Positions 1 through 64,000 of a stretch of DNA of 64,000 nucleotides are shown one piece after another. This DNA comes from Candidatus Magasanikiibacteriota bacterium. GTDB lineage: Bacteria > Patescibacteriota > Patescibacteriia > Magasanikbacterales > GWA2-37-8. Within the stretch, counting starts at the first letter, position 1. Every line of letters starts with the position of its first letter. The notes beneath the pieces are model-generated. The model was not told where the DNA came from, made no database searches, and saw nothing but the letters and a program-made list of their open reading frames with translations. A program made the position numbers and the translations under genes. Where the stretch lies: assembly GCA_041666745.1 (NCBI GenBank), contig JBAYGI010000001.1, positions 155,095 to 219,094 on the forward strand, given 5' to 3'.

Positions 1-2
1 AT

Positions 3-186
3 GGAAGGACAGTAGATGCTTTGGTGGCCAAAGAATCTGCGGGAGGTAGCCATGCGATTTCCTACAAAAATCCAGATACTGGAGAGGTCAAACTGGTTAC
101 TGATCCAAAAAGGATATTCGATGAGAACCATTTAGGTAGCACGCCTAGGATTGTAGCAGGTGGTAGAGGCACAGCGAGTTTAAAGT
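3..186 (+). CDS. 3' end of an upstream gene (partial, C-terminal fragment), product unknown
   Basis: Frame 3 is open from the window edge to TAA at 184-186 (...GRTVDALVAKESAGGSHAISYKNPDTGEVKLVTDPKRIFDENHLGSTPRIVAGGRGTASLK*). A hairpin terminator follows. Confidence 0.3.
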
Positions 187-196
187 AAAGTAACTT

Positions 197-231
197 AAAA
201 AACCCTTAGCATAAGCTAGGGGTTTTTGCTG
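197..231 (+). terminator. Rho-independent terminator
   Basis: AACCCTTAGC-ATAA-GCTAGGGGTT forms a 10-bp stem and is followed by TTTT. Confidence 0.6.
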
Positions 232-268
232 TTATTAGCCAAAATATGGCATTTTTACCCCCACCCCC

Positions 269-297
269 TTGACAAAATCTCTGTTTAGTGGTATACT
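269..297 (+). promoter_or_regulatory. sigma70-like promoter (TTGACA-17-TATACT)
   Basis: TTGACA at 269-274, a 17-nt spacer, and TATACT at 292-297. It lies at the head of GC-rich island 1. Confidence 0.55.
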
Positions 298-393
298 TAT
301 CTGTTAGTTTTAAAAAGGACAATTTAATCGAGTTTCATCTGAGGTTTTGAGAGAGACCAAAGATAAAAGGAAATAGCCGATAAGAATGCAATT

Positions 394-417
394 CTCTCAC
401 CAATGAGAGTTTTTTTG
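394..417 (+). terminator. Hairpin plus U-run (intrinsic terminator or attenuator) inside the long leader
   Basis: CTCTCA-CCAA-TGAGAG followed by TTTTTTT. It sits about 120 nt downstream of the 269-297 promoter. Confidence 0.45.
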
Positions 418-475
418 TGCCATTTTAGTCTAGTGAACAATATACATTGTGGACTGGACTAAGATTGCAACGACG

Positions 476-490
476 GTTCTTTACAATTTA
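476..490 (+). repeat. Cassette boundary box A (gTTCTTTAcAATTTA), copy 1
   Basis: Near-identical 15-mers lie upstream of every GC-rich ORF: 476-490, 1658-1672, 2657-2671, and the variant gCTCTTTAAAACTTA at 13457-13470. Confidence 0.6.
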
Positions 491-497
491 GATGGTA

Positions 498-726
498 AAA
501 AAACTACTTAATCTGCGTGGAAGTAAATACGTGTCATTCCCGTGAAAACGGGAATCTAACATATCTTTACTCCCACGCAGGTTCTAAGCGTAGGGGGGTT
601 GCACCTTTTTGGTGTAGGCCTTCCCGCGTTAGGGAAAAACGTGCAAAGCGTCAGAGTTAACAACTTCGTTCCATCAGAAGGTAACCAATCTTTTCTGCAT
701 GGGACAACGTCCTTTAAGGAGGACCA
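498..726 (+). promoter_or_regulatory. Conserved structured 5' leader, copy 1 (about 85% identical to 13478-13715)
   Basis: A long hairpin CTGCGTGGAAGTAAA...TTTACTCCCACGCAG encloses the REP hairpin. Further conserved blocks are GGGGGGTTGCACC and GGTGTAGGCCTTCCC, the GGAC/GTCC/GGAC alternative pairing around the SD, and an overlapping uORF (MGQ...). Confidence 0.55.
533..563 (+). repeat. REP-like hairpin repeat (TGTCATTCCCGTGAAAACGGGAATC)
   Basis: The ATTCCCG/CGGGAAT stem is present. The same unit recurs at 2627, 9154, 13518, 14446, 14486, 14773 and 28592. Confidence 0.7.
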
Positions 727-1473
727 ATGAACTGCCCATCCTGTAACGTCCTGCTCGCAGTCCCAATGCCGAATTCGTGTCCCTCGTGTGGGCACCTTCT
801 TCTGACGGTCCCGGTCGCCATGGCGGCACCGCGATTGGTCGGAAGCTTTTCGGTACAGCAGCCCGCCACCCCCGCCCCCGTCACCACGACGCCGCCGGCC
901 GCTCCGACCACGGTGGTCACGACGCAATCCGCCCCCGCGACCATTCAGGTTGCGTCCGTATTGCTTTGGATCGCCGGCATTCTGGCCGCTGTCGTGTTGA
1001 TCGCGATTCTGATCCTGACGTGGGTCAACGTGAAAACAACGGCGACGACTGATGAGTTGGCCCGCGCCACCAAACTCATCAACGATAACTCCGATGAGAA
1101 CGGCGAAGTGGTCGTCAAGGCCACTCGCGGCGCAATCGGCACCTCCGAAACGAATGTCAAGCAGGCCATCACAGCCAGCGAGACGAACGTCAAGAAGGCA
1201 ATCACCGATGACGGCAATGCGACGCGCACCGCGATCACCACTTCCGAAACGAATGTCAAGCAGGCCATCACAGCCAGCGAGACGAACGTCAAGAAGGCAA
1301 TCACCGATGACGGCAATGCGACGCGCACCGATGTCAAGGAAGCTCGTAAGGCCCTCCGTTGGGCCATAGCGTCACGGGCATCGAAGTCTGATATCTCGAC
1401 GCTGGAAACGAACATGAGGGCGTCCATCAAGGACAGCAAGCTCACGGTGCGGATCGAAGATCAGCGCAAGTAA
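727..1473 (+). CDS. GC-rich bitopic membrane protein: N-terminal CxxC...CxxC zinc ribbon, Pro/Thr-rich linker, one TM helix, two 33-aa tandem repeats
   Basis: 248-aa ORF with an AAGGAGG SD 7 nt upstream. GC is about 65% with high GC3. The TM helix is IQVASVLLWIAGILAAVVLIAILILTW. The repeat unit is TSETNVKQAITASETNVKKAITDDGNATRT, present twice. Confidence 0.65.
   Translation: MNCPSCNVLLAVPMPNSCPSCGHLLLTVPVAMAAPRLVGSFSVQQPATPAPVTTTPPAAPTTVVTTQSAPATIQVASVLLWIAGILAAVVLIAILILTWVNVKTTATTDELARATKLINDNSDENGEVVVKATRGAIGTSETNVKQAITASETNVKKAITDDGNATRTAITTSETNVKQAITASETNVKKAITDDGNATRTDVKEARKALRWAIASRASKSDISTLETNMRASIKDSKLTVRIEDQRK
1141..1338 (+). repeat. Tandem direct repeat of 99 nt (two 33-codon units) inside the CDS
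   Basis: The 99-nt unit beginning TCCGAAACGAATGTCAAGCAGGCC... recurs 99 nt downstream and is almost identical. Confidence 0.8.
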
Positions 1474-1600
1474 GTAGTTTTTCAACCATCTGCCCTCGCT
1501 AGTCGGGCGTTGTATTTAGTTCACAAGGAGAACTAAACGCACAAAGTACTAGCAAACGCTGGGTGAGGGTAATGAGAATTTTCTCCTAAAGGCAAATCCT

Positions 1601-1620
1601 CCCCACATCCACTTGAATAC
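1601..1620 (+). repeat. Cassette boundary box B (CCCCAcATCcaCTTGAATAC), copy 1
   Basis: Related motifs lie downstream of each island-1 ORF: 1601-1620, 2557-2585 (CCCCATTGTCCATCATCTTGAATAA) and 4523-4542 (CCCCACCATCTTGAATTCAT). Confidence 0.55.
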
Positions 1621-1657
1621 ATTATTGAAACATAGTGTGGTCAAGCGGATGAAAAAT

Positions 1658-1672
1658 GTTCTTTAAAATTTA
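1658..1672 (+). repeat. Cassette boundary box A, copy 2
   Basis: GTTCTTTAAAATTTA, 67 nt upstream of the 1740 start codon. Confidence 0.6.
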
Positions 1673-1739
1673 GGTTAGGAAAGTGGCGAATTGCGTCACG
1701 TGAGATTTCAATTCTTCAACGGTCACAAGGAGACCAATC

Positions 1740-2438
1740 ATGAAGAAGACAATCAAGTTGGTCGCGAGCTTTTTCGCGATGATGGTCGCATTGGCGGTCA
1801 TCGGTGCTTCGTCGGCTTCGGCAGACGAAGTTCAGGCAAATGTCGGCGATGAGGTCGAAGTCAAGGACGGCGACACGATCGTGGTCAAACTGCCAAAGAG
1901 CCAGACCCACGTCAGGCTTGGTGGCAAAACCAAGGTCGTGACACCGACATCAGCCCTCGACGACGAGTTCGCACAGCAGGCCAAGGCGGTCACCGAGCCC
2001 GAGGACGCCACGTCCTCGGTTGAGTTCGCAATGTTCGCGTCGAAAGATCCTAATATGGCCGTGGTTGGATCCAAGCTGGGTTTCGCGACGAAAGTCGGGA
2101 CTCCATTGGTTCGTGCCTACGCCGGCGCAACCTTCGGAAAGGCTCTCACGGATCTCAGCGGTTCGAATCAGAATCTTTGGGTCTTCGGCTTCAACGCCGG
2201 CGTCTCGAAGCTCATGACGAAAACTGTCGAGCTCGGAATCTTTGGCACGGCCACCTGGTCGTACCGAGATGTAGTTCGTGAGGCCTCCGCATCGTTCATC
2301 GGTGCGGGTCCGGCACTCCGTGTCAACAAGTGGGGCGTGTTCGTTGAGGCAGGAATTCCGATCGGCTATTGCAACAAGTTTTCCAGAGGTTGGGAGACAG
2401 GTTCGGCCCTTCAAGCCGCCTTCGGTTTCCGCTTCTAG
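1740..2438 (+). CDS. GC-rich secreted protein with a signal peptide and a C-terminal ...AAFGFRF beta-barrel OMP-like signature
   Basis: 232 aa. Signal peptide MKKTIKLVASFFAMMVALAVIGASSASA|DE. Alternating hydrophobic residues end in a terminal Phe. SD AAGGAGA. High GC. Confidence 0.6.
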   Translation: MKKTIKLVASFFAMMVALAVIGASSASADEVQANVGDEVEVKDGDTIVVKLPKSQTHVRLGGKTKVVTPTSALDDEFAQQAKAVTEPEDATSSVEFAMFASKDPNMAVVGSKLGFATKVGTPLVRAYAGATFGKALTDLSGSNQNLWVFGFNAGVSKLMTKTVELGIFGTATWSYRDVVREASASFIGAGPALRVNKWGVFVEAGIPIGYCNKFSRGWETGSALQAAFGFRF

Positions 2439-2556
2439 TAGCCCCACATCCTCAGTTAGCAGAACTGTAAAACTGCCGGTTGTTCGTCGTCGCAGATTTT
2501 CGCGATTGGCGAACCGAGATCTTGGGCTCGGCCGTGCGTTTCTCGCATGGCCAGCT

Positions 2557-2585
2557 CTCCCCATTGTCCATCATCTTGAATAAAT
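2557..2585 (+). repeat. Cassette boundary box B, copy 2
   Basis: CTCCCCATTGTCCATCATCTTGAATAAAT. Confidence 0.5.
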
Positions 2586-2626
2586 ATGGTGTACAGTGTC
2601 AGAGAGTAAAGTTTCTGATAAATAAT

Positions 2627-2652
2627 TGTCATTCCCGTGAAAGCGGGAATCC
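2627..2652 (+). repeat. REP-like hairpin repeat
   Basis: TGTCATTCCCGTGAAAGCGGGAATCC inserted into the inter-cassette spacer. The homologous spacer at 1621-1657 lacks it. Confidence 0.7.
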
Positions 2653-2656
2653 AACA

Positions 2657-2671
2657 GTTCTTTACAATTTA
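2657..2671 (+). repeat. Cassette boundary box A, copy 3
   Basis: GTTCTTTACAATTTA. Confidence 0.6.
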
Positions 2672-2859
2672 AAACAACGATAGGAAGAAAATTTCCCACC
2701 GCGAAGAGAGTGTGTGTATCTAATACATAATTTCTCTCCGCGGGGGCGAAATTTTCTCCCCAAGGTAATCCGCTTGCTTCTCAGCGAGGAGAAGTGGGTT
2801 GCGGGGGAAAATCCCGCGAGAGTGTCTTTCTGCCAACCAAGACCTATGGAGGGTCATCA

Positions 2860-4319
2860 TGCAGAGCAAGAACATCAAGTTGGTCGCGAGCTGCATCGCG
2901 ATGCTGGTCACGTTGGTGATCAGCGGCTGTAATGGGTTCGAAAACCCCAACTCCACGGACGTCGCCAACAGTGGCACGGACGTGGCGGCGGCGGACGCGG
3001 GTAACACCGCGGACGCCGGACAGAAGGCTGAGATCGCGTCGGTCGACGCCGGCAACGCCGGCACCGACACCTCCGTGCAGGAAGTGCAGCAGGTCGAGAT
3101 CGCGCAGCAGGAAGTCACGACGGACGCCGGCCCAAAGCCGGAGTGCGTCACCAAGACCGATTGCGACGACAACAACCTGTGCACGGTGGATTTCTGTGAG
3201 CAGGGCAAGTGCAGTCATGCGGACGCCTCGGGCGACTGCGACGACGGCAATGCCTGTACGCTCAAGGACACGTGCTCGGCCGGCGCCTGCAAGGGCACGC
3301 CGGTCGACTGCAACGACAACAATCCCTGCACGGACGATTTCTGCCTCGGTGGCGTGTGTTATCAGGGCGTCAACAATGCGCCCTGCAACGACAACGACGC
3401 CTGCACGCAGGAGATGTGCTCGGGCGGCACGTGCCAGATTGGCACGGTGACCGACTGCAACGACAACAACCCATGCACGATCGACACGTGTGATAAGACC
3501 AAGGGTTGTACCAATACACCAGTCGTCTGCGAAGATGGCGATCTGTGCACTATGGATTGGTGCGATTTCGAAACTGGTGCCTGTCTTTTCGTCAACAAGG
3601 TTTGTGACGACGGCAAAGCATGGACAGAAGATTTTTGTGACAGCTTCGGCTGGTACGGAGTCCCTGGCCAGTGTGTCGCAGAAAACAAGCCAAATGGCTG
3701 TTCTAAGGACACGGACTGCAAATGGGACGGCAACCTTTGCACGTTCGTGACCTGCAACGGTATCACAGGCACATGCGGGGCAATCGACAAGAACTGCAAC
3801 GACAATTTGCCCTGCACAGTCGATTCCTGCGCCCCGTCGAAGGGGTGTGTCAGCACGCCGGTGAACTGCGACGATAACAACACCTTGACGACAGACAGTT
3901 GCAATGCTCAGGGCGCCTGCGTCCACACGCCGGTTGGCACCACGCCGACCCCGACGCCGACCACGTTCGTCCAGCTCGGGTTCGTCGCTCCTGTGGCGGC
4001 GGAAATCCACGTCTTTCACGGCGTGGATCCGTCCGATCCGGCCAAGAACGTCGAATCGATCGGGCTGGCTCCCTACGTCATCAACCTTAACCAGTACGAG
4101 GCTTGTGGTACGGCCGATGGTATCGACATCGCCGTGCGCAATCCGACCACGATGGTTTGGTGGTGCGGAGTGGGAGATGGCACGCCGAGCAAGGCACAGC
4201 TCAGTGTCTCGGTCAACGGAAAGTTGGTGACCCCAACGTTCCAGATCGAAATCGGAGCTTGCAGCAACGGACCGGAGGGCAATCTCCACCTGAGCAAATT
4301 GCAGCTCGGCTGTCCCTAG
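2860..4319 (+). CDS. GC-rich lipoprotein with about 12 Cys-rich CxDxNxCTxDxC repeats (Myxococcus-type cysteine-rich repeat)
   Basis: Start chosen at MQSKNIKLVASCIAMLVTLVISGC (lipobox ISGC) with GGAGGG 6 nt upstream. The longer ORF from 2799 has no SD. Repeats are of the form CNDNNPCTDDFC and CDDGNACTLKDTC. High GC. Confidence 0.65.
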
Positions 4320-4522
4320 TTCTTTCGCAGTATCGGCGCCTATCGTTGACCGGTTTTAAACTTTACCGGTTCTAAACAAAAAGTGAAGGTTATTCGCACC
4401 TTAAATAAAAGCGGACGTTGGAGTGTTTTGATGGAAAACCACTCTTGCGATAGGCCATTTTGGCCAACCGTATTTGTCAGCGATAACTCGTTGGCGGATC
4501 GGAACCTCGGGGCATGCAAATG

Positions 4523-4542
4523 CCCCACCATCTTGAATTCAT
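4523..4542 (+). repeat. Cassette boundary box B, copy 3
   Basis: CCCCACCATCTTGAATTCAT, preceded by the perfect hairpin GGGGCAT-GCAA-ATGCCCC at 4509-4526. Confidence 0.5.
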
Positions 4543-4598
4543 AATCTCGATTGTGACTTGAAGATGGAAATAGCAATATCTCCATTACAAAAAACAAT

Positions 4599-4626
4599 CA
4601 CCCTTCTCTCGGGTGGTTTTTTGTTT
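4599..4626 (+). terminator. Hairpin plus U-run terminator closing island 1
   Basis: CACCC-TTCTCTC-GGGTG followed by GTTTTTTGTTTTT. Confidence 0.5.
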
Positions 4627-4656
4627 TTGACACTAAATTCATTTTGTGAGATAATA
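4627..4656 (+). promoter_or_regulatory. sigma70-like promoter (TTGACA-18-ATAATA)
   Basis: TTGACA at 4627-4632 and ATAATA at 4651-4656, upstream of the 4685 CDS. Confidence 0.5.
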
Positions 4657-4684
4657 AAATTATCAAAAATTATTTTAACAAAAT

Positions 4685-5053
4685 ATGGATCCAGAAATTA
4701 AACAATATTTTGAAAAAGTCGATCAGCGGATGGATAAAACCGACCAGCGTTTTGATGAACTGATGGATTTTTTGTCTGAAAATATGGCTACCAAAACAGA
4801 TTTGGCAAATTCTGAAAAAAGACTGGAAGAAAAGTTTAATCAAAAAATTGAAACAGAAATCGCCAATCTTAATACAAGTTTGTCTCAAGAAATTCGTATT
4901 TTGCGTGTTGAAGTCGAACAGGTAAAATGGCAAATAGAGAAGTTGGAGAAGCGCATGCGTGAAGATAGTGATGTGTTAAGCAGTGAAGTATTAGACATAA
5001 AGAAACGCATAGATTTGTTGGAGCGTCGATTCAATGAATTGCAGCCAGTTTAG
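4685..5053 (+). CDS. Hypothetical coiled-coil protein
   Basis: 122 aa. Heptad-rich and charged (KRLEEKFNQKIETEIANLN...). No recognisable catalytic motif. Confidence 0.5.
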   Translation: MDPEIKQYFEKVDQRMDKTDQRFDELMDFLSENMATKTDLANSEKRLEEKFNQKIETEIANLNTSLSQEIRILRVEVEQVKWQIEKLEKRMREDSDVLSSEVLDIKKRIDLLERRFNELQPV

Positions 5054-5221
5054 CGTATCTTGTTTGAGTATATTATCAACCATTACAATATTTGTAGTGG
5101 TTGATTTTTTTATCCACAGTCATTGTTGGTTTACACAGTAAAAAGGTGTATAATAGGCAGGTATACGTTTCTGTTTTTTGTCAAAAATGTATAAAAAAAG
5201 AAATCAAAATATATATTAAAT

Positions 5222-5839
5222 ATGCAGTTTCAGCCATTTTATCAAAAAATAAGAGAAATTAAACCGTTGTTTTCCAAAAAGGATGCCGAGCTGTTGTTTC
5301 CTACCGGAGATATCTCCTCACAACAGCTTTCTCGTTGGTGCAAGCAGGGGTATCTTTTGAAAATTAAAAATGGGCTTTATCTTTTATCCGGATACGAAAA
5401 CCAAGTTCCAAATTTTTTTATTGCTAATGCGATCTACTATCCGTCGTATGTTAGTTTGGAAACTGCTTTGTATGAGTATGGTTTTATTCCGGATGTTCCA
5501 CACACTATCACTTCGGTCACAACCAAAAAAACTAGTTTTGTAAAAATAAATTTAGGGCAATTTTCTTATCGAAAAATTAAAACCGATTGTTTTATTGGCT
5601 ATGAGCCAAAACGATACTTGAAATTCGATGTTTTATTTGCCAGTCCAGAAAAAGCTTTGGTGGATTTTTTCTATTTAAACAAACAACGTTTACAAAAATC
5701 CGAACAGATTACGGAACTGCGCCTAAATTATTTTAGTTTAAAAGAAAAAATAGACAAAGAAAAGTTGCGTCATTATGGATCTTTGTATAAAAGCCCATTG
5801 CTAGATCGTTTGTTAAAAGAGCTGATTAATCAATTTTAA
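5222..5839 (+). CDS. AbiEi-family antitoxin/transcriptional regulator (type IV TA)
   Basis: N-terminal LSRWCKQGYLLKIKNGLYLL matches the AbiEi wHTH signature (xSRxxKxGxLxRIxRGxY). It sits immediately upstream of the AbiEii-like gene. Confidence 0.65.
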   Translation: MQFQPFYQKIREIKPLFSKKDAELLFPTGDISSQQLSRWCKQGYLLKIKNGLYLLSGYENQVPNFFIANAIYYPSYVSLETALYEYGFIPDVPHTITSVTTKKTSFVKINLGQFSYRKIKTDCFIGYEPKRYLKFDVLFASPEKALVDFFYLNKQRLQKSEQITELRLNYFSLKEKIDKEKLRHYGSLYKSPLLDRLLKELINQF

Positions 5840-5841
5840 TT

Positions 5842-6618
5842 ATGGAGGACTTACCATTAATTTTAAAATTTGCCAAAGAACGTGGTCTGCCTTTGAATAA
5901 TCCCAAGAGTTTGTATGTGGAATATTTGCAATATGAAGTATTGAATTCTATTTTTAGACATACGGATAAATTGAGTTTTATTGGCGGTACGGCTTTGCGA
6001 ATTTTATTTAATTCACAAAGATTTTCTGAGGATTTGGACTTTGATAATTTCGGTATTACAGAAAAAGAATTTGAAAAATTGACACGTGATATTTCCAAAG
6101 ATTTGTTTGCCTTGGGTTTTCAGGTAGAATTTAGGAATGTTTATAAAGGGGCATATCATTGTTATTTTAAGTTTGCTGAAATTTTGCAAAAATATGGTTT
6201 TTCACCGCATGCTGATGAAAAAATATTGGTGAGAATTGATACAGTCAAACAGGATTTTGATTTTTCACCGGTTGTTGGCGTTTTGAATAATTTCGGATTA
6301 TTTTTCGAAGTAAGACATAATCCAAAAGATATTTTGTATAGTCAAAAATTATTGGCCGCTTTGGAACGGAAGCGTGGAAAGGGGAGAGACTTTTATGATA
6401 TTACTTTTTTGGATGGTTTGACCAAGCCCAATCTGGACTATTTGAATTACAAAGTTGGTATCAAAACTATGGGTGAATTAAAAGAACGTTTGTTGGCACG
6501 ATGTAGCGAAGTGGATTTCAAAGAGATGGCGCGCGATGTCGAACCGTTTTTGTTCAACCACGACGATATTGTTCGTATTACCAAGTTTCCACAGTATATC
6601 GAGGGGTGGCAGGTGTAA
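5842..6618 (+). CDS. AbiEii/AbiGii-family nucleotidyltransferase toxin (DUF1814)
   Basis: FIGGTALRILFNSQRFSEDLDFD is the typical nucleotidyltransferase motif of AbiEii. It lies 2 nt after the AbiEi stop. Confidence 0.65.
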   Translation: MEDLPLILKFAKERGLPLNNPKSLYVEYLQYEVLNSIFRHTDKLSFIGGTALRILFNSQRFSEDLDFDNFGITEKEFEKLTRDISKDLFALGFQVEFRNVYKGAYHCYFKFAEILQKYGFSPHADEKILVRIDTVKQDFDFSPVVGVLNNFGLFFEVRHNPKDILYSQKLLAALERKRGKGRDFYDITFLDGLTKPNLDYLNYKVGIKTMGELKERLLARCSEVDFKEMARDVEPFLFNHDDIVRITKFPQYIEGWQV

Positions 6619-6632
6619 TATATTAGAGCAAA

Positions 6633-8087
6633 ATGTATATGTTCAAAAGAAACCGCCAAGAAAATTATCCGAATTTATTGTTTCCGCGCCTGTCTCCTTG
6701 GGAGCAGGAGTTTACTTTTGGGGCGGGGGCGGTTTTGTTATTTTGGTCAATGTTATTGCTTTTGCCGTTGCAGATGTTTTTGAGTTTTGGTTTGGTTTTG
6801 TTGGCGATATTTTTGACCATCGCTTTTATTTTTAAATTGGAATTGCTTTTTTATATTTTGACCACCGTTTCTTTTTTTAGCGGTTGGGAGATTTCTTTTT
6901 CCAAATATGAATGGGCGAGAAATGTAGTTTATCTTTCTTCGGTCAATGCGCCGCTGGGGGATTTTATCGGGGTGATGTTGTTGGGGTTGTCGGTACTGGC
7001 GATTATTTTTGGGCGTTTGCATCCGGTTTGGAAAGAAAAAAAGATTTTGTTAAAATTATCCGGCTTGTATATTTTATTTTTATTATGGTCGCTGGTTTGC
7101 GCGCTGTTGGCGGTGGATCATAGTTGGTTGGCTAGTCTGAAATATTTGGCGCGCAATATGTTATTTGTTTATTTGGTGTTTGTGGTTTTGCCGGTAATTT
7201 TGATAGACAAATTGGACACGATAAAAAATATTTTAAAAATTTGGTTTGGGGTCGGATTGCTCGCGGCCGCGTTTGGTTTTTCTTCCTTGTATTTTTTTGC
7301 GCAAACCGGTTGGCCACGGGTGACACCGTATGGTATTGCCGGTTTTGCTCCGTTGGGTTACAACCACAATTTGATAGCGGAAATGTTGGTGGTAGTTTTG
7401 CCCGCCGGTCTGTATTTATTTTTGAAAGCCAAAACTGAAAAACAAAAACAATGGTATTTTTTGGGAATAATTTTTACCTTGCTTGCGGCGTTGTTGACTT
7501 TGTCGCGCGCGGCGTGGATTACTATTTTTGCGCAAGTGGCGGTGTTGGGTGTGGTATATTGGTCGGAAATAAAATCTCGATTAAAGAAAATTAGCTATCT
7601 AAATTTTTATTTGGTGTTGGCGGGGCTGGCCGTGTTTGGTTATATGATTTTCTTTTTGACCACTCCGATTGTGCAGAGTTCCACCAGTTCGCGTTTTGCG
7701 ATGACCGACATTTCATTTTTCTTGGCCAATCGTTCGCCGGTGCATGGCTATGGTCCGGGAATGTTTGTGGAAATACTTGGCGGTGTTCGAGATTGGACGC
7801 AAGAATATGGCGAAGCGCTGGACGCTCATGGGATTGTGCAAAAAATAATTGTGGAGGATGGTTATGTTGGTCTGGTTTTGATTTTGTTGTTTTTGTTTTA
7901 TTTGTTCAAAAAATTGTGGAAGGTTTATTTGCAATCGGATGACCGAGAATTATATATGGTTTTATTTATGTCGGTGGTGGGCGCGGTGGTTTTCCAATTT
8001 TTCAACACTTCATATTTTACCAGTGTGATGTGGTTGCCGATCGGATTGGCATTGAGTGCCACGACATTTTTGAAAAAAGATTTATAA
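6633..8087 (+). CDS. Polytopic membrane protein, O-antigen ligase/polymerase (Wzy_C)-like
   Basis: At least 10 hydrophobic helices plus a periplasmic loop carrying ...HGYGPGMF..., in a glycosyltransferase context. The true start may lie downstream of the first M. Confidence 0.5.
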   Translation: MYMFKRNRQENYPNLLFPRLSPWEQEFTFGAGAVLLFWSMLLLLPLQMFLSFGLVLLAIFLTIAFIFKLELLFYILTTVSFFSGWEISFSKYEWARNVVYLSSVNAPLGDFIGVMLLGLSVLAIIFGRLHPVWKEKKILLKLSGLYILFLLWSLVCALLAVDHSWLASLKYLARNMLFVYLVFVVLPVILIDKLDTIKNILKIWFGVGLLAAAFGFSSLYFFAQTGWPRVTPYGIAGFAPLGYNHNLIAEMLVVVLPAGLYLFLKAKTEKQKQWYFLGIIFTLLAALLTLSRAAWITIFAQVAVLGVVYWSEIKSRLKKISYLNFYLVLAGLAVFGYMIFFLTTPIVQSSTSSRFAMTDISFFLANRSPVHGYGPGMFVEILGGVRDWTQEYGEALDAHGIVQKIIVEDGYVGLVLILLFLFYLFKKLWKVYLQSDDRELYMVLFMSVVGAVVFQFFNTSYFTSVMWLPIGLALSATTFLKKDL

Positions 8088-8090
8088 TTT

Positions 8091-9176
8091 ATGAAACACA
8101 TTGTTCAAATTATTCCGGCGCTGGGATATGGAGGAGCCGAGCGATTGGTGGTGGATTTGATAAATAATAGCGATAGCGCAAAATACCGTTTTTCGGTGAT
8201 TGTTTTTTTTGATAATATTCCATTGAAAACTTTGATCGAAAAAAAGGCGGAGGTAATTTTGGTAGAAAAAAATTCCAAATTGGATTTTAATTTTTTAAAT
8301 AGATTGGAAAAACAATTGACCGAATTGAAGCCGGACTTGGTGCACGGTCATTTGTTTGCCGGAGATTTTTGGGGGCGATTGGCGGCTCATCGAATTGGCG
8401 TGCCGTATTTGAGCACCGAACACAACTTGAATCACGACGACGGTTGTCTGAAAAATTTTATTAAAAAAATAGTGTCTAATAAAAAAGATTATTATGTGGC
8501 TTGTTCGGAGGCGGTGGCCGGTTATATGAGGAGGGTTTACAATATTAAAAATGAGATTACCGTGATTCGCAATGGTATTGATTTGAATCGTTTTGCCAGT
8601 TTGGCGCCGTCCGCTTGGCAGATACCTTTAAATTTTTTAATGGTTGGGCGTTTGGTCAAACAAAAAGGACATTTGGTTGCTTTGTCGGCATTAAATAATT
8701 TGAAAAACTATCCTTGGAAATTGAGAATAGTAGGGTCGGGAAAAGAAAAAAAGAATTTACAAAAATTCGTAATGAAAAATGATTTATCCACTCGGGTGAC
8801 ATTTGTTGATCCGTTGGTAAAAGTAGAAAAGTATTTTGGCAAGTCGGATGTGTTGTTGATGCCGTCTGTCTGGGAGGGGTTGGGCGTGGTAGTGATGGAG
8901 GCGATGGCTAGTGGGCGAGTGGTGTTGTGTTCCAAAACCGGTGGTTTGGTTGAGATAATAAAAAACAACGAAACAGGATATTTGGCTCAGCCAAAAAATA
9001 TTGCCGATTGGGAAGAAAAAATAAAATATATTTTTGAAAATAAAGATGAATGTCAACGAGTGACAAAGAACGCGCAAAAATATGCCAAAGAAAATTTTGG
9101 GATTGAAAAAATGGTGGAAAAGTATGGTGAGATTTATTCTCTTGTAATTAATAGATTCCCGCTTTCGCGGGAATGA
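8091..9176 (+). CDS. Glycosyltransferase family 4 (GT-B)
   Basis: C-terminal EX7E-type motif LMPSVWEGLGVVVMEAMASG. The last 7 codons and the stop are supplied by a REP element (RFPLSRE*). Confidence 0.7.
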   Translation: MKHIVQIIPALGYGGAERLVVDLINNSDSAKYRFSVIVFFDNIPLKTLIEKKAEVILVEKNSKLDFNFLNRLEKQLTELKPDLVHGHLFAGDFWGRLAAHRIGVPYLSTEHNLNHDDGCLKNFIKKIVSNKKDYYVACSEAVAGYMRRVYNIKNEITVIRNGIDLNRFASLAPSAWQIPLNFLMVGRLVKQKGHLVALSALNNLKNYPWKLRIVGSGKEKKNLQKFVMKNDLSTRVTFVDPLVKVEKYFGKSDVLLMPSVWEGLGVVVMEAMASGRVVLCSKTGGLVEIIKNNETGYLAQPKNIADWEEKIKYIFENKDECQRVTKNAQKYAKENFGIEKMVEKYGEIYSLVINRFPLSRE

Positions 9177-9178
9177 CA
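9154..9178 (-). repeat. REP-like hairpin repeat (reverse orientation) forming the 3' end of the GT4 ORF
   Basis: GATTCCCGCTTTCGCGGGAATGACA. Confidence 0.7.
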
Positions 9179-9179
9179 G

Positions 9180-10190
9180 TTGTATATGAATACAAAAATG
9201 CCGGTTGATTGTGTGGTGGCGCTGACTTATCGCTGTAATGCGCGTTGCACTATGTGCGATATTTGGAAAATAAAAGATTCACCCGAATTGACGTTGGCGG
9301 ATTTGGAAAAATTGCCGAATAGTTTGCGGGATATAAATTTGTCCGGTGGTGAGCCATTTTTGCGAACAGATTTGCCGGAGATTGTGGCGACCATAAAAAA
9401 ATCTTGCCCCAAAGCTCGGTTGGTTATTTCCACCAATGGTTTTTTGACGTCGGTAATAGCCAAGGTGATGCCGAAGATTTTGAAAATTGCGCCGGATATC
9501 GGGGTGGCTTTTTCTATTGATGGTATCGGAAGTATGCATGATGAGATGCGTGGCATACCAGGGGGTTTTGATAAAGTGACTGCCTCGGTCAAAGCGCTCA
9601 AAGATATGGGGATGACCAATTTGCGTTTGGCTTTTACGATTAGCGAATACAATACCAATCATTTTGGTAAAGTTTATGATTTGGCGCAGAAGTTGGGCGT
9701 GCAGTTCACGCACAGTTTCGCTCAAAGCAGTGAATTTTATTTTGGCGGTAAACAAAATATCAATATTCCCAGACGAGATTTACTTGAGACGGCTTACAAA
9801 CATATTATTGGCAGTGAATTAAAAAGCTGGAATATGAAACGTTGGGCGAGAGCGTTTTTTGCCGACGGTATGTTTCGATTTATTACCAGTAAAAATCCGG
9901 TTTTAGATAATGCTCCGGGGCGCGAGTTTTTCTTTTTGGATCCGAGCGGAGATATTTATCCATCGGTGGTGCATAATGTAATTTTGGGCAATATTCGTCA
10001 GGTTGGTAATTTTGCCAAGTTTTGGAACAGTTCATCGGTCGAAGAACAACGAAAAAAAGTAGACGAGCTCCAAGTGCCGGTTTGGATGGTTTGCACGGCG
10101 CGCACCGCCATAATGCGTCATCCGTTTGCAGTTGGTTTTTGGATTTTGAAAAATAAAATATTTGGATATGAAAATTGTATTAGTAAATAA
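9180..10190 (+). CDS. Radical SAM domain protein
   Basis: CNARCTMCDIWK is a CxxxCxxC cluster near the N-terminus. It sits within a surface-glycan gene cluster. Confidence 0.65.
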   Translation: MYMNTKMPVDCVVALTYRCNARCTMCDIWKIKDSPELTLADLEKLPNSLRDINLSGGEPFLRTDLPEIVATIKKSCPKARLVISTNGFLTSVIAKVMPKILKIAPDIGVAFSIDGIGSMHDEMRGIPGGFDKVTASVKALKDMGMTNLRLAFTISEYNTNHFGKVYDLAQKLGVQFTHSFAQSSEFYFGGKQNINIPRRDLLETAYKHIIGSELKSWNMKRWARAFFADGMFRFITSKNPVLDNAPGREFFFLDPSGDIYPSVVHNVILGNIRQVGNFAKFWNSSSVEEQRKKVDELQVPVWMVCTARTAIMRHPFAVGFWILKNKIFGYENCISK

Positions 10191-11358
10191 ATTTTGGTAT
10201 CCGCGGGGTGGGGCGGAAAAGATGGTCTTGTTGACCAAGGAACTTTTGGAAAACGCCGGACACGATGTGGAGATTTTTGGTATGAATCATCCGGATAATT
10301 TATTTTCCAATAAATATTTTACGGATTTTGTGGATTATAAAAAATTGGGCTGGTTATCCAAAATAAAATTTGGCGCGCGCGTGATTTATAATGCTCAAGC
10401 CAAAAAGAATTTTTCCAAATTGTTGGCGGATTTCCAACCGGAGGTAGTGCATTTTCACAATATCTATCACCAGCTGTCTTGTTCGATTATCGAAGCGGTG
10501 GCGGAGAAAAAAATCAAATCGGTAATGACTTTGCATGATTACAAATTTATTAGTCCGAACTACAATCTATACCACCATGGTAAAATCGCCGAAGATGGTG
10601 TGGGTGGGAAATATTTTCAATGTCTTTTGAACAATTGCATGGAAAATGTTTCGGATAGTTTGTTGGCGACTTTGGAAGCTTATTTTGTCGAGGGCAAAGG
10701 CTACAAAAACATGATCAACAAATATCTCAGCCCGAGCAATTTTTTACGAGACAAATTTATCAAAGCCGGATTTGATGCCAAAAATATTTTGTGTGTGTCA
10801 AACGCGTTGGCCAGCGACGAGTTTCAAATGAGCGATGGTGATAGCGGGTATGTGGCGTATGTCGGACGACTATCTCACGAAAAAGGTGTTAGATATTTAT
10901 TGGCCGTGGCGGAAACATTACCAAAAATAAATTTTAAAATTGTCGGTGATGGTCCGGAGCGCGCGGAATTGGAAAAAACAAAATCAGCCAAAAATTTAAC
11001 CAACGTCGAATTTGTCGGACAAAAAAGTGGCGCCGAATTGGCCGGTTTAATTTCGGGAGCGCGCTTGTTGGTGGCTCCTTCGGTGTGGTATGAAAATGCC
11101 CCGTTGAGTATTTTGGAAGCTAAAGCGCGTGGTAAAATTGTCATCGCCAGTGATATCGGTGGTATTTCGGAAATGTTGCCAGCTGAATTATTGGTCGCTC
11201 CGGCCGATTCCGTCGCTTTGTCGCAAAAAATAAAAGAATGGTTTGAAAAAGGTGAAACAAAACGCCAATCGATGAGCGTGCAATTGTTTGAACAGGTCAA
11301 AAAAGAAAACAGTCCGGAGGTTTATTTGCAGAAATTGTTAAAAGTTTATTCAGAATAA
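10162..11358 (+). CDS. Glycosyltransferase family 4
   Basis: N-terminal KIVLVNKFWYPRGGAEKMV and C-terminal SVWYENAPLSILEAKARGKIVIASDIGG. Confidence 0.7.
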   Translation: MDMKIVLVNKFWYPRGGAEKMVLLTKELLENAGHDVEIFGMNHPDNLFSNKYFTDFVDYKKLGWLSKIKFGARVIYNAQAKKNFSKLLADFQPEVVHFHNIYHQLSCSIIEAVAEKKIKSVMTLHDYKFISPNYNLYHHGKIAEDGVGGKYFQCLLNNCMENVSDSLLATLEAYFVEGKGYKNMINKYLSPSNFLRDKFIKAGFDAKNILCVSNALASDEFQMSDGDSGYVAYVGRLSHEKGVRYLLAVAETLPKINFKIVGDGPERAELEKTKSAKNLTNVEFVGQKSGAELAGLISGARLLVAPSVWYENAPLSILEAKARGKIVIASDIGGISEMLPAELLVAPADSVALSQKIKEWFEKGETKRQSMSVQLFEQVKKENSPEVYLQKLLKVYSE

Positions 11359-11365
11359 ACTTTCA

Positions 11366-13345
11366 ATGAATAAAATATTTTACAGATCAATAGCGGCGAT
11401 TTTCATCGGCCTATTTGTGTCGGTATTTTGTTATTTTAATTATTTCGTCAAATCCGCGCCAATTTTGGCCAATTATTATTTGCGTTGGGATCTGCCAAAT
11501 AGTGAAGTGGAAAACCTCGCCAAGTGGGATCTGCTTATTTTGGATATGGAAAATCAGGTGACCAGTCCGGATAAAATAAGAAAAATCAGACAGTTGCATC
11601 CGGGGATAAAAATTTTGGCCTATGTTACTTCTCAAGAAATAAAAAATAACAATCTCGGGGTGATGCGCGCCAAATTGAAAAATGGTATTAGTGACAGTTG
11701 GTATTTGCGTCGCAGTAATGGTGATAAAATATCTTTTTGGCCCGGTACGACCATGCTCAATCCGACTGATCTATGTCCGCTCAGCGGTGGTCAGCGCTGG
11801 CATGATTATCTGGCTAGTTTTGTAAGCAACGAAGTGCTGTCCACCGGTTTATGGGATGGTGTTTTTTATGATAATGCTTGGGGTGATTTGACTTGGTTTA
11901 CCGGTAACAATGTGGATTTGAATTTGGACAACCAACCGGATGTTAATATAGATAAATATTGGAATGCCGGTATGACCGCCTTGTTCAATACGACTCGGGA
12001 TTTGTCCGGAGGAAATTTTGTGATTGTCGGTAATGCCATGACTAGAGAATATGCCAATGATCTCAACGGTATGATGTATGAAAATTTTCAAAACCATATT
12101 TGGCAGGATGTGATGTATGCCATCAAAACCGAAATGAACGGCAATTTGAAACCGCGAATTATTATTATCAATGCCAACGCGAACAACACCGGCAATAAAC
12201 AAGATTATAAAACGATGCGTTATGGTCTGGGAAGCGCTTTGGTCGGCGGGGCGTATTATTCGTATGATGATGGTGACCAAAGTCATAGTCAGACTTGGTG
12301 GTATGATGAATACGATGTAAAACTTGGCAATCCGGTTGGTGAGGCGAGGACAACTGATGGAAAAACACAAATAAAAGAAGATGTGTGGCGACGAGATTAT
12401 GAAAATGGATTGGCATTGGTGAATTCCACCGGAGTAGCGCAAACGGTAAATCTAGGAGATGATTATGAAAAAATAATTGGCAAGCAAGATTCGACAATCA
12501 ACGATGGGTCAATAGTGGATAGAGTAAAATTAAACGCGCGCGATGGTTTGGTGTTGCGTAAAGTGGTGCAAAATATTTTTAATACTCCATTTAACAATGG
12601 CAGTATGGTTCGGTTTTATGACGCGCGGGGCAATCGCGCTCGCAATGGTTTCTTTGCTTTTGTGTCCAATGTCGCCGGCGGGTCGCGAGTGTTTGTTGGT
12701 GATTTGAATGGTGATGGCAGTAATGAAAAAATAGTTGGCGGTAATGGTCGCTTTGAGATTTTTAATTCGGCCAATTTACATTGGTTCGATGATTATCCAT
12801 TTGGTGGAGATAATATAAAAGAAATGCGTTTTAGTGTTGGTAAAAGTTTCAATGGTGAAATAAAAATTTTGGCTACGCCGACTATTGGCAATCGGGGAGT
12901 GTTGTACAATTATCACGGCGGAGTGTTGAAAGAAGATTTTTTACCATTTGGAACAAAATATAACGCCGGATTTTTTGGGGCGCTGGGAAATTTTGATGGC
13001 GGATCAAAACTGGAAGTGGCAGTCGGTTCGGGTGGCGCGAGAGTAGGAGAGGTGTTGGTTTTTGACGCGGATTTACAAAAAATAAAATACCGTTTTTTTC
13101 CTTTTGATAAAAAGTTTACCGGCAAAGTAAAAGTGTCTGCCGGTGATACCAATGGCGATGGGAAAGCGGAGATAATCACGATGGGGAAGATAGGTACCAA
13201 AAACACTATCCGGATTTTTGATAATAAGGGCAAAAAACTGTCAGAATTCGCGGTGAGTAGCCCACTTGGAGGTGGGGAATTGAATATTGGCGCAACCGAC
13301 GTCAATTTTGACGGAAAAGATGAGATTGTGGTGGATGGAGGCTAA
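11366..13345 (+). CDS. Membrane-anchored extracytoplasmic protein: putative glycoside-hydrolase-like TIM-barrel domain plus C-terminal FG-GAP/VCBS-like repeats
   Basis: N-terminal TM helix. C-terminal repeats GDLNGDGSNE, GDTNGDGKAEII and VNFDGKDEIVVDGG. Confidence 0.45.
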   Translation: MNKIFYRSIAAIFIGLFVSVFCYFNYFVKSAPILANYYLRWDLPNSEVENLAKWDLLILDMENQVTSPDKIRKIRQLHPGIKILAYVTSQEIKNNNLGVMRAKLKNGISDSWYLRRSNGDKISFWPGTTMLNPTDLCPLSGGQRWHDYLASFVSNEVLSTGLWDGVFYDNAWGDLTWFTGNNVDLNLDNQPDVNIDKYWNAGMTALFNTTRDLSGGNFVIVGNAMTREYANDLNGMMYENFQNHIWQDVMYAIKTEMNGNLKPRIIIINANANNTGNKQDYKTMRYGLGSALVGGAYYSYDDGDQSHSQTWWYDEYDVKLGNPVGEARTTDGKTQIKEDVWRRDYENGLALVNSTGVAQTVNLGDDYEKIIGKQDSTINDGSIVDRVKLNARDGLVLRKVVQNIFNTPFNNGSMVRFYDARGNRARNGFFAFVSNVAGGSRVFVGDLNGDGSNEKIVGGNGRFEIFNSANLHWFDDYPFGGDNIKEMRFSVGKSFNGEIKILATPTIGNRGVLYNYHGGVLKEDFLPFGTKYNAGFFGALGNFDGGSKLEVAVGSGGARVGEVLVFDADLQKIKYRFFPFDKKFTGKVKVSAGDTNGDGKAEIITMGKIGTKNTIRIFDNKGKKLSEFAVSSPLGGGELNIGATDVNFDGKDEIVVDGG

Positions 13346-13389
13346 GTTGAGCCAAAAAGACAGTCAGTTGATAAACGACGAAATACCCC

Positions 13390-13418
13390 TTGACAAAGGG
13401 GCGTTTTTGTGCTATTAT
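13390..13418 (+). promoter_or_regulatory. sigma70-like promoter (TTGACA-17-TATTAT)
   Basis: TTGACA at 13390-13395 and TATTAT at 13413-13418, at the head of GC-rich cassette 4. Confidence 0.6.
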
Positions 13419-13456
13419 ATACAGTTATTATTTGTCATAATAATAGCTCAGATTAG

Positions 13457-13470
13457 CTCTTTAAAACTTA
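13457..13470 (+). repeat. Cassette boundary box A, variant copy 4
   Basis: GCTCTTTAAAACTTA. Confidence 0.5.
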
Positions 13471-13477
13471 AACAAAA

Positions 13478-13715
13478 ACTACTCAACCTACGTGGAAGTA
13501 AGCACATGTCATCCGACTGTCATTCCCGTGAAAACGGGAATCTAACATATCCTTACTCCCACGCAGGTTCCAGGCGTCGGGGGGTTGCACCTTGTTGGTG
13601 TATGCCTTCCCTACGCTAGGGAAAAACGTGTACAGCGTTCAGTGTTTTAACCCCTTCGTTCCATCAGTGGTAGCCAATCCATCTGTATGGGACAACTGTC
13701 CATTAGGAGGACAAC
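13478..13715 (+). promoter_or_regulatory. Conserved structured 5' leader, copy 2
   Basis: Aligns with 498-726 at about 85% identity. A compensatory pair change occurs in the outer stem (GTAAA/TTTAC versus GTAAG/CTTAC). The GGAC-GTCC-GGAC switch is conserved. A uORF ends in ATGA overlapping the main start. Confidence 0.55.
13507..13548 (+). repeat. REP-like hairpin repeat (with a partial duplicate TGTCATCCGAC)
   Basis: TGTCATCCGAC followed by TGTCATTCCCGTGAAAACGGGAATCTAACAT. Confidence 0.7.
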
Positions 13716-14255
13716 ATGACCATGCCCGTTAACCAAGCTCAGAGCGGTTCGACTCAGCGTCTCAATCTCGGTGCCGCCAATGCCAAGCCCGACAATTCGT
13801 CGCTGGGAGTCTGGATCATGATCGGTGTTGGCATAGCGATCTTCGGCCTCATCCTCGCGATCATCGGCATCGTCAAGGCCAGTTCGGCCGACGATCACGC
13901 CGACGTGGTTGGTCAGGCAGTCGTTTCGCTCAGCGCAGAACACGCCAAGCTGGCGACAAAGGTCGACACCAATCAGGCGGCGACCGTCACCCAGTTGGCC
14001 GCGAAGGTTTCGAAGGCTGAATTCGACGCGGCGATCGCGAAGCTCGACGCCAAGGCCGAACAGAGCGTCGTCGACAAGTTGAAGACTGAACTTGGCGACA
14101 AAGCCAGCAACCGCAGTGTCACTGACCTGCGAAATCTGCTTGGTGACAAGGCCGACACGAAGGCTCTTCGGAGTCTGGCGCGCAAGCTGAAGCGGCTTGA
14201 TGCACGTGTCGAAGGTCTCGCTCTCCCAGAGCAGGCCACCAACACCGAGCAGTAG
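13716..14255 (+). CDS. GC-rich bitopic membrane protein with an extracytoplasmic Ala/Lys-rich coiled-coil region
   Basis: 179 aa. TM helix VWIMIGVGIAIFGLILAIIGIV. SD AGGAGG. High GC. Same architecture as the 727-1473 protein but unrelated in sequence. Confidence 0.6.
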   Translation: MTMPVNQAQSGSTQRLNLGAANAKPDNSSLGVWIMIGVGIAIFGLILAIIGIVKASSADDHADVVGQAVVSLSAEHAKLATKVDTNQAATVTQLAAKVSKAEFDAAIAKLDAKAEQSVVDKLKTELGDKASNRSVTDLRNLLGDKADTKALRSLARKLKRLDARVEGLALPEQATNTEQ

Positions 14256-14410
14256 TCCATTCCGACGCAATGTCGGACATCGTAGTAGTCACCTTGATTT
14301 TGAAGGTGACAGCTCGATGAGGACGCAAACCCCGAAAGGGTGTGCGGGAACGAAAGTTCCCGCACATACCGCTTAGTAAATAAACATTTGTTTATTGAGC
14401 AGACTAAAAA

Positions 14411-14437
14411 ATCCACTTATGATAGTGGATTTTTTAT
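14411..14437 (+). terminator. Rho-independent terminator
   Basis: ATCCACT-TATGAT-AGTGGAT followed by TTTTTTATTT. It is preceded by three further hairpins between 14280 and 14370. Confidence 0.65.
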
Positions 14438-14445
14438 TTCTCATT

Positions 14446-14510
14446 TGTCATTCCCGTGAAAACGGGAATCTGTTTAAATAATAAGATTCCCGTTTTCACG
14501 GGAATGACAG
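14446..14510. repeat. Palindromic pair of REP-like units
   Basis: TGTCATTCCCGTGAAAACGGGAATC, a 15-nt spacer, then GATTCCCGTTTTCACGGGAATGACA. Confidence 0.75.
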
Positions 14511-14514
14511 GCTT

Positions 14515-15468
14515 TTATTCCCCAGTGATTAGACAAACTATCGGTCCGGTGAATTTCCAATTTTGTTTTGTTGCTTGTTGGAGTCCAACAATCGACAGGG
14601 CGCTGTTGGATGAAAGTTTTATTTTTTCGGTTTTATATACTAGTTTTATTATATCTTTTATCTGTGTGTCATCGGCAACCCAACCAAACCCTCGACTGCT
14701 TTTTATATCCGCCACCACCATTTCTTTGCGGTGAGCGACATTGTCCACAATCGCGCCGGCTAGTGATATCTTTGTCATTCCCGCGAAAGCGGGAATCTGA
14801 GAATTGTTGATAGATCCCCGCATTCGCGAGGATGACAAACATGAGGATGACAGGGACAACGCATCCGTTATCGGATGGCAAGCGGTAGTTTGGACAATAT
14901 GAATTTGTGGTGTTAGTTTTAACTTTTTAAAACCATTGTATAGCCCTTGAGCGGTAGTGCCACTGCTGGTTGGAATAAACACAGCAGATAGATTTTTTAT
15001 TTTACTTAATTCTAGGGCGAGTTGTTCATAACCAAGTAAAGCTAGGTCGTCGGTTGACTGGCGCAATATTTTTGCCTGCCCTGATTTGTCCATTTGAAAA
15101 GCCGACTGTTTTGGATTTTTGGTTTGGGTGATGGTGATGTTTTTCGACATTACCTTTTTTAATAATCCGAGTTTGTTTTTGTCTATTTTTTCACCCACAA
15201 AAATCTGTAAAGACAATTTGTTTTTATGTTTTTGATTGTATTTTTTGATATACAAACCGGTAGCCAACGCGGCATTTCCCGAAGAAGATATCACAAAATT
15301 GACCTGTCCTTGTTTGACATAGGTATCGATCATAATTGGCAGAGAACGCCCTTTGTGCGAACCCAGCGGATGCAAGTCTTCTCTCTTGAAATAGAGTGGC
15401 ACCGCCAAGCCGAGCGTTTTGGCCAATTTTTGAGGTTTTGTTTGGGGGGTAATCATAGGTCTTGCCAA
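14515..15468 (-). CDS. PLP-dependent enzyme, fold type II (threonine synthase/cysteine synthase-like), carrying an in-frame REP-derived insert of about 27 aa
   Basis: GSHKGRS PLP-lysine motif near the N-terminus. The insert ...LSSSRMRGSINNSQIPAFAGMTKIS... is encoded by the REP units at 14773-14855. Confidence 0.55.
   Translation of the reverse strand: MARPMITPQTKPQKLAKTLGLAVPLYFKREDLHPLGSHKGRSLPIMIDTYVKQGQVNFVISSSGNAALATGLYIKKYNQKHKNKLSLQIFVGEKIDKNKLGLLKKVMSKNITITQTKNPKQSAFQMDKSGQAKILRQSTDDLALLGYEQLALELSKIKNLSAVFIPTSSGTTAQGLYNGFKKLKLTPQIHIVQTTACHPITDALSLSSSCLSSSRMRGSINNSQIPAFAGMTKISLAGAIVDNVAHRKEMVVADIKSSRGFGWVADDTQIKDIIKLVYKTEKIKLSSNSALSIVGLQQATKQNWKFTGPIVCLITGE
14773..14855. repeat. Two REP-like units inside the PLP enzyme gene, in-frame
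   Basis: TGTCATTCCCGCGAAAGCGGGAATC at 14773-14797 and ATCCCCGCATTCGCGAGGATGACA at 14814-14837, plus a partial GAGGATGACA. Confidence 0.7.
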
Positions 15469-15528
15469 AGTTGATTATTTTTGGTATACTTGTTTTTGCT
15501 TTTGTTATTTAGTTTATTTTATAGCTTT

Positions 15529-15693
15529 ATGATTCTAATTTGCACAGAATGTAAAAATCCAGTCGACCTCACCTCTTATCCGGATTTGGATACCGGTCAC
15601 GTACTCGAATGCGAGATGTGTGGTATTACTTTGGAAGTCATCTCGATTGATGACGACAAGGTCAAAGCCGAAGTGGTAGACGAAGGCAAATAA
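15529..15693 (+). CDS. LysW-like zinc-ribbon mini-protein (amino-group carrier protein family fold)
   Basis: MILICTECKNPVDLTSYPDLDTGHVLECEMCGITLEVISIDDDKVKAEVVDEGK fits the CxxC...C..CG..LEV... pattern with an acidic tail. The tail ends ...DEGK rather than a C-terminal Glu. Confidence 0.45.
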   Translation: MILICTECKNPVDLTSYPDLDTGHVLECEMCGITLEVISIDDDKVKAEVVDEGK

Positions 15694-15702
15694 ACAGTCT
15701 AG

Positions 15703-15730
15703 AAGCTCCGAATCGTCGGGGCTTTTTTAT
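15703..15730. terminator. Bidirectional intrinsic terminator
   Basis: AAGCTCCG-AATCGT-CGGGGCTT followed by TTTTTTATTT. It lies between convergent genes. Confidence 0.6.
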
Positions 15731-16284
15731 TTACCAAAAATCTGTTTTTTGAATTTCGCCAATTCTGTTTTTCCCTTTAGTTGCATTTTCAAAATATCGC
15801 AGACAAATTGGTTGTTCCATTTTGGCAGAGCAATCGTATCTTTGATAAACTGATCAAAACTTTGTTTGACAAGGGTGATTTTTTCTCCAGCATCCAGGTG
15901 TTGCTCAGCTACTTTTTCGCAATCTCGAGCGATGTAATAATAAATCGTCCAATTCATTTTGTGTACCGGTTCGTAGGTTTTGAGCAACTTCCATTTTTTG
16001 GAGACCATACCGGATTCTTCCAACAATTCTCGCTTGGCCGCCACTAATATATCTTCACCCTTATCTACGCGTCCGCCCAAAAGTCCGTGATCACGTTTTT
16101 GATTCGGTTGAATTTCTTTGGTGGTCAAGATTTTGTCACCTTGGGTGGCGATGATCTGCACAGTATCCGGCCGGCCAATCATTTCGAAAGTGGCAGTCGA
16201 ACCATCAAACATTTTTTGCGGCCATTGATAAACATCAAAAATTTCTCCAGTAAAAACTTTCTTGGCCTGTCGTGGAATTTTCAT
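15727..16284 (-). CDS. NUDIX hydrolase
   Basis: Nudix box GGRVDKGEDILVAAKRELLEESG. Confidence 0.75.
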   Translation of the reverse strand: MKIPRQAKKVFTGEIFDVYQWPQKMFDGSTATFEMIGRPDTVQIIATQGDKILTTKEIQPNQKRDHGLLGGRVDKGEDILVAAKRELLEESGMVSKKWKLLKTYEPVHKMNWTIYYYIARDCEKVAEQHLDAGEKITLVKQSFDQFIKDTIALPKWNNQFVCDILKMQLKGKTELAKFKKQIFGK

Positions 16285-16694
16285 AATTTATACAAATTAT
16301 TGTTGTAGGTAGGTTCACTGTCATTCCGAGCGAAGCCGAGGAATCCCTTAACACCATTCACTGCTCAAATCTTTCCAAGTTGGATTTATTGTTTTTATTA
16401 AATACTCTTTTTTCTCTCTGCGCCATTTTTTAAGTTGTGTTTCTCTTTCAATCGCATTATTTATATCATTATAATGTTCGTAGTAAATTAATTTATGACA
16501 AGAATATTTTTTTGTAAAGCCATCAATTAATTTTTGTTTATGTTCGGACAGTCGTCTTTCTAAATTGTTGGTCACTCCTATATATAAAGTTCCGCTGTCG
16601 CTGCTTAGGATGTATATATAGTAGTTGTGTTTTTTCATATTTTAAGGGATTCCTCGGCTTCGCTCGGAATGACACTTAATTTATACAAATTATA
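16285..16694. mobile_element. GIY-YIG gene cassette bounded by 29-30-bp inverted repeats and 16-bp direct repeats
   Basis: Direct repeats AATTTATACAAATTAT at 16285-16300 and 16679-16694. IR-L CTGTCATTCCGAGCGAAGCCGAGGAATCCC at 16318-16347. IR-R, its reverse complement, at 16646-16674. Confidence 0.55.
16348..16638 (-). CDS. GIY-YIG nuclease family protein (small, YhbQ-like)
   Basis: YIYILSSDSGTLYIGVTNNLERRLSEH is the GIY-YIG motif. 96 aa. Confidence 0.7.
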   Translation of the reverse strand: MKKHNYYIYILSSDSGTLYIGVTNNLERRLSEHKQKLIDGFTKKYSCHKLIYYEHYNDINNAIERETQLKKWRREKKEYLIKTINPTWKDLSSEWC

Positions 16695-16724
16695 CGAAGC
16701 GTTTCACTGTTTGAAAAATCATAC

Positions 16725-18086
16725 CTACAACATGTTTTCTATGATACCCCTAAAACTATGACTACCCATAAAAACAATCGCATCACCAGTTTTGGAATTT
16801 GTGTTTAAATAATTTATCAATTCCTCGTCATTTTCAAAATATTTTACATCGCCATGGGTTTTGGAAATAACTTTGGACAGTTCTTCACCTTCAACACATC
16901 CGGCGGTTTTGACTTTGGTCAGGCGGGGGATGATCACCTCGGTAGCATCGACGAATTGGTTGTCATAATCCGGCAGTGATTCTTTTTGGCGGTTGCCGGT
17001 GTTTGGTTCGAAAACGGCGATTATTTTTCCGGTATAAATATTTTTTAAAGTAGATAACACGGATTTGGCTTTGGTGGGTGAATGGGCAATATCGTCATAC
17101 ACATCAGCGCCGGCGATAGTGTGTCCGCGTTTTTCCAGTCGGCGTTTGATGCCGTCGAATTTGGCAATCGCGTCGATAATCTTTTTTGGTTCAATGCCGA
17201 TTTCTTTGGCCATCACAAACGCGCCACAGATATTTTCGGCCATGTAGTCGCCAAGCATAGGGGATTGAATATCAAAAATCTCGCCAATATTTTCAACTGT
17301 AAAATTCAATCCGTCTTTATTTTGAAAAACATCTCCGTAAATATATTGACTGTTACTTTTTCCATAAGTTACGACCGGAGTTCTGGCTTTGGTAATAATA
17401 TTTTTTATGTTGGTGTTGTCTGTACAGGCGACGATCAATCCGTCGTGTGGAATGATAGCTACCAATTTTTCAAAAGCCTCTAAATATAAAAGTTCGGTAG
17501 GATAAACATCTGCGTGATCCCATTTGATACCGGTGAGTAGTAGGTGAGTAGGTTTGTAGGAGAAAAATTTCGCGCGGATATCATCGCGACTGGTTTTGTA
17601 TTCATCACCTTCGATAACACTCCAATTTCCGCCCAAATCATCGGCGCTCAACTCTAGGCTGTTGGCCAAGCCACCAAACATATAAGCGGGATCAAGACCG
17701 GCGGATTTCAAAATCCAAGCGAGTAGGGCAGAGGTGGTAGTTTTGCCATAGGTACCGGCACAGACAATCGAATTTTCTTTGATTAAATTTTGCGCGATTA
17801 ATTCCGGATAAGAAACATGAGGAATATTGTTTTCCAAAACATATTTTAATTCCGGGTTTTCACTGCCGGCGACATTGCCGACGACCACCAAATTGGGCGT
17901 ATTCATTTTTTCGACGTGCCAACCCGGATAGTAGGCAATATTGTGTTTGGTCAAATGTGTGGAAATCGGCGGATAAAAACCCACATCACTGCCGGTAACT
18001 TCCCAACCCTTTTTTTGCCACAAAATCGCCAAGGCACTCATCCCAACTCCGCAGATTCCGATAAAATGGATATGCTTTTTATCCAT
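16725..18086 (-). CDS. murC: UDP-N-acetylmuramate--L-alanine ligase
   Basis: N-terminal HFIGICGVGMSALA and the Mur ligase GxxGKT-like region AGTYGKTTTSA. Confidence 0.8.
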   Translation of the reverse strand: MDKKHIHFIGICGVGMSALAILWQKKGWEVTGSDVGFYPPISTHLTKHNIAYYPGWHVEKMNTPNLVVVGNVAGSENPELKYVLENNIPHVSYPELIAQNLIKENSIVCAGTYGKTTTSALLAWILKSAGLDPAYMFGGLANSLELSADDLGGNWSVIEGDEYKTSRDDIRAKFFSYKPTHLLLTGIKWDHADVYPTELLYLEAFEKLVAIIPHDGLIVACTDNTNIKNIITKARTPVVTYGKSNSQYIYGDVFQNKDGLNFTVENIGEIFDIQSPMLGDYMAENICGAFVMAKEIGIEPKKIIDAIAKFDGIKRRLEKRGHTIAGADVYDDIAHSPTKAKSVLSTLKNIYTGKIIAVFEPNTGNRQKESLPDYDNQFVDATEVIIPRLTKVKTAGCVEGEELSKVISKTHGDVKYFENDEELINYLNTNSKTGDAIVFMGSHSFRGIIENML

Positions 18087-18087
18087 A

Positions 18088-18741
18088 TTATTTTATTTCT
18101 TTTTTTAGTTTATTCAAATCAGTCTGCCATTTTTTACTATCAAACCATTCCAACCCCTCAAATTGCAATTTGTAGGTGTCAGTTTTGCGAGTAGCTGAAC
18201 CTAAATAAATATATTTTTTATTATTTTCTTTCGCCCACACAATCGCTTTGGTCATCATACCCAGTCCGAGATTTTTGATTTTGGAATTCAGGTCGTAAAA
18301 TGGATAGCAGTAGTGTAGTAGTTCGTTTGTTTCCAAACTTATCACATATCCCAGCGCTGTGTTGTCTTCTTGTTGTCGGTAAATAAATAGTTTGTTGAAA
18401 TTACTTTCATCGGGTTCGGTGATCAAAGTTTTTATTTTTTGCGCGGAAAAAGTTTTTTCACCAAATTTGGTGGCATAAAAATCTTTGCCGAGTTTGTGTA
18501 TGCCCCAATGATAGTTTTCGTAGGAAATATTCGCCACTTCCAAAGTGATGTTTTCGGTGTGTTTTAATATTCGGCGATTTTCACTGTTGAGATTAAATTT
18601 GGACAAATCGATGCGCAAACTTCTGGTTTGGTAAAGGTCACCCTTGCCGGTGCGGGTAAACAAAAAACCATTCTCATAGAGAGAATTGATATTGTTGTCA
18701 GAAAAATCTGTAGTTTTTTTTGTGTTCCAGCTTAAATACAT
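18088..18741 (-). CDS. Aminoacyl-tRNA--protein transferase family protein (ATE/Bpt-like). A Fem-like role in peptidoglycan is possible.
   Basis: YQTRSLRIDLSKF matches the QxRSxR motif and ...KYIYLGSATRKTDTYKLQF matches the YLGY-like motif. It sits between murC and mraY. Confidence 0.45.
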   Translation of the reverse strand: MYLSWNTKKTTDFSDNNINSLYENGFLFTRTGKGDLYQTRSLRIDLSKFNLNSENRRILKHTENITLEVANISYENYHWGIHKLGKDFYATKFGEKTFSAQKIKTLITEPDESNFNKLFIYRQQEDNTALGYVISLETNELLHYCYPFYDLNSKIKNLGLGMMTKAIVWAKENNKKYIYLGSATRKTDTYKLQFEGLEWFDSKKWQTDLNKLKKEIK

Positions 18742-18746
18742 GTTGT

Positions 18747-19862
18747 TTATTTATATATCGTCATTAAAATACCTACAACTACCACGAGGGCGTGAATAAT
18801 CCAAAATCGCATTACAATCTTTTCTTCCCCCCATCCATTGAATTCCAAATGATGGTGCAGTGGCGCCATTTTGAATAGACGACGACCAAATAATCTGCGG
18901 GAAAATACTTGCAATATCACCACAATAGTTTCCAGATAAAAAATAAATCCAAAAATTGGAATATATAATGTTTTGTCTATGGAGATCATATTGATCGCCA
19001 ACAATGCTCCCAATCCCAATGATCCCACATCTCCCATTTGAAAACGTGCTGGCTTGATATTGAAATAAGTATAAGCCAACAGACAACCGGCGACAGTGGC
19101 GTTGAGTGGGGCAAAGGCGGTGCGTCCTTCAATCCAACTAATAACAGTTAACCCAACAAATGTAATAAGCAAAGATCCGCCCGCTAAACCATCCAGTCCG
19201 TCCGCGATATTCACCGCGTTGGCGGTAAACATTACAAAGAAAATAATAATCGGCACAATCCAGATGCCAGCCAAAATACGACCATCGAACGGAACCGCTA
19301 GAGAGTGCCAACTGGGATCAAGTTTGGTATAGACCCACCAAGCGGCGACTGCGCCGGCTAAAAATTGAAATAATAATTTTTCGTGAACTTGGATGCCACG
19401 CCCCGGGTGTGAGCCGAGCATACTGGCGAGGTGTTTGAAAAATTCCCATGGCATAATCAATACATACCAGACACGCATATACCAATGGTGATGGATTTTT
19501 ATCAAAGTGATGGTTTGTTTGAGGGTGCGTAAACGGCGTTTTTCCCCGAAAATATTGAGCAGATCGTCCGCGGCTCCAAGTAAGGCAGCGATGCCCATTA
19601 CACCCATTGGCACATAAGTATATTTACGATTCCAGTTGAAAATTAAGGTGATTGCGGTTGTGATTAAAATCACCAAAAGGCCACCCATAATCGGCGTACC
19701 GACTTTGATTTGGCGGTCACCATATAGCGTAAAATCATAATCAGAGCGACGGGTGATGTTGAATTTGTAGAGTATTTTGGTCAAAATCGGCGCAAACAAA
19801 AAAGACGACAAACAAGCGCCGATGAAAAATAATAATGAAGTTTGTAGCAAAGAAATTTCCAT
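18747..19862 (-). CDS. mraY: Phospho-N-acetylmuramoyl-pentapeptide transferase
   Basis: NAVNIADGLDGLAGG motif and 10 TM helices. Confidence 0.85.
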   Translation of the reverse strand: MEISLLQTSLLFFIGACLSSFLFAPILTKILYKFNITRRSDYDFTLYGDRQIKVGTPIMGGLLVILITTAITLIFNWNRKYTYVPMGVMGIAALLGAADDLLNIFGEKRRLRTLKQTITLIKIHHHWYMRVWYVLIMPWEFFKHLASMLGSHPGRGIQVHEKLLFQFLAGAVAAWWVYTKLDPSWHSLAVPFDGRILAGIWIVPIIIFFVMFTANAVNIADGLDGLAGGSLLITFVGLTVISWIEGRTAFAPLNATVAGCLLAYTYFNIKPARFQMGDVGSLGLGALLAINMISIDKTLYIPIFGFIFYLETIVVILQVFSRRLFGRRLFKMAPLHHHLEFNGWGEEKIVMRFWIIHALVVVVGILMTIYK

Positions 19863-19907
19863 GGGTAAATTTTACTCTAAAACAGCCAAAAAATCAAGCC
19901 GATTCGT

Positions 19908-21200
19908 TTATTCAAGCCATTCTTTGGTTTGGCGAACCAAAAGTTTTGGAGCATCCAAAGGTTCGGCCATAACTTCTTTGACGATTTTTTCCATTCGTAA
20001 TCCTTGGGAACCTTTGATGAGTACCACATCTCCTCGGCGTAATTTTTCTTGTAAAAATTTCCCAGCACTAACACTTTCGGCAAAAGAGGCGATTTGGTCA
20101 TCATTTAGTCCGGCTTCGCGAGCGGCGCTGGCGGTATGTTTGCTGGCCTCTCCAACTGTGATGAGAAAATCTATTCCCAGTTCAGCTACTTTGAAACCAA
20201 TTTCGCGATGGGTGTTTTCGGTTTCCGGACCGAGCTCGAGCATGTCGGCCAAAACTGCGATACGTTTGGATCCATCGGCGATATTTATTTTGGACAAAGT
20301 TAACAATGCCGACTTGACCGGTTCGGGACTGGAATTGTAAGTATCGTCAATCAATAAAGTATTTTTTATTCCTTCAATAATACGCATGTGTCCGGCAATA
20401 GGCTGTAGGTCGCGCAACGAACGAATCGAGTCGATCAAATTTACTCCCAAAATATGTCCGACGGCAATCGCGGCCAAAGTTGAGGGGATGGTATGTTCAG
20501 CAATTGTTCCCATCAAAAATACCGGTACGCTATTTCCTTTAAAATTTAATTTAAAATTTAAACCGATCGGCCAGTTGGTTTTTTCATCGGTGATAATATT
20601 GATATCGGTAGCTTGAAAATCGGCGCCGTCTTTGAAACCGTAAGTGAAAATTTCGGCTTTGGTGGTGTTGGCGCTTTGTATTACCAATTCATTGTCGAAA
20701 TTTAATACCGCAAAACCGTCGCGTTGCAAATGAGAAATAATCACCCGCTTTTCTTGAGCGATTTTTTTGATAGTTTTGAAAGCCTCGGTGTGAGCGTGGG
20801 AAATAAAAGTCAGCACGCCGATTTTGCATGGCGCGATATCTACCAAATAGGGGATGTCGCCGGGTTTGTCCGCGCCCATTTCCAAAATTAAAATTTCCGG
20901 ATAATTTTTGTTTTTTATAAAAAGTAAATTTTTGGCTTTTAAAAATACCTTGAGCCAACCAAAAATCGAACTCCCCGGAGTTTTTTCGATGCCGATAATA
21001 GTCAAAGGCAAACCAATTTCATTGTTATAATTTTTTTGACTTTTGCGAATATTGAATTTATTTTCCAACACCGCCGCGACTGCCTCCTTGGTCGAGCTCT
21101 TGCCAATCGATCCGGTAATCCCAATCACATCCGGATGATATTTACGAATTATTTTTTTTGAGAAATATTTTAATAGTGAATGTAGTATTGTTTTTAGCAT
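19908..21200 (-). CDS. murF: UDP-N-acetylmuramoyl-tripeptide--D-alanyl-D-alanine ligase
   Basis: VIGITGSIGKSSTKE and LIDDTYNSSPEPVKSAL. Confidence 0.75.
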   Translation of the reverse strand: MLKTILHSLLKYFSKKIIRKYHPDVIGITGSIGKSSTKEAVAAVLENKFNIRKSQKNYNNEIGLPLTIIGIEKTPGSSIFGWLKVFLKAKNLLFIKNKNYPEILILEMGADKPGDIPYLVDIAPCKIGVLTFISHAHTEAFKTIKKIAQEKRVIISHLQRDGFAVLNFDNELVIQSANTTKAEIFTYGFKDGADFQATDINIITDEKTNWPIGLNFKLNFKGNSVPVFLMGTIAEHTIPSTLAAIAVGHILGVNLIDSIRSLRDLQPIAGHMRIIEGIKNTLLIDDTYNSSPEPVKSALLTLSKINIADGSKRIAVLADMLELGPETENTHREIGFKVAELGIDFLITVGEASKHTASAAREAGLNDDQIASFAESVSAGKFLQEKLRRGDVVLIKGSQGLRMEKIVKEVMAEPLDAPKLLVRQTKEWLE

Positions 21201-21203
21201 ATT

Positions 21204-22931
21204 TTATTTATCATTAGGCACCGCGTAATACTGCAATGCGAATTTCATTAAATCACGAAATACAAACAACGAAGTTTGCTCCGCCCATTTGCGTTGTGGT
21301 TCTTCATATTTTACCACCAAAACAAATTGAGGGTTAGTGGCGGGCGCAAAGCCGGCAAAGGTATGGTTGGTGCGTTCATCACTATATCCGCCGGTTTCGG
21401 CAATTTGAGCGGTGCCGGTTTTGCCAGCTACGTAATAGTTTTTAATTTTTGCAATTTTATAATGATTTTCCACCACAGAAGTTAACATGCCACTAAGCAA
21501 TTTGGCACTGCGTTCTGAAATTACTTGATCAGATTTTTCGATTGAAGTCACTTCTTTTTTTCCATTTGAGTATCTGGTTTCTGCTACGATGTATGGTTTT
21601 GGCAACAAACCTTTGTTGGCGATGGCGCTGTAAGCGGTAGCCAGCTGTAAAGGTGTCACCGTAAGACCCTGTCCAAACGAACCAACCGCACCAAACACCT
21701 CACCTTTTCTATCCAAGGACGAAATATCTCCCTCGGCTTCCGGGCCAATTTCAATGCCGGTTTTTTCTCCAAAACCAAATTTTTTTACATAATTTCCAAA
21801 GCGTTCATGTCCCAATTTTTCTTCTACAAAAATCATACCAGTATTGATAGAATTTTCCAATACCTGAGTCATAGTTTGTGTGCCGTAGGATTTGTTTTGA
21901 GCGTTGTGAATGGAATAGCCGTTGATAACCCGCACACCCGGATCAGCGAAAGTGGTGTTGGGTGAGACCAGCCCCAGATCGACACCAGCGGCCATGGTGA
22001 TCGGTTTAAAAACCGAGCCGGGTTCATAAGGTACAATAATGTTGTTGTTGCTGAACGCTCTCAAATCTTTGACCTCGGAATATTTATTGGGATTGAAATC
22101 CGGTAAACTGCACATGGCTAGAATCGCGCCAGTTTTTGGGTTCATCATTACGAGTGATGCACTTTTGGCCTGATATTCTTCCAAGCCTTTTTGCAACAAT
22201 TCGCAAGCTTTGTATTCCAGTGATCGATCGATCGTCAAAAGTAAATCAGCACCATCTTGCGCGTTCACTTGTGATTGCATAGCCATGGCGATCCAGCTAC
22301 CGAGTGCGCCACGTTCTCCCGAAATAAAACCTTGTCGGCCGGTTAAAATTTTGTTCCAATAACCCTCGATGCCGTAACTGCCAATTTGTTGGGTGCCTTC
22401 ATCGTTGAGTCGGCAAAATCCCAAAATTGGAGCGGCGATATTTTCTTCCGGATAGTAGCGATATTCTTGGGGAGTAAAATAAACACCGGTCAATTTTTCC
22501 GCTTTTAATTTTTCTAAAGTATCGCTGTCGATTTTTTTGGTTACCGGTTCATACAGGTCATTTGGTTTGGAGAGTTTTTTGTTTAACAATTCGCGATCAG
22601 TTTCCGGTAATGATAAGATTTGTATTAATTTTTCAACCGTGCTGGAAACTGTTTCCGGTTTAATTTCTTTGGGCACGGCATAAATTAAAAAATATTGACG
22701 ATTGATGGCGGCCGGAAATTCTTGTTTGGTTCTGGTATCTTGGAAAAAAATCTCACCGCGTTTCGGATGAAGTTGTTTGTAAATTTCATGAGAGGTCAAA
22801 GCAAAAGTGCGATAATATTCCGCCTGCACTACTTGCAACACAAACAATTTGACAATAATTCCAATTGTAACGACAATGAAAAAAATCGCAATAAAACGGA
22901 GACGTTGATTGTTTTTTTCTGGGTGTTGCAT
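21204..22931 (-). CDS. ftsI: Penicillin-binding protein 2/3 transpeptidase (FtsI-like)
   Basis: SVFKP (SxxK), SIN (SxN) and KTGT motifs, with an N-terminal TM anchor. Confidence 0.8.
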   Translation of the reverse strand: MQHPEKNNQRLRFIAIFFIVVTIGIIVKLFVLQVVQAEYYRTFALTSHEIYKQLHPKRGEIFFQDTRTKQEFPAAINRQYFLIYAVPKEIKPETVSSTVEKLIQILSLPETDRELLNKKLSKPNDLYEPVTKKIDSDTLEKLKAEKLTGVYFTPQEYRYYPEENIAAPILGFCRLNDEGTQQIGSYGIEGYWNKILTGRQGFISGERGALGSWIAMAMQSQVNAQDGADLLLTIDRSLEYKACELLQKGLEEYQAKSASLVMMNPKTGAILAMCSLPDFNPNKYSEVKDLRAFSNNNIIVPYEPGSVFKPITMAAGVDLGLVSPNTTFADPGVRVINGYSIHNAQNKSYGTQTMTQVLENSINTGMIFVEEKLGHERFGNYVKKFGFGEKTGIEIGPEAEGDISSLDRKGEVFGAVGSFGQGLTVTPLQLATAYSAIANKGLLPKPYIVAETRYSNGKKEVTSIEKSDQVISERSAKLLSGMLTSVVENHYKIAKIKNYYVAGKTGTAQIAETGGYSDERTNHTFAGFAPATNPQFVLVVKYEEPQRKWAEQTSLFVFRDLMKFALQYYAVPNDK

Positions 22932-22932
22932 T

Positions 22933-23940
22933 TTAAAAAGATTGTTTCAAAAGTTTTTTTAGGGCTTTATCCGGAACGGCATTTTTCCAAACTATTTGGT
23001 ATACAGTTTCAGCTAACGGCATTTTAATTTTAAATTTTTTGGTGAGAGCCAAAACAATTTTGCAGGCATTGACACCCTCTACCACTTGTCCGACTTCTTT
23101 GGCGGCGACTTCTTTGTCAAGGTACTTTGGGAAACATTGTCCAAAGCGACGGTTGCGAGAACTGTCCGACAGAGCTGTGCCTATCAGATCTCCCAGTCCG
23201 GCCAAATCACTGGCAGTTTTTTCTTGCCCGCCCATTTTTTTGATTATGGTCGCCATTTCATGAACGGCCAAAACGATAATCGCGGCTTTGGTATTCATCG
23301 GCCATTCGTAGTGGTCGGCAATTCCGATAGCAATCGCATAAATATTTTTAAATGAGCCGGCTGTTTCTGTACCAATGAAATCCGATATTTCTTTTAATCG
23401 TAAATTGTCATTGCATAATACTTTTTTTACTGATTTTATAGCCTCACTTTTTTTACTGGATATATTCATAGCTGTAAAACCGCCTTGCGCCATATCTTTG
23501 GCAATCGCCGGTCCGGAAATAGTGGTAATAAAAGGTCGCGAATGAGCGGGGATATTTTTTTTGAGTGTGGTGGTGGTGAGACCCAATGTTTTTTCATCCA
23601 GTCCTTTGGAAACATCCACGCAAATAGTTTTTGGCGAGATAAATTTGGACGTGCGTTTTGAGGTGGCGTCCATGACACTGCTAGGTAATACAAAAAAAAT
23701 CATGTTTGTATTGTGTACTGCTGTTTCCAAACTTTTTTCTGCGATGATATTGTGAGATAAATTAATTCCAGCTAAATATTTTTTATTTTCATGGAGATTG
23801 TTTATTTGATCCAATGGTTCGATATCGCCCTCATAATTCCAAATTTTCACTTTGTATCCATTCGATCCAATAACCTGAGCGATAGCGGTGCCCATATTTC
23901 CGGCGCCTAATACAGTGACGGTAATGTTATTTTTTGACAT
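22933..23940 (-). CDS. gpsA: NAD(P)H-dependent glycerol-3-phosphate dehydrogenase
   Basis: VTVLGAGNMGTAIAQVIG Rossmann motif and overall GpsA architecture. Confidence 0.75.
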   Translation of the reverse strand: MSKNNITVTVLGAGNMGTAIAQVIGSNGYKVKIWNYEGDIEPLDQINNLHENKKYLAGINLSHNIIAEKSLETAVHNTNMIFFVLPSSVMDATSKRTSKFISPKTICVDVSKGLDEKTLGLTTTTLKKNIPAHSRPFITTISGPAIAKDMAQGGFTAMNISSKKSEAIKSVKKVLCNDNLRLKEISDFIGTETAGSFKNIYAIAIGIADHYEWPMNTKAAIIVLAVHEMATIIKKMGGQEKTASDLAGLGDLIGTALSDSSRNRRFGQCFPKYLDKEVAAKEVGQVVEGVNACKIVLALTKKFKIKMPLAETVYQIVWKNAVPDKALKKLLKQSF

Positions 23941-23960
23941 ATATTTTATTACAAAAATAC

Positions 23961-24995
23961 TTATTTATATTTATTGGAAAGTTGTCCGCAAGCGGCGGCG
24001 ATATCTTGTCCTTGTGAACGGCGAATAGTACAGACGATACCGCAGTCGTTTAATTTTGTTTGCCACATTTTCATGGTGTCAAATTCGGTGGCGGATAGAC
24101 CGTCGGCGCAGGCGGTATTGTAGGGGATTAAATTTACCCGAACTTTGCCGACATTGCTGGCAATTTTAATAAGTGCTTTGAGATGTTTGGTGTCGTCATT
24201 TATTCCTTTCATCATAGTATATTCCAATCCGATAAAATGTGTTCTGCTCGGGAATGCGATGTGATATTTTTTTGCCCAAACTTTTAGCCAATCAAAAAAG
24301 TCGGGGCGGTGAGAGGGGATAAGTTGTTTTCTGGTTTCTGTTATGGCGCTGTGCAGTGAAAGCGCGAACCGTACCGGTGGAAAATCTTTGTCTTCTACCA
24401 TCTGTTGCATTTTTTCTGGGATACCGACCGATGAGATAGTGATTTTGCGTGGTCCAAGTTTGGCTTGTTTTATTAAAATTTGCAAAGCCAATTTTACATT
24501 GTCATAATTTAACAATGGTTCGCCTTGACCCATCAAAACTAGATTGTCTATTTCACCCTCGCCTTCGGCATGTAAAATATTTTGCCAAAAACGGAATTGA
24601 TCAATAATTTCGCGATAATCCAAATTGCGTTTGAAACCGAGTTTGCCGGTGGCGCAAAATGAGCAGGCCATGGGACAACCCACCTGCGAAGATATACAGA
24701 TAGTATAGCGTAATTTTGCCTCGCCGTCATCTTTTTTGCTCGGACGCAACATCAAAACAGTTTCAATCGTCTGTCCATCATGCAATTCCAAAAGCGCCTT
24801 GCGTGTGCCGTCTACTTTACTAGTTTGAATAATTTTTTCTTTGACCGTAATCCACGGTTCGTTTTTGATTTGCTCACGCAGATTTTTGGATAGGGTAGTG
24901 ATATCCCCGAAACTTTTCAAGCGTGCATCAAACCAAGCGAGATAAATTTGCTCGCGACGGAATTTTGGTTCGGATTTTAAGATTTCTTCAAACAT
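23961..24995 (-). CDS. rlmN: 23S rRNA/tRNA adenine C2-methyltransferase, radical SAM
   Basis: CPMACSFCATG radical SAM cluster and the RlmN-like N-terminal region. Confidence 0.75.
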   Translation of the reverse strand: MFEEILKSEPKFRREQIYLAWFDARLKSFGDITTLSKNLREQIKNEPWITVKEKIIQTSKVDGTRKALLELHDGQTIETVLMLRPSKKDDGEAKLRYTICISSQVGCPMACSFCATGKLGFKRNLDYREIIDQFRFWQNILHAEGEGEIDNLVLMGQGEPLLNYDNVKLALQILIKQAKLGPRKITISSVGIPEKMQQMVEDKDFPPVRFALSLHSAITETRKQLIPSHRPDFFDWLKVWAKKYHIAFPSRTHFIGLEYTMMKGINDDTKHLKALIKIASNVGKVRVNLIPYNTACADGLSATEFDTMKMWQTKLNDCGIVCTIRRSQGQDIAAACGQLSNKYK

Positions 24996-26611
24996 TATGT
25001 TTTGAACAGTTCTTTTATTAATGGATTTTCAAAAGAGTCGGATATTTGTTTTTGTAACCCCTTCCTTCTAATTGACTTATACAATCCTTCTCCACCATGT
25101 TGGCGAAACCACGTTGTATTAAAATCACTTGGTGTATCTTCCTGTTGATTTTTCCATTGATTAAAAATATCGCTTATTATATCAATAGCTTTTTCTATAG
25201 TATATTCTTTGTGTTTTTCTCTATATTCAAAAATATTTTTAATTTCTTCATTTCCGCATTTTTCTATAAATATTTGAGGCGTTGTATTTTCTGTAATCCA
25301 ACTGTAAAGTCCCTTGTAATGATTTTTTATAAGCCATTTCATATTAAAGCGTTTTCCTTTTTTTAGAGGACCATTTTTCCATTCTTCAAATGCTTGGTTT
25401 AATTTTTCGTATGCGGTTTTTTCAGTATAATTTTCATGTTGTTCTTCATATATAAAATCTGTCACAAGGGGGGCGTAGCCACAACCGTTCACATATTTTT
25501 TAATTCCACCGTGTAATCTTATATGTCGGTTGAGTCCGCTGTAACCATTTTTTTTCAACCAAGCTACATTAAAGCCATTTTTGTGTGTCTCTGGATGGTT
25601 TTTCCAATAATGATACGCCAAAATCAAAGTCGCAGTTGCTGTTTCCCAAGTCCAATCTTCAGTATAATCAAAATTGGTTATTAAATCTGTGTTTTGACTT
25701 TCCAAAATAAATTTTTTTATACCATCGTGTTTGTATATCCATTGGTATAGATAACCGTAACCATTTGTTTTCAACCACGTTAAATTAAATTTACCTCTCG
25801 TTTTTTGTGAACCAACTTTCCATTTTTCCATCGCCTCTTTTAATATCTGTAACGCTTGTTCTGGTGTTCTCGGAGTAGTATCAGTAGGGGTAGGTTTGTC
25901 TATCGGTGGTATATCTATAAGATGTGAGTCAGTTAAATATATTTTAATTTTTTCTTTCCATTCTTCCGATGTGCAGTCAAAATTTATTTGGCTAATTTTT
26001 TCTTTTTTCAATTCTTTTAATTGGTCTTTGGTCAATACGGTATAATTTCCCCAATCATCTTTTTCACCCTCGTTCAATTTGTGCACAACAAAAGTCGCAT
26101 TGCCCTCCTCATTGCACACCAACACCATTTTGTGAATATCTTCAACAACAAATGCTTTATAACTCAAACTACGCATCATATCCGGCGTATTCTGACCGTC
26201 ATAAATTTCATATTTTAATCCCATTTCTGACAAAATTTCCATTAAATATTGTGTGCGCGGGATAATTTTTTTTGTTTCTATTCCTTCACCACTACCGGTT
26301 ATTATTTCTCCGCTGTCTGGTGGTAATATAATACTACCAGTTTGATGAACAGATGTGGCTTCAGGTAAATTTATTTTATTAAATTTTTCTAGCTGTTTTT
26401 CCCGTTTTAATTCTTCTACAAATCCTTTTACATCAAATTGTAAAACAGGGGATTGATGTAGTACCTTTTCATATTTTAAAAATTTTTGTGCAATTAATAA
26501 TTCAGCCACGGTTTGTAAAGGCACCCCAGGTTGCATTAGAGCTGTGATTTTTTTTGTCACTTCTCCTGCGATTGCTTCTTGTTCATGTGGATCTAATGTG
26601 TCAAAAGGCAT
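24995..26611 (-). CDS. Hypothetical protein with four C-terminal repeats of about 50 aa (FNxxWLKxNGYxGL...GGIKK)
   Basis: Repeats: GKFNLTWLKTNGYGYLYQWIYKHDGIKKF, GFNVAWLKKNGYSGLNRHIRLHGGIKKY, KRFNMKWLIKNHYKGLYSWITE, SDFNTTWFRQHGGEGLYKSIRRKGLQKQ. Confidence 0.5.
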   Translation of the reverse strand: MPFDTLDPHEQEAIAGEVTKKITALMQPGVPLQTVAELLIAQKFLKYEKVLHQSPVLQFDVKGFVEELKREKQLEKFNKINLPEATSVHQTGSIILPPDSGEIITGSGEGIETKKIIPRTQYLMEILSEMGLKYEIYDGQNTPDMMRSLSYKAFVVEDIHKMVLVCNEEGNATFVVHKLNEGEKDDWGNYTVLTKDQLKELKKEKISQINFDCTSEEWKEKIKIYLTDSHLIDIPPIDKPTPTDTTPRTPEQALQILKEAMEKWKVGSQKTRGKFNLTWLKTNGYGYLYQWIYKHDGIKKFILESQNTDLITNFDYTEDWTWETATATLILAYHYWKNHPETHKNGFNVAWLKKNGYSGLNRHIRLHGGIKKYVNGCGYAPLVTDFIYEEQHENYTEKTAYEKLNQAFEEWKNGPLKKGKRFNMKWLIKNHYKGLYSWITENTTPQIFIEKCGNEEIKNIFEYREKHKEYTIEKAIDIISDIFNQWKNQQEDTPSDFNTTWFRQHGGEGLYKSIRRKGLQKQISDSFENPLIKELFKT

Positions 26612-26615
26612 ATGA

Positions 26616-29153
26616 TTATTTTTTAAATAATTTTAATACCCCAACTGTCGCAATCATCGCGCCAAGTGGCAAGCCGATTAACAATAATAATTCATTGGAA
26701 TTGAGTGCGTGTAAGTGGAAAATATTTCTCAATGCCGGAAGATAAATAATTAAACCCAACACAATCAAAGTTGCGATAGAAATGATAAACAACAAACCAT
26801 TACTTTTTATTTGTTGCCATTCGCGCGTCATTAAAATCAAAAAAGTTTGTGAAACAACCAATGATGCGAAAGCCATCGTGCGACCTAATTCCAATTGGTC
26901 GTGAAGTACGGCGTAGAAATAATATAAACCAAATGAAACTGCGAGGATAATCAAGCCTTGAAAAATAATTTTGTAAATCAATTTCAAATTTACGAGCGGT
27001 TCGTTGGTTGGTCGCGGTGGTTCAATCATCAAATTGTGTCTAGCTTTTTCACGTTCAAAACCAAGCACGGCCGAAGGATCGCAAATCATTTCCAAAAATA
27101 TAATGTGAATAGGCAAAAATATGAGTGGTCGGCCAAACAACAATGGCAAAACCGCCAAACCGACAATCGGCAAGTGAAAAGAAAATAAAAATACAAATGA
27201 CTGGCGCAGATTATCATAGATACGACGGCCTTCTTTGATCGCCTTTACGATAGTGGAAAAATTATCATCCATCAAAACAATTCCAGCGGCCGCGCGCGCT
27301 ACCTCTGTTCCTTTTAATCCCATGGCAATACCGATGTTTGCTTTTTTAAGTGCTGGCGCGTCGTTCACTCCGTCGCCGGTCATCGCCACCACCTCACCCA
27401 TTTCTTGTAAAGCGGAAACGATATCAAATTTTTGTTCCGGTTTGACACGAGTAAAAATGTCGTGGCGTTTTACAATGGCTTTGAGTGCATCTTTGGAAAT
27501 TCCTTCCAAATCCGTTCCAACAATTATTTCTTCATTATGTTTTAAACCAATATGTTCTGCAATGTTATGGGCGGTGAGTTTGTTGTCGCCGGTGATCATG
27601 ATTACGCGGATGCCGGCTTTTTGACAGGTGTCTATGGCTTCTTTTACTCCTTCGCGTGCCGGATCGCTCATGCCAAGTATGCCCGCAAATTGTAAATTTT
27701 CGACTAATATTTTTTCTCCTACCGCACACGATCTTTGGGCGACCGCAATCACCCGATATCCTAATCCGGCCATTTCTTCATAGGCTTTTGTAGCGCTTTT
27801 TTTTTCTTTTTCAGATAATTTGCTGTGTTTAATAATAAATTCCGGAGCGCCCGCGCTATATTGTGCACAAATTCCATTTTGGTTTTTCCAAAGGTGATGT
27901 ACCATTTTATTTTTGCTTTCAAATGGTAAATCTTCAATTAAAGTGTGTTCGCGATAAAATTGTTGGACATCAATACCAAGTGTAGAAGCAAATTTTTGTA
28001 CTTCAACTTCCATTGGATCAATGGCCACTTGTTCCAAAGACAAAAGTGCTATTTTAATTAATTCAGTAAAATCTGTTTTGTATTTTTTTAAGTCTTTGAG
28101 TGTGTGGACATGATCGTCATGATAAATTTGTTCCAACGCCATTTTTCCTTCGGTGAGCGTACCGGTTTTGTCTGTGCAAATAATCGTCGCTGAGCCCAGT
28201 GTTTCTACCATGGCCATTTCACGCGTGAGTGCGTTTTGTTTGGTCATGCGCCAAACACCCATAATTAAAAATACTGAAAAAACAATTGGAAATTCCTCTG
28301 GTATTAAAGACATCGCCATAGTCAATCCGCCCAAAACACCTTCTGCCCAACCATATTTTAAAGATAACAAAATGCCGATTAAAAAAGCCACTGCCACTGC
28401 CACGATAGCAATAGTGCGTACCAAAGAATGAATTTTTTTCTGCAACGGAGTGCTGATTTTTTCAATTTTTTCTAACAAATTTCCAAGCTGTCCGTATGAA
28501 GTATTTCCTCCAGTAGCCGTAACAACAAACGAACCTTCACCTTGTACCACCATCGTACCTTGGAATAATTTATTTTCATCCACTATATTATTGTCATTCC
28601 CGCGAAGGCGGGAATCTAAATAATCCACAGCACTTTTTTGCGCGGCAATAGATTCACCGGTCAACATCGCTTCGTCCACCAACAACCCAAAAGAAATAGA
28701 CAAAACACCGTCAGCCGGAACTTTGTCGCCGGCGGTGATGTAAATTAAATCTCCAGGCACAATAAATTTTGTCTCCATTTTTTTTACTTCACCATCGCGA
28801 TAAACTTGGCACGATTCTACCATCATTTTGTCCAACGCCTTTATCGCTTCGTCGGTGCGTTGTTGTTGAATAAATTCCAAACCAACTACTGGAATAATAG
28901 AACCCAAAAGAATTATTGCTTCAACTTTATCTCCAATAAAAAAATAAATAGCCGCAGAAGCGAGCAAAAGCAAAATCATCGGCTCGGAAGCGATTTCCCA
29001 AGCGCGTTTGAGCCAAGTAACGCGTTTACCAACGGGGCGGATATTTAATCCGTATTTTTGTTGGGCTTCTTGGGCTTGCACGGAAGTAAGGCCGGTATAT
29101 GTTTTATAGTTCGAAATTGATAATAGCGAAAATACAGCGTTTGGTTGAGGCAT
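26616..29153 (-). CDS. P-type cation-transporting ATPase (type II, Ca2+/Mg2+-like)
   Basis: DKTGTLT, TGES and TGDGVNDAPALKKANIGIAMG motifs. An in-frame REP-derived insert encodes LDSRLRGNDNN. Confidence 0.8.
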   Translation of the reverse strand: MPQPNAVFSLLSISNYKTYTGLTSVQAQEAQQKYGLNIRPVGKRVTWLKRAWEIASEPMILLLLASAAIYFFIGDKVEAIILLGSIIPVVGLEFIQQQRTDEAIKALDKMMVESCQVYRDGEVKKMETKFIVPGDLIYITAGDKVPADGVLSISFGLLVDEAMLTGESIAAQKSAVDYLDSRLRGNDNNIVDENKLFQGTMVVQGEGSFVVTATGGNTSYGQLGNLLEKIEKISTPLQKKIHSLVRTIAIVAVAVAFLIGILLSLKYGWAEGVLGGLTMAMSLIPEEFPIVFSVFLIMGVWRMTKQNALTREMAMVETLGSATIICTDKTGTLTEGKMALEQIYHDDHVHTLKDLKKYKTDFTELIKIALLSLEQVAIDPMEVEVQKFASTLGIDVQQFYREHTLIEDLPFESKNKMVHHLWKNQNGICAQYSAGAPEFIIKHSKLSEKEKKSATKAYEEMAGLGYRVIAVAQRSCAVGEKILVENLQFAGILGMSDPAREGVKEAIDTCQKAGIRVIMITGDNKLTAHNIAEHIGLKHNEEIIVGTDLEGISKDALKAIVKRHDIFTRVKPEQKFDIVSALQEMGEVVAMTGDGVNDAPALKKANIGIAMGLKGTEVARAAAGIVLMDDNFSTIVKAIKEGRRIYDNLRQSFVFLFSFHLPIVGLAVLPLLFGRPLIFLPIHIIFLEMICDPSAVLGFEREKARHNLMIEPPRPTNEPLVNLKLIYKIIFQGLIILAVSFGLYYFYAVLHDQLELGRTMAFASLVVSQTFLILMTREWQQIKSNGLLFIISIATLIVLGLIIYLPALRNIFHLHALNSNELLLLIGLPLGAMIATVGVLKLFKK
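28592..28616 (+). repeat. REP-like unit inserted in-frame in the P-type ATPase gene
   Basis: TGTCATTCCCGCGAAGGCGGGAATC. Confidence 0.7.
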
Positions 29154-29177
29154 AATTTTGGTTAATTTATGTCTTTT

Positions 29178-29206
29178 ATTTTAGCAAAAAAATTAACAAT
29201 TGACAA
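29178..29206 (-). promoter_or_regulatory. sigma70-like promoter for the ATPase (TTGTCA-17-TAAAAT on the minus strand)
   Basis: Reverse complement of 29201-29206 is TTGTCA and of 29178-29183 is TAAAAT. It lies about 25 nt upstream of the ATG. Confidence 0.5.
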
Positions 29207-29219
29207 CCCGCCATTGTTT

Positions 29220-29660
29220 TGTTAGTGTGATTTTTGTAAGCGCATGTGCGCTTCAGAGAGATCAATGGTTACTCAATCCTTCAAAGAGAGAGTTGCTGCC
29301 AGGTCTGTTGTTACCGGGTTGGTGATGGTGGCCATGGCTCTGACATGCGAGGCGTCGAGTTATTTACTCAACGGAACTATACCTGAACACCCCATTTTGC
29401 AGGGGGTGATCACGGTCGTCGTCGTTTTCGTTGTCACTTTCGCATTCAAGGTGCGGCGTCTCTACAGAGAGGATGCGGAAATGTATTTCACCTTACATGG
29501 TGAACACCCGCCCATTCGTCTCTGAGTCGGTGAGCTTCACTTTATACCCCGTCTTCCAATCTATGGCGGGGAAGAGCTGTTTCCTCAATCGCTCCACCGA
29601 AAGGTGTTGGTCAGTTCTTTATTGCTCCGGTTTAAGAGTTTTTGGACTCCCGGAGTAGAA
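29220..29660 (+). other. GC-elevated (about 50%) intergenic islet: candidate structured ncRNA or small two-TM membrane protein gene (29265-29525)
   Basis: Compositional contrast with the flanks. The ORF reads MVTQSFKERVAARSVVTGLVMVAMAL...VITVVVVFVVTFAF.... A long bidirectional terminator hairpin closes it. Confidence 0.3.
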
Positions 29661-29664
29661 TAGA

Positions 29665-29727
29665 AAAATCACCTGTGATCACTTAAGTCCAAAATTATTT
29701 TTGGTTTTAAGTGGCAGGTGATTTTTT
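29665..29727. terminator. Long imperfect hairpin plus U-run (bidirectional terminator)
   Basis: AAAAATCACCTGTGATCACTTAAGTCCAAAA, loop, TTTTGGTTTTAAGTGGCAGGTGATTTTTT. Confidence 0.6.
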
Positions 29728-29735
29728 GTTTGTTT

Positions 29736-31136
29736 TTACTCAAAACACTTCATCTCCAACTCTTTAATTTTATCATCCACCTCGGCCAAAGCGATTGGCA
29801 GTGTTTCACCGGATTTTTCTATCAGCTCAAGAATTGTTTTCACCACATGTTTCATCCCAGGGATAATATGTTTTTCTCTGTCTTCGGCATAAGAAAAACG
29901 AATATGTCCAATGCCACCGATACCAAAATCACGGCCGGCCAAAGTAGCGATACCGCGTTCAAACAGCAACCATTTGTTTAGATCTTTGTCGTTTTGAATA
30001 TTCAAATCTTCTTTTACATATTTTAATTGCAATATTTTTTCAAAATTCGGGAAAAGATAAAAAGCGCCTTCGGCTACATTGGTTATTACATACGGAGCCA
30101 GCAAACGAAAACATCCTTCTACAAATTTTCCTTTTTTCTCATATTCAACAAAATCTTTTTCAATAATCGGTTGCACTTTGTCGCCGATATAGGGATATTT
30201 GAATCCATCCAATTCCATGTCACCAAAAATAGTGCCGGCTACAATCTGATTAAAGCGGGGGACACAGGTGTATTTGTTTATCGCCAGTTTGCCAAAAATT
30301 TCGATCACCCAAATTGGCGCTATGATGAATCCTAGACGCCAGCCAGTCATGGCAAAATTTTTGGAAAAACCATTTAGATTGATGGTGTAGTCCAACATCC
30401 CCGGAATAGATAAGAAACTGAAATGTTTTTTTCCGCCAAAAACTATTTGATCATAAATATCATCAAACAAAACCATGAATTTATATTTCTTCACCAACTC
30501 GGCGATTTTTTCTAATTTTTCTTTTGGCAACAACATGCCAGTTGGATTCTGTGGCGTGTTGATAATTAATAATTTTACATTTTGGTTTTCCGCCAATATT
30601 TTTTCCAAATCTTCAACAAAAAAATCGAAACCGCCGGTGGAATCTTTGCGTACCACCCAAGGTATATAGTTGTCTTGGCTGTAAAATCTGCCCAAAGATT
30701 CATATATCGGATATCCCGGGCTTTGGCCGATTACTTTGTCGCCCGGTTTTACCAATGTCTGAAGAGCCATTTCAATTACCGGTTTACCACCCGGTTGGAG
30801 CATTACATTTTCTTTGGTGATATTTATTCCGCGGATTTTTGACCAATGTTTGGCAATATTTTCTCTCACTTGTGGATAACCCAAGAAATTCCCATATTTG
30901 GTTTGTTTGTCTCTGAGTGCTTGAATTGCCACCTCAATAATCGGTTCAGGGGTTTTGGGACCGGTGTCGCCAACATGAAATTTGTAAACAGCCGGAAATT
31001 TTCCGGATTGCTCCACTTCCATCACTTTGATTCCAAAGTCAAAAGCACTTTCGGTACCGAGCAAACACAAGTCTGGATTAATTTCCACATTGGGAATTAA
31101 ATTTTTTTCCTCCAAAAATTTCGGTAGTTGTTGCAT
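29736..31136 (-). CDS. Class I/II PLP-dependent aminotransferase
   Basis: FSKNFAMTGWRLGF (SK...GxRxG PLP-lysine region). 466 aa. Confidence 0.7.
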   Translation of the reverse strand: MQQLPKFLEEKNLIPNVEINPDLCLLGTESAFDFGIKVMEVEQSGKFPAVYKFHVGDTGPKTPEPIIEVAIQALRDKQTKYGNFLGYPQVRENIAKHWSKIRGINITKENVMLQPGGKPVIEMALQTLVKPGDKVIGQSPGYPIYESLGRFYSQDNYIPWVVRKDSTGGFDFFVEDLEKILAENQNVKLLIINTPQNPTGMLLPKEKLEKIAELVKKYKFMVLFDDIYDQIVFGGKKHFSFLSIPGMLDYTINLNGFSKNFAMTGWRLGFIIAPIWVIEIFGKLAINKYTCVPRFNQIVAGTIFGDMELDGFKYPYIGDKVQPIIEKDFVEYEKKGKFVEGCFRLLAPYVITNVAEGAFYLFPNFEKILQLKYVKEDLNIQNDKDLNKWLLFERGIATLAGRDFGIGGIGHIRFSYAEDREKHIIPGMKHVVKTILELIEKSGETLPIALAEVDDKIKELEMKCFE

Positions 31137-31139
31137 ATT

Positions 31140-33392
31140 TTATTTTTTTATCTGAATTACAGAATTTAAAATTTTCTCTTTGATATCCTGTGGAGCCAAG
31201 CCAGCCAATTCGTAAACCTCCTGCACATTGCCAGATTTCAGGTAGGTGTCTATTCCGATAGAGCGTTTTTCATAGTCGGTAGGTAATAGGAATGAGTTTA
31301 AAAATCCAGTCCAGCCATTGTGGATAGTGGTCACGAGTGATCGTTCGCTATCCGCCAAAACTTCCTGCGCTTTTTGCGGATTATTTTTTCTGTATTCTTC
31401 AAATAATTGTGGGGAAGTGACAGCGATAATTTTTACATCATATTGTTGTTCCAGTTCCGGCAAAATTTCCAAAGTGTTCACCAATACTTGTACACCGGAA
31501 ATTGCTAATACAGTTTTTGGTTTACCATTGTCTACGAATTTTTTATAAACATACGCGCCATTAATAGCTTCGCGCGCCGGTGGCACACCATTTCCTCTTT
31601 TTAATACCAAAGTATCTGGACGCATTACCGACAGTGCGATTGGATCGCCTTTTTCCAAAGCATAAAACAACATCTCCACTGTTTCATTGGCATCAAAAGG
31701 TTTGTACACTTTTATCCCCGGTAAAGCGGAATACAAACTCATCCAATACAATCCTTGATGGGTTGGGCCGTCTTCGCCTGTTTCCGGACCATCGTGAGCG
31801 GCCAACATAATAAAAAATCCTTTGGAGTCGGGTTTGAGATGGTTGCCGATTAGCGCTAGGCGGATACAGTTGCCGATCATAGTGGTAAACACCGCGTAAG
31901 TGCCAAACACAGTCGCCGGTTGAAATCCCCCTGGTAAAACATCTTGACTCATCGCGGAGTACATCATCGCCATATTTTGTTCGGCAATTCCAAAACGGAT
32001 GCCACGGCCATAAGGATTTTTGGCAGTAATTAATCCATAAAGATTTTCCGCGCCGTTGGTCAAAATTGATCCGCTCAAATCACCGGTGCCGGAATAAAAG
32101 AAAGCGCTGTTTTGGGTCATCCATTTGAACCATGCGCCACTGCCTTTTCTGGTGGCCACTTTTGTTCCTTCTTCAAAAATTAATTCCGGTGGTAAAGTTT
32201 TCGGACGACGGAGTGAAACAGGATTGATTAGTGGGCGATCGGGTAGGGCAGTGGACATTTTTTTTATCAACACCGATTCGGGTTGGATTTTTTCGGTTGC
32301 TTTTTCCAATTGATCAATGAGAAAATTTTCATCATCCTTGGTGATGCTTTTCAAAATTACGTCAATATCTTTGAGGGTATTTTTTTCTTCACCCGGAATA
32401 GCAAAACCGAGTTTTTTTATTATTTCTACATATTCTTCGTGCTTGGCCGGTGAGCCGTGTGAAGTGTTTGAATTTTCTTTGGTGCCGTATAATTTGCCTT
32501 TGAGAGTGTGAGATATTACTACGGTAGGTAGATTGTTTTCAAAACCTTTGGTGGCTAGGCGGTAAGCATAAATCAATTCCAAAACATCATGACCATTCAC
32601 TTCAATAACATTCCAATTCAAACCCAGCCAGTGGTTGATGTATGGTGAATTCACCGCTTCTTCAATCGGGCCATCTATTCCAAAATGATTGTAATCCAAA
32701 CTGACAATAATATTATCTGTGCCGGTTGCCGAAATAACATTGCGCGCTTCGTAACTCATCCCTTCTTCGCTCTCGGCGTCGCCCATCAAAACAAAAACTT
32801 TGGTGTCCAGTCCGCAAGATTTGTGAGCGATAGCTATACCACCGGCTACAGATAGTCCGTGTCCGGAAGCGCCAGTGCAAGCGTCGGCTAGCGGATAATG
32901 ACTTTCCACATGTCCTTGTGGTCCATCGGCATGTCTAAAACGAATTAAATCTTCCGGCAAAACTGCGTGAATATCTGCCGGTGAAAATTTCTTTCCACTG
33001 CGACGTAGGCATTCATAAATCAACGCATTGGTGGCATGCAATAGAGGTGTACAATGTCCGGCACCCCAAACCAAGCGATCACGCCCCGTATTTTTTGGGT
33101 TGATTGGATCATAAGCCAAATTTTCACCCAGTATCAAAGCCAACATTTGTTCTACTTTGGAACTACTGCCACCTGGATGACCAGATTGTCCGGCTTCAAC
33201 TGCTGAAAAAATAAGCGCGCGCATTAATCGGGATAATTTTTCAAAACGTTCCGCGTCAAACCACGTCGGTTTGGTCAATTCCAAATTTTGTAAATTTAAA
33301 TATTGAGATCCGGATTTGCAAAAATCAAATCTTTCCGGTTGCTCTTTTTTTAGTTTTTCCAAATCTTTTTTTTCTAACAGGTTGAATGTCAT
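31140..33392 (-). CDS. Transketolase-family TPP-dependent enzyme
   Basis: SGHPGGSSS at the N-terminus (TPP-binding GHPG motif). 750 aa, three-domain size. Confidence 0.55.
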   Translation of the reverse strand: MTFNLLEKKDLEKLKKEQPERFDFCKSGSQYLNLQNLELTKPTWFDAERFEKLSRLMRALIFSAVEAGQSGHPGGSSSKVEQMLALILGENLAYDPINPKNTGRDRLVWGAGHCTPLLHATNALIYECLRRSGKKFSPADIHAVLPEDLIRFRHADGPQGHVESHYPLADACTGASGHGLSVAGGIAIAHKSCGLDTKVFVLMGDAESEEGMSYEARNVISATGTDNIIVSLDYNHFGIDGPIEEAVNSPYINHWLGLNWNVIEVNGHDVLELIYAYRLATKGFENNLPTVVISHTLKGKLYGTKENSNTSHGSPAKHEEYVEIIKKLGFAIPGEEKNTLKDIDVILKSITKDDENFLIDQLEKATEKIQPESVLIKKMSTALPDRPLINPVSLRRPKTLPPELIFEEGTKVATRKGSGAWFKWMTQNSAFFYSGTGDLSGSILTNGAENLYGLITAKNPYGRGIRFGIAEQNMAMMYSAMSQDVLPGGFQPATVFGTYAVFTTMIGNCIRLALIGNHLKPDSKGFFIMLAAHDGPETGEDGPTHQGLYWMSLYSALPGIKVYKPFDANETVEMLFYALEKGDPIALSVMRPDTLVLKRGNGVPPAREAINGAYVYKKFVDNGKPKTVLAISGVQVLVNTLEILPELEQQYDVKIIAVTSPQLFEEYRKNNPQKAQEVLADSERSLVTTIHNGWTGFLNSFLLPTDYEKRSIGIDTYLKSGNVQEVYELAGLAPQDIKEKILNSVIQIKK

Positions 33393-33414
33393 ATTATAAA
33401 AAATTATTTTTTAT

Positions 33415-35676
33415 TTAATTTTCCCAAAAACGACCATTATCGAATATGTTTTTTTTCCATTGATAATAGTTTAAAAATTCACACAAAGTAAGCGGTTTGG
33501 CCGGATCAGTATCGTATTTGTATTGTGAACAGTTCAGTTTGCTCGGTATATTATAATCTACCATCCTTTTGCCTGTTTGATCAAGCTGGTTTAGATACAA
33601 TCCAAATTCGTGCATACCCAAAATATTTGGGAAATTTTGGCGGTCATTAAAAATCGAATGACCCTCAAAGGCGTTGGGGGAATTAATGTTGAGTAAATTT
33701 AAAACAGTCGGTGTAAAATCTATACCGGAAGAATGAGTGTCGATTGTTTTTGGAAGAATACTTTTTGGAACATAAATCATAAATAAGTTTTCATCATAAA
33801 AACTTAATTTACCAACGACGTCCGCGAAATAATCTTTGGTGTAAGCTGTTGGGAATATCGCATGATCAGCGACAGTAATCACAATAGTATTTTGATACAA
33901 CGGGCTATTGGTAAATTCATCCCAAAATTTGGAAAAGGCATCATCGGTAGTATGGACTGAATTTAGTAAGTTATTTTTTCCATCACCATATTTCACCATA
34001 TCTTTGGCGAGGGTAAATGGTGGGTGAGTATCGACAGTAGAGAGCATCATCAAAAATGGTTGTTTGGTTTGTTCATTCATCATTTTCCAAGTAGCCGGAA
34101 AAAGTTGATGGTCGGACCAGCCCCAAGACAGCGGTTCACCAGTAATGTATTTTTTTAATTCTTCGGTGCCAAAAAATTTCTGCGTTCCCATATCGGTGAT
34201 AATAGTACCCTTGTTGGCAAAATCTCGATCTACCGCCGTGATATAGGCGGAGTATTGGTAGCCATTATTTTGTAAAATTTTTGGTAAACAGAGGAGGTGA
34301 TGGTGACGCACTCCGCCGTCAGTAATTTCTTCATGTCCGGTTGGTGGTAAAAAAGAACAAAGCTGAGAAAGTAATCCGGTAACAGTAGGGGTGGAGGAAT
34401 TGTAATATTTTTTAAAAATGGTCGTGTTTTTATCCTTGGACATTTTGTCGAGTCCCGGAGTTACGGCGGTCAAGTTGGGATTATAAATTTCACTTAGGCG
34501 ACTGGAATATGATTCCAAAAATACAATCAAGATGTTTGGTTGTTGTTTTTGTAAAGCTGGAGGTAATAATACAGTAGATGTAGTTGGAAAAATATTGTCA
34601 TGGTGGTTCACACTAAATTCGTCGAGATTGTATTTTATCCCGAATCGTTCCAGTTTTTTTTGCACGATTGGGTTTAGTTCAACTGGAAGATTACTGTTGG
34701 TAAAATAATCGTAGAAATTTTTAAATATGTTATATTCGGGCGTAGTTTTAAAAGATGAAAAAGCGATTAACGAAAAAATGGCCAAAATTAAAATAGCCAA
34801 ATCGTAATACCCCCAATATTTTTTTTGAATTTGTTGGTGAGCCAACAGTATTTTTCTTTTAATAAAGGCGAAAATGGTTAAAAGCAACAATAGTACTACC
34901 AACAAGATCGCGCTCAAACTATTGATGACTACTCCAGTCGATCCCTTGGTGTGTTCCAAAATTATCGGGCTTAAATTTAAACCGGAAAAAAATAATATAC
35001 CGGCATTAACCGACCACAAAATGAGAAAAAGCGCAAAAGCGAGGATCCAGATTGTTTTGATCAGTATCGAGGGGATTTTTTTGAATTGCCAATAGGCGAG
35101 GTCGGTGATGGAATACAAAAGTAGCCAAAACATAGTAATCGACCAAGCGCGAAATACAATGACGTTATAAAATTTCACACCGGTATCCACCACCGCAAAA
35201 TGATATGTCCAGTATTGAAACCCGAGGTTGATAAAGAAAATAAACAGAAAAAAATAAAAATACAGAGTGTTGATTTTTTTCCAAACCGCTGAGTTGGGGT
35301 GGATGGACAAAGTTTTTTGGGTGTACCAGAAAATTATTGCTAAAATAAAAACAGCATAAACCATGCTGACTATCTCTTGACGTATAAAATAGATTAAGAA
35401 GATAAGGGAAAAAAACAAAAACAGTCTATCCAGTTGGTGATAAAATTCATTTTCCCAATAAGGGTGTCGTTTGGTTTTGTTTACCAGATATTTGAAACAT
35501 TTTTTGAAGGTCTGGTATCCGACAAAAACCGTCAACATTACCACTAGAGCTTTGCCGACAAACTGTCCATGGTTGTGTTTGGAAAAATGATACCAACTCC
35601 AACCGGAGGCAATAATAAAAGCGCCAATTAAAGAATTGGACGCTAGTATTAGTTTTTTGAACCAATTGTTTGTCAT
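33415..35676 (-). CDS. Polytopic membrane protein with a C-terminal sulfatase/alkaline-phosphatase domain (LtaS/phosphoglycerol or phosphoethanolamine transferase-like)
   Basis: N-terminal multi-TM region followed by a domain containing ...VDTHPPFT.... Start chosen at MTNNWFKK to avoid overlap with hpf. Confidence 0.5.
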   Translation of the reverse strand: MTNNWFKKLILASNSLIGAFIIASGWSWYHFSKHNHGQFVGKALVVMLTVFVGYQTFKKCFKYLVNKTKRHPYWENEFYHQLDRLFLFFSLIFLIYFIRQEIVSMVYAVFILAIIFWYTQKTLSIHPNSAVWKKINTLYFYFFLFIFFINLGFQYWTYHFAVVDTGVKFYNVIVFRAWSITMFWLLLYSITDLAYWQFKKIPSILIKTIWILAFALFLILWSVNAGILFFSGLNLSPIILEHTKGSTGVVINSLSAILLVVLLLLLTIFAFIKRKILLAHQQIQKKYWGYYDLAILILAIFSLIAFSSFKTTPEYNIFKNFYDYFTNSNLPVELNPIVQKKLERFGIKYNLDEFSVNHHDNIFPTTSTVLLPPALQKQQPNILIVFLESYSSRLSEIYNPNLTAVTPGLDKMSKDKNTTIFKKYYNSSTPTVTGLLSQLCSFLPPTGHEEITDGGVRHHHLLCLPKILQNNGYQYSAYITAVDRDFANKGTIITDMGTQKFFGTEELKKYITGEPLSWGWSDHQLFPATWKMMNEQTKQPFLMMLSTVDTHPPFTLAKDMVKYGDGKNNLLNSVHTTDDAFSKFWDEFTNSPLYQNTIVITVADHAIFPTAYTKDYFADVVGKLSFYDENLFMIYVPKSILPKTIDTHSSGIDFTPTVLNLLNINSPNAFEGHSIFNDRQNFPNILGMHEFGLYLNQLDQTGKRMVDYNIPSKLNCSQYKYDTDPAKPLTLCEFLNYYQWKKNIFDNGRFWEN

Positions 35677-35683
35677 GGGGGGG

Positions 35684-36043
35684 CTAGTCTTCGATTTTGT
35701 ATTCTTTTTGAGCGCGCACTTCACGTTTATCTTTTTTATCTTTTTCTCTTTGAGTGCTTTTGTGTTTTTTTAATTCTTCTTCCAAATGGTCACGAACTTT
35801 GTCGATAGCCTTGTAGAGATCCGGTTCGTTTTTGGAAATAAATAAATCAGTGCCGGCTAAATTGAGTTTGCATTCGCATACAAAAATATCGCCTTTGAGG
35901 TGGTGTTGGTTTTCTTTACCGATAATTATGTGAGCGCGTAATATTTGATCGTAAAATTTTTCTAAGCTAGTGATTTTTTTCTCAACATAGTCTTTGATTG
36001 CTTCGGTCAGGTCGATGTTTTTGCCGGTGATATTGACTTGCAT
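35684..36043 (-). CDS. hpf: Ribosome hibernation promoting factor (RaiA/HPF)
   Basis: MQVNITGKNIDLTEAIKDYVEKK is the canonical HPF N-terminus. Confidence 0.75.
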   Translation of the reverse strand: MQVNITGKNIDLTEAIKDYVEKKITSLEKFYDQILRAHIIIGKENQHHLKGDIFVCECKLNLAGTDLFISKNEPDLYKAIDKVRDHLEEELKKHKSTQREKDKKDKREVRAQKEYKIED

Positions 36044-36072
36044 AGATGTTAACAATTAATGAATTAGTAAAT

Positions 36073-37032
36073 TTATTGAATTATTTCCACCTCTGGTTCT
36101 AGCTCTACTTTAAATTTATTATACGCTTTCTCTTTCATTATTTCAACAAGTTTTAATATGTCCGCTTGGGTGGCTTCTTGAAAATTCACTAGGAAATTGC
36201 CGTGTTCCTCGGAAATTTTGGCTCCGCCAACCGTTAGGCCTTTTAGGTCCAGTTGTTCCACGATCCATCCAATCGGCACGGCACCGCGCGTTTGAAATAA
36301 TTCCGGCAACTCTTTGATGTCACCCGGCCATTTGTCCAGCTTGATATTTTTGAAAAAACTGCCGGCGGAAGGGTAGCGTGGAAAGCGTCCGGTGCGTTGT
36401 TTCATATAGGCTTGAGTTTTTTCCATGATTTCTTTTTTGTCTCCGGGTTGCAGTTCAAACCAAGCGCGCAAAATAATATCTTTGTTTGATTTAAAAAAAC
36501 TTTCTCGATAATTAAACCCACAATCCTTGCTTGATAATGTGAGCACTTCGCCATCGCGCCAAATTTCTACCTTGGAAATAGTGTTGGAAATATCCAATCC
36601 CATAGCACCGGCATTGCCTCGTACTGCACCGCCGACTGTACCGGGGATGCCTACCGCCCACTCCAAACCGGTCAAATTATTTTTGGACGCCAAATTTACC
36701 AGTGCGCCCAACTGGACACCGGCTTCAGCGACAATAGTATGATCAACTAGCTCGATTTTTGTGGTTTGTATTTTTATAGTCACGCCTTCCAGACCATTAT
36801 CCGGCATCAACAAATTCGAACCGCCCCCAATAATAAAATAACCAACACCTTCACCATTTAAATAAGTCAACAAATCAACCAATTTTTTGGAATCAGCCAC
36901 TCGAACCAGATATTGAGCCGGTCCACCAATGTCAAAAGTGGTTAATCTGGAAAAAGAAGTGTTTATTTTGAGATCGCCGTATTTTTTTAGTTCGGTGTAT
37001 AGTTGGTCCATAAAAGCGTATTTAATTGCCAA
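36073..37032 (-). CDS. murB: UDP-N-acetylenolpyruvoylglucosamine reductase
   Basis: FAD-binding region FIIGGGSNLL. The gene has the size and order expected of MurB. Confidence 0.75.
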   Translation of the reverse strand: MAIKYAFMDQLYTELKKYGDLKINTSFSRLTTFDIGGPAQYLVRVADSKKLVDLLTYLNGEGVGYFIIGGGSNLLMPDNGLEGVTIKIQTTKIELVDHTIVAEAGVQLGALVNLASKNNLTGLEWAVGIPGTVGGAVRGNAGAMGLDISNTISKVEIWRDGEVLTLSSKDCGFNYRESFFKSNKDIILRAWFELQPGDKKEIMEKTQAYMKQRTGRFPRYPSAGSFFKNIKLDKWPGDIKELPELFQTRGAVPIGWIVEQLDLKGLTVGGAKISEEHGNFLVNFQEATQADILKLVEIMKEKAYNKFKVELEPEVEIIQ

Positions 37033-37062
37033 AACCGTTGTATTTTAGTATAATCTGAAGGT

Positions 37063-38280
37063 ATGAAATTTTCTCTCAAAAAACCCGTTATATATGTAGC
37101 TCGCGATCTCGAGCGTGCTTTGGGTTTGCCGATTACGACCAAAGGCTATTACATTATCTCAAATTATACCTCATTTGCCAATAGTTTGGTTAAAGGTAGG
37201 AAAAATGTGTTGTTGGTGAAAAGTGGCCAGATTTTGGATACTCGCGAATTATTGAACCATCAGACGGCCGTTAATTTTATCAATAATATAAAAGATGCTC
37301 AATTGTTGGTTTTCAAAAACACACCCCAAATCGAAAAAATTTGTTTGGAGCATGATTGGGTATTGCTAAACCCACCAGCCAGTTTGTCCGCAAAAGTGGA
37401 AGAAAAAATTTCTCAGGTAAAATGGCTCGGTGGTTTGAAAAAATATTTACCGAGATTTTCAGTGCGTATCACCAAAGAAATATTTTGGGAGGGAAAGCCG
37501 TTTATTTTACAATTCAATCGGGCGCACACCGGCAGTGGCACTATTTTGGTAGAAAACGAAAAACAACTGTCGGATATTCAAACGAAATTTCCATTGCGCG
37601 AAGTGCGGGTCACCCAATTTATTTCCGGTCCGATATTTACCAACAACAATATTGTTTGGGGAAATAAAGTTTTGGTAGGAAATATCAACTACCAGATAAC
37701 CGGTTTGAAACCATTTACCAACAATCGTTTTGCGACGGTGGGCAATGATTGGTCTTTGCCACATGAAATTTTATCGGCCAAACAAAAAAAGGAATACGCC
37801 GAGATGGCCACGGCAATCGGAAAAAAATTGGCGCAAGATGGCTGGAAAGGTTTGTTTGGAATAGATGTGGTGCAAGATGAAAAAACCGGTCAGTTGTATT
37901 TGATAGAAATAAACGCTCGTCAACCGGCGAGTACCAGCTTTGAGTCGTATTTGCAACTTCATTGTCATTCCGACCCGCTTCGCCGTAGCTTCAGCGAGGC
38001 GAGCCGAGCGGAGGAATCCCTGACGACTTTCCAAGCCCATTTGTCGGCTTTACAAGATGAAAAAAATGCCGGCGTACATTTGATCAAAATCACCACCGGC
38101 GCGCAAATTACTCAAAAAGTTGTTGCCGGTCTAGGTGATAAAAAAATAGCAACACTCACACGAAAATTAATTACCAAAAAATTCAAAATTTTTTTATACG
38201 ATAATCATGAAATAGAAAAAGATTTGTTACGTATTCAAACTAAAAAATCAATGTATGACATTATCTCCCAAATCCAATAA
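37063..38280 (+). CDS. ATP-grasp domain protein with an in-frame repeat-derived insert
   Basis: GLFGIDVVQDEKTGQLYLIEINARQPAS is an ATP-grasp C-terminal motif. The insert HCHSDPLRRSFSEASRAEESLTT is encoded by a type-B repeat. Confidence 0.55.
   Translation: MKFSLKKPVIYVARDLERALGLPITTKGYYIISNYTSFANSLVKGRKNVLLVKSGQILDTRELLNHQTAVNFINNIKDAQLLVFKNTPQIEKICLEHDWVLLNPPASLSAKVEEKISQVKWLGGLKKYLPRFSVRITKEIFWEGKPFILQFNRAHTGSGTILVENEKQLSDIQTKFPLREVRVTQFISGPIFTNNNIVWGNKVLVGNINYQITGLKPFTNNRFATVGNDWSLPHEILSAKQKKEYAEMATAIGKKLAQDGWKGLFGIDVVQDEKTGQLYLIEINARQPASTSFESYLQLHCHSDPLRRSFSEASRAEESLTTFQAHLSALQDEKNAGVHLIKITTGAQITQKVVAGLGDKKIATLTRKLITKKFKIFLYDNHEIEKDLLRIQTKKSMYDIISQIQ
37964..38020 (+). repeat. Type-B REP-like element (GTCATTCCGA...GGAGGAATCCC) inserted in-frame
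   Basis: Shares its termini with the inverted repeats flanking the GIY-YIG gene (GTCATTCCGAGCGAAGCCGAGGAATCCC). Confidence 0.6.
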
Positions 38281-39055
38281 AATTTTAGAAGAATATTTTA
38301 ATTTGCCATTTGACAATGTCACTGGGATACGTTGTCCTTATTTTAATAATGCTCGCCGTAGACAGCGGGCGCAGTTGCGGGTGTTGGTAGGCAAAGGAAC
38401 GCCCAAAGAAATTTTGGAAGAAGCGAAAATTATTTCTATTCAATATCATGCCGGCTTGTTTGATAAAACCGGACATTGTTGTCTGCACAATGAACATACC
38501 GGAGAAAAATCCAACGCTGATGAAGTTCGGAAATTTTTGATTGACAACAACCTAGGGGTGGAGTGCTCAGGTTTTGTTACTCAAATTTTGCGAGCGCATT
38601 TCAAAGAAACAAAAGGCGTGGATTTGGTGCGTAAATTTTTTATTGTTTCACCGAAAAATTTTATCCGTTGGATTATTGCAAAATTGCGTCCGATAGAAAA
38701 TATCGGAGTGACGACTTATGCTGATGAAAAAAATACCAACCCAATTTCTTGGCAGGAATCACAGGTGGGCGATGTAATAGTTTTTTTGGAAACAAAAGCG
38801 AAATACCAACGCAATCATATCATGCTTATCACCGATAAAACCAATGAAGTTATTCGCTATGCTCACGCGCGCGCTTGGAATAGTGAGGGAAAATACGGGC
38901 ATGGAGTATCCAAAGGGGAGATAAAAATTGTGAATTTGCAAGGGGATTTATTAAAACAAGAATGGACGGAACAGGGGAAAACAAACGAACAAAATGAAAC
39001 ATTTTTGGAAGCTAAAAGCGCCCAAGTTTTGGAAGTTAGACGAATAATTTTGTAA
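38255..39055 (+). CDS. Hypothetical protein
   Basis: 266-aa ORF overlapping the previous stop. No recognisable motif. Confidence 0.45.
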   Translation: MTLSPKSNKILEEYFNLPFDNVTGIRCPYFNNARRRQRAQLRVLVGKGTPKEILEEAKIISIQYHAGLFDKTGHCCLHNEHTGEKSNADEVRKFLIDNNLGVECSGFVTQILRAHFKETKGVDLVRKFFIVSPKNFIRWIIAKLRPIENIGVTTYADEKNTNPISWQESQVGDVIVFLETKAKYQRNHIMLITDKTNEVIRYAHARAWNSEGKYGHGVSKGEIKIVNLQGDLLKQEWTEQGKTNEQNETFLEAKSAQVLEVRRIIL

Positions 39056-39057
39056 TT

Positions 39058-39564
39058 ATGGTGATGACCTTTTTGTCAGCAATCGTCGTCCTGTTGATTT
39101 TTTTATTGGTGGTGATGGTTTTTTCTCCATTGTTTTTGGGAGTGCCGTTTTTACCAACTCATAAAAAGCAAGCTATCAAAATGATTGAATTGGCCCAAAT
39201 AAAAACCGGGACAAAAGTTGTCGACTTGGGATCAGGCGCGGGACGGCTTTTGTTTTTGGCGGCCAAGTCGGGGGCGCAGGCGACAGGGTATGAGCTCAAT
39301 CCATTTTTGGTTTTGTGGACAAGAATGATAATTTTGCTCACCGGACAACGAGATCAAATAAAAGTTTTTTATAAATCAATTTACGACGCGGATATCAAAG
39401 ATGTGGATGTGATTTTGATGTTTTTATTTCCTCCACATATGAAAAAAATGATTGAAAAACTGAAAGAGGCAAAACCGGGGACAATAATATTGTCTTATGC
39501 TTTTGCCTTGCCGGAGTGGCAGTTGATAAAAAAGGAGCAGGGGATATATGTTTATAAAAGATAA
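39058..39564 (+). CDS. Class I SAM-dependent methyltransferase
   Basis: Motif I VVDLGSGAGRL, with N-terminal TM helices. Confidence 0.6.
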   Translation: MVMTFLSAIVVLLIFLLVVMVFSPLFLGVPFLPTHKKQAIKMIELAQIKTGTKVVDLGSGAGRLLFLAAKSGAQATGYELNPFLVLWTRMIILLTGQRDQIKVFYKSIYDADIKDVDVILMFLFPPHMKKMIEKLKEAKPGTIILSYAFALPEWQLIKKEQGIYVYKR

Positions 39565-39567
39565 AAA

Positions 39568-39596
39568 TTGACTTGATTGACTTTTTTTGGTAAGAT
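39568..39596 (+). promoter_or_regulatory. sigma70-like promoter for the tRNA (TTGACT-17-TAAGAT)
   Basis: TTGACT at 39568-39573 and TAAGAT at 39591-39596. Confidence 0.5.
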
Positions 39597-39619
39597 TTTG
39601 TTCAGTTAGTTATTTATTT

Positions 39620-39691
39620 GGCCTGTTCGTCTAATGGTTAGGACTTTACCTTCTCAAGGTAGAAATACGGGTTCGATTCCCGTACGGGCTA
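39620..39691 (+). tRNA. tRNA-Glu (anticodon CUC)
   Basis: Manual fold. Acceptor GGCCTGT/ACGGGCT (two G-U pairs). D-arm GTCT-AATGGTTA-GGAC resembles the E. coli tRNA-Glu D-arm. Anticodon stem TTACC/GGTAG with loop TTCTCAA (U33, CTC, A37). T-arm ACGGG-TTCGATT-CCCGT. CCA is not encoded. Confidence 0.65.
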
Positions 39692-39782
39692 CGATTTTAA
39701 AACTTCTCGGATTTTTGGTAAAAATTTGATTGGCGGTGTGTAACGCCACCCAGTGTTTTTGTTAAAAGATAATTTAATAATA

Positions 39783-40856
39783 CTACTGACAACTAGTCTT
39801 CACATTGATAGCCCCGCACGCCCGACAAACTCGTAAATAATTTTGGCATGTGCCTTTGTTTGTTCCACTGTAATTGTAGTTTCGGTAATAGCCACTTTTT
39901 TGGCAACCGGAACAGTTGGTAAAATAAGTGGTTGCTTTTTTGGTTGTTTTGCTGGTTGCTTTGTTTTTACAACTATACGCGCTACACAATCCGCCGGCGC
40001 CCCAAGTGCAGGTTTGATTACTGGAACAATAAAAACATTTTCCGAGGTTTTCCGTTTTACTTACCACATCTGTTCCGGCGTATTTAACGTCGCATTGGCC
40101 ACAGAGTGTGGAATTGGCTTTGGTTGGACAAGGTTTTTGGAAAGTAACGGAACAACTCGTACGTGTGAGCATTGGCATCGGATCCATACCGCTGTATGGA
40201 TTTTTGGAAACCGGATGATCGCCGACTTGTGTGTCGGCCGGTATGGGATTTTGTGGTACATATTTACCAACATCACCGGTGAATGTCATATTTATAACTC
40301 CTGACTCAGTTGCTCCGCTCGCAAATTTAGCGGTAAAATTCAATGAACAATTTTTTGTGCCGGCGTAAATAGTGTGAAAAAAACATTCAAAATATTTATT
40401 ATTTTTGTGTATTCTCATCACATTCGTAGCCGTGGTGCCAAAAGTGACGGTGTCGCCCAGAGTGGAAACTTGCGTGTCAAAATCGTTTGGCAACAACACA
40501 CCCAATTCAAGCATGTCTGTCGGTAAACGACTGGCCGTCGTTGGGAAAGCATTACAAATAGTTTGTTGCAAACTATTTTCCGCGCTAGTTAAACTGACAG
40601 CTGGTTTAGCGACAACGACATTGTTAGCTGGGTTTGTAGTCGCGCCAGTATCGTAGGTCGCATTCGTGCCTTGATTTATATTGTAGATTGGCGGAACATA
40701 CACCGGCGTTGGCGGTTTGGGCACGCCATAGTCTTGCGCCAAAGTAACACCGACAATCATCGCTATCGCGACCAGCACCATACCGCCCCAGATAAAAATT
40801 TCCTTTTTTTTCAAATTTTTTATCATTGCGATTTCTCGTTTTTTTGTTTTTTTCAT
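39783..40856 (-). CDS. Secreted or membrane-anchored hypothetical protein with a Cys-rich C-terminal region
   Basis: N-terminal TM/signal anchor. C-terminal ...CGQCDVKYAGTDVVSKTENLGKCFYCSSNQTCTWGAGGLCSAYSCKNK.... Confidence 0.5.
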   Translation of the reverse strand: MKKTKKREIAMIKNLKKKEIFIWGGMVLVAIAMIVGVTLAQDYGVPKPPTPVYVPPIYNINQGTNATYDTGATTNPANNVVVAKPAVSLTSAENSLQQTICNAFPTTASRLPTDMLELGVLLPNDFDTQVSTLGDTVTFGTTATNVMRIHKNNKYFECFFHTIYAGTKNCSLNFTAKFASGATESGVINMTFTGDVGKYVPQNPIPADTQVGDHPVSKNPYSGMDPMPMLTRTSCSVTFQKPCPTKANSTLCGQCDVKYAGTDVVSKTENLGKCFYCSSNQTCTWGAGGLCSAYSCKNKATSKTTKKATTYFTNCSGCQKSGYYRNYNYSGTNKGTCQNYLRVCRACGAINVKTSCQ

Positions 40857-40879
40857 AGTGAAATGAGTGAGAGAAATAA

Positions 40880-41854
40880 TTATTTTAAAGGTAAGCTAAG
40901 TGAATAAGTGGATTCCACACCGGTGCTGATACCATCATTTGTTTTTCCACTTTTGCTGGCGTCAATATTATATCTTATTTTATCATCTTTTTCTTCAGAC
41001 AGTAGAGGCATTTGAGATTTTAAAATTACCACTCCATTTTTTACAGTCGCAGTGAGACCGGAGATGTTGGAACTGTCGGTAATAGTCATTTTACCATCTA
41101 TGCGTTGTAAATTAATTTTTAAAGGAAAAAGACAAGGGTTGATACCGTCGTTCTCATATGGATGACAATAGACAACGCGTAAATTATAGGAATTTGCGCC
41201 AACATCTTTGAATTGGAGTGAAAAATTATCTCCATTTTTTGGCGCTGTGAGTGGAGAGGTGATTACCGGTTGATCCATGTGACCACCATAGGGGATTGTG
41301 ATTTTTTGTTCGGCGTAGGTGTTGTCTTGGAAGGCCACTTTGATGAGAACATCAATGGGTTTGTCGGTGGCGGTGATATCCAAAGTGCAGGAATGGGGTA
41401 AGCCAACATAATCGCAACTCGCGCCCATGTCGCGTTTTTGGTCAAATTTACCGTAATCGGCAACCATTCTTTTTGGTTGAATGGCGACCGGCAAATCACC
41501 GGTGTATGCGCTAATACCTACACACTTGGTTTGATCCAATTTCAAATCCGGTCGCGCTAAAAGTATAGTGATTCCTCGCTGTTCTGTAAGTTTCAAATCA
41601 GGACGCACGCCTGGACGCTCAACAACACCAAGAAGTTTGACGGTCATAGTGGTGGTTGCGAGTTTTTCAATATCAAAACTCGGGTCGCGTCCCCATCTGT
41701 CTTTGAGTGTTGGGGTGGTATGACAAATATCTCCTGTAACGGTAGAAATTATCGTGTTTATATTTATTTTATTTGGGTGAGAAAAAGAATAAGTGATATA
41801 AATTAATATCATTGCCGTGAGTATTGTTCCGCCCCAAATAAATATTTTTTTCAT
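40880..41854 (-). CDS. Secreted hypothetical protein
   Basis: N-terminal signal anchor MKKIFIWGGTILTAMILIYI. Confidence 0.5.
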   Translation of the reverse strand: MKKIFIWGGTILTAMILIYITYSFSHPNKININTIISTVTGDICHTTPTLKDRWGRDPSFDIEKLATTTMTVKLLGVVERPGVRPDLKLTEQRGITILLARPDLKLDQTKCVGISAYTGDLPVAIQPKRMVADYGKFDQKRDMGASCDYVGLPHSCTLDITATDKPIDVLIKVAFQDNTYAEQKITIPYGGHMDQPVITSPLTAPKNGDNFSLQFKDVGANSYNLRVVYCHPYENDGINPCLFPLKINLQRIDGKMTITDSSNISGLTATVKNGVVILKSQMPLLSEEKDDKIRYNIDASKSGKTNDGISTGVESTYSLSLPLK

Positions 41855-41860
41855 AGATAA

Positions 41861-42271
41861 TTATTTTACATCAACTAATAAAAGAAGTTGGCCGATAGCG
41901 TCTTTTAATTCTCCATCGCAATGATCCAATCCTTCTATCATCGAAGTTATCCACTGGCCATTGAATTGGTTTTTGAGATAATTACAATTCATCTGTTTGT
42001 CTTGTAGTAATTTTTTAATAAGATCATTTTCATTTTTATTCAAAGCTACCACTTGTTTTGTTAAAGCGCAATTATTGCCTGTGCCTTCGCCAATGGAATA
42101 AGACATTGTACCGACAGTAGTCGCTTCCTCATAAGTTGCCGGCGCGCATTGGTCAGCCTTGGTGATAAAACATTTCAAGTCAGCGCATCTGGTAGGAATA
42201 CGCGCATAAAATATTATCAACAATAAACTGATAATTCCTATTATTAAAAATATTTTTAATTTTTTGCGCAT
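41861..42271 (-). CDS. Small secreted hypothetical protein
   Basis: Signal anchor MRKKLKIFLIIGIISLLLIIF. Four Cys residues. Confidence 0.5.
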   Translation of the reverse strand: MRKKLKIFLIIGIISLLLIIFYARIPTRCADLKCFITKADQCAPATYEEATTVGTMSYSIGEGTGNNCALTKQVVALNKNENDLIKKLLQDKQMNCNYLKNQFNGQWITSMIEGLDHCDGELKDAIGQLLLLVDVK

Positions 42272-42277
42272 ATATTT

Positions 42278-43378
42278 TTATTGAGCTATATTCAGTGTTT
42301 TTATTTCTTTATCAAATCGGTCGGAAAAAGAAAAAGCTCGGGAAAATTTTTCAATATTTTTCGCCACGATTTTTTTAGCCGATGTTAATGGTTGAACCAA
42401 TGTGTCCAAATTATTATTTAATCCAGCGAGAAAAGGGGATGTTTTTGTCGTGGGTATTTCTATGATATTCTCATTGGGTTGCATGTCCTGTATTAGTTTT
42501 ATTCTGATTGCCGGATTGTTGACTGAGTCAAGTAGCTGTTGGTATTTGAAAGGATTTCTGCTTTTCTGCGACATTAGTGCGTCGCGATAATTTTCGTAGG
42601 ATTGCGCATTGTTGCCTTGCCATTTGGACAAAGTGCCCAATTGCCATAAAGCATCCGGGCTACCACTGTCTATCGCTAAAATATCTTGCAATTGAGTTTT
42701 TAAATTTTGTAATTTAGTGTCATAGATTTTTTTTAAATTCACTATTTCGGATTTACTGTCGCCTTTTTTAAGGGCGTTTTCATAATCGCCCTTGGCGTTA
42801 ACAACCTCGGTACCAAGTGGTCTGAGCTGTTTCAAGTTATTTTGCGCATATTCCGCGTCCGTAGCGGGTTTGAACAATGGCGGTTTGCTGTAATACTGTT
42901 TGATCACGGCAACTTCCGCTTTGTGTTGTTTGTTGTAAGTCGCCATCACTGCGTCCAATAACGCTCCTGAATCACTCAACTCGGGTTTGTTGGAATTTGT
43001 TTTCTTGGGTAATTTCACAGGAAGTTTTGGTTGTTTTGGTTGTGTTGATTTCTGCGCTTCCGGCGGATTATTTGGGATAATACCACCCGAACCAACCACC
43101 GGTTCGCTTGGCGACTCGTCCGTGTCTACTGTTTGGTCTTGGGTTTGTTCGGAGTTGTCAATTTCCAAAATCGGTTCTATTGGAGTATTTTCGACTGTGT
43201 TTTCTCTACATCCGCCGGTAGATAGGTCAACTTCACAACCCGGTCCGACTGGTGGTACATCGCCAAACGCTTGAGCCAACGCCCATTCCACTTTTGCCGT
43301 ATTTGTCATTACCAATAAACCCAAAACAATAATAACAAATGAAGTAATTATTTTATTTTTATAATTATGTTGTGGCAT
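42278..43378 (-). CDS. Secreted hypothetical protein
   Basis: N-terminal signal anchor, a Pro/Ser-rich linker and a C-terminal helical domain. Confidence 0.5.
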   Translation of the reverse strand: MPQHNYKNKIITSFVIIVLGLLVMTNTAKVEWALAQAFGDVPPVGPGCEVDLSTGGCRENTVENTPIEPILEIDNSEQTQDQTVDTDESPSEPVVGSGGIIPNNPPEAQKSTQPKQPKLPVKLPKKTNSNKPELSDSGALLDAVMATYNKQHKAEVAVIKQYYSKPPLFKPATDAEYAQNNLKQLRPLGTEVVNAKGDYENALKKGDSKSEIVNLKKIYDTKLQNLKTQLQDILAIDSGSPDALWQLGTLSKWQGNNAQSYENYRDALMSQKSRNPFKYQQLLDSVNNPAIRIKLIQDMQPNENIIEIPTTKTSPFLAGLNNNLDTLVQPLTSAKKIVAKNIEKFSRAFSFSDRFDKEIKTLNIAQ

Positions 43379-43454
43379 ATGAAATAATGATGGGCGAAAT
43401 CTTTTTAGTCCGTAATATCCTTTTCAAATATATTATACCATATACTCGTATTTT

Positions 43455-43468
43455 GTGGTATAATAATG
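43455..43468 (+). promoter_or_regulatory. Extended -10 promoter (TGTGGTATAAT)
   Basis: TTTTGTGGTATAATAATG, about 27 nt upstream of the 43495 ATG. Confidence 0.5.
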
Positions 43469-43494
43469 TCAATAAAAAAACCAATAATAATTTT

Positions 43495-44313
43495 ATGATT
43501 CAAGAATTAATACTACAAGGACCAGCCAAAAATTTTGAAGGTATTAAAAAAATTACACCGGAAGGCGTGGAATATTGGGAGGCGCGCGAGTTGATGCCGA
43601 TGCTGGGGTATGTGGAATGGCGAAAATTTAGCGGCGTTATTGAACGCGCTAAGGCGGCCTGTGTTTTAAGTAGCCAAGCGGTAGACGATCATTTTGTCGG
43701 CGCCGGCAAAATGATAATTTTGGCTAAAAATACAGCAAAAGAGGCTAAACGCAAAATTGATGATTTTTGGCTTTCGCGGTACGCCTGTTATTTGATTGCG
43801 CAAAATGGAGATCCTCGCAAACAAGAAATTGCTTTAGCGCAGACATATTTCGCTGTGCAAACCAGATATCAAGAAATAGCAAAACAGTTGGAAGCGGCTG
43901 ATAAGCGTGTTTTTATCCGTGATGAAGTAACAACACAAAATAAAAAATTATTCAAAACAGCGCGTGCCTCCGGCGTAAGTAATTTTGGTAAATTTAATAA
44001 TGCCGGGTATGTTGGTTTGTATGGCATGGGTATCGGTGAATTGGAACAACATAAAAAAGTTCGTAAAGGCGAACTTTTGGACAGAGCTGGCGCGACAGAA
44101 CTGGCAGCAAATTTATTTAGAATTACACAGACAGATGAGAAATTAAAAATTGACAGAGTTGCCGATGAGGACACAGCTACGCAAACGCACCGAGCGGTTG
44201 GCGAACATGTACGCGATACAATTCGAAATATCGGCGGCACAATGCCCGAGCATCTGCCTTTGGAAAAACATATTAAGGAAGTTAAGAAGGCGGTTAAGAA
44301 ATTGAGAGGTTAG
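43495..44313 (+). CDS. DNA damage-inducible protein D (DinD)-like protein
   Basis: EYWEARELMPMLGYVEWRKFSGVIERAKAACVLSSQAVDDHFV...SRYACYLIAQNGDPRKQEIALAQTYFAVQTRYQE closely parallels the E. coli DinD core, as far as I can recall it. Start chosen at MIQELILQ, after the promoter. Confidence 0.55.
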   Translation: MIQELILQGPAKNFEGIKKITPEGVEYWEARELMPMLGYVEWRKFSGVIERAKAACVLSSQAVDDHFVGAGKMIILAKNTAKEAKRKIDDFWLSRYACYLIAQNGDPRKQEIALAQTYFAVQTRYQEIAKQLEAADKRVFIRDEVTTQNKKLFKTARASGVSNFGKFNNAGYVGLYGMGIGELEQHKKVRKGELLDRAGATELAANLFRITQTDEKLKIDRVADEDTATQTHRAVGEHVRDTIRNIGGTMPEHLPLEKHIKEVKKAVKKLRG

Positions 44314-44392
44314 TGATTTGACAGTAGACATAAATCCTATAGGGAGCTTTAATATATAAATTTTGTATTATTAATTATTTTATATTAACAAA

Positions 44393-44425
44393 AAAACACC
44401 GAATTTTTCGATGTTTTTTAATTTA
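44393..44425. terminator. Bidirectional intrinsic terminator
   Basis: ACACCGAA-TTTTT-CGATGT flanked by A and T runs on both sides. Confidence 0.55.
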
Positions 44426-44627
44426 AGCGTTTTAGATCACTCGCATAATCTGAAAACATATTTTAAAATATTTTCAAATTGCGAGGCGAGTGGTCATAAT
44501 ATATCCATACTGCCTCAGTCCCACCCGCCCGCTTATGCGAGTGGGACATTGCTCGAGGCCTTGTCATGGTGCGCGTGGCGTGGATGGCGCTGGTGTTGTG
44601 CCGTCGCACTCGGTAGTCGCGATCAAT

Positions 44628-44825
44628 CTACTTTATTGCCTCAACAAAGTAGAGAAGAACAACAGTGATGACAGCCCCAGCAATTGCGAGAACTACACTG
44701 GTTACCGAGTAGTAGCACGAAGGAATCTTGTCACTGGACTGAGATGGCCTCATGCCACGTAGACCGGTTGTGAAGATAGCTACGAGCAATACCGTATAGA
44801 ATATCCCAATGCCGTAAATGAGCAT
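44628..44825 (-). CDS. Small two-TM membrane protein (65 aa) in a GC-elevated islet
   Basis: AAGGAG SD 7 nt upstream. Helices IFYTVLLVAIFTTGL and VVLAIAGAVITVVLLYF. Upstream on the minus strand is the promoter TTACAA-16-TATAAT at 44922-44949. Confidence 0.55.
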   Translation of the reverse strand: MLIYGIGIFYTVLLVAIFTTGLRGMRPSQSSDKIPSCYYSVTSVVLAIAGAVITVVLLYFVEAIK

Positions 44826-44984
44826 TACAGTTTCTCCTTTGAGTTGTTGTCAGTCCGACGTTGCGCTTGGCACACAAGAGGTGCCACAGACAGCAGTTAT
44901 GCCTTAACGCGCGCCGTTTAGATAATTATACATATTGAGCGTTGACTTGTAAATGTGTGATAGATAAAAATTAAATAAATATAT

Positions 44985-45010
44985 ACCCCGCACTCAAATT
45001 CTGTGGTATA
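44985..45010 (+). promoter_or_regulatory. Extended -10 promoter (CTGTGGTATAAT)
   Basis: Upstream of the 45051 CDS. Confidence 0.45.
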
Positions 45011-45050
45011 ATAAATATAGGTAAATAAATTTATCTATTAAGGTTTTTAT

Positions 45051-46718
45051 ATGTCAAAAACAAAGTCCACACCAATCAAAAAAATATTTTGGGTCGTGGG
45101 AATAATTTTAGTTGTGATTATTATTTTGGTAATAGTTTCTGTTAAAAAATATAGCGCATTGGCAGAGGTGGTGAAAAATGCGCGGTACGGTTCCGGTTGT
45201 GACAAAATGGTGCCGATGCAAGATATCGCCGGTTATCCCATTCCAATAAAAACAAACAAAGGCGAAACATACCAGATGTTTTATTTTGGAATGTATCCAT
45301 CGTATCCGGCGCAGGCGCCCGGACAGTCGCCTGTTTTGCTCGCTCCGTCTGTGGTGGCGGAATTTCAGTTGAATGGCGATGCGATATGTTCGCCTTTGCA
45401 TTTTGATGATAAAATGGTGATAAAAAAGGACTACGGTCCGCGTTATTCTGTCGAAGTGGATAAATTATCCATGGGGTCATTGGATTCCAAACGCAATGAT
45501 TTATTTTTGGCTACAGAGAAAGTTGCGAAAAAGTATTTTGCCGGTGAAGCTGATAGCGTGGCCAAAGAAGCAGCCACGGATTTTTTTGATCAATTTATTT
45601 ATTTATCCGAGCCGGGTTTTCAACAATTTTATTATGATCTAAATCCGGATTTTTGGCAGTGGGTGGAAGATTTGACTGGGAAAAAATTAGCGGAAGTTTC
45701 GGTTGCATCTATAACCAAAACCAGCAAAGATACAATCAAAGGAGAAGATGAAATTCCAGCAGAAGCGCGTGCTTTTCTACCTTCCGAGGGGTTGATGGCA
45801 GTGAGCGGTGGATTTGTTTCCGCCAGCCGGCGATTAGTTGTGAATTTAAACAAAAAAACTTTAATTTTTGAGAACAACCCAGAGAAAAACAGCTCGGTTT
45901 ATGGCCCGATGCCACAGCGCGATAAGGTAACTCTAACTAATGATCAACTTCAGCGAATTAGTACTCTTATTAATGATACTTTGGCAGATGATAATAATAT
46001 CAATCGGCCGCCTTTGCCGGATTTTGCCATTATTTTATTTTTAGCGCATAACAATTCCGTAAAAATGATCCGTTGGCCGGCAGGGGACAAGGCCAGCGAA
46101 CTTTATGACTATGTTTGGGATCTAACATCGCCTGCGATTCAGACCACGCCAACACCCAATGAAAACACCACAAATAAAGATGAAATTTTAAAGGGTACAT
46201 ACAATTGGGGCACGGCCACCGGCTCTGGTGTGGAGCAATATAAAAATGTTGTGTGGCAGGCAATTATCGCCTCTCGAGTAGCCGGATTTCCAACCACTGT
46301 TAATGCTTTAGAAAAAAACACAGAGAAATGCCAAGGGTTTTCGGAAACAGCCTTGAGGCATGAGGGCTGTATGTGCCAGACCGGCTATTGGGTGGAAATA
46401 ACTAAAAATAGCAAGACCATTAAAATTGATACTGAAACGAAACTAAAAAATATTTTATTGCCGATTGATAGCGCAGATAAAGCAATTAGTTTGGTAACAT
46501 TGACTAAGGGAGATTTGAACAGTAATCAAAATATTCCGACTGGTCATACTTTAAAAATTAACGATGGTTTTTTGGTTCAGGTGATAGATCAAAATTCTTG
46601 TGGGTGCAGTACCCATACGCCCACCGGCGCGATTTATAAAGTTACAAAATCGGGCGTGGTAATGCAAATAGCCAGTGAAGTTGTCAAAGCCACTGGACCG
46701 GAGGTGTGTGTAGACTAG
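45051..46718 (+). CDS. Membrane-anchored extracytoplasmic hypothetical protein
   Basis: N-terminal TM helix IFWVVGIILVVIIILVIVSV. 555 aa. No motif recognised. Confidence 0.5.
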   Translation: MSKTKSTPIKKIFWVVGIILVVIIILVIVSVKKYSALAEVVKNARYGSGCDKMVPMQDIAGYPIPIKTNKGETYQMFYFGMYPSYPAQAPGQSPVLLAPSVVAEFQLNGDAICSPLHFDDKMVIKKDYGPRYSVEVDKLSMGSLDSKRNDLFLATEKVAKKYFAGEADSVAKEAATDFFDQFIYLSEPGFQQFYYDLNPDFWQWVEDLTGKKLAEVSVASITKTSKDTIKGEDEIPAEARAFLPSEGLMAVSGGFVSASRRLVVNLNKKTLIFENNPEKNSSVYGPMPQRDKVTLTNDQLQRISTLINDTLADDNNINRPPLPDFAIILFLAHNNSVKMIRWPAGDKASELYDYVWDLTSPAIQTTPTPNENTTNKDEILKGTYNWGTATGSGVEQYKNVVWQAIIASRVAGFPTTVNALEKNTEKCQGFSETALRHEGCMCQTGYWVEITKNSKTIKIDTETKLKNILLPIDSADKAISLVTLTKGDLNSNQNIPTGHTLKINDGFLVQVIDQNSCGCSTHTPTGAIYKVTKSGVVMQIASEVVKATGPEVCVD

Positions 46719-46778
46719 AGAAGTTTTAGAAAATTGTATGGTATAATACAATAAGTTTGATTTTTATTTTTAATTTAT

Positions 46779-47408
46779 ATGTCAAATATACCAACCAAAT
46801 CAGGCGGTGTAAAAAAAGCTATTTTAATAATTCTTGGCGCCATATTATTGTTTATAATATTTTGCGCTGGCTGTTTATTTACATTGGATAAACTTATAAA
46901 ACTGTCGGAACCAGCAGAGGGTTCAAAATGCTCGGATAGTTTGCCGTGCAAAAATGAATTAAAATGTATTGGTACGACTTGTTCATCCGGAAAGAAGGGA
47001 TCATATTGCGAATCAAAAACAGATTGTTCCACGCCGTATTGTGTGGAAAATGTTTGCAGAGAAGATATCAAAGTCGGTATTTATGTGGATGAAGAACCGA
47101 AAAATCCGAATAATTTGAAAAAGATAAAAATTGCTGTTATCACCGTTGGAATGACGGATGGAAATTTGACTGTGGATAATATTAAAGATGGTTTTTCAGC
47201 TGATATTGATCGTCTGAATAAAGCTTTGACTGAAATGAAAAAACGCCCAACATTGACACTTGTAGGCGAAAATGAAAGAACGATAAATGGCCAGCGGGTG
47301 ATAGCGATGGAAGCGTGGGAAGTGAAAAAAAATGAACCCAATTATGCTTATGCCGTAGTGCATGCGTTGGAGATGGAATTTGGTTTGAGAGCAGAAGTTG
47401 AACGGTAA
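46779..47408 (+). CDS. Membrane-anchored hypothetical protein with a Cys-rich segment
   Basis: TM helix ILIILGAILLFIIFCAGCLF. Cys-rich stretch KCSDSLPCKNELKCIGTTCSSGKKGSYCESKTDCSTPYCVENVC. Confidence 0.5.
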   Translation: MSNIPTKSGGVKKAILIILGAILLFIIFCAGCLFTLDKLIKLSEPAEGSKCSDSLPCKNELKCIGTTCSSGKKGSYCESKTDCSTPYCVENVCREDIKVGIYVDEEPKNPNNLKKIKIAVITVGMTDGNLTVDNIKDGFSADIDRLNKALTEMKKRPTLTLVGENERTINGQRVIAMEAWEVKKNEPNYAYAVVHALEMEFGLRAEVER

Positions 47409-47455
47409 ATAAAAAAGTTGTATAATTAAAATGTATTTTTTAAAAATTATATTTT

Positions 47456-47806
47456 ATGCGTTTTAAAATTTGGCAGGCCGGTTTTTGGGGAAGTGTCTCT
47501 ACCTTTCTGTTGCTTGGCCTATACAAAGTAGTTAATGCCGCGACATTGCGCATCGCGTCGCTACCGGGTGTTTCTTATATGGGGCCACCTAACCCGCGCC
47601 ATTTAGATGGATTGATTTCTATTACAATACCAAGTCCTGCTTATGGTTCGGATGCTGGTGCTTCTTTGTGGAGTTATATTTGGCCTTTGCTTCTCGGTTT
47701 GGTAGTATTATTTATTTTCATCGTTGGTGTTGTCTCAATTATTTCTTTTATTGTTAGAAAAATTCGCGGTTGTTGTCAAAAGAAAAAAGGGGCGAGTAAA
47801 AAATAG
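47456..47806 (+). CDS. Small secreted/membrane protein with a C-terminal TM helix and basic Cys-containing tail
   Basis: Signal-like N-terminus. C-terminal LLLGLVVLFIFIVGVVSIISFIVRKIRGCCQKKKGASKK. Confidence 0.45.
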   Translation: MRFKIWQAGFWGSVSTFLLLGLYKVVNAATLRIASLPGVSYMGPPNPRHLDGLISITIPSPAYGSDAGASLWSYIWPLLLGLVVLFIFIVGVVSIISFIVRKIRGCCQKKKGASKK

Positions 47807-47809
47807 TGT

Positions 47810-48406
47810 GTGATGAATTTTGAATATTTTTACAAAACAATCGGATACGAATTAAATTCTTGGATTTTAGACATGTTGCGAAAACGGGGAGTGGTAATGC
47901 CTCCTCGTTTTGTTGCTTGGGATTCTACGCGACGGTGTAATTTGAATTGTGAACATTGTGGCGCGAAAAAGGAAATTTATCCCAAAGAATTATCCACGGA
48001 TGAAATAAAAATTGAACTCATTGAATTAATAAAAAAATACCGAAAAAAATGGCGTAGGAAAATAAAAATTGACTTGGGAGAAAATGCCGCTTATTTGGGG
48101 GAATATGATCACCAAGCGCGCATCCAACCGTTTTTTTGTCCAGTAGGATTTTCAACTTGTTGTATCGGCGCGGATGGCAATGTGCGTGGCTGTCCGGAAC
48201 AACCGGACACGGAATATTTCAGAGAAGGAAATATTTTACAAAAAAGTTTTAAAGAAATTTGGGAGAACGGATTTAAAAAATATCGTGATGATGAATATCT
48301 AAAAGATGATGTTTGCGCGCATTGCGAATATCACAAAAAATGTCGTGGCGGTTGTTGGGTGAATAAAGTCAAAGGAAAAATTTGCGCGGCGAAGGAATAT
48401 TGTTAA
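47810..48406 (+). CDS. Mini radical-SAM/SPASM protein. The CxxxCxxC motif is followed almost directly by a SPASM domain, with the barrel core missing.
   Basis: CNLNCEHC at residues 43-50. FFCPVGFSTCCIGADGNVRGCPE opens the SPASM domain. CAHCEYHKKCRGGC matches CX2CX5CX3C. Only 198 aa. Confidence 0.5.
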   Translation: MMNFEYFYKTIGYELNSWILDMLRKRGVVMPPRFVAWDSTRRCNLNCEHCGAKKEIYPKELSTDEIKIELIELIKKYRKKWRRKIKIDLGENAAYLGEYDHQARIQPFFCPVGFSTCCIGADGNVRGCPEQPDTEYFREGNILQKSFKEIWENGFKKYRDDEYLKDDVCAHCEYHKKCRGGCWVNKVKGKICAAKEYC

Positions 48407-48493
48407 TAAAATTGCATTTTGCGCTCATTTTTACAAAGTGGTATAATAATACTGTTAGTTTTAATTTAGTTAATATTAAGTAATATAAACTTT

Positions 48494-51421
48494 ATGGCCA
48501 TAATAAATTTTTTACGAAAGGCGAATGCATTCGCGCTTGTTTTTATGATTGTCATCGCAGTATTTTGTACTTTAGTTTTTGTTAAAATAACAAATGCTCA
48601 AGTAAAAGAGTGGAGCTTCGCTAATTGTACTGATACTGATGGTGGAACTGATTATTTTTTAAAAGGTGATTTTGCTTATGACACACTCCACAATGGGAAA
48701 GTCAATGGTCATGCTGGTGGAGTTGAAAAATGTGTTGGAAATGTGGTAGAAGAAAATATTTGTACGGATGATTCGCCAAAAATTACGAAATATACATGTC
48801 CAAATGGTTGCAAAGATGGCGCTTGTATTGCAGAAACAAAGCCTTTATGTACCGACTCCGACAATGGAAGGGATTATTTTGTAAAAGGGGAGTCAACGGA
48901 TTTTGGCGATACCAGAAAAGATGTTTGTTTTGATTCAAATACTGTTACGGAATTTTTTTGTGAGCAAGCGGCCGGTCAAACACGGCCATCTCGAGGAGCG
49001 GAACAGAAAAATTGTGAATACGGATGTGATGATGGAGCTTGTTTAACAGAGCCGATGGAAAAACCGGAAGAATTGCAGGATGTAAAAACATTTACGGTTT
49101 ATGCCGGTGTTGAAGTATATTATAAAAATTCAGAATTTGAAGTAAATGGAGCGGCGAGCGACCCAAAAACGAGCTTATCTGATTTGTTGGATATGCGTTG
49201 GTCTAAAATTTCCGGTCCAGCGGGTGGCAAGGTGTTGTTTAGCCAGGCAAAGTGTACGCCTTCCAATTGGATGGGGTTTTGCAAGACCACTATTTCTGCA
49301 ACTAAGGACGGAGTATATAAAATTCGACTGAAAGCTATAAATATTAAAAAAACCAGCTCTTATGATGACATCGCTTTGGTGTGGGATACAAAAGGTCCGG
49401 TGTTAAAGGAAGTCAAAAGAATTCCGGTTATTGGAAATGATCCAAATCCGACAGTTACAATTAATGTGTCAGCTATAAATTCCGTCAAACAAGTTTACAA
49501 CCGTTTCGGATATATTATCTATGGCGGCGCGTGCGCTGGCCATGATACTTCGGTCAAACAAGGAAATAATGCGATTGAGTTGTTAAAATTGGCTGATGGA
49601 ACATACGACGATTGTACTATTCAGGTGCAGGATATGGCTGGCAATTTGAGTAATGTTTTAAAAATTTCCAAATTCACCATTGACACTCAATCGCCGACTC
49701 CGCCGGAGATAAGTCAACCGGAAGATGATATTACCGACTCATCGTACATAATATCCGGCACGAAAGAAGCAGGAGCATCTGTGTGGTTGGGAAAAAAGCA
49801 GATAGTGAAACATGATGCAGGCACAAATTGGAAGTATAAAGTTAAATTGAATAGTGGGGAAAATAATTTTGGCATATTTACAGAAGATGAGGCGGGTAAT
49901 GATAGTCAAAAAGTTGTCTTAAATGTTGAAAAACAAAAACCGGTTTGTAACGCGTGGGCGTATGGCGCGTGGGGAAAGTGTGACGATAACCAGCAAATGC
50001 GTAAAATATTTTCTGCTTCTCCAAAAAATTGCGTTGGCGGAAAACCGGATGTGGCCAAAGATTGTAAAGCAGAAAAAAATAAACCATTGTGCGAGTCGTA
50101 TAATTATTCAACATGGAGCAAGTGTGTAAATAATAAACAGGTCAGGACTATTGAATCAACATTGCCGGATAATTGCCGTGGCGGGGAGTCGCCTGTTTTG
50201 AGTCAAATATGCGGTAAAGATGTTTGCGAGTCCGTAAATTACACGACATGGAGCAGCTGTGATAAAAATACTGGCAAGAAAACACGCAAAATTGAATCTA
50301 CTTCGCCAGCGGTTTGTGTTGTTGAAAAACCTGTATTGAGCACAGATTGCAACGGTTGTGAATCATTTAATTATTCCGTTTGGAGTTCCTGCGTAAATAA
50401 TAAACAGACCAGAACAGTTGAATCCACATTGCCTACGGATTGCAGTGGTGGTGTTCAGCCGGTGTTAAGTCAGACATGTGGTAAATCATCATGCGATTTT
50501 GTTTATTACACCACTTGGAGCGCTTGCGACAAAACTACAGGCAAACGAACGCGTCAAGTTGAATCAACGTCGCCAAAACTTTGTGTTCCGGAAAATCCGG
50601 AGTTGTCAAAAGATTGCAATGCTTGCGAATCATATAATTATTCTATGTGGAGCGCGTGCGTAAACAACACACAGACCAGAAATGTGGAATCAACTTTCCC
50701 ATCTGATTGCAGTGGTGGTGTTCAGCCGATAAAAAGTCGTGAATGTGGTAAGACCGCTTGCGATTTTACATATTACACAACATGGAGCGCCTGTGACAAA
50801 ACCACCGGCCAAAGAACACGAAAAGTAGAGTCAACTGTACCTGCGGTTTGTGTTGTGGATAAGCCATGGCTGACCAAAGATTGTAACGCTTGTGAATCAT
50901 ATAATTATTCTACGTGGAGTGCTTGCGTGAATAACACACAAAGCCGAACGATTGAATCCACTTTTCCATCGGATTGTAGCGGTGGAGCGCAACCACTATT
51001 GAGCCGAGAGTGTGGCAAGGAATTTTGTGACTATGTCTATTACACCACTTGGAGCAAATGCGATAAAAATACTGGCAAAAGAACACGTACAGTAGAATCT
51101 ACTTCACCGGCGGTTTGTGTTCCTGAAAATCCGTGGTTGTCAAAAGATTGTGATCTTTGTGAGTCATATAATTATTCGGCATGGAGCGCTTGTGATGGGA
51201 GCGGTGTTCAACACCATACAGTAGAATCAACATTTCCTGAAGATTGCTACGGTGGAGCCCAGCCGTCACTCACGCGCAATTGCGTAGCTTGCGATTCGTG
51301 GATTTATGGCACATGGGGCGCTTGCGCGAACGGTCAGCAGACCAGAACTGTAATGCCCGGCACAGCACTCCCTCTTAATTGTTGGGGTGGTTCGCCGTTG
51401 CTTTCGCAATCGTGCTTTTGA
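48494..51421 (+). CDS. Giant secreted protein (975 aa) with about 14 alternating Cys-containing tandem repeats of about 47 aa (thrombospondin-type-1-like WSxC...R pattern)
   Basis: Signal anchor at the N-terminus. Repeat type X is CESYNYSTWSACVNNTQTRTVESTFPSDCSGG..P.LS..CGK. Repeat type Y is CDF.YYTTWSACDKTTG.RTR.VESTSP..CV.E.P.LSKDCN. Confidence 0.6.
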   Translation: MAIINFLRKANAFALVFMIVIAVFCTLVFVKITNAQVKEWSFANCTDTDGGTDYFLKGDFAYDTLHNGKVNGHAGGVEKCVGNVVEENICTDDSPKITKYTCPNGCKDGACIAETKPLCTDSDNGRDYFVKGESTDFGDTRKDVCFDSNTVTEFFCEQAAGQTRPSRGAEQKNCEYGCDDGACLTEPMEKPEELQDVKTFTVYAGVEVYYKNSEFEVNGAASDPKTSLSDLLDMRWSKISGPAGGKVLFSQAKCTPSNWMGFCKTTISATKDGVYKIRLKAINIKKTSSYDDIALVWDTKGPVLKEVKRIPVIGNDPNPTVTINVSAINSVKQVYNRFGYIIYGGACAGHDTSVKQGNNAIELLKLADGTYDDCTIQVQDMAGNLSNVLKISKFTIDTQSPTPPEISQPEDDITDSSYIISGTKEAGASVWLGKKQIVKHDAGTNWKYKVKLNSGENNFGIFTEDEAGNDSQKVVLNVEKQKPVCNAWAYGAWGKCDDNQQMRKIFSASPKNCVGGKPDVAKDCKAEKNKPLCESYNYSTWSKCVNNKQVRTIESTLPDNCRGGESPVLSQICGKDVCESVNYTTWSSCDKNTGKKTRKIESTSPAVCVVEKPVLSTDCNGCESFNYSVWSSCVNNKQTRTVESTLPTDCSGGVQPVLSQTCGKSSCDFVYYTTWSACDKTTGKRTRQVESTSPKLCVPENPELSKDCNACESYNYSMWSACVNNTQTRNVESTFPSDCSGGVQPIKSRECGKTACDFTYYTTWSACDKTTGQRTRKVESTVPAVCVVDKPWLTKDCNACESYNYSTWSACVNNTQSRTIESTFPSDCSGGAQPLLSRECGKEFCDYVYYTTWSKCDKNTGKRTRTVESTSPAVCVPENPWLSKDCDLCESYNYSAWSACDGSGVQHHTVESTFPEDCYGGAQPSLTRNCVACDSWIYGTWGACANGQQTRTVMPGTALPLNCWGGSPLLSQSCF
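49945..51420 (+). repeat. Tandem coding repeats with a period of about 141 nt, two alternating types
   Basis: Seen in the translation. The nucleotide units are divergent but clearly periodic. Confidence 0.6.
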
Positions 51422-51479
51422 TCGCAATTTTAATTCAAAGGTCGAACAAAAAGATTAAAAAATAAATTACATATTAAGT

Positions 51480-51878
51480 ATGTTGAATTCAAAAAATAAA
51501 TTTTTAGCAACAATAGTTTTATTTTCCGGAGTTCTTTTATTGGTAGGCGCCGGTTGCGCCCAAAAAACAACTGCTCCAGCGCCAAAGAATGAAAGCGCGC
51601 CAGCTGTTGCCCCAGCAAAAGAAGAAACAGCAAAACCGGGGGACATCGGTAATATGACAGATGATATTTATGTAAAGATAACAGCTGATATGAATTACGC
51701 GCTTGGAAAGGGAGATCTAAAATATTCCGGAGATGAAGGATTCGCGAAATTATTGAAGGATAATGGCGTAACAAAAGAAAATTTTGATGCCTATACCACA
51801 GCATTGGAAAAAGATTCTACTCGCGCAGCCAGTTTGGGGATGAAAATTATGGAACGGCTTAAGGAATTGTCTAAGTAG
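51480..51878 (+). CDS. Small lipoprotein, hypothetical
   Basis: Lipobox LLLVGAGCAQ. Confidence 0.55.
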   Translation: MLNSKNKFLATIVLFSGVLLLVGAGCAQKTTAPAPKNESAPAVAPAKEETAKPGDIGNMTDDIYVKITADMNYALGKGDLKYSGDEGFAKLLKDNGVTKENFDAYTTALEKDSTRAASLGMKIMERLKELSK

Positions 51879-51893
51879 TAGATAATGGAAATA

Positions 51894-51927
51894 GGTAAAA
51901 GCGAAGTAAATTCACTTCGCTTTTACC
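51894..51927 (+). terminator. Perfect 14-bp hairpin, terminator-like
   Basis: GGTAAAAGCGAAGT-AAATTC-ACTTCGCTTTTACC followed by TATAAAATATTTT. Confidence 0.45.
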
Positions 51928-51957
51928 TATAAAATATTTTAGAATAATTTTTTTAGT

Positions 51958-54207
51958 ATGAAATATAAAAAATCCAAAAATAACAAATTTAAGCATTCTA
52001 AATTTATTATTTTTGGATTTCTTGCAATTTTTGTTAGTGTTTTAATTATTTGGGGAGTTGTCCGGGCGCAAATCGCGCGCGATGCGATTACTTTTGTCAA
52101 GCATTATAGAATTCAGGACTGGTCGGAAGCCAGAGGTGTTTTGCAAACCAAAGATGGCGGTTATATTTTAACCGGTTATGGGAATTCTGACAAACTCAGT
52201 GTCTTGTCGGATATTGACGCTTTTATTACCAAAGTTAACGCGCAAGGCAACCATCAATGGACCAAACTTTTTCAATCATTCAATTCGGTTAGAATTGACA
52301 AAGGTGTCGGCGGATCCGCCAAAAAGGGTGATGAATATGGCCGTGAAATTGTTGAGCTCACAGACGGCGGTTTTTTGATGGCCAGTCAAGGGACAGGATT
52401 TGTTGACAGCAAGTATTTAAAATTAAAAGAAAAATGGGATGATGTTTTTTTAACTAAATTTGACAAACAAGGCAAACATCTTTGGACAAAAATGATTGGC
52501 AATTACTCCACCGATAGTGTTCATAAAGTTTTCGCCACCGAAGACGGCGGATTTTTATTTTCCGGCTATTCTACCGCCACCGGTTATGGCAAAAAAACAG
52601 CGCCAACTTATTTTATTTTGGCTAAATTTGATAAAAACGGAACAAAAGAATGGTCAAAAATGGCGGATATGACTAATGCGGATATTGAACCATTGACCGA
52701 AGGTGGTTTTATCGCCATAGGCAGTGTCAAAACCGCGGGCAGAGAAAGTAGTACGGCGGAAAAATTTGAGGATACATCCATACCGGTAGCTATTAAATTT
52801 GATTCAAATTTTGGAATTGAATGGTCAAAAAGTTTAGAAATTGTGCCGTTGGAAGAATCAATTTATACGATAGATGAGGCCGGACACACTCATATGAAAT
52901 ACAGAACGAAGCGAAGTTCGGCCGGTAAACTTTTCGCTATCAAGCAAACGGCCGATGGCTATATGGCGTTAGGTTTTCTTTCCCCGATTTTATCCGCCGG
53001 TTCCATTTGGTCCACGCCGGCCGGAAAATATTCATTGATGGCTGTCAAAATTAATAATTTCGGCGAACTGCAATGGGCAAAGGCGATAAAATTGGGCTTG
53101 CAATATGGCCAGCAATTTAATAATGATGTGAGCTTGACAAAAATAATCAAGACAACCGACAATGGTTTTGTTTTTAAATTGGATTATCTTCCACCACCGC
53201 GAAGCGACCAAGAAAATAAAACAGAAATGGTTGATGAAAAATTAAAAGAATTAAATGATTTGTGCGAAAGCAAAAATAGAGTACAGGATTGCGAGAATGG
53301 AAAAATAACCAATGATCCGGAAATTCTTTTGGCATGGGAAAATTATATTAAAACCGCCAAAAGTTTTGACACTACTTTAAACAACGGAATTTTGTTGGTG
53401 AAAACAGACGCGGATTTTAATCCGCAGTGGTCAAAAAAGATTAGCTTGGAGGATTATATCTACGGCTATGGAATAGCGCCAACTTCAGACGACGGCTTGA
53501 TTATTTCCGGCAGTTACAATACATCTATTTTAAATTACAGTTGGAGCATGGGGCAGGGTTATTTTCTGGACACTTTGCTGATGAAATTGGATGTCAACGG
53601 TAATGTCGCGAATAACCAAGGAATGATTGCCGATTACACAGATTTGTCCATCAAAGATGTTGGTTCTTTTCTCGCGCTAAAAGATTTTGCGCCGGTAGTG
53701 AAAAATTTAGTTTTAAAAATTGATAAAAAAGTACAGCCGAAGACGCCGGTTTTGAAAACAAAAGTCATGGATATTTACGCCACGGCTGTAAACCAAGTTG
53801 AGCCGGCCGGCTCCGGAAGTTTGCCAAAAGTTTTTCCCGCTCAAATTCCACCGATAACAAAAACATGGGCGGAGATAAACTTCGCGAATATGGCCAATAC
53901 CGTAGATATTAAACCGATTTATAAAACAGCGATTCAAGTCAACCAAGAACTCTCACCCATCCTTAATCAAATATTTTCCGGCGAGGTGAAATTGAAACCG
54001 GATGTTTCCGGCGGTTTGGAATATGTTTTTGGAAGATTGGTAAACGATAGCGACAAAACAGCGGTGCAAAAATATCTGGAAGGAATTGGATACAAAACAT
54101 ATTTAGCCGAAGGCGATCAATTGGTGATGATGAAAGTGGGCAGGACGCTGACGGTCACTTTTTCATTTGCGGATAAGACGCTGGGTGGGTTGTATGTGAC
54201 TTATTAA
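51958..54207 (+). CDS. Secreted repeat protein (749 aa), paralog of the 55976-58318 protein
   Basis: N-terminal TM anchor. Recurring DGG(F/Y)(I/L) beta-strand-like motifs. A shared C-terminal module ends ...LYVTY. Confidence 0.5.
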   Translation: MKYKKSKNNKFKHSKFIIFGFLAIFVSVLIIWGVVRAQIARDAITFVKHYRIQDWSEARGVLQTKDGGYILTGYGNSDKLSVLSDIDAFITKVNAQGNHQWTKLFQSFNSVRIDKGVGGSAKKGDEYGREIVELTDGGFLMASQGTGFVDSKYLKLKEKWDDVFLTKFDKQGKHLWTKMIGNYSTDSVHKVFATEDGGFLFSGYSTATGYGKKTAPTYFILAKFDKNGTKEWSKMADMTNADIEPLTEGGFIAIGSVKTAGRESSTAEKFEDTSIPVAIKFDSNFGIEWSKSLEIVPLEESIYTIDEAGHTHMKYRTKRSSAGKLFAIKQTADGYMALGFLSPILSAGSIWSTPAGKYSLMAVKINNFGELQWAKAIKLGLQYGQQFNNDVSLTKIIKTTDNGFVFKLDYLPPPRSDQENKTEMVDEKLKELNDLCESKNRVQDCENGKITNDPEILLAWENYIKTAKSFDTTLNNGILLVKTDADFNPQWSKKISLEDYIYGYGIAPTSDDGLIISGSYNTSILNYSWSMGQGYFLDTLLMKLDVNGNVANNQGMIADYTDLSIKDVGSFLALKDFAPVVKNLVLKIDKKVQPKTPVLKTKVMDIYATAVNQVEPAGSGSLPKVFPAQIPPITKTWAEINFANMANTVDIKPIYKTAIQVNQELSPILNQIFSGEVKLKPDVSGGLEYVFGRLVNDSDKTAVQKYLEGIGYKTYLAEGDQLVMMKVGRTLTVTFSFADKTLGGLYVTY

Positions 54208-54278
54208 ACAAAATGGTGCAATATGAATGTCGTTAATCGTTTTGTTGATATTAACAAAACGATTGAAATAAAAAACAT

Positions 54279-54806
54279 ATGTATATAATAAGAAAAGCAT
54301 TGCATAGTGATGTCGACAAAATTTTGGACGTACTTAATTCAGTACTTTTACAAAATTTACCATCAAAGAATAATGGCTTTTTGACCTACAACCCAGGAAA
54401 AAGATTTTATAAAAAACTTATAGAAATTGCGGATTTTGTTTATGTTGTCTGTTACAAAAAAGACATCATCGGATTTTTAGTAGCTTATCCAAGCTCCATG
54501 CTTAATCCCAAAGATGAAATACAAAAATTTCTCATTAATCATTACAAAAAAGAAGAATTTATTTACATATTCCAATTAGCCGTTACTCCGAAGTATCATC
54601 GAAATGGGATCGGCAAAAAATTATACAAGCAGCTCTTTATGGATGCAAAAAAGATAAAAAAAATTGTTGTAACTTCTGCAGTACCGTATAATCGTGCTTC
54701 TGAAAAATTTAATTTGATATTAGGTTTTACTAAAAAAGGAAAAATTTTGAGATCTGACGGGGGTTCAAATTTTGTTTATGAAAACATAAAAAATTACATC
54801 CGATAA
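54279..54806 (+). CDS. GNAT family N-acetyltransferase
   Basis: QLAVTPKYHRNGIGKKLYKQL is the acetyl-CoA binding motif A. Confidence 0.65.
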   Translation: MYIIRKALHSDVDKILDVLNSVLLQNLPSKNNGFLTYNPGKRFYKKLIEIADFVYVVCYKKDIIGFLVAYPSSMLNPKDEIQKFLINHYKKEEFIYIFQLAVTPKYHRNGIGKKLYKQLFMDAKKIKKIVVTSAVPYNRASEKFNLILGFTKKGKILRSDGGSNFVYENIKNYIR

Positions 54807-54835
54807 CTAATTACATCCAAAAATATCTACACAAC

Positions 54836-54872
54836 AAAAAAATCCTTAATTTTCGTTAAGGATTTTTAATTT
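54836..54872. terminator. Bidirectional intrinsic terminator
   Basis: ATCCTTAA-TTTTCG-TTAAGGAT flanked by an A-run and a T-run. Confidence 0.6.
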
Positions 54873-55260
54873 ACAGTTCTATGTTTTTTACCAATTCTTT
54901 AAGCTCTATTGGCACAGGTCCGGTTGTTATGGTTTCTTTAATTTCTTTCAAATCAGCGTCGTTTAGTCGTCCAATGCTGTCCATAATATAATCTCTGCCA
55001 AAATCTTGTCCCGGTTGGTGGAAGTGAGCCAGCCGGTCTCTGTACTCGTTTGTTGTTAGTTGCACAAAACAGTATAGAGGAGAATCGGCTATTTTAACAT
55101 TGCTCAATGCGCCTTGATTTTGTCTTTTGAGATAAAGTCGGTTGATAGCTTCGCCATCTGCGCGGTTTAAGATTTTTGCCAAATAAATTATCTCTTCTGT
55201 CGCGGCGAGATAAACATACTCTAATTCTTTGTATTTTATAACTTCTCCAAAAGTAACCAT
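54871..55260 (-). CDS. Hypothetical protein (129 aa), candidate partner/toxin of the upstream Panacea-domain protein
   Basis: Begins 8 nt downstream of the Panacea gene on the same strand. No motif recognised. Confidence 0.45.
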   Translation of the reverse strand: MVTFGEVIKYKELEYVYLAATEEIIYLAKILNRADGEAINRLYLKRQNQGALSNVKIADSPLYCFVQLTTNEYRDRLAHFHQPGQDFGRDYIMDSIGRLNDADLKEIKETITTGPVPIELKELVKNIEL

Positions 55261-55267
55261 ATCAGCC

Positions 55268-55807
55268 CTAATTTAATGTATTTAATAATTCCAGTTCTTC
55301 TTTTGTCATCTTACAATCATCATCTTCCGCCGCTAAAGTATAAGGTATGTCTTCAAGCAGGTCTGTTTTTTTCCAAGGCGCTTCGTCATGCGACGCGTTT
55401 TCTATGTATTGAGTATTTTTGTCGCCAAATTTTAAGCACACTTTTTGCATTGTCTCAAGTTCTGTTTTTGAGAAATATTTTTCATCATTTTTAGTAAATT
55501 GACGATAGGCGATAATTCTTTGCATGTCGCTTCCTTTCGGTCGTTCAATTTTGATAGTATCCGCGAATAGGGAGCTGTCAATATCATTAGCGACATCATC
55601 AACTAAATTTTTTATTACGGAAGGTATGGGTCCGTGTTCAAGATGTACATAATTATCATATGTAACCGGCGTGCCGTAGTTTTTTAGATGGATAAAATCC
55701 AGAAAGTAAAATAGTTTCATTAATTTTGTTTTACCTAAAAATTTTCTATCAGTATTACTGCAGAAGTAAAGTAGTATTGCCTTTAATTTTGGTATAGGTA
55801 TTTTCAT
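55268..55807 (-). CDS. Panacea-domain (DUF4065, SocA-like) protein, putative antitoxin
   Basis: KTKLMKLFYFLDFIHLKNYGTPVTYDNYVHLEHGPIPSVIKNLV matches the DUF4065 core (KLxKLLY...GxP...Y..wxhGPV). The ORF extends to 55882. The internal start MKIPIP is preferred because of a TTGACA-17-TAAGGT promoter upstream. Confidence 0.55.
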   Translation of the reverse strand: MKIPIPKLKAILLYFCSNTDRKFLGKTKLMKLFYFLDFIHLKNYGTPVTYDNYVHLEHGPIPSVIKNLVDDVANDIDSSLFADTIKIERPKGSDMQRIIAYRQFTKNDEKYFSKTELETMQKVCLKFGDKNTQYIENASHDEAPWKKTDLLEDIPYTLAAEDDDCKMTKEELELLNTLN

Positions 55808-55975
55808 ATGTTTGAGATTGATTACCTTATCATATCGGCAACCTGCTGTCAATATTATTATATCACAGTATTGGCATATCAACCAATTTCAGCGGGTGGA
55901 CGAGAAGGGTGTCTATTTTGTGTTGGTTTGTATAAAGTGATATAATAAAAGAGCTAAATTTGACTCAGTTTAAAT

Positions 55976-58318
55976 ATGTTGAATCACCCTATGTCAAAAA
56001 TTCATTCATTTTTTAAAAACAATTGGGAGAAATTTGTGATGGGGGTTTTGTTTACCGGTTGTTTTGGTTTGTTTTATTTTTTTTGCAATCAGATTTTATC
56101 TGTTAGCGCCGAGCCGAATAGTATTCTTTCTACTGATGTGGCGAGTGTGCCGTCTTTTTCCTACGCCACCCCAAATACAACTTTTCTAAAATCATACCGT
56201 CTTTTGGCTCTTACCAAAATCAACGGCGTTTGGCCAACCAAAGACGGCGGGTATATTATTTCCGGCACGACTGATCCGAATGTTGCGTTTATCCCGCCGG
56301 ATGGTTTTGTGGCGAAGTTGGATAAACAAGGCAATATTTCGTGGATGAAACTTTTGAAATCCACCAATTCGGCCGGTGTCGGAAATTCGCGTGGCGACGA
56401 AGATGTCCAGTCAATCATTGAGTTAAAAAACGGCGGGTATTTTATGGCGTCCAAAGTGTGGGGTTTTATCACAACCGCGGAATCCAGTTCGGGCGGGGAA
56501 GTGAATAAAATTTTGTTAACACGGCTGGATAAAAATGGCAACATGATTTGGAATAAATCGCTCACCGCATCCGTGGAAGACGCAAAAAATTCTTTGGTGG
56601 AAACAGATGATGGATTTTTGTTTCACGCCAACATGTTGGATCTCGCGCCGTCCAAAAGAGGAGAGGATAGCGCTGTGTATATGGATATGCCGTTCGCCTC
56701 ATTGAAAGTTTTGAAGTTGGATAAAAACGGCAATCTTTTGTGGTCAAAAAATATTAAAAATTTTATTGCTCGCGAAAATGATTCTTATTTTGTCGCGACA
56801 GCGGATGGCGGTTATGCTTTGGCGGGAAATATTGCCGAAACAAATCCGGAAAAAAAACCGCCGTATAATTTTGACACATATCCTGGTTTGGCGAAATTTG
56901 ATAAAAATTTTAATTTTCAGTGGGCGAAAAGTATGGAAGGCACGCCGATGGAAATGGCGACGGCTATTCCTCAAGAAGACGGGGGTTACAAAATGGGTTG
57001 GAAAAAATGGCGACAAGGAGCGATGGCTGTTCACGGTTTTGTTCAAACACAAGATAATGGCTATTTAATTTTAGGAAATTTATCCGGATTATCCATGTTG
57101 TCCGATAGTTTTAATTTAAAAAATGGCGTAAAAAATTGGATGATGGGATTCAAATTTGATTCTTCCGGCGATTTGGAGTGGGTCAAAAAAATAACTTTTG
57201 GTTTTAATGAATTTACTTCGCCGATGATGAAATTTTCTATGACTGTGACAGATGATAACCAAATAATGGTTGCCGGTCCGCTTACTTGGGCGGAAGATGA
57301 TTACCACGCGCAAATTATTAATGCCAATGCGCAACGCGATTTGTATTGCGCAAAATACCAAATTAGTGAAGAAAAATGCAAGGGCAATCAAATAGAAAAT
57401 ATAAAAGATAATGCGCAAACAGAACAGGACTGGGAAAAAGTTCAAGCGCTATATACCGCTATACAAGAGTCCTTTCGTCCCGGTGTTTTTATGATGAAAG
57501 TTGACGATCAACTGAATACCAGTTGGGCAAAAATAATAAATCCGAAACGCGGAGTTGCAAATTATGCTTTGACTCCCACCGTGGATAGTGGGGTGGTCAT
57601 CGCCGGCGAGTATACGACCAATGTTGTTAGGACAATTTTGTTTGGTGAAAAAATCTATTATACAGATGGATTTTTCATGAAATTGGACGCCAGTGGAAAT
57701 GTTAAAGATGATGAAAATTGGATTATAAATTTTAATGGCAAATTTGTTACGGAATTGATGACGCCTTATGCTGTTACCAATGATTTGGTTGTAAAAGCGG
57801 AGCCGTTTAAAATAAAATTAACATCGCGAAAACCGGAATTTTCTTTATACAAAAAAGCAAAGACGACCACTTACGCGCCTTTCAATATTTCTGAAAATAC
57901 TTTACCGCCGGTGGCGCCTGCAATTGAGGCAAATAATACCCCGCTGTTAAATTCTACTATTACATCCACCGCGCCAAGATCATGGCCACAAATTAATTAC
58001 GAAAAGGCGGTTCCGAGTGAGCCGATCAATGATAAGAGTCGTATACTCAATAGCGAGCTTCTGCCGATTTTGAATCAGCTTTATAGCAATCAAGTCAAAT
58101 TGACAGATAATCTTTCCGGGCAAATGTTGAGCTATATATTTGGTCGGGTTATTACCAAAGATGATGTGACGGCGGTAAAAAATTATTTGGTAGGTATTGG
58201 GTACAAAACGCAAGATGAAGGAAATAATCAATTGACGATGTATAAGCCGGGTTATTTCTTGATTCTATCTTTTTCGGTGGATAATCTTGATAAGGCATTT
58301 TTGGATGTTACTTATTAA
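55976..58318 (+). CDS. Secreted repeat protein (780 aa), paralog of the 51958-54207 protein
   Basis: Same architecture and C-terminal module as its paralog (...ILNQLYSNQVKLT...VKNYLVGIGYKTQ...DVTY). Confidence 0.5.
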   Translation: MLNHPMSKIHSFFKNNWEKFVMGVLFTGCFGLFYFFCNQILSVSAEPNSILSTDVASVPSFSYATPNTTFLKSYRLLALTKINGVWPTKDGGYIISGTTDPNVAFIPPDGFVAKLDKQGNISWMKLLKSTNSAGVGNSRGDEDVQSIIELKNGGYFMASKVWGFITTAESSSGGEVNKILLTRLDKNGNMIWNKSLTASVEDAKNSLVETDDGFLFHANMLDLAPSKRGEDSAVYMDMPFASLKVLKLDKNGNLLWSKNIKNFIARENDSYFVATADGGYALAGNIAETNPEKKPPYNFDTYPGLAKFDKNFNFQWAKSMEGTPMEMATAIPQEDGGYKMGWKKWRQGAMAVHGFVQTQDNGYLILGNLSGLSMLSDSFNLKNGVKNWMMGFKFDSSGDLEWVKKITFGFNEFTSPMMKFSMTVTDDNQIMVAGPLTWAEDDYHAQIINANAQRDLYCAKYQISEEKCKGNQIENIKDNAQTEQDWEKVQALYTAIQESFRPGVFMMKVDDQLNTSWAKIINPKRGVANYALTPTVDSGVVIAGEYTTNVVRTILFGEKIYYTDGFFMKLDASGNVKDDENWIINFNGKFVTELMTPYAVTNDLVVKAEPFKIKLTSRKPEFSLYKKAKTTTYAPFNISENTLPPVAPAIEANNTPLLNSTITSTAPRSWPQINYEKAVPSEPINDKSRILNSELLPILNQLYSNQVKLTDNLSGQMLSYIFGRVITKDDVTAVKNYLVGIGYKTQDEGNNQLTMYKPGYFLILSFSVDNLDKAFLDVTY

Positions 58319-58352
58319 ATTAGTCACAGTGCTGATTTTGGGTAAAATGTAA

Positions 58353-58368
58353 AAAAGTGGTATAATAG
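58353..58368 (+). promoter_or_regulatory. Extended -10 promoter (AGTGGTATAAT)
   Basis: Upstream of the 58408 CDS. Confidence 0.45.
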
Positions 58369-58407
58369 TAAATAAGCCCGAAATTTTTCGGGGTAACAAA
58401 AATATGT

Positions 58408-59040
58408 ATGGACAAAAAAACAAAGACGATAGTCGTCGTGGTGTTGGCGGTGGTTGTCGTCGGTGGGTTGTATTTCGGTATCAATCGTTGGCGTCAACAG
58501 CGTCTTGCCAACCAAATTTTGAAGGAAGTATATGGGGTCAACGCCGGATTGTTTGGTCAATTGACCGGTGGCGGGGTTAATAGTGGGATGACTAATCAAA
58601 TCGCGCAAGAAATGGCCAAGGAAGCCATGAAACAACAGGTAAACGAAGCCAAGGAGGCAAGCAAAACCCCAGAAGACAAATATAATGATGCCGAAGAAAT
58701 GCAAACTTATGATGCGAATTCCAAAGCAGTAGCTATGGTAGCCAAAGAAATAGTAGAAAAGGCATTTGGGAAAGCAAAACTAACCTCCATTTCCACTGGC
58801 ATGTATGGTTTGACCGCAGGTTCCGGTATTTTGGAGTTTAAAACAGCCCGTCTTACAGCAGGCGAAGATTTGAGTGCTCTCAGTAAAGTTCTTGCCGACA
58901 AAGGTTTGCCGATTTTACAAAGTGGTATAGATAATAAAACTGCCATGGTAGTGGCCGGTAGTGATTCGTCGGTGTTTACAATCACCTTTGAAATTGGAGG
59001 GCAGGCAGTAGGTGTTTCTATTATGAAATACGCGCAATAA
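58408..59040 (+). CDS. Membrane-anchored hypothetical protein
   Basis: TM helix IVVVVLAVVVVGGLYFGI. 210 aa. Confidence 0.5.
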   Translation: MDKKTKTIVVVVLAVVVVGGLYFGINRWRQQRLANQILKEVYGVNAGLFGQLTGGGVNSGMTNQIAQEMAKEAMKQQVNEAKEASKTPEDKYNDAEEMQTYDANSKAVAMVAKEIVEKAFGKAKLTSISTGMYGLTAGSGILEFKTARLTAGEDLSALSKVLADKGLPILQSGIDNKTAMVVAGSDSSVFTITFEIGGQAVGVSIMKYAQ

Positions 59041-59065
59041 TTTTTTATTTTTAATTTAATATTAT

Positions 59066-59398
59066 ATGGAACCAAATACTCCAATCATCGGTGGTGGAAA
59101 AAATACTACAATGGCAGTGATCGCATATATTTTATTTTTTGTCCCTCTTTTGACCGGTGATGCAAAAAAAGATGCGTTTGTGAAATACCATGTCAAACAG
59201 GGCTTAGTTTTGTTTTTACTTGCGGTTTTGATCAATGTCATTGGCTGGGTAGTGCCATTTTATTTATGGTATACAATCAGTTGGATTTTGAGTTTGGTAA
59301 TGTTGGTATTGTTGGTTTTGGGTATTGTTAACGCGGTAAACGGCAAACAAGAACCACTGCCGGTAATTGGTAAATTCGCTGATGTTTTTAAGTTTTAA
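59066..59398 (+). CDS. Small polytopic membrane protein (DUF4870-like)
   Basis: AYILFFVPLLTG...VKYHVKQGLVLFLL pattern. 110 aa. Confidence 0.5.
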   Translation: MEPNTPIIGGGKNTTMAVIAYILFFVPLLTGDAKKDAFVKYHVKQGLVLFLLAVLINVIGWVVPFYLWYTISWILSLVMLVLLVLGIVNAVNGKQEPLPVIGKFADVFKF

Positions 59399-59415
59399 TT
59401 TATATTTTATAATCT

Positions 59416-59766
59416 ATGGCTGATATCCAAGAAATCTTTAATAGAATTTTAGAAACCAAGAAAAAACAAAAGGACATCAAATCCGCTTATCGCGACGCGT
59501 TGGCCTCATCCGAGGAATACAAAACCATCGAAGACAAATTAAAAGATTTGCGGGCTAGAAAAAAACAAATAGAAAATTCTATTAAACAAGATTTTTCTGG
59601 AGAATTTCAAAAGCTTGATGATTTTAAAGTAGATTTGGAATCAGACAATACTATGCTTTCAGACGCGGCCTTCAGTAAATTGGTAAAAGGGGAAACGGTG
59701 GCGGTGATTGATGAGTATAATAACAATTATGAGCCATTGTTTACGGTGAAATTTAAAAAAGTCTAA
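59416..59766 (+). CDS. Hypothetical coiled-coil protein
   Basis: 116 aa, charged and helical. Confidence 0.45.
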   Translation: MADIQEIFNRILETKKKQKDIKSAYRDALASSEEYKTIEDKLKDLRARKKQIENSIKQDFSGEFQKLDDFKVDLESDNTMLSDAAFSKLVKGETVAVIDEYNNNYEPLFTVKFKKV

Positions 59767-59777
59767 ATTTTAAAAAT

Positions 59778-59806
59778 AATCTCGTAAAAGCGGGATTATT
59801 TTTTTA
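59778..59806 (+). terminator. Rho-independent terminator
   Basis: AATCTCG-TAAAAG-CGGGATT followed by ATTTTTTTT. Confidence 0.6.
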
Positions 59807-59817
59807 GTTGATTTTTT

Positions 59818-60948
59818 TTGGTTTTGAGTATAATGTATATTGGTATGACTTTGGATTTTAGTTACAAATTTTTCCGTACTACCGCCGATGCTTTGCAGGG
59901 GATGCGAGAGGGTATTTTGGGTGCGCGTGAATCAATATATTGGGAAATATACTCTTTGATTGATGATGAAACGGGGGCGCCTTTTGTCGAACTTTTGTGT
60001 CAAAAAGCCAAAGCTGGTCTAGAAGTGAAAGTCATTATTGATGCAATTGGCAGTTTTGAGTTGTCTCGTTTAAGTATTAGCCGATTGCGTGGTGCCGGGG
60101 TGGATGTAGTGTGCTACAATTCGTTATTACCAAGTTTGTCATTGTGCGGTTGGGTTGGTTCGCTTTGGTGTAGAAATCATCGAAAGATTTTGGTGTTAGA
60201 TAGAGAGGTAGTTTTTATCGGTGGGGTTAATGTTGGTGATATGTATTCCAAGTGGGATGATCTTCATGTGCGAACCACCGGCAGAATAGTTACACCACTG
60301 TTGCGTTCTTTTGCCAAGTCTTATGTCCATGGTGGTGGTGATAAAAAGAAAATTAAACATCTGTTGAGACCGCGAATAAAAAAAGAATGGCAAGATTTAA
60401 AAATGCGTTGTAAATTTTTTTTGCATTCTCCTGTTAAAACCAAAAGTTCTCGCGCTAAAAATATTTTTTTAAACGCATTATCTCACGCAAAGACCGGTTT
60501 TAATTTGATGACGCCATATTTTGTGCCGGATAAAAATTTTTTTAAAATGGTGTCTGCCGCCAAAGAGCGTGGAGTAAAAGTGGATCTTTTTTTGCCTTTG
60601 GTTCCGGATTATAAATTTTTGGAATGGGTATCTGGACTTTATTCGAAAATGGCTCATAAACATGGTTGTAATGTATATTTATCCACCAAAATGAACCACG
60701 GCAAAGCGATGACTGTTGATAATCAAGTCGGTTTCGTCAGTAGTATAAATTTTACGCACCGTAGTTTTTTTGCAAACGAAGAAGCGGGTATTCTTTTTCA
60801 TGACGAACCGATGATCAATGATTTGAATTTAATTTTTGAAGATTTACGTCAGCACGGTATGTTTTTAAGTGATAAAAATTATTTACATTTTGGTTGGAAA
60901 GGCCGAATTAAAGACTGGTTAGGCAAACAGTTTGGAGGTTTTGTATGA
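59818..60948 (+). CDS. Phospholipase D/cardiolipin synthase-like protein (two HKD motifs)
   Basis: NHRKILVLDREVVFIGGVNVGD and NHGKAMTVDNQVGFVSSINF. The true start may be the leaderless ATG at 59846, which follows TGAGTATAAT. Confidence 0.6.
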   Translation: MVLSIMYIGMTLDFSYKFFRTTADALQGMREGILGARESIYWEIYSLIDDETGAPFVELLCQKAKAGLEVKVIIDAIGSFELSRLSISRLRGAGVDVVCYNSLLPSLSLCGWVGSLWCRNHRKILVLDREVVFIGGVNVGDMYSKWDDLHVRTTGRIVTPLLRSFAKSYVHGGGDKKKIKHLLRPRIKKEWQDLKMRCKFFLHSPVKTKSSRAKNIFLNALSHAKTGFNLMTPYFVPDKNFFKMVSAAKERGVKVDLFLPLVPDYKFLEWVSGLYSKMAHKHGCNVYLSTKMNHGKAMTVDNQVGFVSSINFTHRSFFANEEAGILFHDEPMINDLNLIFEDLRQHGMFLSDKNYLHFGWKGRIKDWLGKQFGGFV

Positions 60949-62180
60949 GTTTCGTACCTTTATCCGATCGCATGCGGCCACGCAATTTTGATGAATTTTT
61001 TGGACAGGAAGAAATTGTTGGCAAAAAAAAGTTGTTGAGAAAACTGATCGATAGTGATCAACTTTCTTCTTTGATTTTTTGGGGACCACCGGGAGTAGGT
61101 AAAACTACCCTGGCGCAAATTATTGCCGCTCAAACCAAATCACACTTTGTAGTGATTTCGGCAGTGATGGACGGCAAAGACGAATTACGAAAAGCGGTAG
61201 ACGACGCTCAATATCATTTGCGATTGGAAAACAAACGCACGGTTTTGTTTATTGATGAAATTCATCGTTGGAACAAGGCTCAACAAGACGCTCTATTGCC
61301 ATTTGTGGAAAAAGGTTTGATCACTTTGGTGGGAGCAACTACCGAAAATCCTTCATTTGAAATTGTGGGGGCGTTACTGTCGCGTTCGCGTGTTTTTATT
61401 TTAAAATATTTGGAAAATAATGATATCATAAAAATTATTGAACGTGCCCTGGTAGATAAAGAGCGGGGATTGGGAAAGTTTAATGTCAAAATAGATAAAG
61501 ATGAAATTGAAATGTTGGCGCAGTTGTCATCTGGAGATGCGCGCGCGGCACTCAATAGTTTGGAATTGGCGGTAAAAGCCAAGGTGAGTAAAGGTAAAAA
61601 TACCGAAATAAAAATTTCAAAATCGGACATCAAAGAAGCCTTGCAAAAAACTCATTTGGTTTTCGATAAAAAAGGTGAAGAGTTTTACAATCTGATTTCC
61701 GCTTTGCACAAAAGTATGCGTGGCAGTGATCCAAATGCTTCGATTTATTGGTTGGTGCGTATGCTCGAAGGTGGGGCAGATCCACTATATATTGCGCGAC
61801 GGGTATTGCGGTTTGCTTGTGAAGATATCGGTATGGCCAACAGCGAAGCACTGATTCAAGCCAATGCCGCTTATGATGCCTGCCACAAAATCGGCTATCC
61901 GGAATGTAGTGTGCATCTCGCTCAGGCGGTAATATACTGTGCTAAGTCGGCCAAATCAAATTTATTATATACTGCCTATGAACACGCAAAAAAAGACGCG
62001 ATGGAAACGTCTCATTTGGGTGTGCCGATTCATTTGCGCAATGCGCCGACTAAATTTATGAAGAATATTGGGTACGGCAAAGATTATAAGTATAATCCGG
62101 ATTTTGCCGAGCCTGTGGATCAAGATTATTTACCAAAAGAACTGAAAGGTAAAAATTATTTCAAACTTAAATCATCGTAA
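60945..62180 (+). CDS. rarA: Replication-associated recombination protein A (AAA+ ATPase)
   Basis: Walker A GPPGVGKTTLAQIIA plus the RarA-typical C-terminal helical domains. Confidence 0.75.
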   Translation: MSFVPLSDRMRPRNFDEFFGQEEIVGKKKLLRKLIDSDQLSSLIFWGPPGVGKTTLAQIIAAQTKSHFVVISAVMDGKDELRKAVDDAQYHLRLENKRTVLFIDEIHRWNKAQQDALLPFVEKGLITLVGATTENPSFEIVGALLSRSRVFILKYLENNDIIKIIERALVDKERGLGKFNVKIDKDEIEMLAQLSSGDARAALNSLELAVKAKVSKGKNTEIKISKSDIKEALQKTHLVFDKKGEEFYNLISALHKSMRGSDPNASIYWLVRMLEGGADPLYIARRVLRFACEDIGMANSEALIQANAAYDACHKIGYPECSVHLAQAVIYCAKSAKSNLLYTAYEHAKKDAMETSHLGVPIHLRNAPTKFMKNIGYGKDYKYNPDFAEPVDQDYLPKELKGKNYFKLKSS

Positions 62181-62592
62181 TTTTCCTTTTATTTTTTCCC
62201 AGATGTTCAAGTGTGATCGAAAATGTTTGTTTGTTTTTTAATAATCCGATCAATTTTTCCGGCCACTCAATCACACAAATGGAACATGGATCGCATAAAT
62301 AATCTTCGACGCCGATGTCTTTTAATTCCTGTTCGTTTTTGATGCGGTAGGTATCGATGTGGACTATCCTGTTTATGGTATGATTGCGAGTGCAATAGTG
62401 GTTCATCAAATTAAATGTCGGGCTGGTGATTTCTTCCTTTACTCCCAAACCGGCAGCCATACCCTTTATCAAAGTGGTTTTTCCGGTACCGAGCTCTCCG
62501 TTTAGTAATAAAATGTCTCCGCCTCTAAGCTGTTCTGACATTTTTTTTCCAAATTCGTAGGTTTCTTCTGGGGAGTTGGTAATTATTTCCAT
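62167..62592 (-). CDS. tsaE: tRNA threonylcarbamoyladenosine biosynthesis protein TsaE
   Basis: P-loop GELGTGKTTLIKG. 141 aa. Confidence 0.7.
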   Translation of the reverse strand: MEIITNSPEETYEFGKKMSEQLRGGDILLLNGELGTGKTTLIKGMAAGLGVKEEITSPTFNLMNHYCTRNHTINRIVHIDTYRIKNEQELKDIGVEDYLCDPCSICVIEWPEKLIGLLKNKQTFSITLEHLGKNKRKITMI

Positions 62593-62708
62593 ATCAATGA
62601 TTTTTTATCAAATTACACCCCCCTTGTTATTTTAGTCGTTAAATTATACATAATTTTATTGCGTTGGTCAATAGAAATTGTGGATAAATTTAGGGTAACC
62701 TTTTTCAT

Positions 62709-62743
62709 TTGCCAAATTTTACATTTTTTTGTATAATAAAGCC
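62709..62743 (+). promoter_or_regulatory. sigma70-like promoter (TTGCCA-17-TATAAT)
   Basis: Upstream of gatC. Confidence 0.45.
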
Positions 62744-62764
62744 ATAATTTTAATTTATATTATG

Positions 62765-63067
62765 TCACTAACTATTGAAGAAGTTCGGAAAATTGCCCAG
62801 CTGGCTCGCGTTGAATTGACTCCAACCGAAGAAAAACGACACGCGGAAACTATTTCTACAGTATTGGATTTTGTAAATACTTTAAACGAAGTCGATACCG
62901 AGGGGGTGGAGCCGACTGCTCAGGTGACCGGTTTGGAAGATGTGACGCGTGAAGATGTGGTAAAAAATTCTGCAATCAAAAAAGAATTAATTAAACAAAT
63001 GCCACAAGTAAGCGCGGGCCTTCTCAAAGTGCCGGCAGTTTTTGGCGATAGTGAAGATGTTATATGA
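62765..63067 (+). CDS. gatC: Glutamyl/aspartyl-tRNA amidotransferase subunit C
   Basis: MSLTIEEVRKIAQLARVELTPTEEKRHAETISTVLDFVNTL is the canonical GatC sequence. The stop overlaps the gatA start (ATGA). Confidence 0.75.
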   Translation, partial: SLTIEEVRKIAQLARVELTPTEEKRHAETISTVLDFVNTLNEVDTEGVEPTAQVTGLEDVTREDVVKNSAIKKELIKQMPQVSAGLLKVPAVFGDSEDVI

Positions 63068-64000
63068 AATTAAATGAACTTACAATCAAAGAAGCTCAGG
63101 ATGGTTTGTTAAGTAAAAAATTTACTTCGGTGGAATTGACCCAAGCTTGTTTGGAGAAAATTAAAGAAAGAAACAAAGAATTGAATGCTTTTATTACTGT
63201 TTGTGAGGAATCAGCGCTGGCGGAGGCGGTGAGAGCCGATGAGATATTGATGACCGGCAATGCTCAACCATTGACGGGTATTCCATTTGCAGTGAAAGAT
63301 GCTATCTGTACTGCTGGTGTGCGTTCGACTGGGGCGGCTAAAATTTTAGATAATTATGTTCCGCCATACAACGCCACAGTGATAGAGAAAATCCGCGTTC
63401 AAGGTGGCGTTTTACTTGGAAAAACCAATTGTGATGCCTTTGGTCATGGTGCCAGTAATGAAAATAGTATGTATGGACCGGTAAAAAATCCGCATGATTT
63501 AAAAAAAGTAGCTGGTGGATCTTCGGGTGGAGCAGCCGCGGCGGTGGCCGATAATTTGTGTATCTATGCTATTGCCGAAGATACCGGCGGTTCGATTCGT
63601 CAGCCGGCTAGTTTTTGTGGGGTAGTTGGTTTGCGTCCTAGTTATGGTCGCAATTCACGTTTTGGAATTATGCCAATGGCTTCTTCTTTCGACACGGTCG
63701 GTCCGATGACCAAGACAGTGGAGGATATGGCCACAGTGATGAAAGAAATTGCCGGTAAAGATAAACTGGACGCCACTTCCGTTCCTGAACCGGTTCCGGA
63801 TTATACAAAAGAAATTACCCAAGACATTTCCGGTTTGCGTATCGGCGTTCCAAAAGAATATTTTTCCGCGGAAGGAATGGATCAAGAAGTTCGGAAAATT
63901 GTTGAAAAACAAATTAAAAATTTAGCAAAAACCGGCGCGGAAATTATTCCAGTTAGTTTGCCACTCACCAAATATGCTCTCGCGGTGTATTATGTGTTGG
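63064..64000 (+). CDS. gatA: Glutamyl/aspartyl-tRNA amidotransferase subunit A (amidase), 3'-truncated by the window edge
   Basis: MKLNELTIKEAQDGLLSKKFTSVELTQACLEKIKE...GGSSGGAAAAVA is the amidase signature. The frame is open to the window end. Confidence 0.75.
   Translation, partial: MKLNELTIKEAQDGLLSKKFTSVELTQACLEKIKERNKELNAFITVCEESALAEAVRADEILMTGNAQPLTGIPFAVKDAICTAGVRSTGAAKILDNYVPPYNATVIEKIRVQGGVLLGKTNCDAFGHGASNENSMYGPVKNPHDLKKVAGGSSGGAAAAVADNLCIYAIAEDTGGSIRQPASFCGVVGLRPSYGRNSRFGIMPMASSFDTVGPMTKTVEDMATVMKEIAGKDKLDATSVPEPVPDYTKEITQDISGLRIGVPKEYFSAEGMDQEVRKIVEKQIKNLAKTGAEIIPVSLPLTKYALAVYYVL

Follow-up and report, generated by a model that had tools for sequence, protein, structure and literature searches.

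A predicted structured RNA leader of about 230 nt, present in two copies that are ~85% identical (~498-726, W1 or copy 1; ~13474-13715, W2 or copy 2) in the 64,000-nucleotide stretch of a Candidatus Magasanikiibacteriota genome analysed here (the window), precedes two genes encoding unrelated proteins, each copy ending at the start codon. The copies are homologous, the element is conserved above the level of a neighbouring gene, its helices covary on the strand of the genes that it precedes, and it sits between a promoter and a Shine-Dalgarno (SD) sequence. It is an undescribed RNA family of a known kind, the structured 5′ leader, with a very narrow distribution. We put at roughly 50% the probability that it is a clade-restricted, cis-acting 5′ UTR module that acts post-transcriptionally, setting mRNA lifetime and/or the efficiency of initiation; from the features above we infer transcription of the leader, its transcription start site (TSS) and an effect on stability or translation.

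Two leader copies in GC-rich islands

The window has ~39% GC and contains two islands of 55-63% GC at ~500-4600 and ~13500-14400. The GC-rich cassettes picked out in a first-pass annotation of the sequence are borne out by GC3 values of 0.70-0.78 in the island ORFs against 0.25-0.48 in every other gene of the window. High GC3 is found in all orthologues of ORF4, and those of sister species are equally rich or richer (overall GC up to 0.69, in L018), which argues that the bias has been maintained over time and does not simply reflect recent transfer; its cause may be GC-biased conversion, repeated acquisition or selection. No ribosomal-protein gene was found among the window ORFs scanned. The leaders and island ORFs are:

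498-726, + strand: leader copy 1 (type A), with SD GGAGGA at 718-723 and ATG at 727; predicted helices P1 512-527/566-581, P2 582-605/611-636, P3 638-652 and P4 668-681/690-705; a palindromic REP hairpin at 532-561 in the P1 tip; conserved P4 loop GGUAACCAAUC
13474-13715, + strand: leader copy 2 (type A), with SD at 13706-13711 and ATG at 13716; predicted helices P1 13487-13502/13552-13567, P2 13568-13591/13597-13623, P3 13625-13639 and P4 13658-13670/13679-13693; REP at 13518-13547 plus an 11-nt duplication in the P1 tip
727-1473, + strand: ORF1, 248 aa, with an N-terminal CxxC...CxxC, one TM segment and 33-aa tandem repeats; GC3 0.76
1740-2438: ORF2
2859-4319: ORF3
13716-14255, + strand: ORF4, 179 aa, with one TM segment and a coiled coil; GC3 0.73

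W1 and W2 can be aligned from ~478/13458 to the start codons at 727/13716 (83% mean column identity including flanks; nhmmer E = 1e-67 to 1e-72), and the similarity stops at the ATG, the ORF1 and ORF4 proteins being unrelated (BLASTP E = 3.2); the end-to-end likeness ahead of unrelated ORFs that the first-pass annotation had reported is thus confirmed. P2-P4 occur only twice in the window, by nhmmer and by a P2-P4 covariance model, and differences between the copies affect 10% of paired and 37% of unpaired columns. Copy 1 heads a three-gene GC-rich island whose intergenic structures are different and in which the 3′ UTR module found behind ORF4 is missing; the regions upstream of ORF2 and ORF3 gave no alignment to the leader beyond the REP.

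In the proteins of both ORF1 and ORF4, one hydrophobic, TM-like segment precedes repeat or coiled-coil sequence. The ORF4 protein family is tiny, with 6-7 clusters in a search of 5.8 billion proteins and 13 matches at E ≤1e-10 in a family profile search of 1.84 billion representatives, and none of ORF1, ORF2, ORF4 and the second-gene orthologues could be assigned credibly to a Pfam, NCBIfam or PHROGs family. Within ORF1, a 99-nt (33-aa) unit is duplicated in tandem at 1113-1310 with 90% identity (SETNVKQAITASETNVKKAITDDGNATRT). ORF2 has a signal peptide and a C terminus (...AAFGFRF) that resembles an outer-membrane β-signal, which is odd for a CPR bacterium; its AlphaFold model, made without an alignment, was unusable (pLDDT 35). 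ORF3 carries seven Dicty_CTDC cysteine-rich repeats (E = 4.5e-38), and its signal-peptide DNA (2868-2926) matches that of ORF2 (1746-1804) at 81% identity.

Several other loci of the window deserve mention. GC-richer patches (~0.5) lie at 29200-29730 (+) and 44480-44940 (−), where promoter- and terminator-like signals were read by eye and where GC-rich, structured-looking stretches with no Rfam match flank small hydrophobic ORFs (~85-93 aa at 29244-29525; 65 aa at 44628-44825, −); these patches may be smaller-scale units of the same kind as the leader cassettes. A gene pair between the islands (5222-6618) looks like a toxin-antitoxin or abortive-infection module; the L003 orthologue of its second gene carries PF08843 AbiEii, and the first is presumably AbiEi. 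The pair is followed by Wzy_C, GT4, radical SAM, GT4 and FG-GAP genes, in the same order in relatives. Farther along, a 975-aa ORF (48494-51421) contains four tandem 267-nt copies (~70% identical) at 50090-51190, and related periodic repeats of 168-171 nt occur in ORFs at 52400-52830 and 56300-56940; these ORFs probably encode repeat-domain surface proteins.

A covarying fold on the mRNA strand

Folding of both copies, a check that the first-pass annotation had proposed, gave structures far more stable than those of shuffled sequences on the + strand (z = −6.8 for copy 1 and −4.7 for copy 2). W1, W2 and their homologues from three related assemblies (L002, L003 and L006) were then aligned with MAFFT, without fitting to any structure, and RNAalifold was applied on top. 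The consensus comprises 70 pairs in four sense-strand helices, P1-P4, and 94% of its cells are paired, compared with 38-52% when partners are slid. Eleven pairs are doubly changed, against 0-3 with slid partners and with 8 of 500 shuffles reaching 11, and the covariation score of 0.284 was reached by none of 500 shuffles; because the set consists of five sequences from three lineages in which several covarying cells were inherited together, we treat these statistics as suggestive and not of R-scape grade. Covariation, which the same annotation had recommended looking for, therefore stands above both the slid and the shuffled controls. G·U pairs make up 50 of 331 paired cells (15%), and the opposite strand would pair only 79%, which argues that the folded strand is the mRNA strand, while indels of 1 and 2 nt in the alignment rule out a conserved reading frame. 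The alignment thus supports the view that the leader is a structured RNA of the sense strand, conserved and showing compensatory changes.

The predicted helices lie in series, with no multi-helix junction. P1 is a stem of 15 bp that can accommodate, at its tip, an inserted copy of the palindromic repeat dispersed through the genome. An A-U to G-C change in this outer stem, previously cited as compensatory, is real (alignment columns 38/134), and copy 2 has one A·C mismatch in the same stem (column 26/146). P2 is a long three-part hairpin with seven doubly changed pairs, P3 is small and weakly supported, and P4 has 13 bp with three doubly changed pairs (CCAU/AUGG versus UUGU/ACAG) and ends ~12 nt ahead of the strong SD (GGAGGA). 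Some unpaired stretches are invariant across the three lineages of this one clade: J2/3 (UAGGGAAAA) and the P4 loop, GGUARCCAAYC.

Orthologous loci carry the same leader or an unrelated one

Orthologous loci were reached through protein homologues (ORF4 and PALP), as DNA pattern scans were nearly fruitless. The search for more copies that had been suggested at the outset yielded three orthologues, one at the orthologous locus in each of three related Magasanikbacteria assemblies. L002 is a Logan contig with the only close ORF4 homologue; in L003 (GCA_036170335.1) and L006 (a groundwater assembly), the leader follows the FG-GAP gene and precedes a GC-rich ORF encoding TM and coiled-coil segments. 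Between the window and L002, identity is 92% in the leader, 96.5% in the 3′ UTR and 86-89% in the adjacent PALP housekeeping gene, whereas the ORF between the UTRs can be aligned over only one 189-bp stretch (78%) and its protein is 52% identical. The non-coding flanks are therefore more constrained than the neighbouring enzyme gene, and the ORF is diverging very fast.

Exact leader-block patterns had no match in viral contigs, first-generation leader patterns had none in genome or metagenome contigs, and BLASTN of the leader found nothing in phages. A relaxed two-anchor pattern returned only L012 (= L003) and L015 (= L006) plus chance matches in Chitinophaga, Bacteroides and other contigs, which were rejected as unsupported by nhmmer and the covariance model. 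The P2-P4 covariance model, run on the window and on 15 loci, detected no additional copy. By pattern scans, nhmmer and the P2-P4 model, the leader family is very small and does not extend beyond one clade.

In five further assemblies the orthologous ORF is preceded by another structured leader, not homologous to type A, which we term type B:

L018, 8068-8232, − strand: type B leader
L020, 7859-8020, − strand: type B leader
L022, 3860-4005: type B leader
L023, 1325-1491: type B leader
L024, 165-330: type B leader

The predicted type B fold opens with a 22-bp P1 hairpin, UCUGCRYG...CRYGCAGA, followed by a long-range helix, CCCCGUGUGGGG...CCGCACGG, around nested hairpins; 11 of its 44 pairs are doubly changed. 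Only the CUGCRYG/CRYGCAG base of P1 is common to both types, and type B scores 10.9 bits (E ~1) with the P2-P4 model, so the two are not detectably homologous. Sister species thus run the orthologous gene with an unrelated leader, and the type A fold is not indispensable for that gene. The first-pass description of the leader as dedicated to bitopic membrane proteins is accordingly narrowed: type A heads only two gene families, one of which has a type B leader in these five assemblies. In one more distant relative, PALP lies directly beside the FG-GAP gene and the island is absent.

Promoters, terminators and a structured 3′ UTR

Each leader lies between a consensus promoter and the SD and ATG of a bitopic membrane-protein gene. 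The surrounding elements are:

269-297, + strand: σ70 promoter of copy 1, TTGACA, 17-nt spacer, TATACT, TG extension; 11/12 consensus matches
394-415, + strand: terminator-like hairpin and U7 run between this promoter (~100 nt downstream of it) and copy 1
13386-13418, + strand: terminator hairpin of the upstream FG-GAP gene, overlapping the cassette 2 promoter and kept at all orthologous loci
13390-13418, + strand: promoter of cassette 2, TTGACA-17-TATTAT, TG extension
13424-13450, + strand: inverted repeat AGTTATTATT-N6-AATAATAGCT at the predicted transcript 5′ end
14256-14440, + strand: structured 3′ UTR module, hairpins A-D and intrinsic terminator at 14405-14436

At the second locus, the loop of the FG-GAP terminator is the −35 box TTGACA and its U-run is the promoter spacer, and the terminator arms covary among species (CCCCTT/AAGGGG, ACTCTT/AAGAGT, ACCATT/AATGGT). 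The inverted repeat begins ~6 nt past the −10 box, and its arms also covary among orthologues (TTATTAT/ATAATAA versus TTATTCT/AGAATAA); copy 1 has no such repeat. Promoter and inverted repeat are kept across all orthologous loci, with type A and type B leaders alike. With the TSS placed by promoter position, the 5′ UTR of copy 2 would be ~290 nt long, ~230 nt of it leader. The transcript start of copy 1 is uncertain because of the terminator-like hairpin between its promoter and the leader, which could belong to a separate small RNA gene or an attenuator. A putative small RNA at 303-416 pairing with the leader was considered and dropped, its duplex energy being within ~1.3 s.d. of shuffles. 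Strong terminators end the units at 4596-4625 and 14405-14436, and none was found inside either leader.

In all related assemblies, GC-rich ORFs of the PALP locus are without exception followed by the 3′ UTR module, which is ~190 nt long (L002 812-1000; L003 12022-12216 and 10932-11122, both on the − strand; L006, L008, L018, L020, L022 and L024). Its order is hairpin A, CGUAGU, hairpin B, CUCGAUGAGGACGAAAAUCCCCAAAAGGGUG, hairpin C, CCGCUUAGUAAAUAAA, hairpin D and terminator, and among 12 distinct copies double changes occur in 11 of 37 consensus pairs. The module has no Rfam match. A hammerhead core for the stretch CUCGAUGAGGACGAAA was rejected because the core does not fit and lacks Rfam support. 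A unit of the PALP locus thus reads, in order, terminator/promoter overlap, a putative 5′-end hairpin, leader A or B, strong SD, ORF and 3′ UTR, the ORF being GC3-rich and encoding a short N terminus, one TM segment, a coiled coil and often a Pro/Ala-rich tail.

A cis-acting post-transcriptional module is favoured

These features lead us to favour a reading in which a sense-strand transcript would start at a near-consensus σ70 promoter and the leader would form the main body of a long 5′ UTR. The leader would be the exchangeable non-coding module of self-contained units made up of promoter, structured leader, GC3-rich ORF and terminator, to which units of the second locus would add the 5′-terminal hairpin and the structured 3′ UTR. 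Such units would encode fast-evolving, single-pass membrane/coiled-coil envelope proteins in a Candidatus Magasanikbacteria subclade, and a trans-acting factor would probably recognise the sequence-invariant P1 stem or P4 loop. The resemblance to the ompA, slpA and STAB-SD leaders discussed below, namely a fold between a strong promoter and the SD together with predicted stable structures at the 5′ and 3′ ends, favours this cis-acting module. Counting against it, a plain stabiliser has no obvious need for ~230 nt and an invariant loop.

SD occlusion is not a conserved function of the family

An alternative interpretation is a riboswitch-like or protein-titrated SD switch, in which a ligand or protein would decide whether GTCC pairs with the GGAC at the base of P4 or with the GGAC adjacent to the SD and would thereby turn translation on or off. 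The first-pass annotation had described a GGAC/GTCC/GGAC triple with classic mutually exclusive pairing. The triple is present in W1 and W2, and also in L002, and the competition is geometrically possible in all three, the minimum free-energy (MFE) structures pairing GUCC with the GGAC that overlaps the SD and placing the upstream GGAC at the base of P4. RNAalifold also proposes a CUUC:GGAG anti-SD pairing, and the invariant P4 loop and J2/3 could serve as a binding site. GTCC is missing altogether from the L003 and L006 orthologues, however, which restricts the proposed switch to the lineage of the window and L002, and the CUUC:GGAG helix has no double changes and appears in no single-sequence MFE structure. 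By the partition function, the SD is unpaired with a mean probability that varies from 0.20 in W1 through 0.36 in L002, 0.49 in W2 and 0.58 in L006 to 0.63 in L003.

A short upstream ORF (MGQ...) noted at the same place shows a similar pattern. It exists in the window copies (ATG at 699 in copy 1; ATGA overlap with the main start in copy 2), has no nearby stop in L002 and is replaced by a different short frame in L003 and L006; since its frame and length differ or it is absent among homologues, it is not a conserved feature. Taken together, the loss of GTCC, the anti-SD helix lacking double changes, the variable accessibility of the SD and the variation of the upstream ORF argue that SD occlusion is not a conserved function of the family and is at best a lineage-specific add-on. 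No multi-helix junction is predicted among the helices in series, no Rfam riboswitch matches, and the genes downstream encode orphan envelope proteins, not enzymes or transporters. Conserved, mutually exclusive structures of the kind that make up a riboswitch expression platform were not found, there being no terminator, no family-wide GTCC and no double change in the anti-SD helix. The broader proposal of a riboswitch-like or protein-binding cis-regulatory RNA therefore keeps its conserved structured leader and loses its conserved switch. We regard an SD switch as unlikely, and a small-molecule-sensing one as less likely than a role in stability or initiation.

Conserved flanks around a variable gene

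The leader and the 3′ UTR might also persist as recombination flanks of a variable-gene locus, that is, as homology arms whose folds are secondary, which we likewise judge to have a small probability. This would fit flanks that are 92-96% identical around an ORF with little alignable DNA. Paired columns of W2 differ by 27-31% from its own orthologues in L003 and L006, more than the 10% by which they differ from W1, which argues that the leader was copied or converted between loci within the lineage. The occurrence of leader type A or B at the same locus in sister species and the missing island where PALP abuts the FG-GAP gene point the same way, and the high GC3 of all orthologues is what GC-biased conversion would predict. 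Homology arms have no need, however, for compensatory changes, for an asymmetry of G·U pairs between strands or for the preferential conservation of stems. A role as recombination scaffold and the favoured cis-acting module are compatible and not mutually exclusive.

Carried further, these observations could describe a hypervariable envelope-protein system of episymbiotic CPR bacteria that has not been described before, an idea that we offer as speculative. The leader and the 3′ UTR would be fixed RNA scaffolds of strongly expressed, self-contained units whose coding parts are swapped or converted through the flanks; recombination-associated GC-biased conversion or repeated capture of foreign GC-rich genes would hold GC3 at ~0.75 in a genome of 39% GC; and leaders A and B would be distinct post-transcriptional inputs.

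A dispersed palindrome occupies only the tip of P1

The hairpin nested in P1 (ATTCCCGTGAAAACGGGAAT), which the first-pass annotation had labelled REP, was found in both copies and is a dispersed repeat with seven matches in the window at ≤2 mismatches, where none is expected. P1 as a whole is a 70-nt imperfect palindrome that carries the REP. The tip fits exactly the pattern of the Neisseria dRS3 repeat, ATTCCC(N8)GGGAAT (PMC3898611), and is likewise dispersed in the genome, and the sole BLASTN match of the leader in plasmids is this tip, in Neisseria. It is variable, with a different repeat variant in L002 and an expanded insert in L003. The likeness to dRS3 and REP-type palindromes ends there, since the rest of the leader is unrelated and only the P1 tip belongs to that class. 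Two palindromes of the same pattern lie in frame at 14765-14838, inside the PALP gene (14515-15468, −), where they add 19 residues (RGSINNSQIPAFAGMTKI...) to this PLP-dependent enzyme that are missing from a 294-aa orthologue. A further copy (9155-9174) forms the 3′ end of a glycosyltransferase ORF (8091-9176).

It is very unlikely, in our view, that the element is a non-functional relic, left by a segmental duplication or by a MITE- or REP-associated palindrome that landed upstream of two genes. Such an origin would agree with the repeat carried by P1, of the dispersed REP/dRS3 type and present at no fewer than seven window sites including coding sequence, and with a tiny family confined to one clade. 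It accounts poorly for an orthologous position kept in three other assemblies with conservation above that of the adjacent housekeeping gene, for covariation in P2 and P4, which are not REP-like, and for similarity that ends precisely at the start codon. Least probable of all is a stand-alone or processed small RNA, P1-P4 being released from the 5′ UTR to act in trans, since its very stable hairpins, invariant P4 loop and strong promoter are offset by the lack of a terminator or obvious processing signal from P4 to the SD and by the constant position of the element immediately upstream of an ORF.

Relation to known RNA systems

Rfam 15 returned a single tRNA above gathering threshold in the whole window, and matches up to E = 10 were noise far below gathering scores, with none on P2-P4 and no riboswitch among them. 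Literature searches found no earlier description of the leader and no paper on riboswitches or structured RNA in Patescibacteria. To our knowledge, almost nothing is known of regulation by non-coding RNA in Candidate Phyla Radiation bacteria, and the locus described here offers a covariation-backed leader, a second, non-homologous leader and a conserved 3′ UTR module, all on fast-evolving envelope genes. The envelope proteins, anomalous in composition, are plausible candidates for interaction with host or phage in these episymbionts. The more unusual aspect is the context, in which conserved RNA modules flank GC3-rich, hyper-divergent envelope genes of an AT-rich CPR genome; if the transcripts are confirmed, they would provide handles on the control of CPR surface proteins and on the maintenance of GC3 at 0.7-0.8 in such a genome.

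A type I toxin-antitoxin mRNA of the hok kind, whose toxin is shorter than ~60 aa, was rejected because the ORFs encode 179 and 248 aa; it is also opposed by the absence of an antisense promoter facing the leader and of a 3′ module like that of copy 2 behind copy 1. Compared with an integron gene cassette, the shared element here is 5′ to the ORFs and follows the promoter that belongs to each unit, and no integrase was found among the neighbouring genes listed or scanned. Variable surface-protein cassettes offer a closer analogy, with conserved non-coding flanks around a hyper-divergent ORF and a leader apparently copied between two loci, but the flanks here are predicted folded RNAs with covariation, and neither locus had a visible silent cassette, invertase, integrase or DGR reverse transcriptase nearby.

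The leader also recalls SD-sequestering leaders, riboswitch platforms and the ROSE and fourU thermometers, in that three of five homologues have a short upstream GUCC with predicted pairing to part of the SD, and this pairing sits in a leader with conserved upstream helices. It differs from them in that the occluding strand is not family-wide and the predicted occlusion is weak and variable, and in having no predicted aptamer-like junction, no known ligand class and no terminator.

The favoured reading, a cis-acting module that would set mRNA lifetime and/or initiation, finds its nearest parallels among the long structured 5′ UTRs of highly expressed envelope genes, such as E. coli ompA and the slpA genes of Lactobacillus and Thermus, and in the STAB-SD of B. 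thuringiensis cry genes with their 3′ retroregulator, a comparable long structured leader. By analogy, the units described here would share with these a strong promoter, a hairpin at or near the 5′ end, a leader of more than 100 nt with stable hairpins before a strong SD, a stable multi-hairpin 3′ end and an envelope-protein cargo. There is no sequence or Rfam relation to them, however; the present leader appears to be longer, with four helices and an invariant loop, and the genes that it heads have an anomalous GC3 and evolve very fast.

Follow-up and report, generated by a model that had tools for sequence, protein, structure and literature searches.

Hairpin repeats that probably belong to the Ssn-related motif family lie in frame within protein-coding genes of a Candidatus Magasanikbacteria genome

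A short hairpin repeat recurs through a 64,000-nucleotide stretch of DNA (the window) from a 222-kb contig, both between and inside genes, raising the questions of which family it belongs to, which enzyme acts on it, and how copies came to lie in frame within four protein-coding genes. The host is Candidatus Magasanikbacteria, of the Candidate Phyla Radiation (CPR). The dispersed ATTCCC-N8-GGGAAT family of the original prediction is real: the pattern has eight exact matches in the window versus 0.01 expected from shuffles, and the 25-mer TGTCATTCCCGYGAARRCGGGAATC occurs in eight copies with no mismatches, where none would be expected by chance in 64 kb. These type-A copies start at 532(+), 2627(+), 9154(-), 13518(+), 14446(+), 14485(-), 14773(+), and 28592(+); all the copies listed earlier are present, two of them one base away from the positions first given (532 and 14485 for 533 and 14486). 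A ninth, degenerate type-A copy, TGTCATCCTCGCGAATGCGGGGATC, is found at 14813-14837(-). The hairpins stand singly or in inverted pairs of ~62-65 nt with their GTCAT ends outward. The copy at 532-556(+) caps a longer inverted repeat within a conserved leader upstream of a high-GC ORF (727-1473), that at 2627-2651(+) lies in the gap separating high-GC ORFs 1740-2438 and 2799-4319, and that at 13518-13542(+) lies in the conserved leader of a high-GC ORF (13716-14255), with a copy at the orthologous position in sister genomes L002 and L005. The intergenic inverted pair at 14446-14509 (14446-14470(+) and 14485-14509(-), 14-nt spacer, GTCAT ends outward) folds into a 26-bp stem of -30.9 kcal/mol. 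A second sequence type, B (GTCATTCCGAGCGAAGCCGAGGAATC), has cores at 16320(+) and 16648(-), embedded in 38-nt inverted repeats, 95% complementary, on either side of a GIY-YIG ORF. It had been noted there and at 37964; the flanking copies stand, whereas the latter is a 56-nt long variant (37963-38018(+)) that has only the termini TGTCATTCCGAC...GGAGGAATC in common with type B.

Chenal et al. (Nat Commun 2025; PMC11893778) tied the NTS, with consensus CGTCATTCCCGCGMAVGCGGGAATCYRG, to SsnA of Neisseria, and described Ssn-related motifs (SRMs), in species other than the present one, as ssDNA recognition sites of Ssn, a ~95-aa single-domain GIY-YIG endonuclease. Each type-A copy differs from the NTS consensus at two to five of 28 positions, mostly by T instead of C at the start, by its final bases, and by C-to-T changes in the stem, whereas the published search admitted at most one mismatch to CGTCATTCCCGCGMAVGCGGGAATCYRG (PMC11893778); because of these mismatches we call the type-A copies NTS-like rather than canonical Neisseria NTS. 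They retain GTC on the 5′ side and the C that follows the palindrome, and the oriented SRM arrangement (a GTC(A/T)Y 5′ flank, the palindrome, and a C directly 3′) is seen as TGTCAT...GGAATC or GGGATC in nine type-A copies, two type-B copies, and the long variant. The published degenerate pattern, HGTCWYN(0-2)YYVSBRHN(0-5)WNVSBRGN(0-2)RNCYNB (PMC11893778), is matched in full by three of the nine type-A copies and, without its last two positions, by all nine (0.2 in shuffles); type B does not match it. As ssDNA, type A forms the hairpin expected of an SRM (-7.8 to -8.9 kcal/mol, z = -4.3 to -5.5), and type B alone forms a weak one that is not stable (-1.9 kcal/mol, z = 0.3). Across species genomes from many phyla, the exact 26-mer turns up in no fewer than 118 stretches. 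SRMs flank Ssn genes, as type B does in the window and type A does in 112 of 120 metagenome loci and in five species-genome loci.

It is therefore highly probable that the hairpins are SRMs, members of a cross-phylum family that includes the Neisseria NTS and dRS3, that the window holds ssn in the canonical SRM-ssn-SRM setting, and that pairs, cassette, and intragenic copies vary in presence between genomes through a proposed spread of the hairpins. Shared with the published NTS/SRM and SsnA system are the GTCAT 5′ flank, the ATTCCCG...CGGGAAT palindrome, and the 3′ C; the gene for a ~95-aa single-GIY-YIG nuclease between inverted copies; clustering around genes for membrane or secreted proteins; and the cross-phylum range. 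The resemblance of the window's hairpins to dRS3 had been described as one of architecture in a clearly different organism. The architecture is indeed exact, with the 20-bp core that defines dRS3 present in eight window copies, but the likeness goes further, and the sequences point to shared membership of the NTS/SRM family. The dRS3 repeat is defined in Neisseria and also serves as a phage integration target, whereas the unit here is an extended, oriented NTS-like motif. The family itself is already known (Chenal 2025); unusual are the several in-frame copies inside working genes of a candidate-phylum bacterium. The Magasanikbacteria are absent from the main text of Chenal 2025, and the system, described there mainly for Neisseria and other Pseudomonadati, is here extended to the CPR.

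The gene between the type-B repeats is the likely partner of the hairpins. This ssn (16348-16638(-); Pfam) has a type-B arm downstream (16314-16351(+), core 16320-16345) and another upstream (16642-16679(-), core 16648-16673), and encodes a 96-aa protein with a single domain, GIY-YIG (PF01541, residues 5-77, E = 3.6e-17). Residues Y9, Y19, R29, H33, and E66 are retained, of which Y9, Y19, and E66 align with positions conserved in 80%, 90%, and 100% of 96 hairpin-flanked homologues; in one of 94 aa (L125) they are Y6, Y17, and E64, the numbering published for Nm SsnA. The protein thus shows the features of the Ssn family (cd10448), namely ~94-aa single-domain GIY-YIG proteins with catalytic Tyr, Tyr, and Glu. 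When window Ssn was compared by tblastn with proteins flanked by NTS-like hairpins, used as a proxy for Nm SsnA, E-values of 1e-25 to 6e-38 were obtained; the UPF0213 proteins of solved structure, 1ywl and 1zg2, were matched much more weakly (E = 7.5e-7). Where two paired type-A hairpins lie 302-332 nt from each other in public metagenomes, the DNA between them encodes a homologue of window Ssn, 35-61% identical, in 112 of 120 cases. By homology and setting, the GIY-YIG gene appears to be that of the family's cognate predicted ssDNA endonuclease.

The original prediction had named the GIY-YIG gene solely as a neighbour; it had instead looked to an IS200/IS605 TnpA or a XerC/D-like enzyme, and had called the repeats REP-like. 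Short hairpins, clusters, and inverted pairs do offer a general analogy with REP/BIME elements moved by RAYT, an IS200/IS605-like Y1 transposase, and Neisseria dRS3 is also the target of a phage recombinase (PMC11893778), as would suit a XerC/D or IS110-type recombination site. However, no Y1 transposase/TnpA, integrase, Xer, or IS110 domain was found among the scanned window ORFs of at least 150 aa, the genes tabulated for the syntenic loci include no Y1 transposase, integrase, or IS110, and neither source holds a repeat-flanked Y1 transposase gene of the REP/RAYT kind; what the hairpins enclose, in the window as in 112 of 120 independent loci, is a GIY-YIG gene. We regard this origin as very improbable. 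The REP system shares short extragenic palindromes in inverted pairs, an enzyme gene flanked by its own repeats, and a proposed recognition of ssDNA hairpins; it differs in that the enzyme is an HUH/Y1 transposase rather than a GIY-YIG nuclease, no RAYT lies in the scanned window ORFs, and copies here are also intragenic. REP-like is an analogy and not a membership, as is the comparison with Rickettsia RPEs taken up below.

Window Ssn may or may not act on the type-A copies as well. No type-A-flanked ssn lies in the 64-kb window despite its abundant type-A copies, and window Ssn departs from the published system in being flanked by type B, a weak hairpin outside the published SRM pattern. Its nearest homologues, from Magasanikbacteria and 75-82% identical, have type-B or long type-B flanks at another locus, with no type A in their 20-kb loci, whereas the proteins flanked by type A are merely 35-61% identical to it. 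Hairpin type therefore co-varies with Ssn clade, and the window's clade pairs with type-B hairpins. Type A may then have an Ssn of its own, a second paralogue specific for it and encoded elsewhere in the genome, or may have been orphaned by the loss of one, leaving window Ssn specific for type B. Cleavage by Ssn is homologue-specific, with only partial cross-specificity (PMC11893778). On the other side, the ends GTCATTCC...GGAATC, of the kind most critical for cutting and binding (PMC11893778), are common to both types, and the inspection covered 64 kb of the 222-kb contig. We put the chance of such a second enzyme at somewhat below even. The two types are also natural substrate pairs for developing Ssn enzymes into ssDNA tools.

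Copies within genes were also confirmed. All four host genes identified by Pfam, those for a GT4 glycosyltransferase (8091-9176(+)), a threonine-synthase-like PLP-dependent enzyme (PALP; 14515-15468(-)), a Ca2+-type P-type ATPase (26616-29153(-)), and an ATP-grasp protein (37063-38280(+)), have full-length Pfam domain coverage with frames open on both sides of the inserts, and to judge from sequence none has an obvious pseudogene character. The hairpin-encoded peptides are RFPLSRE*, IPAFAGMTK, LDSRLRGNDNN, and HCHSDPLRRSFSEASRAEESL, respectively. In GT4, the hairpin at 9154-9178(-) supplies the last seven codons and the stop codon, and an orthologous hairpin is present in L005. The PALP gene contains an SRM pair (14773-14852) made up of a perfect copy (14773-14797(+)), the degenerate copy (14813-14837(-)), and a 15-nt partial duplicate (14838-14852), which encodes the extra loop ...SLSSSCLSSSRMRGSINNSQIPAFAGMTK...; with 313 aa versus 292-295 aa in insert-free orthologues, the net gain is ~19-20 aa rather than the 27 aa first estimated, and PALP orthologues of other CPR carry different SRM-coded inserts. 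The ATPase copy (28592-28616(+)), which encodes LDSRLRGN, adds a net 24 nt 10 residues after the TGES motif, an insert carried by none of 119 orthologues, and the long type-B variant in the ATP-grasp gene encodes CHSDPLRRSFSEASRAEES. The orthologue alignments proposed in the original prediction thus mark the in-frame copies as lineage-specific insertions, and its suggestion of a surface loop fits the AlphaFold model of PALP (mean pLDDT 86), in which residues 208-244, the insert, form the sole segment below 50 and would fall in a tolerant loop.

Could the peptides have belonged to the host proteins ancestrally, or could these genes be pseudogenes? Loop lengths in PALP and ATP-grasp do vary across their families. 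This reading is contradicted by close orthologues that lack the segments, by the DNA of the segments, which is the repeat sequence itself, and by the intact frames that flank each insert under full-length Pfam coverage, and we give it almost no weight. As lineage-specific insertions, the copies show that hairpins are tolerated as in-frame loop insertions inside essential genes (P-type ATPase, PLP enzyme), and they explain the odd peptides that recur in CPR protein annotations (IPAFAGMT, DSRLRGND, SFPxKRES, and VIPAKAGI). About one-third of the copies in the window are in coding sequence and in frame, an unusually large share when set beside the 2% in N. meningitidis. Nothing particular to the repeat is needed to preserve the frame: stop codons are absent from five of the six frames in which it can be read, and therefore selection need filter only the length and position of an insert.

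In comparisons with sister genomes the element acts as a unit of insertion or deletion, in agreement with the active or recently active element first proposed. Sister genomes differ in whether they have the intragenic copies, the ssn cassette, and one hairpin pair. The cassette is missing between the Mpl and NUDIX genes in the syntenic L002, L003, and L005, and the SRM-ssn-SRM unit occupies differing loci among related genomes. Conversely, L005 has an 80-nt insert with an SRM pair between near-identical flanks at a site where the window has none; its boundaries are clean, with at most a 4-nt duplication (ATAT), at one site. Such clean filled and empty sites for both cassette and paired-hairpin unit in syntenic sister genomes are comparative evidence lacking in published work and, together with the in-frame insertions, bear on the question of whether Ssn elements are mobile.

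We infer a route for the spread of the hairpins from the biochemistry of homologues, in which DNA made single-stranded by replication, repair, or uptake folds into the hairpin, to which Ssn binds in a single orientation, introducing a nick a few nucleotides 5′ of GTCAT (PMC11893778). Window Ssn would by analogy follow the same steps of folding, oriented binding, and nicking, and nicked hairpin-bounded segments might now and then be re-inserted elsewhere without target-site duplication. With ~91% of the genome in ORFs, many insertions would hit genes, and the survivors of selection would be those that add a multiple of three bases, are read in one of the five frames without stops, and sit either at a 3′ end or in a surface loop that tolerates them; such selection would account for the four copies that lie in frame. 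In the literature, as here, mobilisation of the hairpins by Ssn is no more than a hypothesis.

The same SRM and Ssn identities would hold if Ssn served solely to restrict ssDNA or modulate recombination and did not move the hairpins, which would then have spread by other routes, such as homologous or illegitimate recombination, hairpin template switching, or uptake of foreign DNA, with the intragenic copies as passive survivors. The sole role demonstrated for SsnA in vivo is restricting transformation by NTS-bearing DNA (PMC11893778). No target-site duplication was found around 109 ssn cassettes, which is compatible with peel-and-paste and equally with spread by recombination; the arms within each SRM pair are identical whereas those of separate pairs differ, which fits palindromes arising by snap-back or template switching; and here, as in Neisseria, cassettes for membrane or secreted proteins are bracketed by hairpins. 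Set against this, SRM-ssn-SRM occurs at varied loci in related genomes and is missing at three syntenic sister loci, and the 80-nt pair insertion is cleanly bounded; the units therefore look discrete and mobile. A non-mobilising Ssn is a serious possibility that we hold to be rather less probable than its contrary. A stronger version of Ssn-driven spread, in which SRM pairs and SRM-ssn-SRM would be the non-autonomous and autonomous members of an uncharacterised class of transposable element, with the 96-aa GIY-YIG nuclease as "transposase" and with routine in-frame colonisation of essential genes and remodelling of surface loops in gene-dense CPR genomes, seems to us rather unlikely, if worth stating.

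Two other element types invite comparison. Rickettsia palindromic elements (RPEs) are ~100-150 bp long, and no cognate enzyme is known for them; like the hairpins here, they insert in frame and add surface peptides while the gene is kept whole, whereas our units measure 25 nt (solo) or ~65 nt (pair), have a candidate cognate nuclease, and show no sequence relationship to RPEs. The compact inverted pairs, which act as MITE-like indels in a departure from the published NTS/SRM system, share with MITEs such as the Neisseria Correia elements a non-autonomous nature, terminal inverted repeats, and presence/absence polymorphism between strains. They differ from MITEs in lacking a clear target-site duplication (the ATAT noted above at most), in having terminal repeats that are themselves hairpins, and in that the autonomous partner would be a 96-aa nuclease rather than a DDE transposase.

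The window holds eight occurrences of the core ATTCCC-N8-GGGAAT, where dinucleotide-preserving shuffles predict 0.01, and eight of the extended 25-mer TGTCATTCCCGYGAARRCGGGAATC, all free of mismatches, where none is expected, bearing out the original prediction that the hairpins form a real repeat family. These exact type-A copies lie at 532(+), 2627(+), 9154(-), 13518(+), 14446(+), 14485(-), 14773(+), and 28592(+). In a degenerate ninth copy, TGTCATCCTCGCGAATGCGGGGATC (14813-14837, minus strand), the stem is preserved by a T>C/A>G compensatory change and a G-T wobble. No type-A copy lies beyond the first 29 kb. The type-B core, GTCATTCCGAGCGAAGCCGAGGAATC, is found at 16320(+) and 16648(-), contained in 38-nt inverted repeats on both sides of a 96-aa ORF. 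The copy at 37964, previously taken for a type-B relative, is a 56-nt variant for which that relationship holds at the termini and fails over the remainder.

According to Chenal et al. 2025 (PMC11893778), the Neisseria dRS3 repeat forms the core of NTS (CGTCATTCCCGCGMAVGCGGGAATCYRG), a longer motif with a defined orientation, which they generalized across phyla as Ssn-related motifs (SRMs). In the same work (PMC11893778), the cognate protein SsnA, a 94-aa single-domain GIY-YIG enzyme, binds the hairpin as ssDNA only and in one orientation only and cuts a few nucleotides upstream, with the GTC flank and the 3' C being critical for both cutting and binding; in N. meningitidis, SsnA restricts integration of transforming DNA bearing NTS. 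Relative to the NTS consensus, the type-A copies of the window have 2-5 mismatches over 28 positions and retain the GTC flank and 3' C. The full published SRM pattern matches three of the nine type-A copies, and without its last two positions it matches all nine, against 0.2 in shuffles; type B does not match the published pattern. The small number of mismatches and the partial fit to the pattern thus identify the window copies as SRM-family hairpins and not canonical Neisseria NTS. Judged by sequence, the repeats are new SRM/Ssn members from a CPR genome, an identity that supersedes the earlier view of an unexplained, REP-like family whose transposase was unknown. An Rfam scan of the window at gathering thresholds returned one tRNA and nothing else.

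Two arrangements of the hairpins recur, solo copies and inverted pairs, the latter with their GTCAT ends outward and a spacer of 12-15 nt (14446-14509, intergenic; 14773-14837, intragenic). The intergenic pair can form a 26-bp stem upon folding. We considered and rejected a role for it as a transcription terminator, since another terminator-like hairpin, followed by its own T-run, is already present at ~14408-14437; for the intragenic copies, the location inside genes rules this reading out. Four SRM pairs were examined, the two in the window and two in the sister Magasanikbacteria locus L005 (10605-10669 and 16372-16433). In three of them each arm is a nearly exact inverted copy of the other, loop and stem variants included (GTGAAAAC, GCAAAAGC, GTGTAAAC), the exception being the intragenic window pair, with one degenerate arm, and the pairs are unlike one another. 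This match within pairs and difference between them suggests that each SRM pair arises or is homogenized as a unit.

The ORF between the type-B arms (ssn; 16348-16638, minus strand) encodes a GIY-YIG domain protein (Pfam, E = 3.6e-17). It lies in the order SRM, ~10 nt, ATG to stop, 2 nt, inverted SRM, which is the canonical arrangement, ssn genes typically having SRMs on both flanks (PMC11893778). The original prediction had looked to a cognate transposase or integrase (IS200/IS605 TnpA or XerC/D); no transposase, integrase, or Xer gene was found in the scanned window ORFs, and the hairpins instead enclose the predicted cognate nuclease gene, which lies inside the very interval first assigned to the repeats. 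The same cassette layout occurs with type-A hairpins in one MAG each of Rickettsiaceae and Cloacimonadota, among others. When public metagenomes were scanned for inverted type-A hairpin pairs 302-332 nt apart, at least 120 loci were found, and in 112 of the 120 matches listed the interval encodes a homolog of the window Ssn (35-61% identical, E down to 6e-38). In an alignment with 96 hairpin-flanked proteins, the window Ssn retains every strongly conserved position: Y9, Y19, G21, T23, R29, H33, F41, E54, R65, E66, K70-W72, N85-P86, W88, and D90. A 94-aa metagenome member (L125) has Y6, Y17, and E64, the numbering of the residues mutated in N. meningitidis SsnA. The best relatives of solved structure are UPF0213 proteins, at E of about 1e-6 only; the structure search found no solved Ssn, a search of NCBIfam gave no specific family for the window protein, and the literature search found no Ssn work later than the 2025 paper.

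Some Ssn homologs are annotated at 113-141 aa (P0006, P0013, P0025, P0032, and P0040). Among long metagenome ssn ORFs, including those of L128 and L135, C-terminal tails such as ...LDSRVRGND and ...GFPLSRE are, in at least some cases, read-through into the flanking hairpin, so that gene callers extend ssn into its own SRM.

The closest homologs of the window Ssn (75-82% identical) are encoded in other Magasanikbacteria, and their genes have on either side type-B hairpins or the long type-B variant seen in the ATP-grasp gene of the window; their 20-kb loci contain no type-A copy. Proteins flanked by type-A hairpins are just 35-61% identical to the window Ssn among the matches listed. Hairpin type thus tracks nuclease clade, and the window Ssn is most plausibly the type-B enzyme. 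The type-A copies may be served by a second Ssn encoded elsewhere in the genome, the ssn complement having been assessed on the 64 kb of a 222-kb metagenome contig that form the window, or the window Ssn may act on type A as well.

Of the 12 copies, four are wholly intragenic and one more overlaps the 3' end of a gene; ORFs cover ~91% of the window. Copies are depleted in coding sequence, yet their intragenic share is far above the 2% reported for N. meningitidis (PMC11893778). The genes concerned encode a GT4 glycosyltransferase (8091-9176), a PLP-dependent enzyme (PALP; 14515-15468), a P-type ATPase (26616-29153), and an ATP-grasp protein (37063-38280), each with full-length Pfam domain cover. 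Five of the six hairpin reading frames are stop-free, the sixth reading FPLSRE*, so preservation of the host frame requires only a net length divisible by three.

Comparison with syntenic sister Magasanikbacteria loci (L002/L003/L324, L004, and L005/L006) and with more distant orthologs confirmed the proposal that the inserts are lineage-specific. The 8-residue ATPase segment LDSRLRGN is present in none of 119 orthologs (53-73% identical), and at the DNA level the net gain of the window is 24 nt, which is the hairpin. The insert lies 10 residues past the TGES motif in a loop whose length varies even in comparison with the Listeria Ca-ATPase structure. PALP orthologs without the insert have 292-295 residues; the window insert runs from a degenerate SRM (forward) through a spacer of 15 nt to a perfect SRM (reverse), with a 15-nt partial duplicate in addition. 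An analogous SRM pair occupies the same loop in L005 and its relatives, the closest ortholog, in L004 (84-86% identity), carries the degenerate arm only, and more distant CPR orthologs have other inserts encoded by SRM variants at the same loop or another. In an AlphaFold model of PALP predicted from the alignment (mean pLDDT 86), the sole segment below 50 is residues 208-244, the insert, consistent with the expected placement in a tolerant loop. The ATP-grasp insert likewise sits in a length-variable loop, and the L324 ortholog has a decayed type-A hairpin at that place. The GT4 stop codon is hairpin-derived in both the window and L005, at the same position and in different frames (RFPLSRE* and ...IIIQ*). 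No mention of the peptide PAFAGMT was found in the literature.

Because the NUDIX protein, when looked up by exact match, was found on the source contig only, polymorphism was read between sister species ~72-86% identical. Three sister loci that are otherwise collinear lack the SRM-ssn-SRM cassette between Mpl ligase and NUDIX, and homologs of the cassette in other Magasanikbacteria are at a different locus. L005 has an 80-nt insertion with an SRM pair between its radical-SAM and GT genes, where the window has none; the flanks are nearly identical to the window, and the junctions share a repeat of at most 4 nt (ATAT). Such clean filled and empty sites, together with the in-frame colonization of genes, go beyond the published description of the system. 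Type-A density is 9 copies per 64 kb in the window and 6 per 21 kb in L005; L002 and L324 together (overlapping loci of 16 and 22.5 kb) have one imperfect and one decayed copy. Parsimony assigns the direction of these indels, gain or loss, clearly in the case of the ATPase insert and less so in that of PALP.

Both sides of the window ssn cassette (16285-16313 and 16680-16724) carry a 17-nt direct repeat, ATAATTTGTATAAATTA, and ACAGTGAA, which might be read as a target-site duplication. At 109 type-A ssn cassettes, however, the longest word shared by the 60-nt flanks was 5.9, against 5.8 for shuffled pairs, so that no target-site duplication rises above the control; the 17-nt repeat is therefore locus-specific and not a family hallmark. 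The NUDIX start codon directly follows one copy of ATAATTTGTATAAATTA, and the ssn-side hairpin directly follows the second. As no comparable repeat was seen at the other cassettes, ATAATTTGTATAAATTA may be a duplicated promoter segment and not a target-site duplication. The corresponding site holds a 180-nt GC-rich intergenic segment in L002/L003 (L002 8992-9172) and 25 nt only in L005; the L002 segment contains TTATCCGAGCGG, which is faintly like a type-B arm and may have been left by an earlier occupant. In the published biochemistry of homologs, Ssn binds ssDNA specifically and in one orientation, cuts 5' of the motif, and has a role in limiting recombination of incoming ssDNA (PMC11893778). 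We infer that nicking by Ssn would underlie hairpin spread, with the in-frame copies presumably being those that selection has spared in a genome dense with genes.

At least 118 stretches of species-representative genomes contain the exact type-A 26-mer, spanning many CPR classes, Alpha- and Gammaproteobacteria (including Rickettsiaceae, Tisiphia, and Coxiellaceae), Bacteroidota, Ignavibacteria, Cloacimonadota, Spirochaetota, Elusimicrobia, Planctomycetia, and others; no locus in this genome-collection scan matches the window itself, whose proteins are annotated by NCBI as Candidatus Magasanikbacteria (CPR/Patescibacteria). The exact hairpin was also seen in 79 stretches of predicted viral IMG/VR contigs (L245-L323), three of which (L251, L266, and L292) have an adjacent ssn homolog.

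As in Neisseria, hairpins bracket genes for membrane or secreted proteins, here the high-GC cassettes 727-4319 and 13716-14255. High-GC islands (50-62% GC in a ~39% GC genome) cover 1-4320 and 13600-14350 of the window and 11100-12900 of both L002 and L005, and their products are coiled-coil proteins with a membrane anchor (248 and 179 aa), a protein of 232 aa, and a Cys-rich protein of 506 aa containing six Dicty_CTDC repeats. Sister genomes conserve the island between PALP and GHL15, with homologous high-GC genes, and it is thus neither a recent insertion nor a misassembly. A conserved leader of ~250-290 nt precedes the high-GC ORFs (window 470-726 and 13466-13715; L002 ~12815-13075 and L005 ~12785-13110, both minus strand). 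It is duplicated in the window, with a 94-nt core 94% identical, and within it the SRM hairpin forms the tip of an inverted repeat of 16 bp (ACCTGCGTGGAAGTAA / TTACTCCCACGCAGGT); covariation is slight, and a permissive Rfam scan gave a chance miRNA match only and no family. In L005, the leader hairpin is split by a nested ~40-nt insertion.

Several large ORFs at 39.8-58.3 kb have no Pfam match. Genes of defense or mobile-element type encode an AbiEii toxin (5842-6618; same place in L005), a Bro-N domain protein (43372-44313), and a SocA/Panacea antitoxin-domain protein (55268-55882). A protein of 975 aa that has bacterial Ig-like domains (48494-51421) includes four tandem 267-nt units, ~70% identical, at 50090-51190.

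Follow-up and report, generated by a model that had tools for sequence, protein, structure and literature searches.

The Ssn proteins are a family of site-specific endonucleases that act on single-stranded DNA (ssDNA), described for SsnA and the NTS repeats of Neisseria meningitidis and corresponding to the CDD entry cd10448, i.e. GIY-YIG_unchar_3 (Chenal et al., Nat Commun 2025, PMC11893778). Members of the family from Neisseria, N. elongata, N. wadsworthii and Wolbachia bind hairpins in ssDNA and cut just upstream of them, and experiments have shown that the critical positions of the recognized motif are the three nucleotides before the palindrome, the ends of the palindrome and the C that follows it (PMC11893778). 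The characterized enzymes do not cut double-stranded DNA (dsDNA) and are known for ssDNA cleavage alone, without strand transfer (PMC11893778). The authors point out a resemblance to insertion sequences (IS), with mobility of the units being a hypothesis, and their survey is based on RefSeq reference genomes and does not mention Patescibacteria (PMC11893778).

Two further systems are similarly organized. In the RAYT/REPIN system (Nunvar 2010, Ton-Hoang 2012), a single-copy nuclease gene lies between inverted REPs, which also occur as scattered singlets and inverted doublets and are recognized as ssDNA hairpins; RAYT is a Y1 HUH transposase, however, whereas the enzyme described below is a GIY-YIG protein, and the two systems are analogous, not homologous. 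IS200/IS605 elements are also small units with subterminal hairpins that are recognized as ssDNA, with cleavage occurring a short distance away, but their own hairpins are on the same strand, they generate no target duplication and their TnpA is an HUH enzyme, whereas the hairpins of our unit are inverted and its enzyme is unrelated.

Here we describe a unit found in a 64-kb window, i.e. the whole stretch of DNA that was analysed, from an uncultured member of the Patescibacteria (Magasanikbacteria). It very probably belongs to the Ssn family: a stand-alone GIY-YIG gene encoding approximately 95 amino acids is placed between inverted cognate Ssn-related motifs (SRMs) and inserted at a gene junction that is a recurrent landing site, and the direct repeat that flanks it is specific to this copy. 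The kind of unit is thus known, but it occurs in a phylum that the original study does not mention, and its comparison with related loci adds modest evidence for mobility. A sequence-only reading of the window had by itself re-found the logic published in 2025, namely a very small nuclease whose gene lies between copies of the hairpin repeat that it recognizes.

The ssn gene and its product

The ssn gene lies on the minus strand at 16348-16638, stop codon included, between the Nudix hydrolase gene (15727-16284) and murC (16725-18086). The neighbours are those named in the sequence-only reading, and both lie on the minus strand; murC has a normal C-terminus (RGIIENML followed by the stop codon), and in relatives the Nudix gene comes directly after it. 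Starting from an ATG, ssn encodes a single-domain protein of 96 aa, which matches the Pfam GIY-YIG family (PF01541, E=3.6e-17, residues 5-77), so that this part of the earlier annotation is confirmed in full. A domain search revealed no other domain in the protein and, with GIY-YIG alone present, no transposase domain (DDE, HUH-Y1, serine or tyrosine recombinase) in the unit. Rfam and PADLOC, which served as exclusion checks, gave no matches.

With its size and single domain the protein falls within the range set for Ssn proteins (about 94 aa, under 150 aa, no extra DNA-binding domain). Pairwise blastp aligned it with the 94-aa SsnA orthologue of N. gonorrhoeae at 47% identity over 85 aa (E=2e-26, compared with the E < 1e-10 used for SsnA homology in the Ssn paper), and tblastn against a 7.3-Gb database also led to a 94-aa N. 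gonorrhoeae ORF (E=1e-16). This ORF shows Y6, Y17 and E64 exactly as published for SsnA and has seven strict NTS repeats at a distance of up to 700 nt. Y9, Y19 and E66 of the window protein align with these catalytic residues, i.e. the Tyr, Tyr and Glu are conserved.

Inverted arms of the SRM type

An inverted-repeat tool delimits arms of 38 nt (16314-16351 and 16642-16679) that are 95% complementary. A perfect inverted repeat of 33 bp (16319-16351 and 16642-16674) lies within these; the reason for this length is that the inner TTAA, which overlaps the stop codon of ssn, is self-complementary. The perfect repeat that had been read as 29-30 bp (16318-16347 and 16646-16674) is therefore real, with its extent corrected. 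The downstream arm (16319-16351, plus strand) consists of the SRM-like motif TGTCATTCCGAGCGAAGCCGAGGAATCCCTTAA, the inner end of which overlaps the stop codon, and the upstream arm (16642-16674, minus strand) of the identical motif, which stops 7-10 nt before the ATG of ssn. In the coordinates of the motif scan, the arms lie 3 nt past the stop codon and 10 nt ahead of the ATG. With a length in the 20-50 nt range looked for in the flanking repeats of Ssn genes, both arms have the structure TGTC-ATTCC...GGAAT-C in inverted orientation, with the GTC end directed outward, and keep all experimentally critical positions of the Ssn motif. A search of the 64 kb for the 28-mer GTCATTCCGAGCGAAGCCGAGGAATCCC with a tolerance of up to 3 mismatches yields two sites and no more, against an expectation of 0.

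This arrangement is not peculiar to the window. The register of the downstream arm relative to the ssn stop codon is the same at the loci L006, L074, L075, L084 and L102, and outward-facing arms that closely embrace the gene also occur in seven other Patescibacteria cassettes as well as with the Shinella, Rhizobium and Aeromonas homologues. The stems vary by lineage and stay complementary (ATTCC/GGAAT, ATCCC/GGGAT, ATTTC/GAAAT, ATTCT/AGAAT and ATCCTCGGG/CCCGAGGAT). The Neisseria locus is crowded and the arms nearest to its gene point inward, but outward arms are the common arrangement, and the idea that the outward orientation might be a novelty was dropped.

The GTC + ATTCC...GGAAT + C motifs and the overall layout thus resemble NTS-ssnA-NTS, but the inner segment of the window arms, GAGCGAAGCCGA, is longer and imperfect, and neither arm matches the SRM search pattern of the Ssn paper, HGTCWYN(0-2)YYVSBRHN(0-5)WNVSBRGN(0-2)RNCYNB, which is looked for up to 500 bp to the 5' and 3' side of the gene. 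This pattern is a search heuristic, with matches on both sides at only 42% of the Ssn homologues (PMC11893778). As it misses the longer arms of Patescibacteria, surveys built on it will undercount such units. Folding of the arms is weak (-1.9 and -3.1 kcal/mol with standard DNA parameters, z-scores not significant), the values for the NTS-like REPs of the window being -7.8 to -9.0 kcal/mol, and terminator prediction gave no intrinsic terminator at either arm.

The suggestion of the sequence-only reading that the nuclease acts on REP-like hairpins is supported by what has been published for members of the Ssn family (PMC11893778); mobilization of the unit or of the REP family by the nuclease is a hypothesis in the literature. 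By analogy with these, the window enzyme would bind the motif, i.e. GTC, the ATTCC...GGAAT palindrome and C, only in single-stranded DNA, for instance during replication, repair or DNA uptake, and would then introduce a nick a few nucleotides to the 5' side of the motif. The predicted nicks are near 16313-16318 on the plus strand and 16675-16680 on the minus strand. Because the GTC ends of both arms face outward, these two sites would be located just outside the unit and on opposite strands.

Solitary motif copies in the window

Numerous solitary copies of the motif accompany the gene, as in the Ssn/NTS system. The commoner REP of the window, TGTCATTCCCGYGAAARCGGGAATC, is present in eight clean copies and one degenerate copy; it is a near-canonical NTS, almost identical to that of Neisseria, and one such NTS-like REP lies at 14440-14480. 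The arm-type motif is set apart from this common REP and is rare, with three copies in the window, two of which are the ssn arms. The third is solitary (TGTCATTCCGACC...GAGCGGAGGAATCCCT, 37964-38018, plus strand), lies in frame within a 405-aa ORF and bears out the earlier assignment of the arms to a 'type-B REP family'. With the window alone counted, motif copies total 12 in 64 kb, which agrees with the enrichment of solitary SRM/NTS copies used to recognize Ssn systems.

The published SRM pattern has three matches in the window, all of them solitary REPs, against 0.07 expected, and the strict NTS pattern has none. A looser rule in place of the published patterns (GTC, a 5-nt stem, its complement and C) produced 20 raw matches with a background of 13.9, i.e. 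no excess, and therefore only matches with the TGTCAT...GGAATC signature were kept. A MITE-like element of relatives is not present in the window.

The murC-Nudix junction in related genomes

Approximately 35 related murC-Nudix loci were compared. In 13 relatives the junction spans -1 to 20 nt and contains no insert, which represents the ancestral state. Elsewhere it is filled with the cassette (three genomes, i.e. the window, L006 and L102), with gene-less inverted SRM pairs (two genomes) or with other inserts (at least 13), and in most relatives the ssn gene is absent at this locus. Because a tight ancestral junction has been filled in these various ways, with the cassette, with arm pairs and with other mini-elements, the unit is an insertion at a hot spot. 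That gene and inverted arms together form a discrete inserted unit, as had been proposed, is seen both from the empty junction of the 13 relatives and from close homologues which have the same arm geometry in unrelated gene neighbourhoods. The target of the insertion was the originally tight operon junction between murC and the Nudix gene, at which small palindromic elements of the Magasanikbacteria have landed repeatedly. On the Nudix tree, each of the two cassette genomes tested, the window and L006, is sister to a genome that has no cassette (bootstrap 74 and 100).

Searches for sister strains yielded 40 loci for MurC against genome contigs (best 82%) and 32 loci for the Nudix protein against metagenomes (best 81%, with a 45-aa fragment reaching 93%); among 5.8 billion proteins, nothing except the window's own protein exceeded 83% to the Nudix protein. 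No presence/absence polymorphism at the junction was found in the genome contigs, the metagenomes or the set of 5.8 billion proteins. L089, which stems from an independent sample, is 99.85% identical to the window and has the same layout.

The 17-bp direct repeat

Outside the arms, the unit is flanked by two copies of the near palindrome TAATTTATACAAATTAT. Copy a (16284-16300) adjoins the start codon of the Nudix gene (CAT at 16282-16284) and overlaps it, and copy b (16677-16693) is located 2 nt outside the upstream arm. An 18-nt spacer, TGTTGTAGGTAGGTTCAC (16301-16318), separates copy a from the downstream arm. The first 11 nt of this spacer correspond, in reverse complement, to 16722-16732 at the stop codon of murC, for which chance may suffice. 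Another spacer of 31 nt (16694-16724) separates copy b from the murC stop codon and is similar to the murC tail of L006 and also to the native spacer of L010. The sequence-only reading had noted identical 16-mers at 16285-16300 and 16679-16694; the repeat itself is real, but it is a 17-mer, and the position given for its second copy needs a shift of 1-2 nt.

When the two 100-nt outer flanks are compared, the longest direct repeat that is exact has 17 nt, whereas the maximum was 11 in 2000 dinucleotide shuffles and 16 among 654 control pairs taken from the real sequence of the window, only two of the 654 reaching 14 or more. The repeat is thus non-random. Its interpretation as a target-site duplication, however, is not supported. 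The repeat is placed asymmetrically about the arms, a point left unmentioned in the sequence-only reading, with the right copy at 2 nt and the left copy at 18 nt, and in eight other cassettes examined (two at the same junction, six elsewhere) no flanking repeat exceeds 8 nt, as found at L006, L102, L073, L074, L075, L084 and in a second L006 copy. In the sequence-only reading, a GIY-YIG gene at this locus without inverted or direct repeats had been named as evidence against a mobile unit; L006 and L102 indeed have the gene at the same locus without the direct repeat, but with the inverted arms. The 17-bp repeat is therefore a peculiarity of the window copy and neither a systematic target-site duplication nor a general mark of insertion, and it may have arisen as a one-off target duplication in this copy. 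More generally, a single flanking direct repeat is a poor ground for calling a target-site duplication.

Most likely, the repeat duplicates a putative promoter/operator segment proximal to the Nudix gene. On the minus strand, copy a overlaps the -10 element of the promoter-like match ATGACA-17-AATAAT and copy b that of TTTTCA-17-TATAAT. These two consensus matches are the best of the region, each with 10/12 positions, while the number of promoter-like matches as such (4 versus 2.8 +/- 1.6 in shuffles) shows no excess. Judging from these matches, duplication of the 17-bp segment during or after integration would have provided ssn and the Nudix gene with a -10 box each.

Alternative origins of the unit and its repeat

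How the second copy of the 17-mer came about can be seen differently. It is possible, though not probable, that the repeat is a by-product of illegitimate or microhomology-driven integration or of a later patch duplication, with the donor having carried the 17-mer and the true duplication being the 8-nt ACAGTGAA. This 8-mer is found in both flanks; the right flank, CAGTGAACCTACCTACAACA...ATTATG, is similar to the native spacer CAGGAACCTAACAAATTATG of L010, and the left flank, GGTATGATT..GAAACGCTTCGT, to the murC tail which abuts the arm in L006. Moreover, a 16/17 match to the 17-mer directly past the stop codon of a PLP-enzyme gene in L010 suggests a reusable regulatory sequence. These similarities cover 7-11 nt of AT-rich DNA, however, and are each near chance level, and no donor with the 17-mer adjoining its arm was found. 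A reconstruction of the spacer before insertion (from L010, L006 and L102) was abandoned, as two incompatible models fit about equally: the synthetic junction predicted is ...GAAACGCTTCGTATAATTTGTATAAATTATGAAAATTCC for a 17-bp target duplication and ...TTTTTCAAACAGTGAACCTACCTACAACAATAATTTG for the 8-bp model.

The model of the sequence-only reading goes further and takes the unit as an autonomous IS-like transposon, with Ssn as its transposase, the arms as its ends and the 17-bp repeat as its target-site duplication. The layout of a gene between inverted repeats and its insertion status would fit, as would the exact and non-random repeat, one copy of which ends 1-2 nt from the nick site predicted via the Neisseria enzyme, the differing gene contexts of close homologues and the IS resemblance remarked on by the Ssn authors (PMC11893778). 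We nevertheless consider this model unlikely. Besides the asymmetry of the repeat and the lack of anything longer than 8 nt at the eight other cassettes, two of which occupy this very junction, a target duplication of 17 bp would be uncommonly long, and the L010 spacer is matched no less well by the model with the 8-nt repeat ACAGTGAA. In addition, the unit is present in a single copy in the 64-kb window, identical Ssn proteins were found in the same gene context only, and the family is known for ssDNA cleavage without strand transfer (PMC11893778). It is similarly doubtful that SRM-ssn-SRM represents a new mechanistic class of active mobile elements, in which nicks made by the GIY-YIG enzyme 5' of the two outward arms, on opposite strands, would allow whole units or gene-less arm pairs to be copied or moved to AT-rich operon junctions and the 17-bp repeat of the window would be a fresh target duplication.

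A free-standing homing-type GIY-YIG gene, which would have spread into the murC-Nudix junction by cleavage of empty alleles and recombination or by transformation and homologous recombination via the conserved flanks, appears very unlikely. It would account for the observation that the three ssn genes at this junction are the mutually closest known (83-87% aa identity) in genomes that do not group on the Nudix tree. It would also be in line with a pS of 0.47-0.56 for ssn, compared with 0.69 for full-length murC and 0.73 for the Nudix gene, with 0/57 flank windows below 0.58. Yet the 46 murC codons adjoining the cassette have a pS of 0.60-0.62, which, with 27-50 synonymous sites, is not clearly different from ssn. 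A younger age of the cassette than of its host, as first suggested by the contrast of 0.47 with 0.69-0.73, was weakened by the third cassette and by these adjacent codons to a mere hint. Furthermore, the protein has 96 aa and no DNA-binding domain, its score for the group I intron endonuclease family TIGR01453 (20.6) is below the cut-off of 56.05, and its homing-endonuclease matches among the PHROGs are marginal (phrog_5123, E=9e-4). Characterized Ssn members leave dsDNA uncut (PMC11893778), other members of the family occupy many different sites, and the borders of the cassette in the window differ from those in L006 and L102. A single ancient insertion followed by losses may explain the distribution as well.

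An ordinary housekeeping protein of the UPF0213/YhbQ type, encoded between two REPs by chance in a window where REPs are common, is practically untenable: among solved structures, those of UPF0213 proteins (1ywl and 1zg2) come closest, but they match much more weakly (E ~1e-6) than SsnA (2e-26), the gene is missing at the locus in most relatives, two of only three arm-type copies in the window are at ssn, and the register of the arms relative to the start and stop codons, which is fixed in all homologues, effectively refutes it.

Implications and in-frame repeats

As a member of the Ssn family, the unit extends this family to the ultra-small, uncultured Patescibacteria. The series of junction states, i.e. 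tight, with cassette, with a gene-less arm pair or with unrelated mini-elements, bears on the past or present mobility of such units. Should the mobile-element reading be true, the murC-Nudix junction would be seen in filled, empty and decayed states and would give the mobility hypothesis of the Ssn authors its first comparative support.

Apart from the cassette, the solitary copies of the window bring to mind the Rickettsia palindromic elements (RPEs), which are in-frame intragenic palindromic repeats; a relation between RPEs and SRMs would rest on Rickettsia being listed among the SRM-rich genomes (PMC11893778). Within the window, two REP/SRM copies are located in frame inside protein-coding genes, at 14773-14837 and 37964-38018, and one of them is missing from the orthologues.

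The ssn cassette and its nuclease

The Nudix gene (15727-16284) and murC (16725-18086), both on the minus strand, are separated by a third gene of the same orientation (16348-16638), which was called as an ORF of 96 amino acids and encodes the GIY-YIG catalytic domain and no other (PF01541, E=3.6e-17). It is bracketed by an inverted repeat, which the repeat tool delimits as 38-nt arms with 95% complementarity and whose perfect part is 33 bp, i.e. a downstream arm at 16319-16351 on the stop-codon side and an upstream arm at 16642-16674 on the ATG side. All elements described in the sequence-only reading, a GIY-YIG gene with inverted and direct repeats between these neighbours, are present in the sequence. 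The arms, TGTCATTCC-GAGCGAAGCCGA-GGAATCCC, also proved to belong to a second REP family, as had been proposed: they form a variant distinct from the common REP of the window, with outer parts common to both, and a third, 55-nt copy (37964-38018) lies in frame within a 405-amino-acid ORF (37063-38280, plus strand), where it encodes HCHSDPLRRSFSEASRAEESL. The 28-mer core of the arms occurs twice in the window, both times at the cassette, even when three mismatches are allowed (expected, 0). The arms fold weakly under standard parameters, and none of the Rfam families, defence-system models or terminator predictions accounts for them.

The Ssn family comprises single-domain GIY-YIG proteins of about 94 amino acids (CDD cd10448), whose genes typically have hairpin repeats on both sides, i.e. 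NTS in Neisseria and Ssn-related motifs (SRM) more generally (Chenal et al. 2025, PMC11893778). The NTS, CGTCATTCCCGCGMAVGCGGGAATCYRG, contains the classical dRS3 repeat; for the enzymes of N. meningitidis, N. elongata, N. wadsworthii and Wolbachia, binding of the motif is confined to single-stranded DNA and the cut is made a few nucleotides further upstream, with the three nucleotides before the palindrome being critical for cutting and the cytosine after it for binding, and restriction of incoming single-stranded DNA has been proposed as a role in Neisseria (PMC11893778). For comparison we used the gonococcal orthologue, taken from a chromosome that had been filed among plasmids; it has 94 amino acids, carries the residues reported for SsnA (Y6, Y17 and E64), and has seven strict NTS copies within 700 nt. 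The window protein is 47% identical to it over 85 residues (E=2e-26), with the catalytic residues aligning to Y9, Y19 and E66, and therefore falls within the homology limit for the family (E < 1e-10; Chenal et al. 2025). Solved UPF0213 structures gave far weaker matches (E ~1e-6), and models of group-I-intron homing endonucleases scored under their cut-off.

The published degenerate SRM search pattern matches neither arm, and it matches three solitary REPs in the window (expected, 0.07). This pattern is a search device, by which motifs on both sides were found for just 42% of homologues (PMC11893778); the arms retain every experimentally critical position, i.e. GTC, ATTCC...GGAAT and C. The window unit adds a member to the Ssn family and is of a known kind. 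The top protein match (100%) is annotated as Candidatus Magasanikbacteria. Patescibacteria go unmentioned in the original Ssn paper, whose survey covered RefSeq reference genomes (PMC11893778), and the arm variants of the unit escape the published pattern.

The nearest arms at the Neisseria locus face inward, whereas those of the window cassette face outward. This is not an unusual trait, since outward-facing, gene-hugging arms are also found in seven other Patescibacteria cassettes as well as in Shinella, Rhizobium and Aeromonas. Across these cassettes, the upstream arm stops 9-64 nt short of the ATG, and the downstream arm either begins 3-34 nt past the stop codon or overlaps the end of the gene; the stems vary between lineages with their complementarity retained. 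Characterized single-strand nickases are homologues of the window protein; the catalytic residues are conserved, and so is the register of arms and gene. By analogy, the window protein would recognize the arm motif when it is single-stranded and nick a few nucleotides to its 5' side; as the arms face outward, the two predicted nick sites lie on opposite strands, immediately external to the unit. Such nicking might move the unit or the solitary repeats, or restrict incoming single-stranded DNA as in the proposal for Neisseria.

Insertion at the murC-Nudix junction

The comparison covered the murC loci of 40 species-level genomes, 32 metagenomic Nudix loci and three further contigs obtained by exact-protein look-ups; the murC-to-Nudix order is kept in about 35 of these. 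The proposal that the cassette is an inserted unit is confirmed. A tight junction, with -1 to 20 nt between the genes, is seen in L004, L007, L008, L009, L013, L016, L017, L023, L032, L037, L045, L046, L091 and L092. The SRM-ssn-SRM unit, present at this junction in the window and in the related loci L006 and L102, is an insertion. Two more distant relatives (L048, 1242-1398; L050, 2870-3000) have a gene-less pair of inverted SRM-like hairpins ~60-75 nt apart, with the murC reading frame running into the first hairpin; these could be decayed cassettes or independently moved doublets. Further junctions are occupied by a MITE-like element of ~95 nt, whose terminal inverted repeats are 15 nt long (AAAATTAATWTTCCA...) and whose interior contains GC-rich hairpins (L001, L003 and L041; reversed in L002, L072 and L043), by a second palindromic element of ~150 nt (L005, L042 and L090), neither of which is present in the window, or by other short inserts (L010, L047, L049 and L051).

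L091 and L092, both with tight junctions, are close relatives of the window, as their Nudix proteins are 82% and 80% identical to that of the window. In a neighbour-joining tree of Nudix the window groups with L092 (bootstrap 74) and L006 with L090 (bootstrap 100), whose junction holds another element. Tree neighbours therefore differ in junction state, and the junction is a hot spot whose state turns over faster than lineages diverge. This comparative series of junctions provides modest evidence for mobility of the unit.

Other close ssn homologues (69-82% identity) have unrelated neighbourhoods and also lie between co-oriented genes; in Proteobacteria, ssn is found between sufB and sufC in Azospirillum (L099) and between rnc and era in Sphingomonas (L100). 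Such positions within conserved operons suggest a general tolerance or preference for junctions of this type. In a related metagenomic contig (L103, 2681-2993), a Cas12a (Cpf1)-like gene is located ~1.7 kb downstream of an ssn cassette.

Age of the cassette

Pairwise pS among the three same-site cassettes is 0.47-0.56. Between the window and L006, full-length murC and Nudix genes show 0.69 and 0.73, i.e. near saturation, and all 57 flank windows (96 codons each) are at 0.58 or above; unrelated ssn genes reach 0.75-0.91. These values hint at a cassette younger than the split of the genomes, and hence at its transfer to one and the same site. The 46 murC codons adjoining the cassette show 0.60-0.62 on just 27 synonymous sites, so the contrast between cassette and host is weak. 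A single old insertion followed by losses is a possible alternative; in that case, the normal murC end of L092 would have had to be restored precisely.

The flanking direct repeat

Outside the arms, the sequence-only reading had noted identical 16-mers at 16285-16300 and 16679-16694 and likened them to a target-site duplication. The repeat exists, but with another size and place: it is an exact 17-mer, TAATTTATACAAATTAT, at 16284-16300 and 16677-16693. In 2000 dinucleotide shuffles of the 100-nt outer flanks, the longest repeat between them was at most 11 nt. The reading as a target-site duplication is unsupported. The closest known ssn genes, those of L006 (87% amino acid identity) and L102 (83%), occupy the same junction with no flanking direct repeat, the left arm directly following murC codons, so that murC reads into the arm, and the right arm ending 6-7 nt before the Nudix ATG. 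The other cassettes compared have no flanking repeat longer than 8 nt, arm-derived sequence aside, and the spacing in the window is asymmetric: between copy and arm there are 2 nt on one side and 18 nt on the other, where the copy overlaps the Nudix start codon. These comparisons argue against a target-site duplication proper to the element.

Our preferred reading is that this near-palindromic 17-mer represents a duplicated promoter/operator segment, which would keep both ssn and Nudix expressed after insertion. On the coding strand, each of the two copies supplies the -10 hexamer for one of the two best matches to a promoter (TTTTCA-17-TATAAT before ssn; ATGACA-17-AATAAT before Nudix, with the -35 supplied by the arm end); these are consensus matches, whose number is not above that in shuffles. 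A 16/17 match to the 17-mer follows the stop codon of the PLP-enzyme gene in the related locus L010. Possibly, the 18 nt by the downstream arm are instead the native spacer and the inserted DNA brought its own 17-mer, as supported by a second, 8-nt repeat across the flanks (ACAGTGAA) and by the similarity of these 18 nt to the L010 spacer. There is also a resemblance between the left flank and the end of murC that abuts the arm in L006. The similarities behind such reconstructions are all short. That the pair is a one-off target duplication seems improbable.

Repeats elsewhere in the window

The common REP, TGTCATTCCCGYGAAARCGGGAATC, is almost identical to the Neisseria NTS. There are eight clean copies, with starts near 533, 2628, 9154, 13519, 14447, 14485, 14774 and 28593, and one degenerate copy (14810-14837); the REP forms strong DNA hairpins (-7.8 to -9.0 kcal/mol, z-scores -4.0 to -4.7). 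Similar to Rickettsia palindromic elements, an inverted doublet of these REPs (14773-14837) lies in frame in the ORF of a PLP-dependent enzyme (14515-15468, minus strand), adding ~19 amino acids (...SSSRMRGSINNSQIPAFAGMTK...); L010 has the segment at the same position, and the orthologues of L041 and L044 lack it. Just downstream of this gene, two NTS-like REPs (14446-14476 and 14479-14509) form a tight intergenic inverted doublet with a 2-nt gap, which looks REPIN-like. A 94-nt repeat (532-625 and 13518-13611, 94% identity) has an NTS-like REP at its start, followed by unrelated sequence, suggesting a larger composite repeat unit. Positions 1-4000, with NTS-like REPs at 533 and 2628 as bounds, have 50-57% G+C as against ~40% elsewhere, and hold tandem repeats of 99 nt (1113-1310) as well as Cys-rich coding modules that are likewise repeated (3155-3844). 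Finally, a 267-nt unit is repeated four times in tandem with ~70% identity (50090-51190), presumably a repetitive surface-protein gene.
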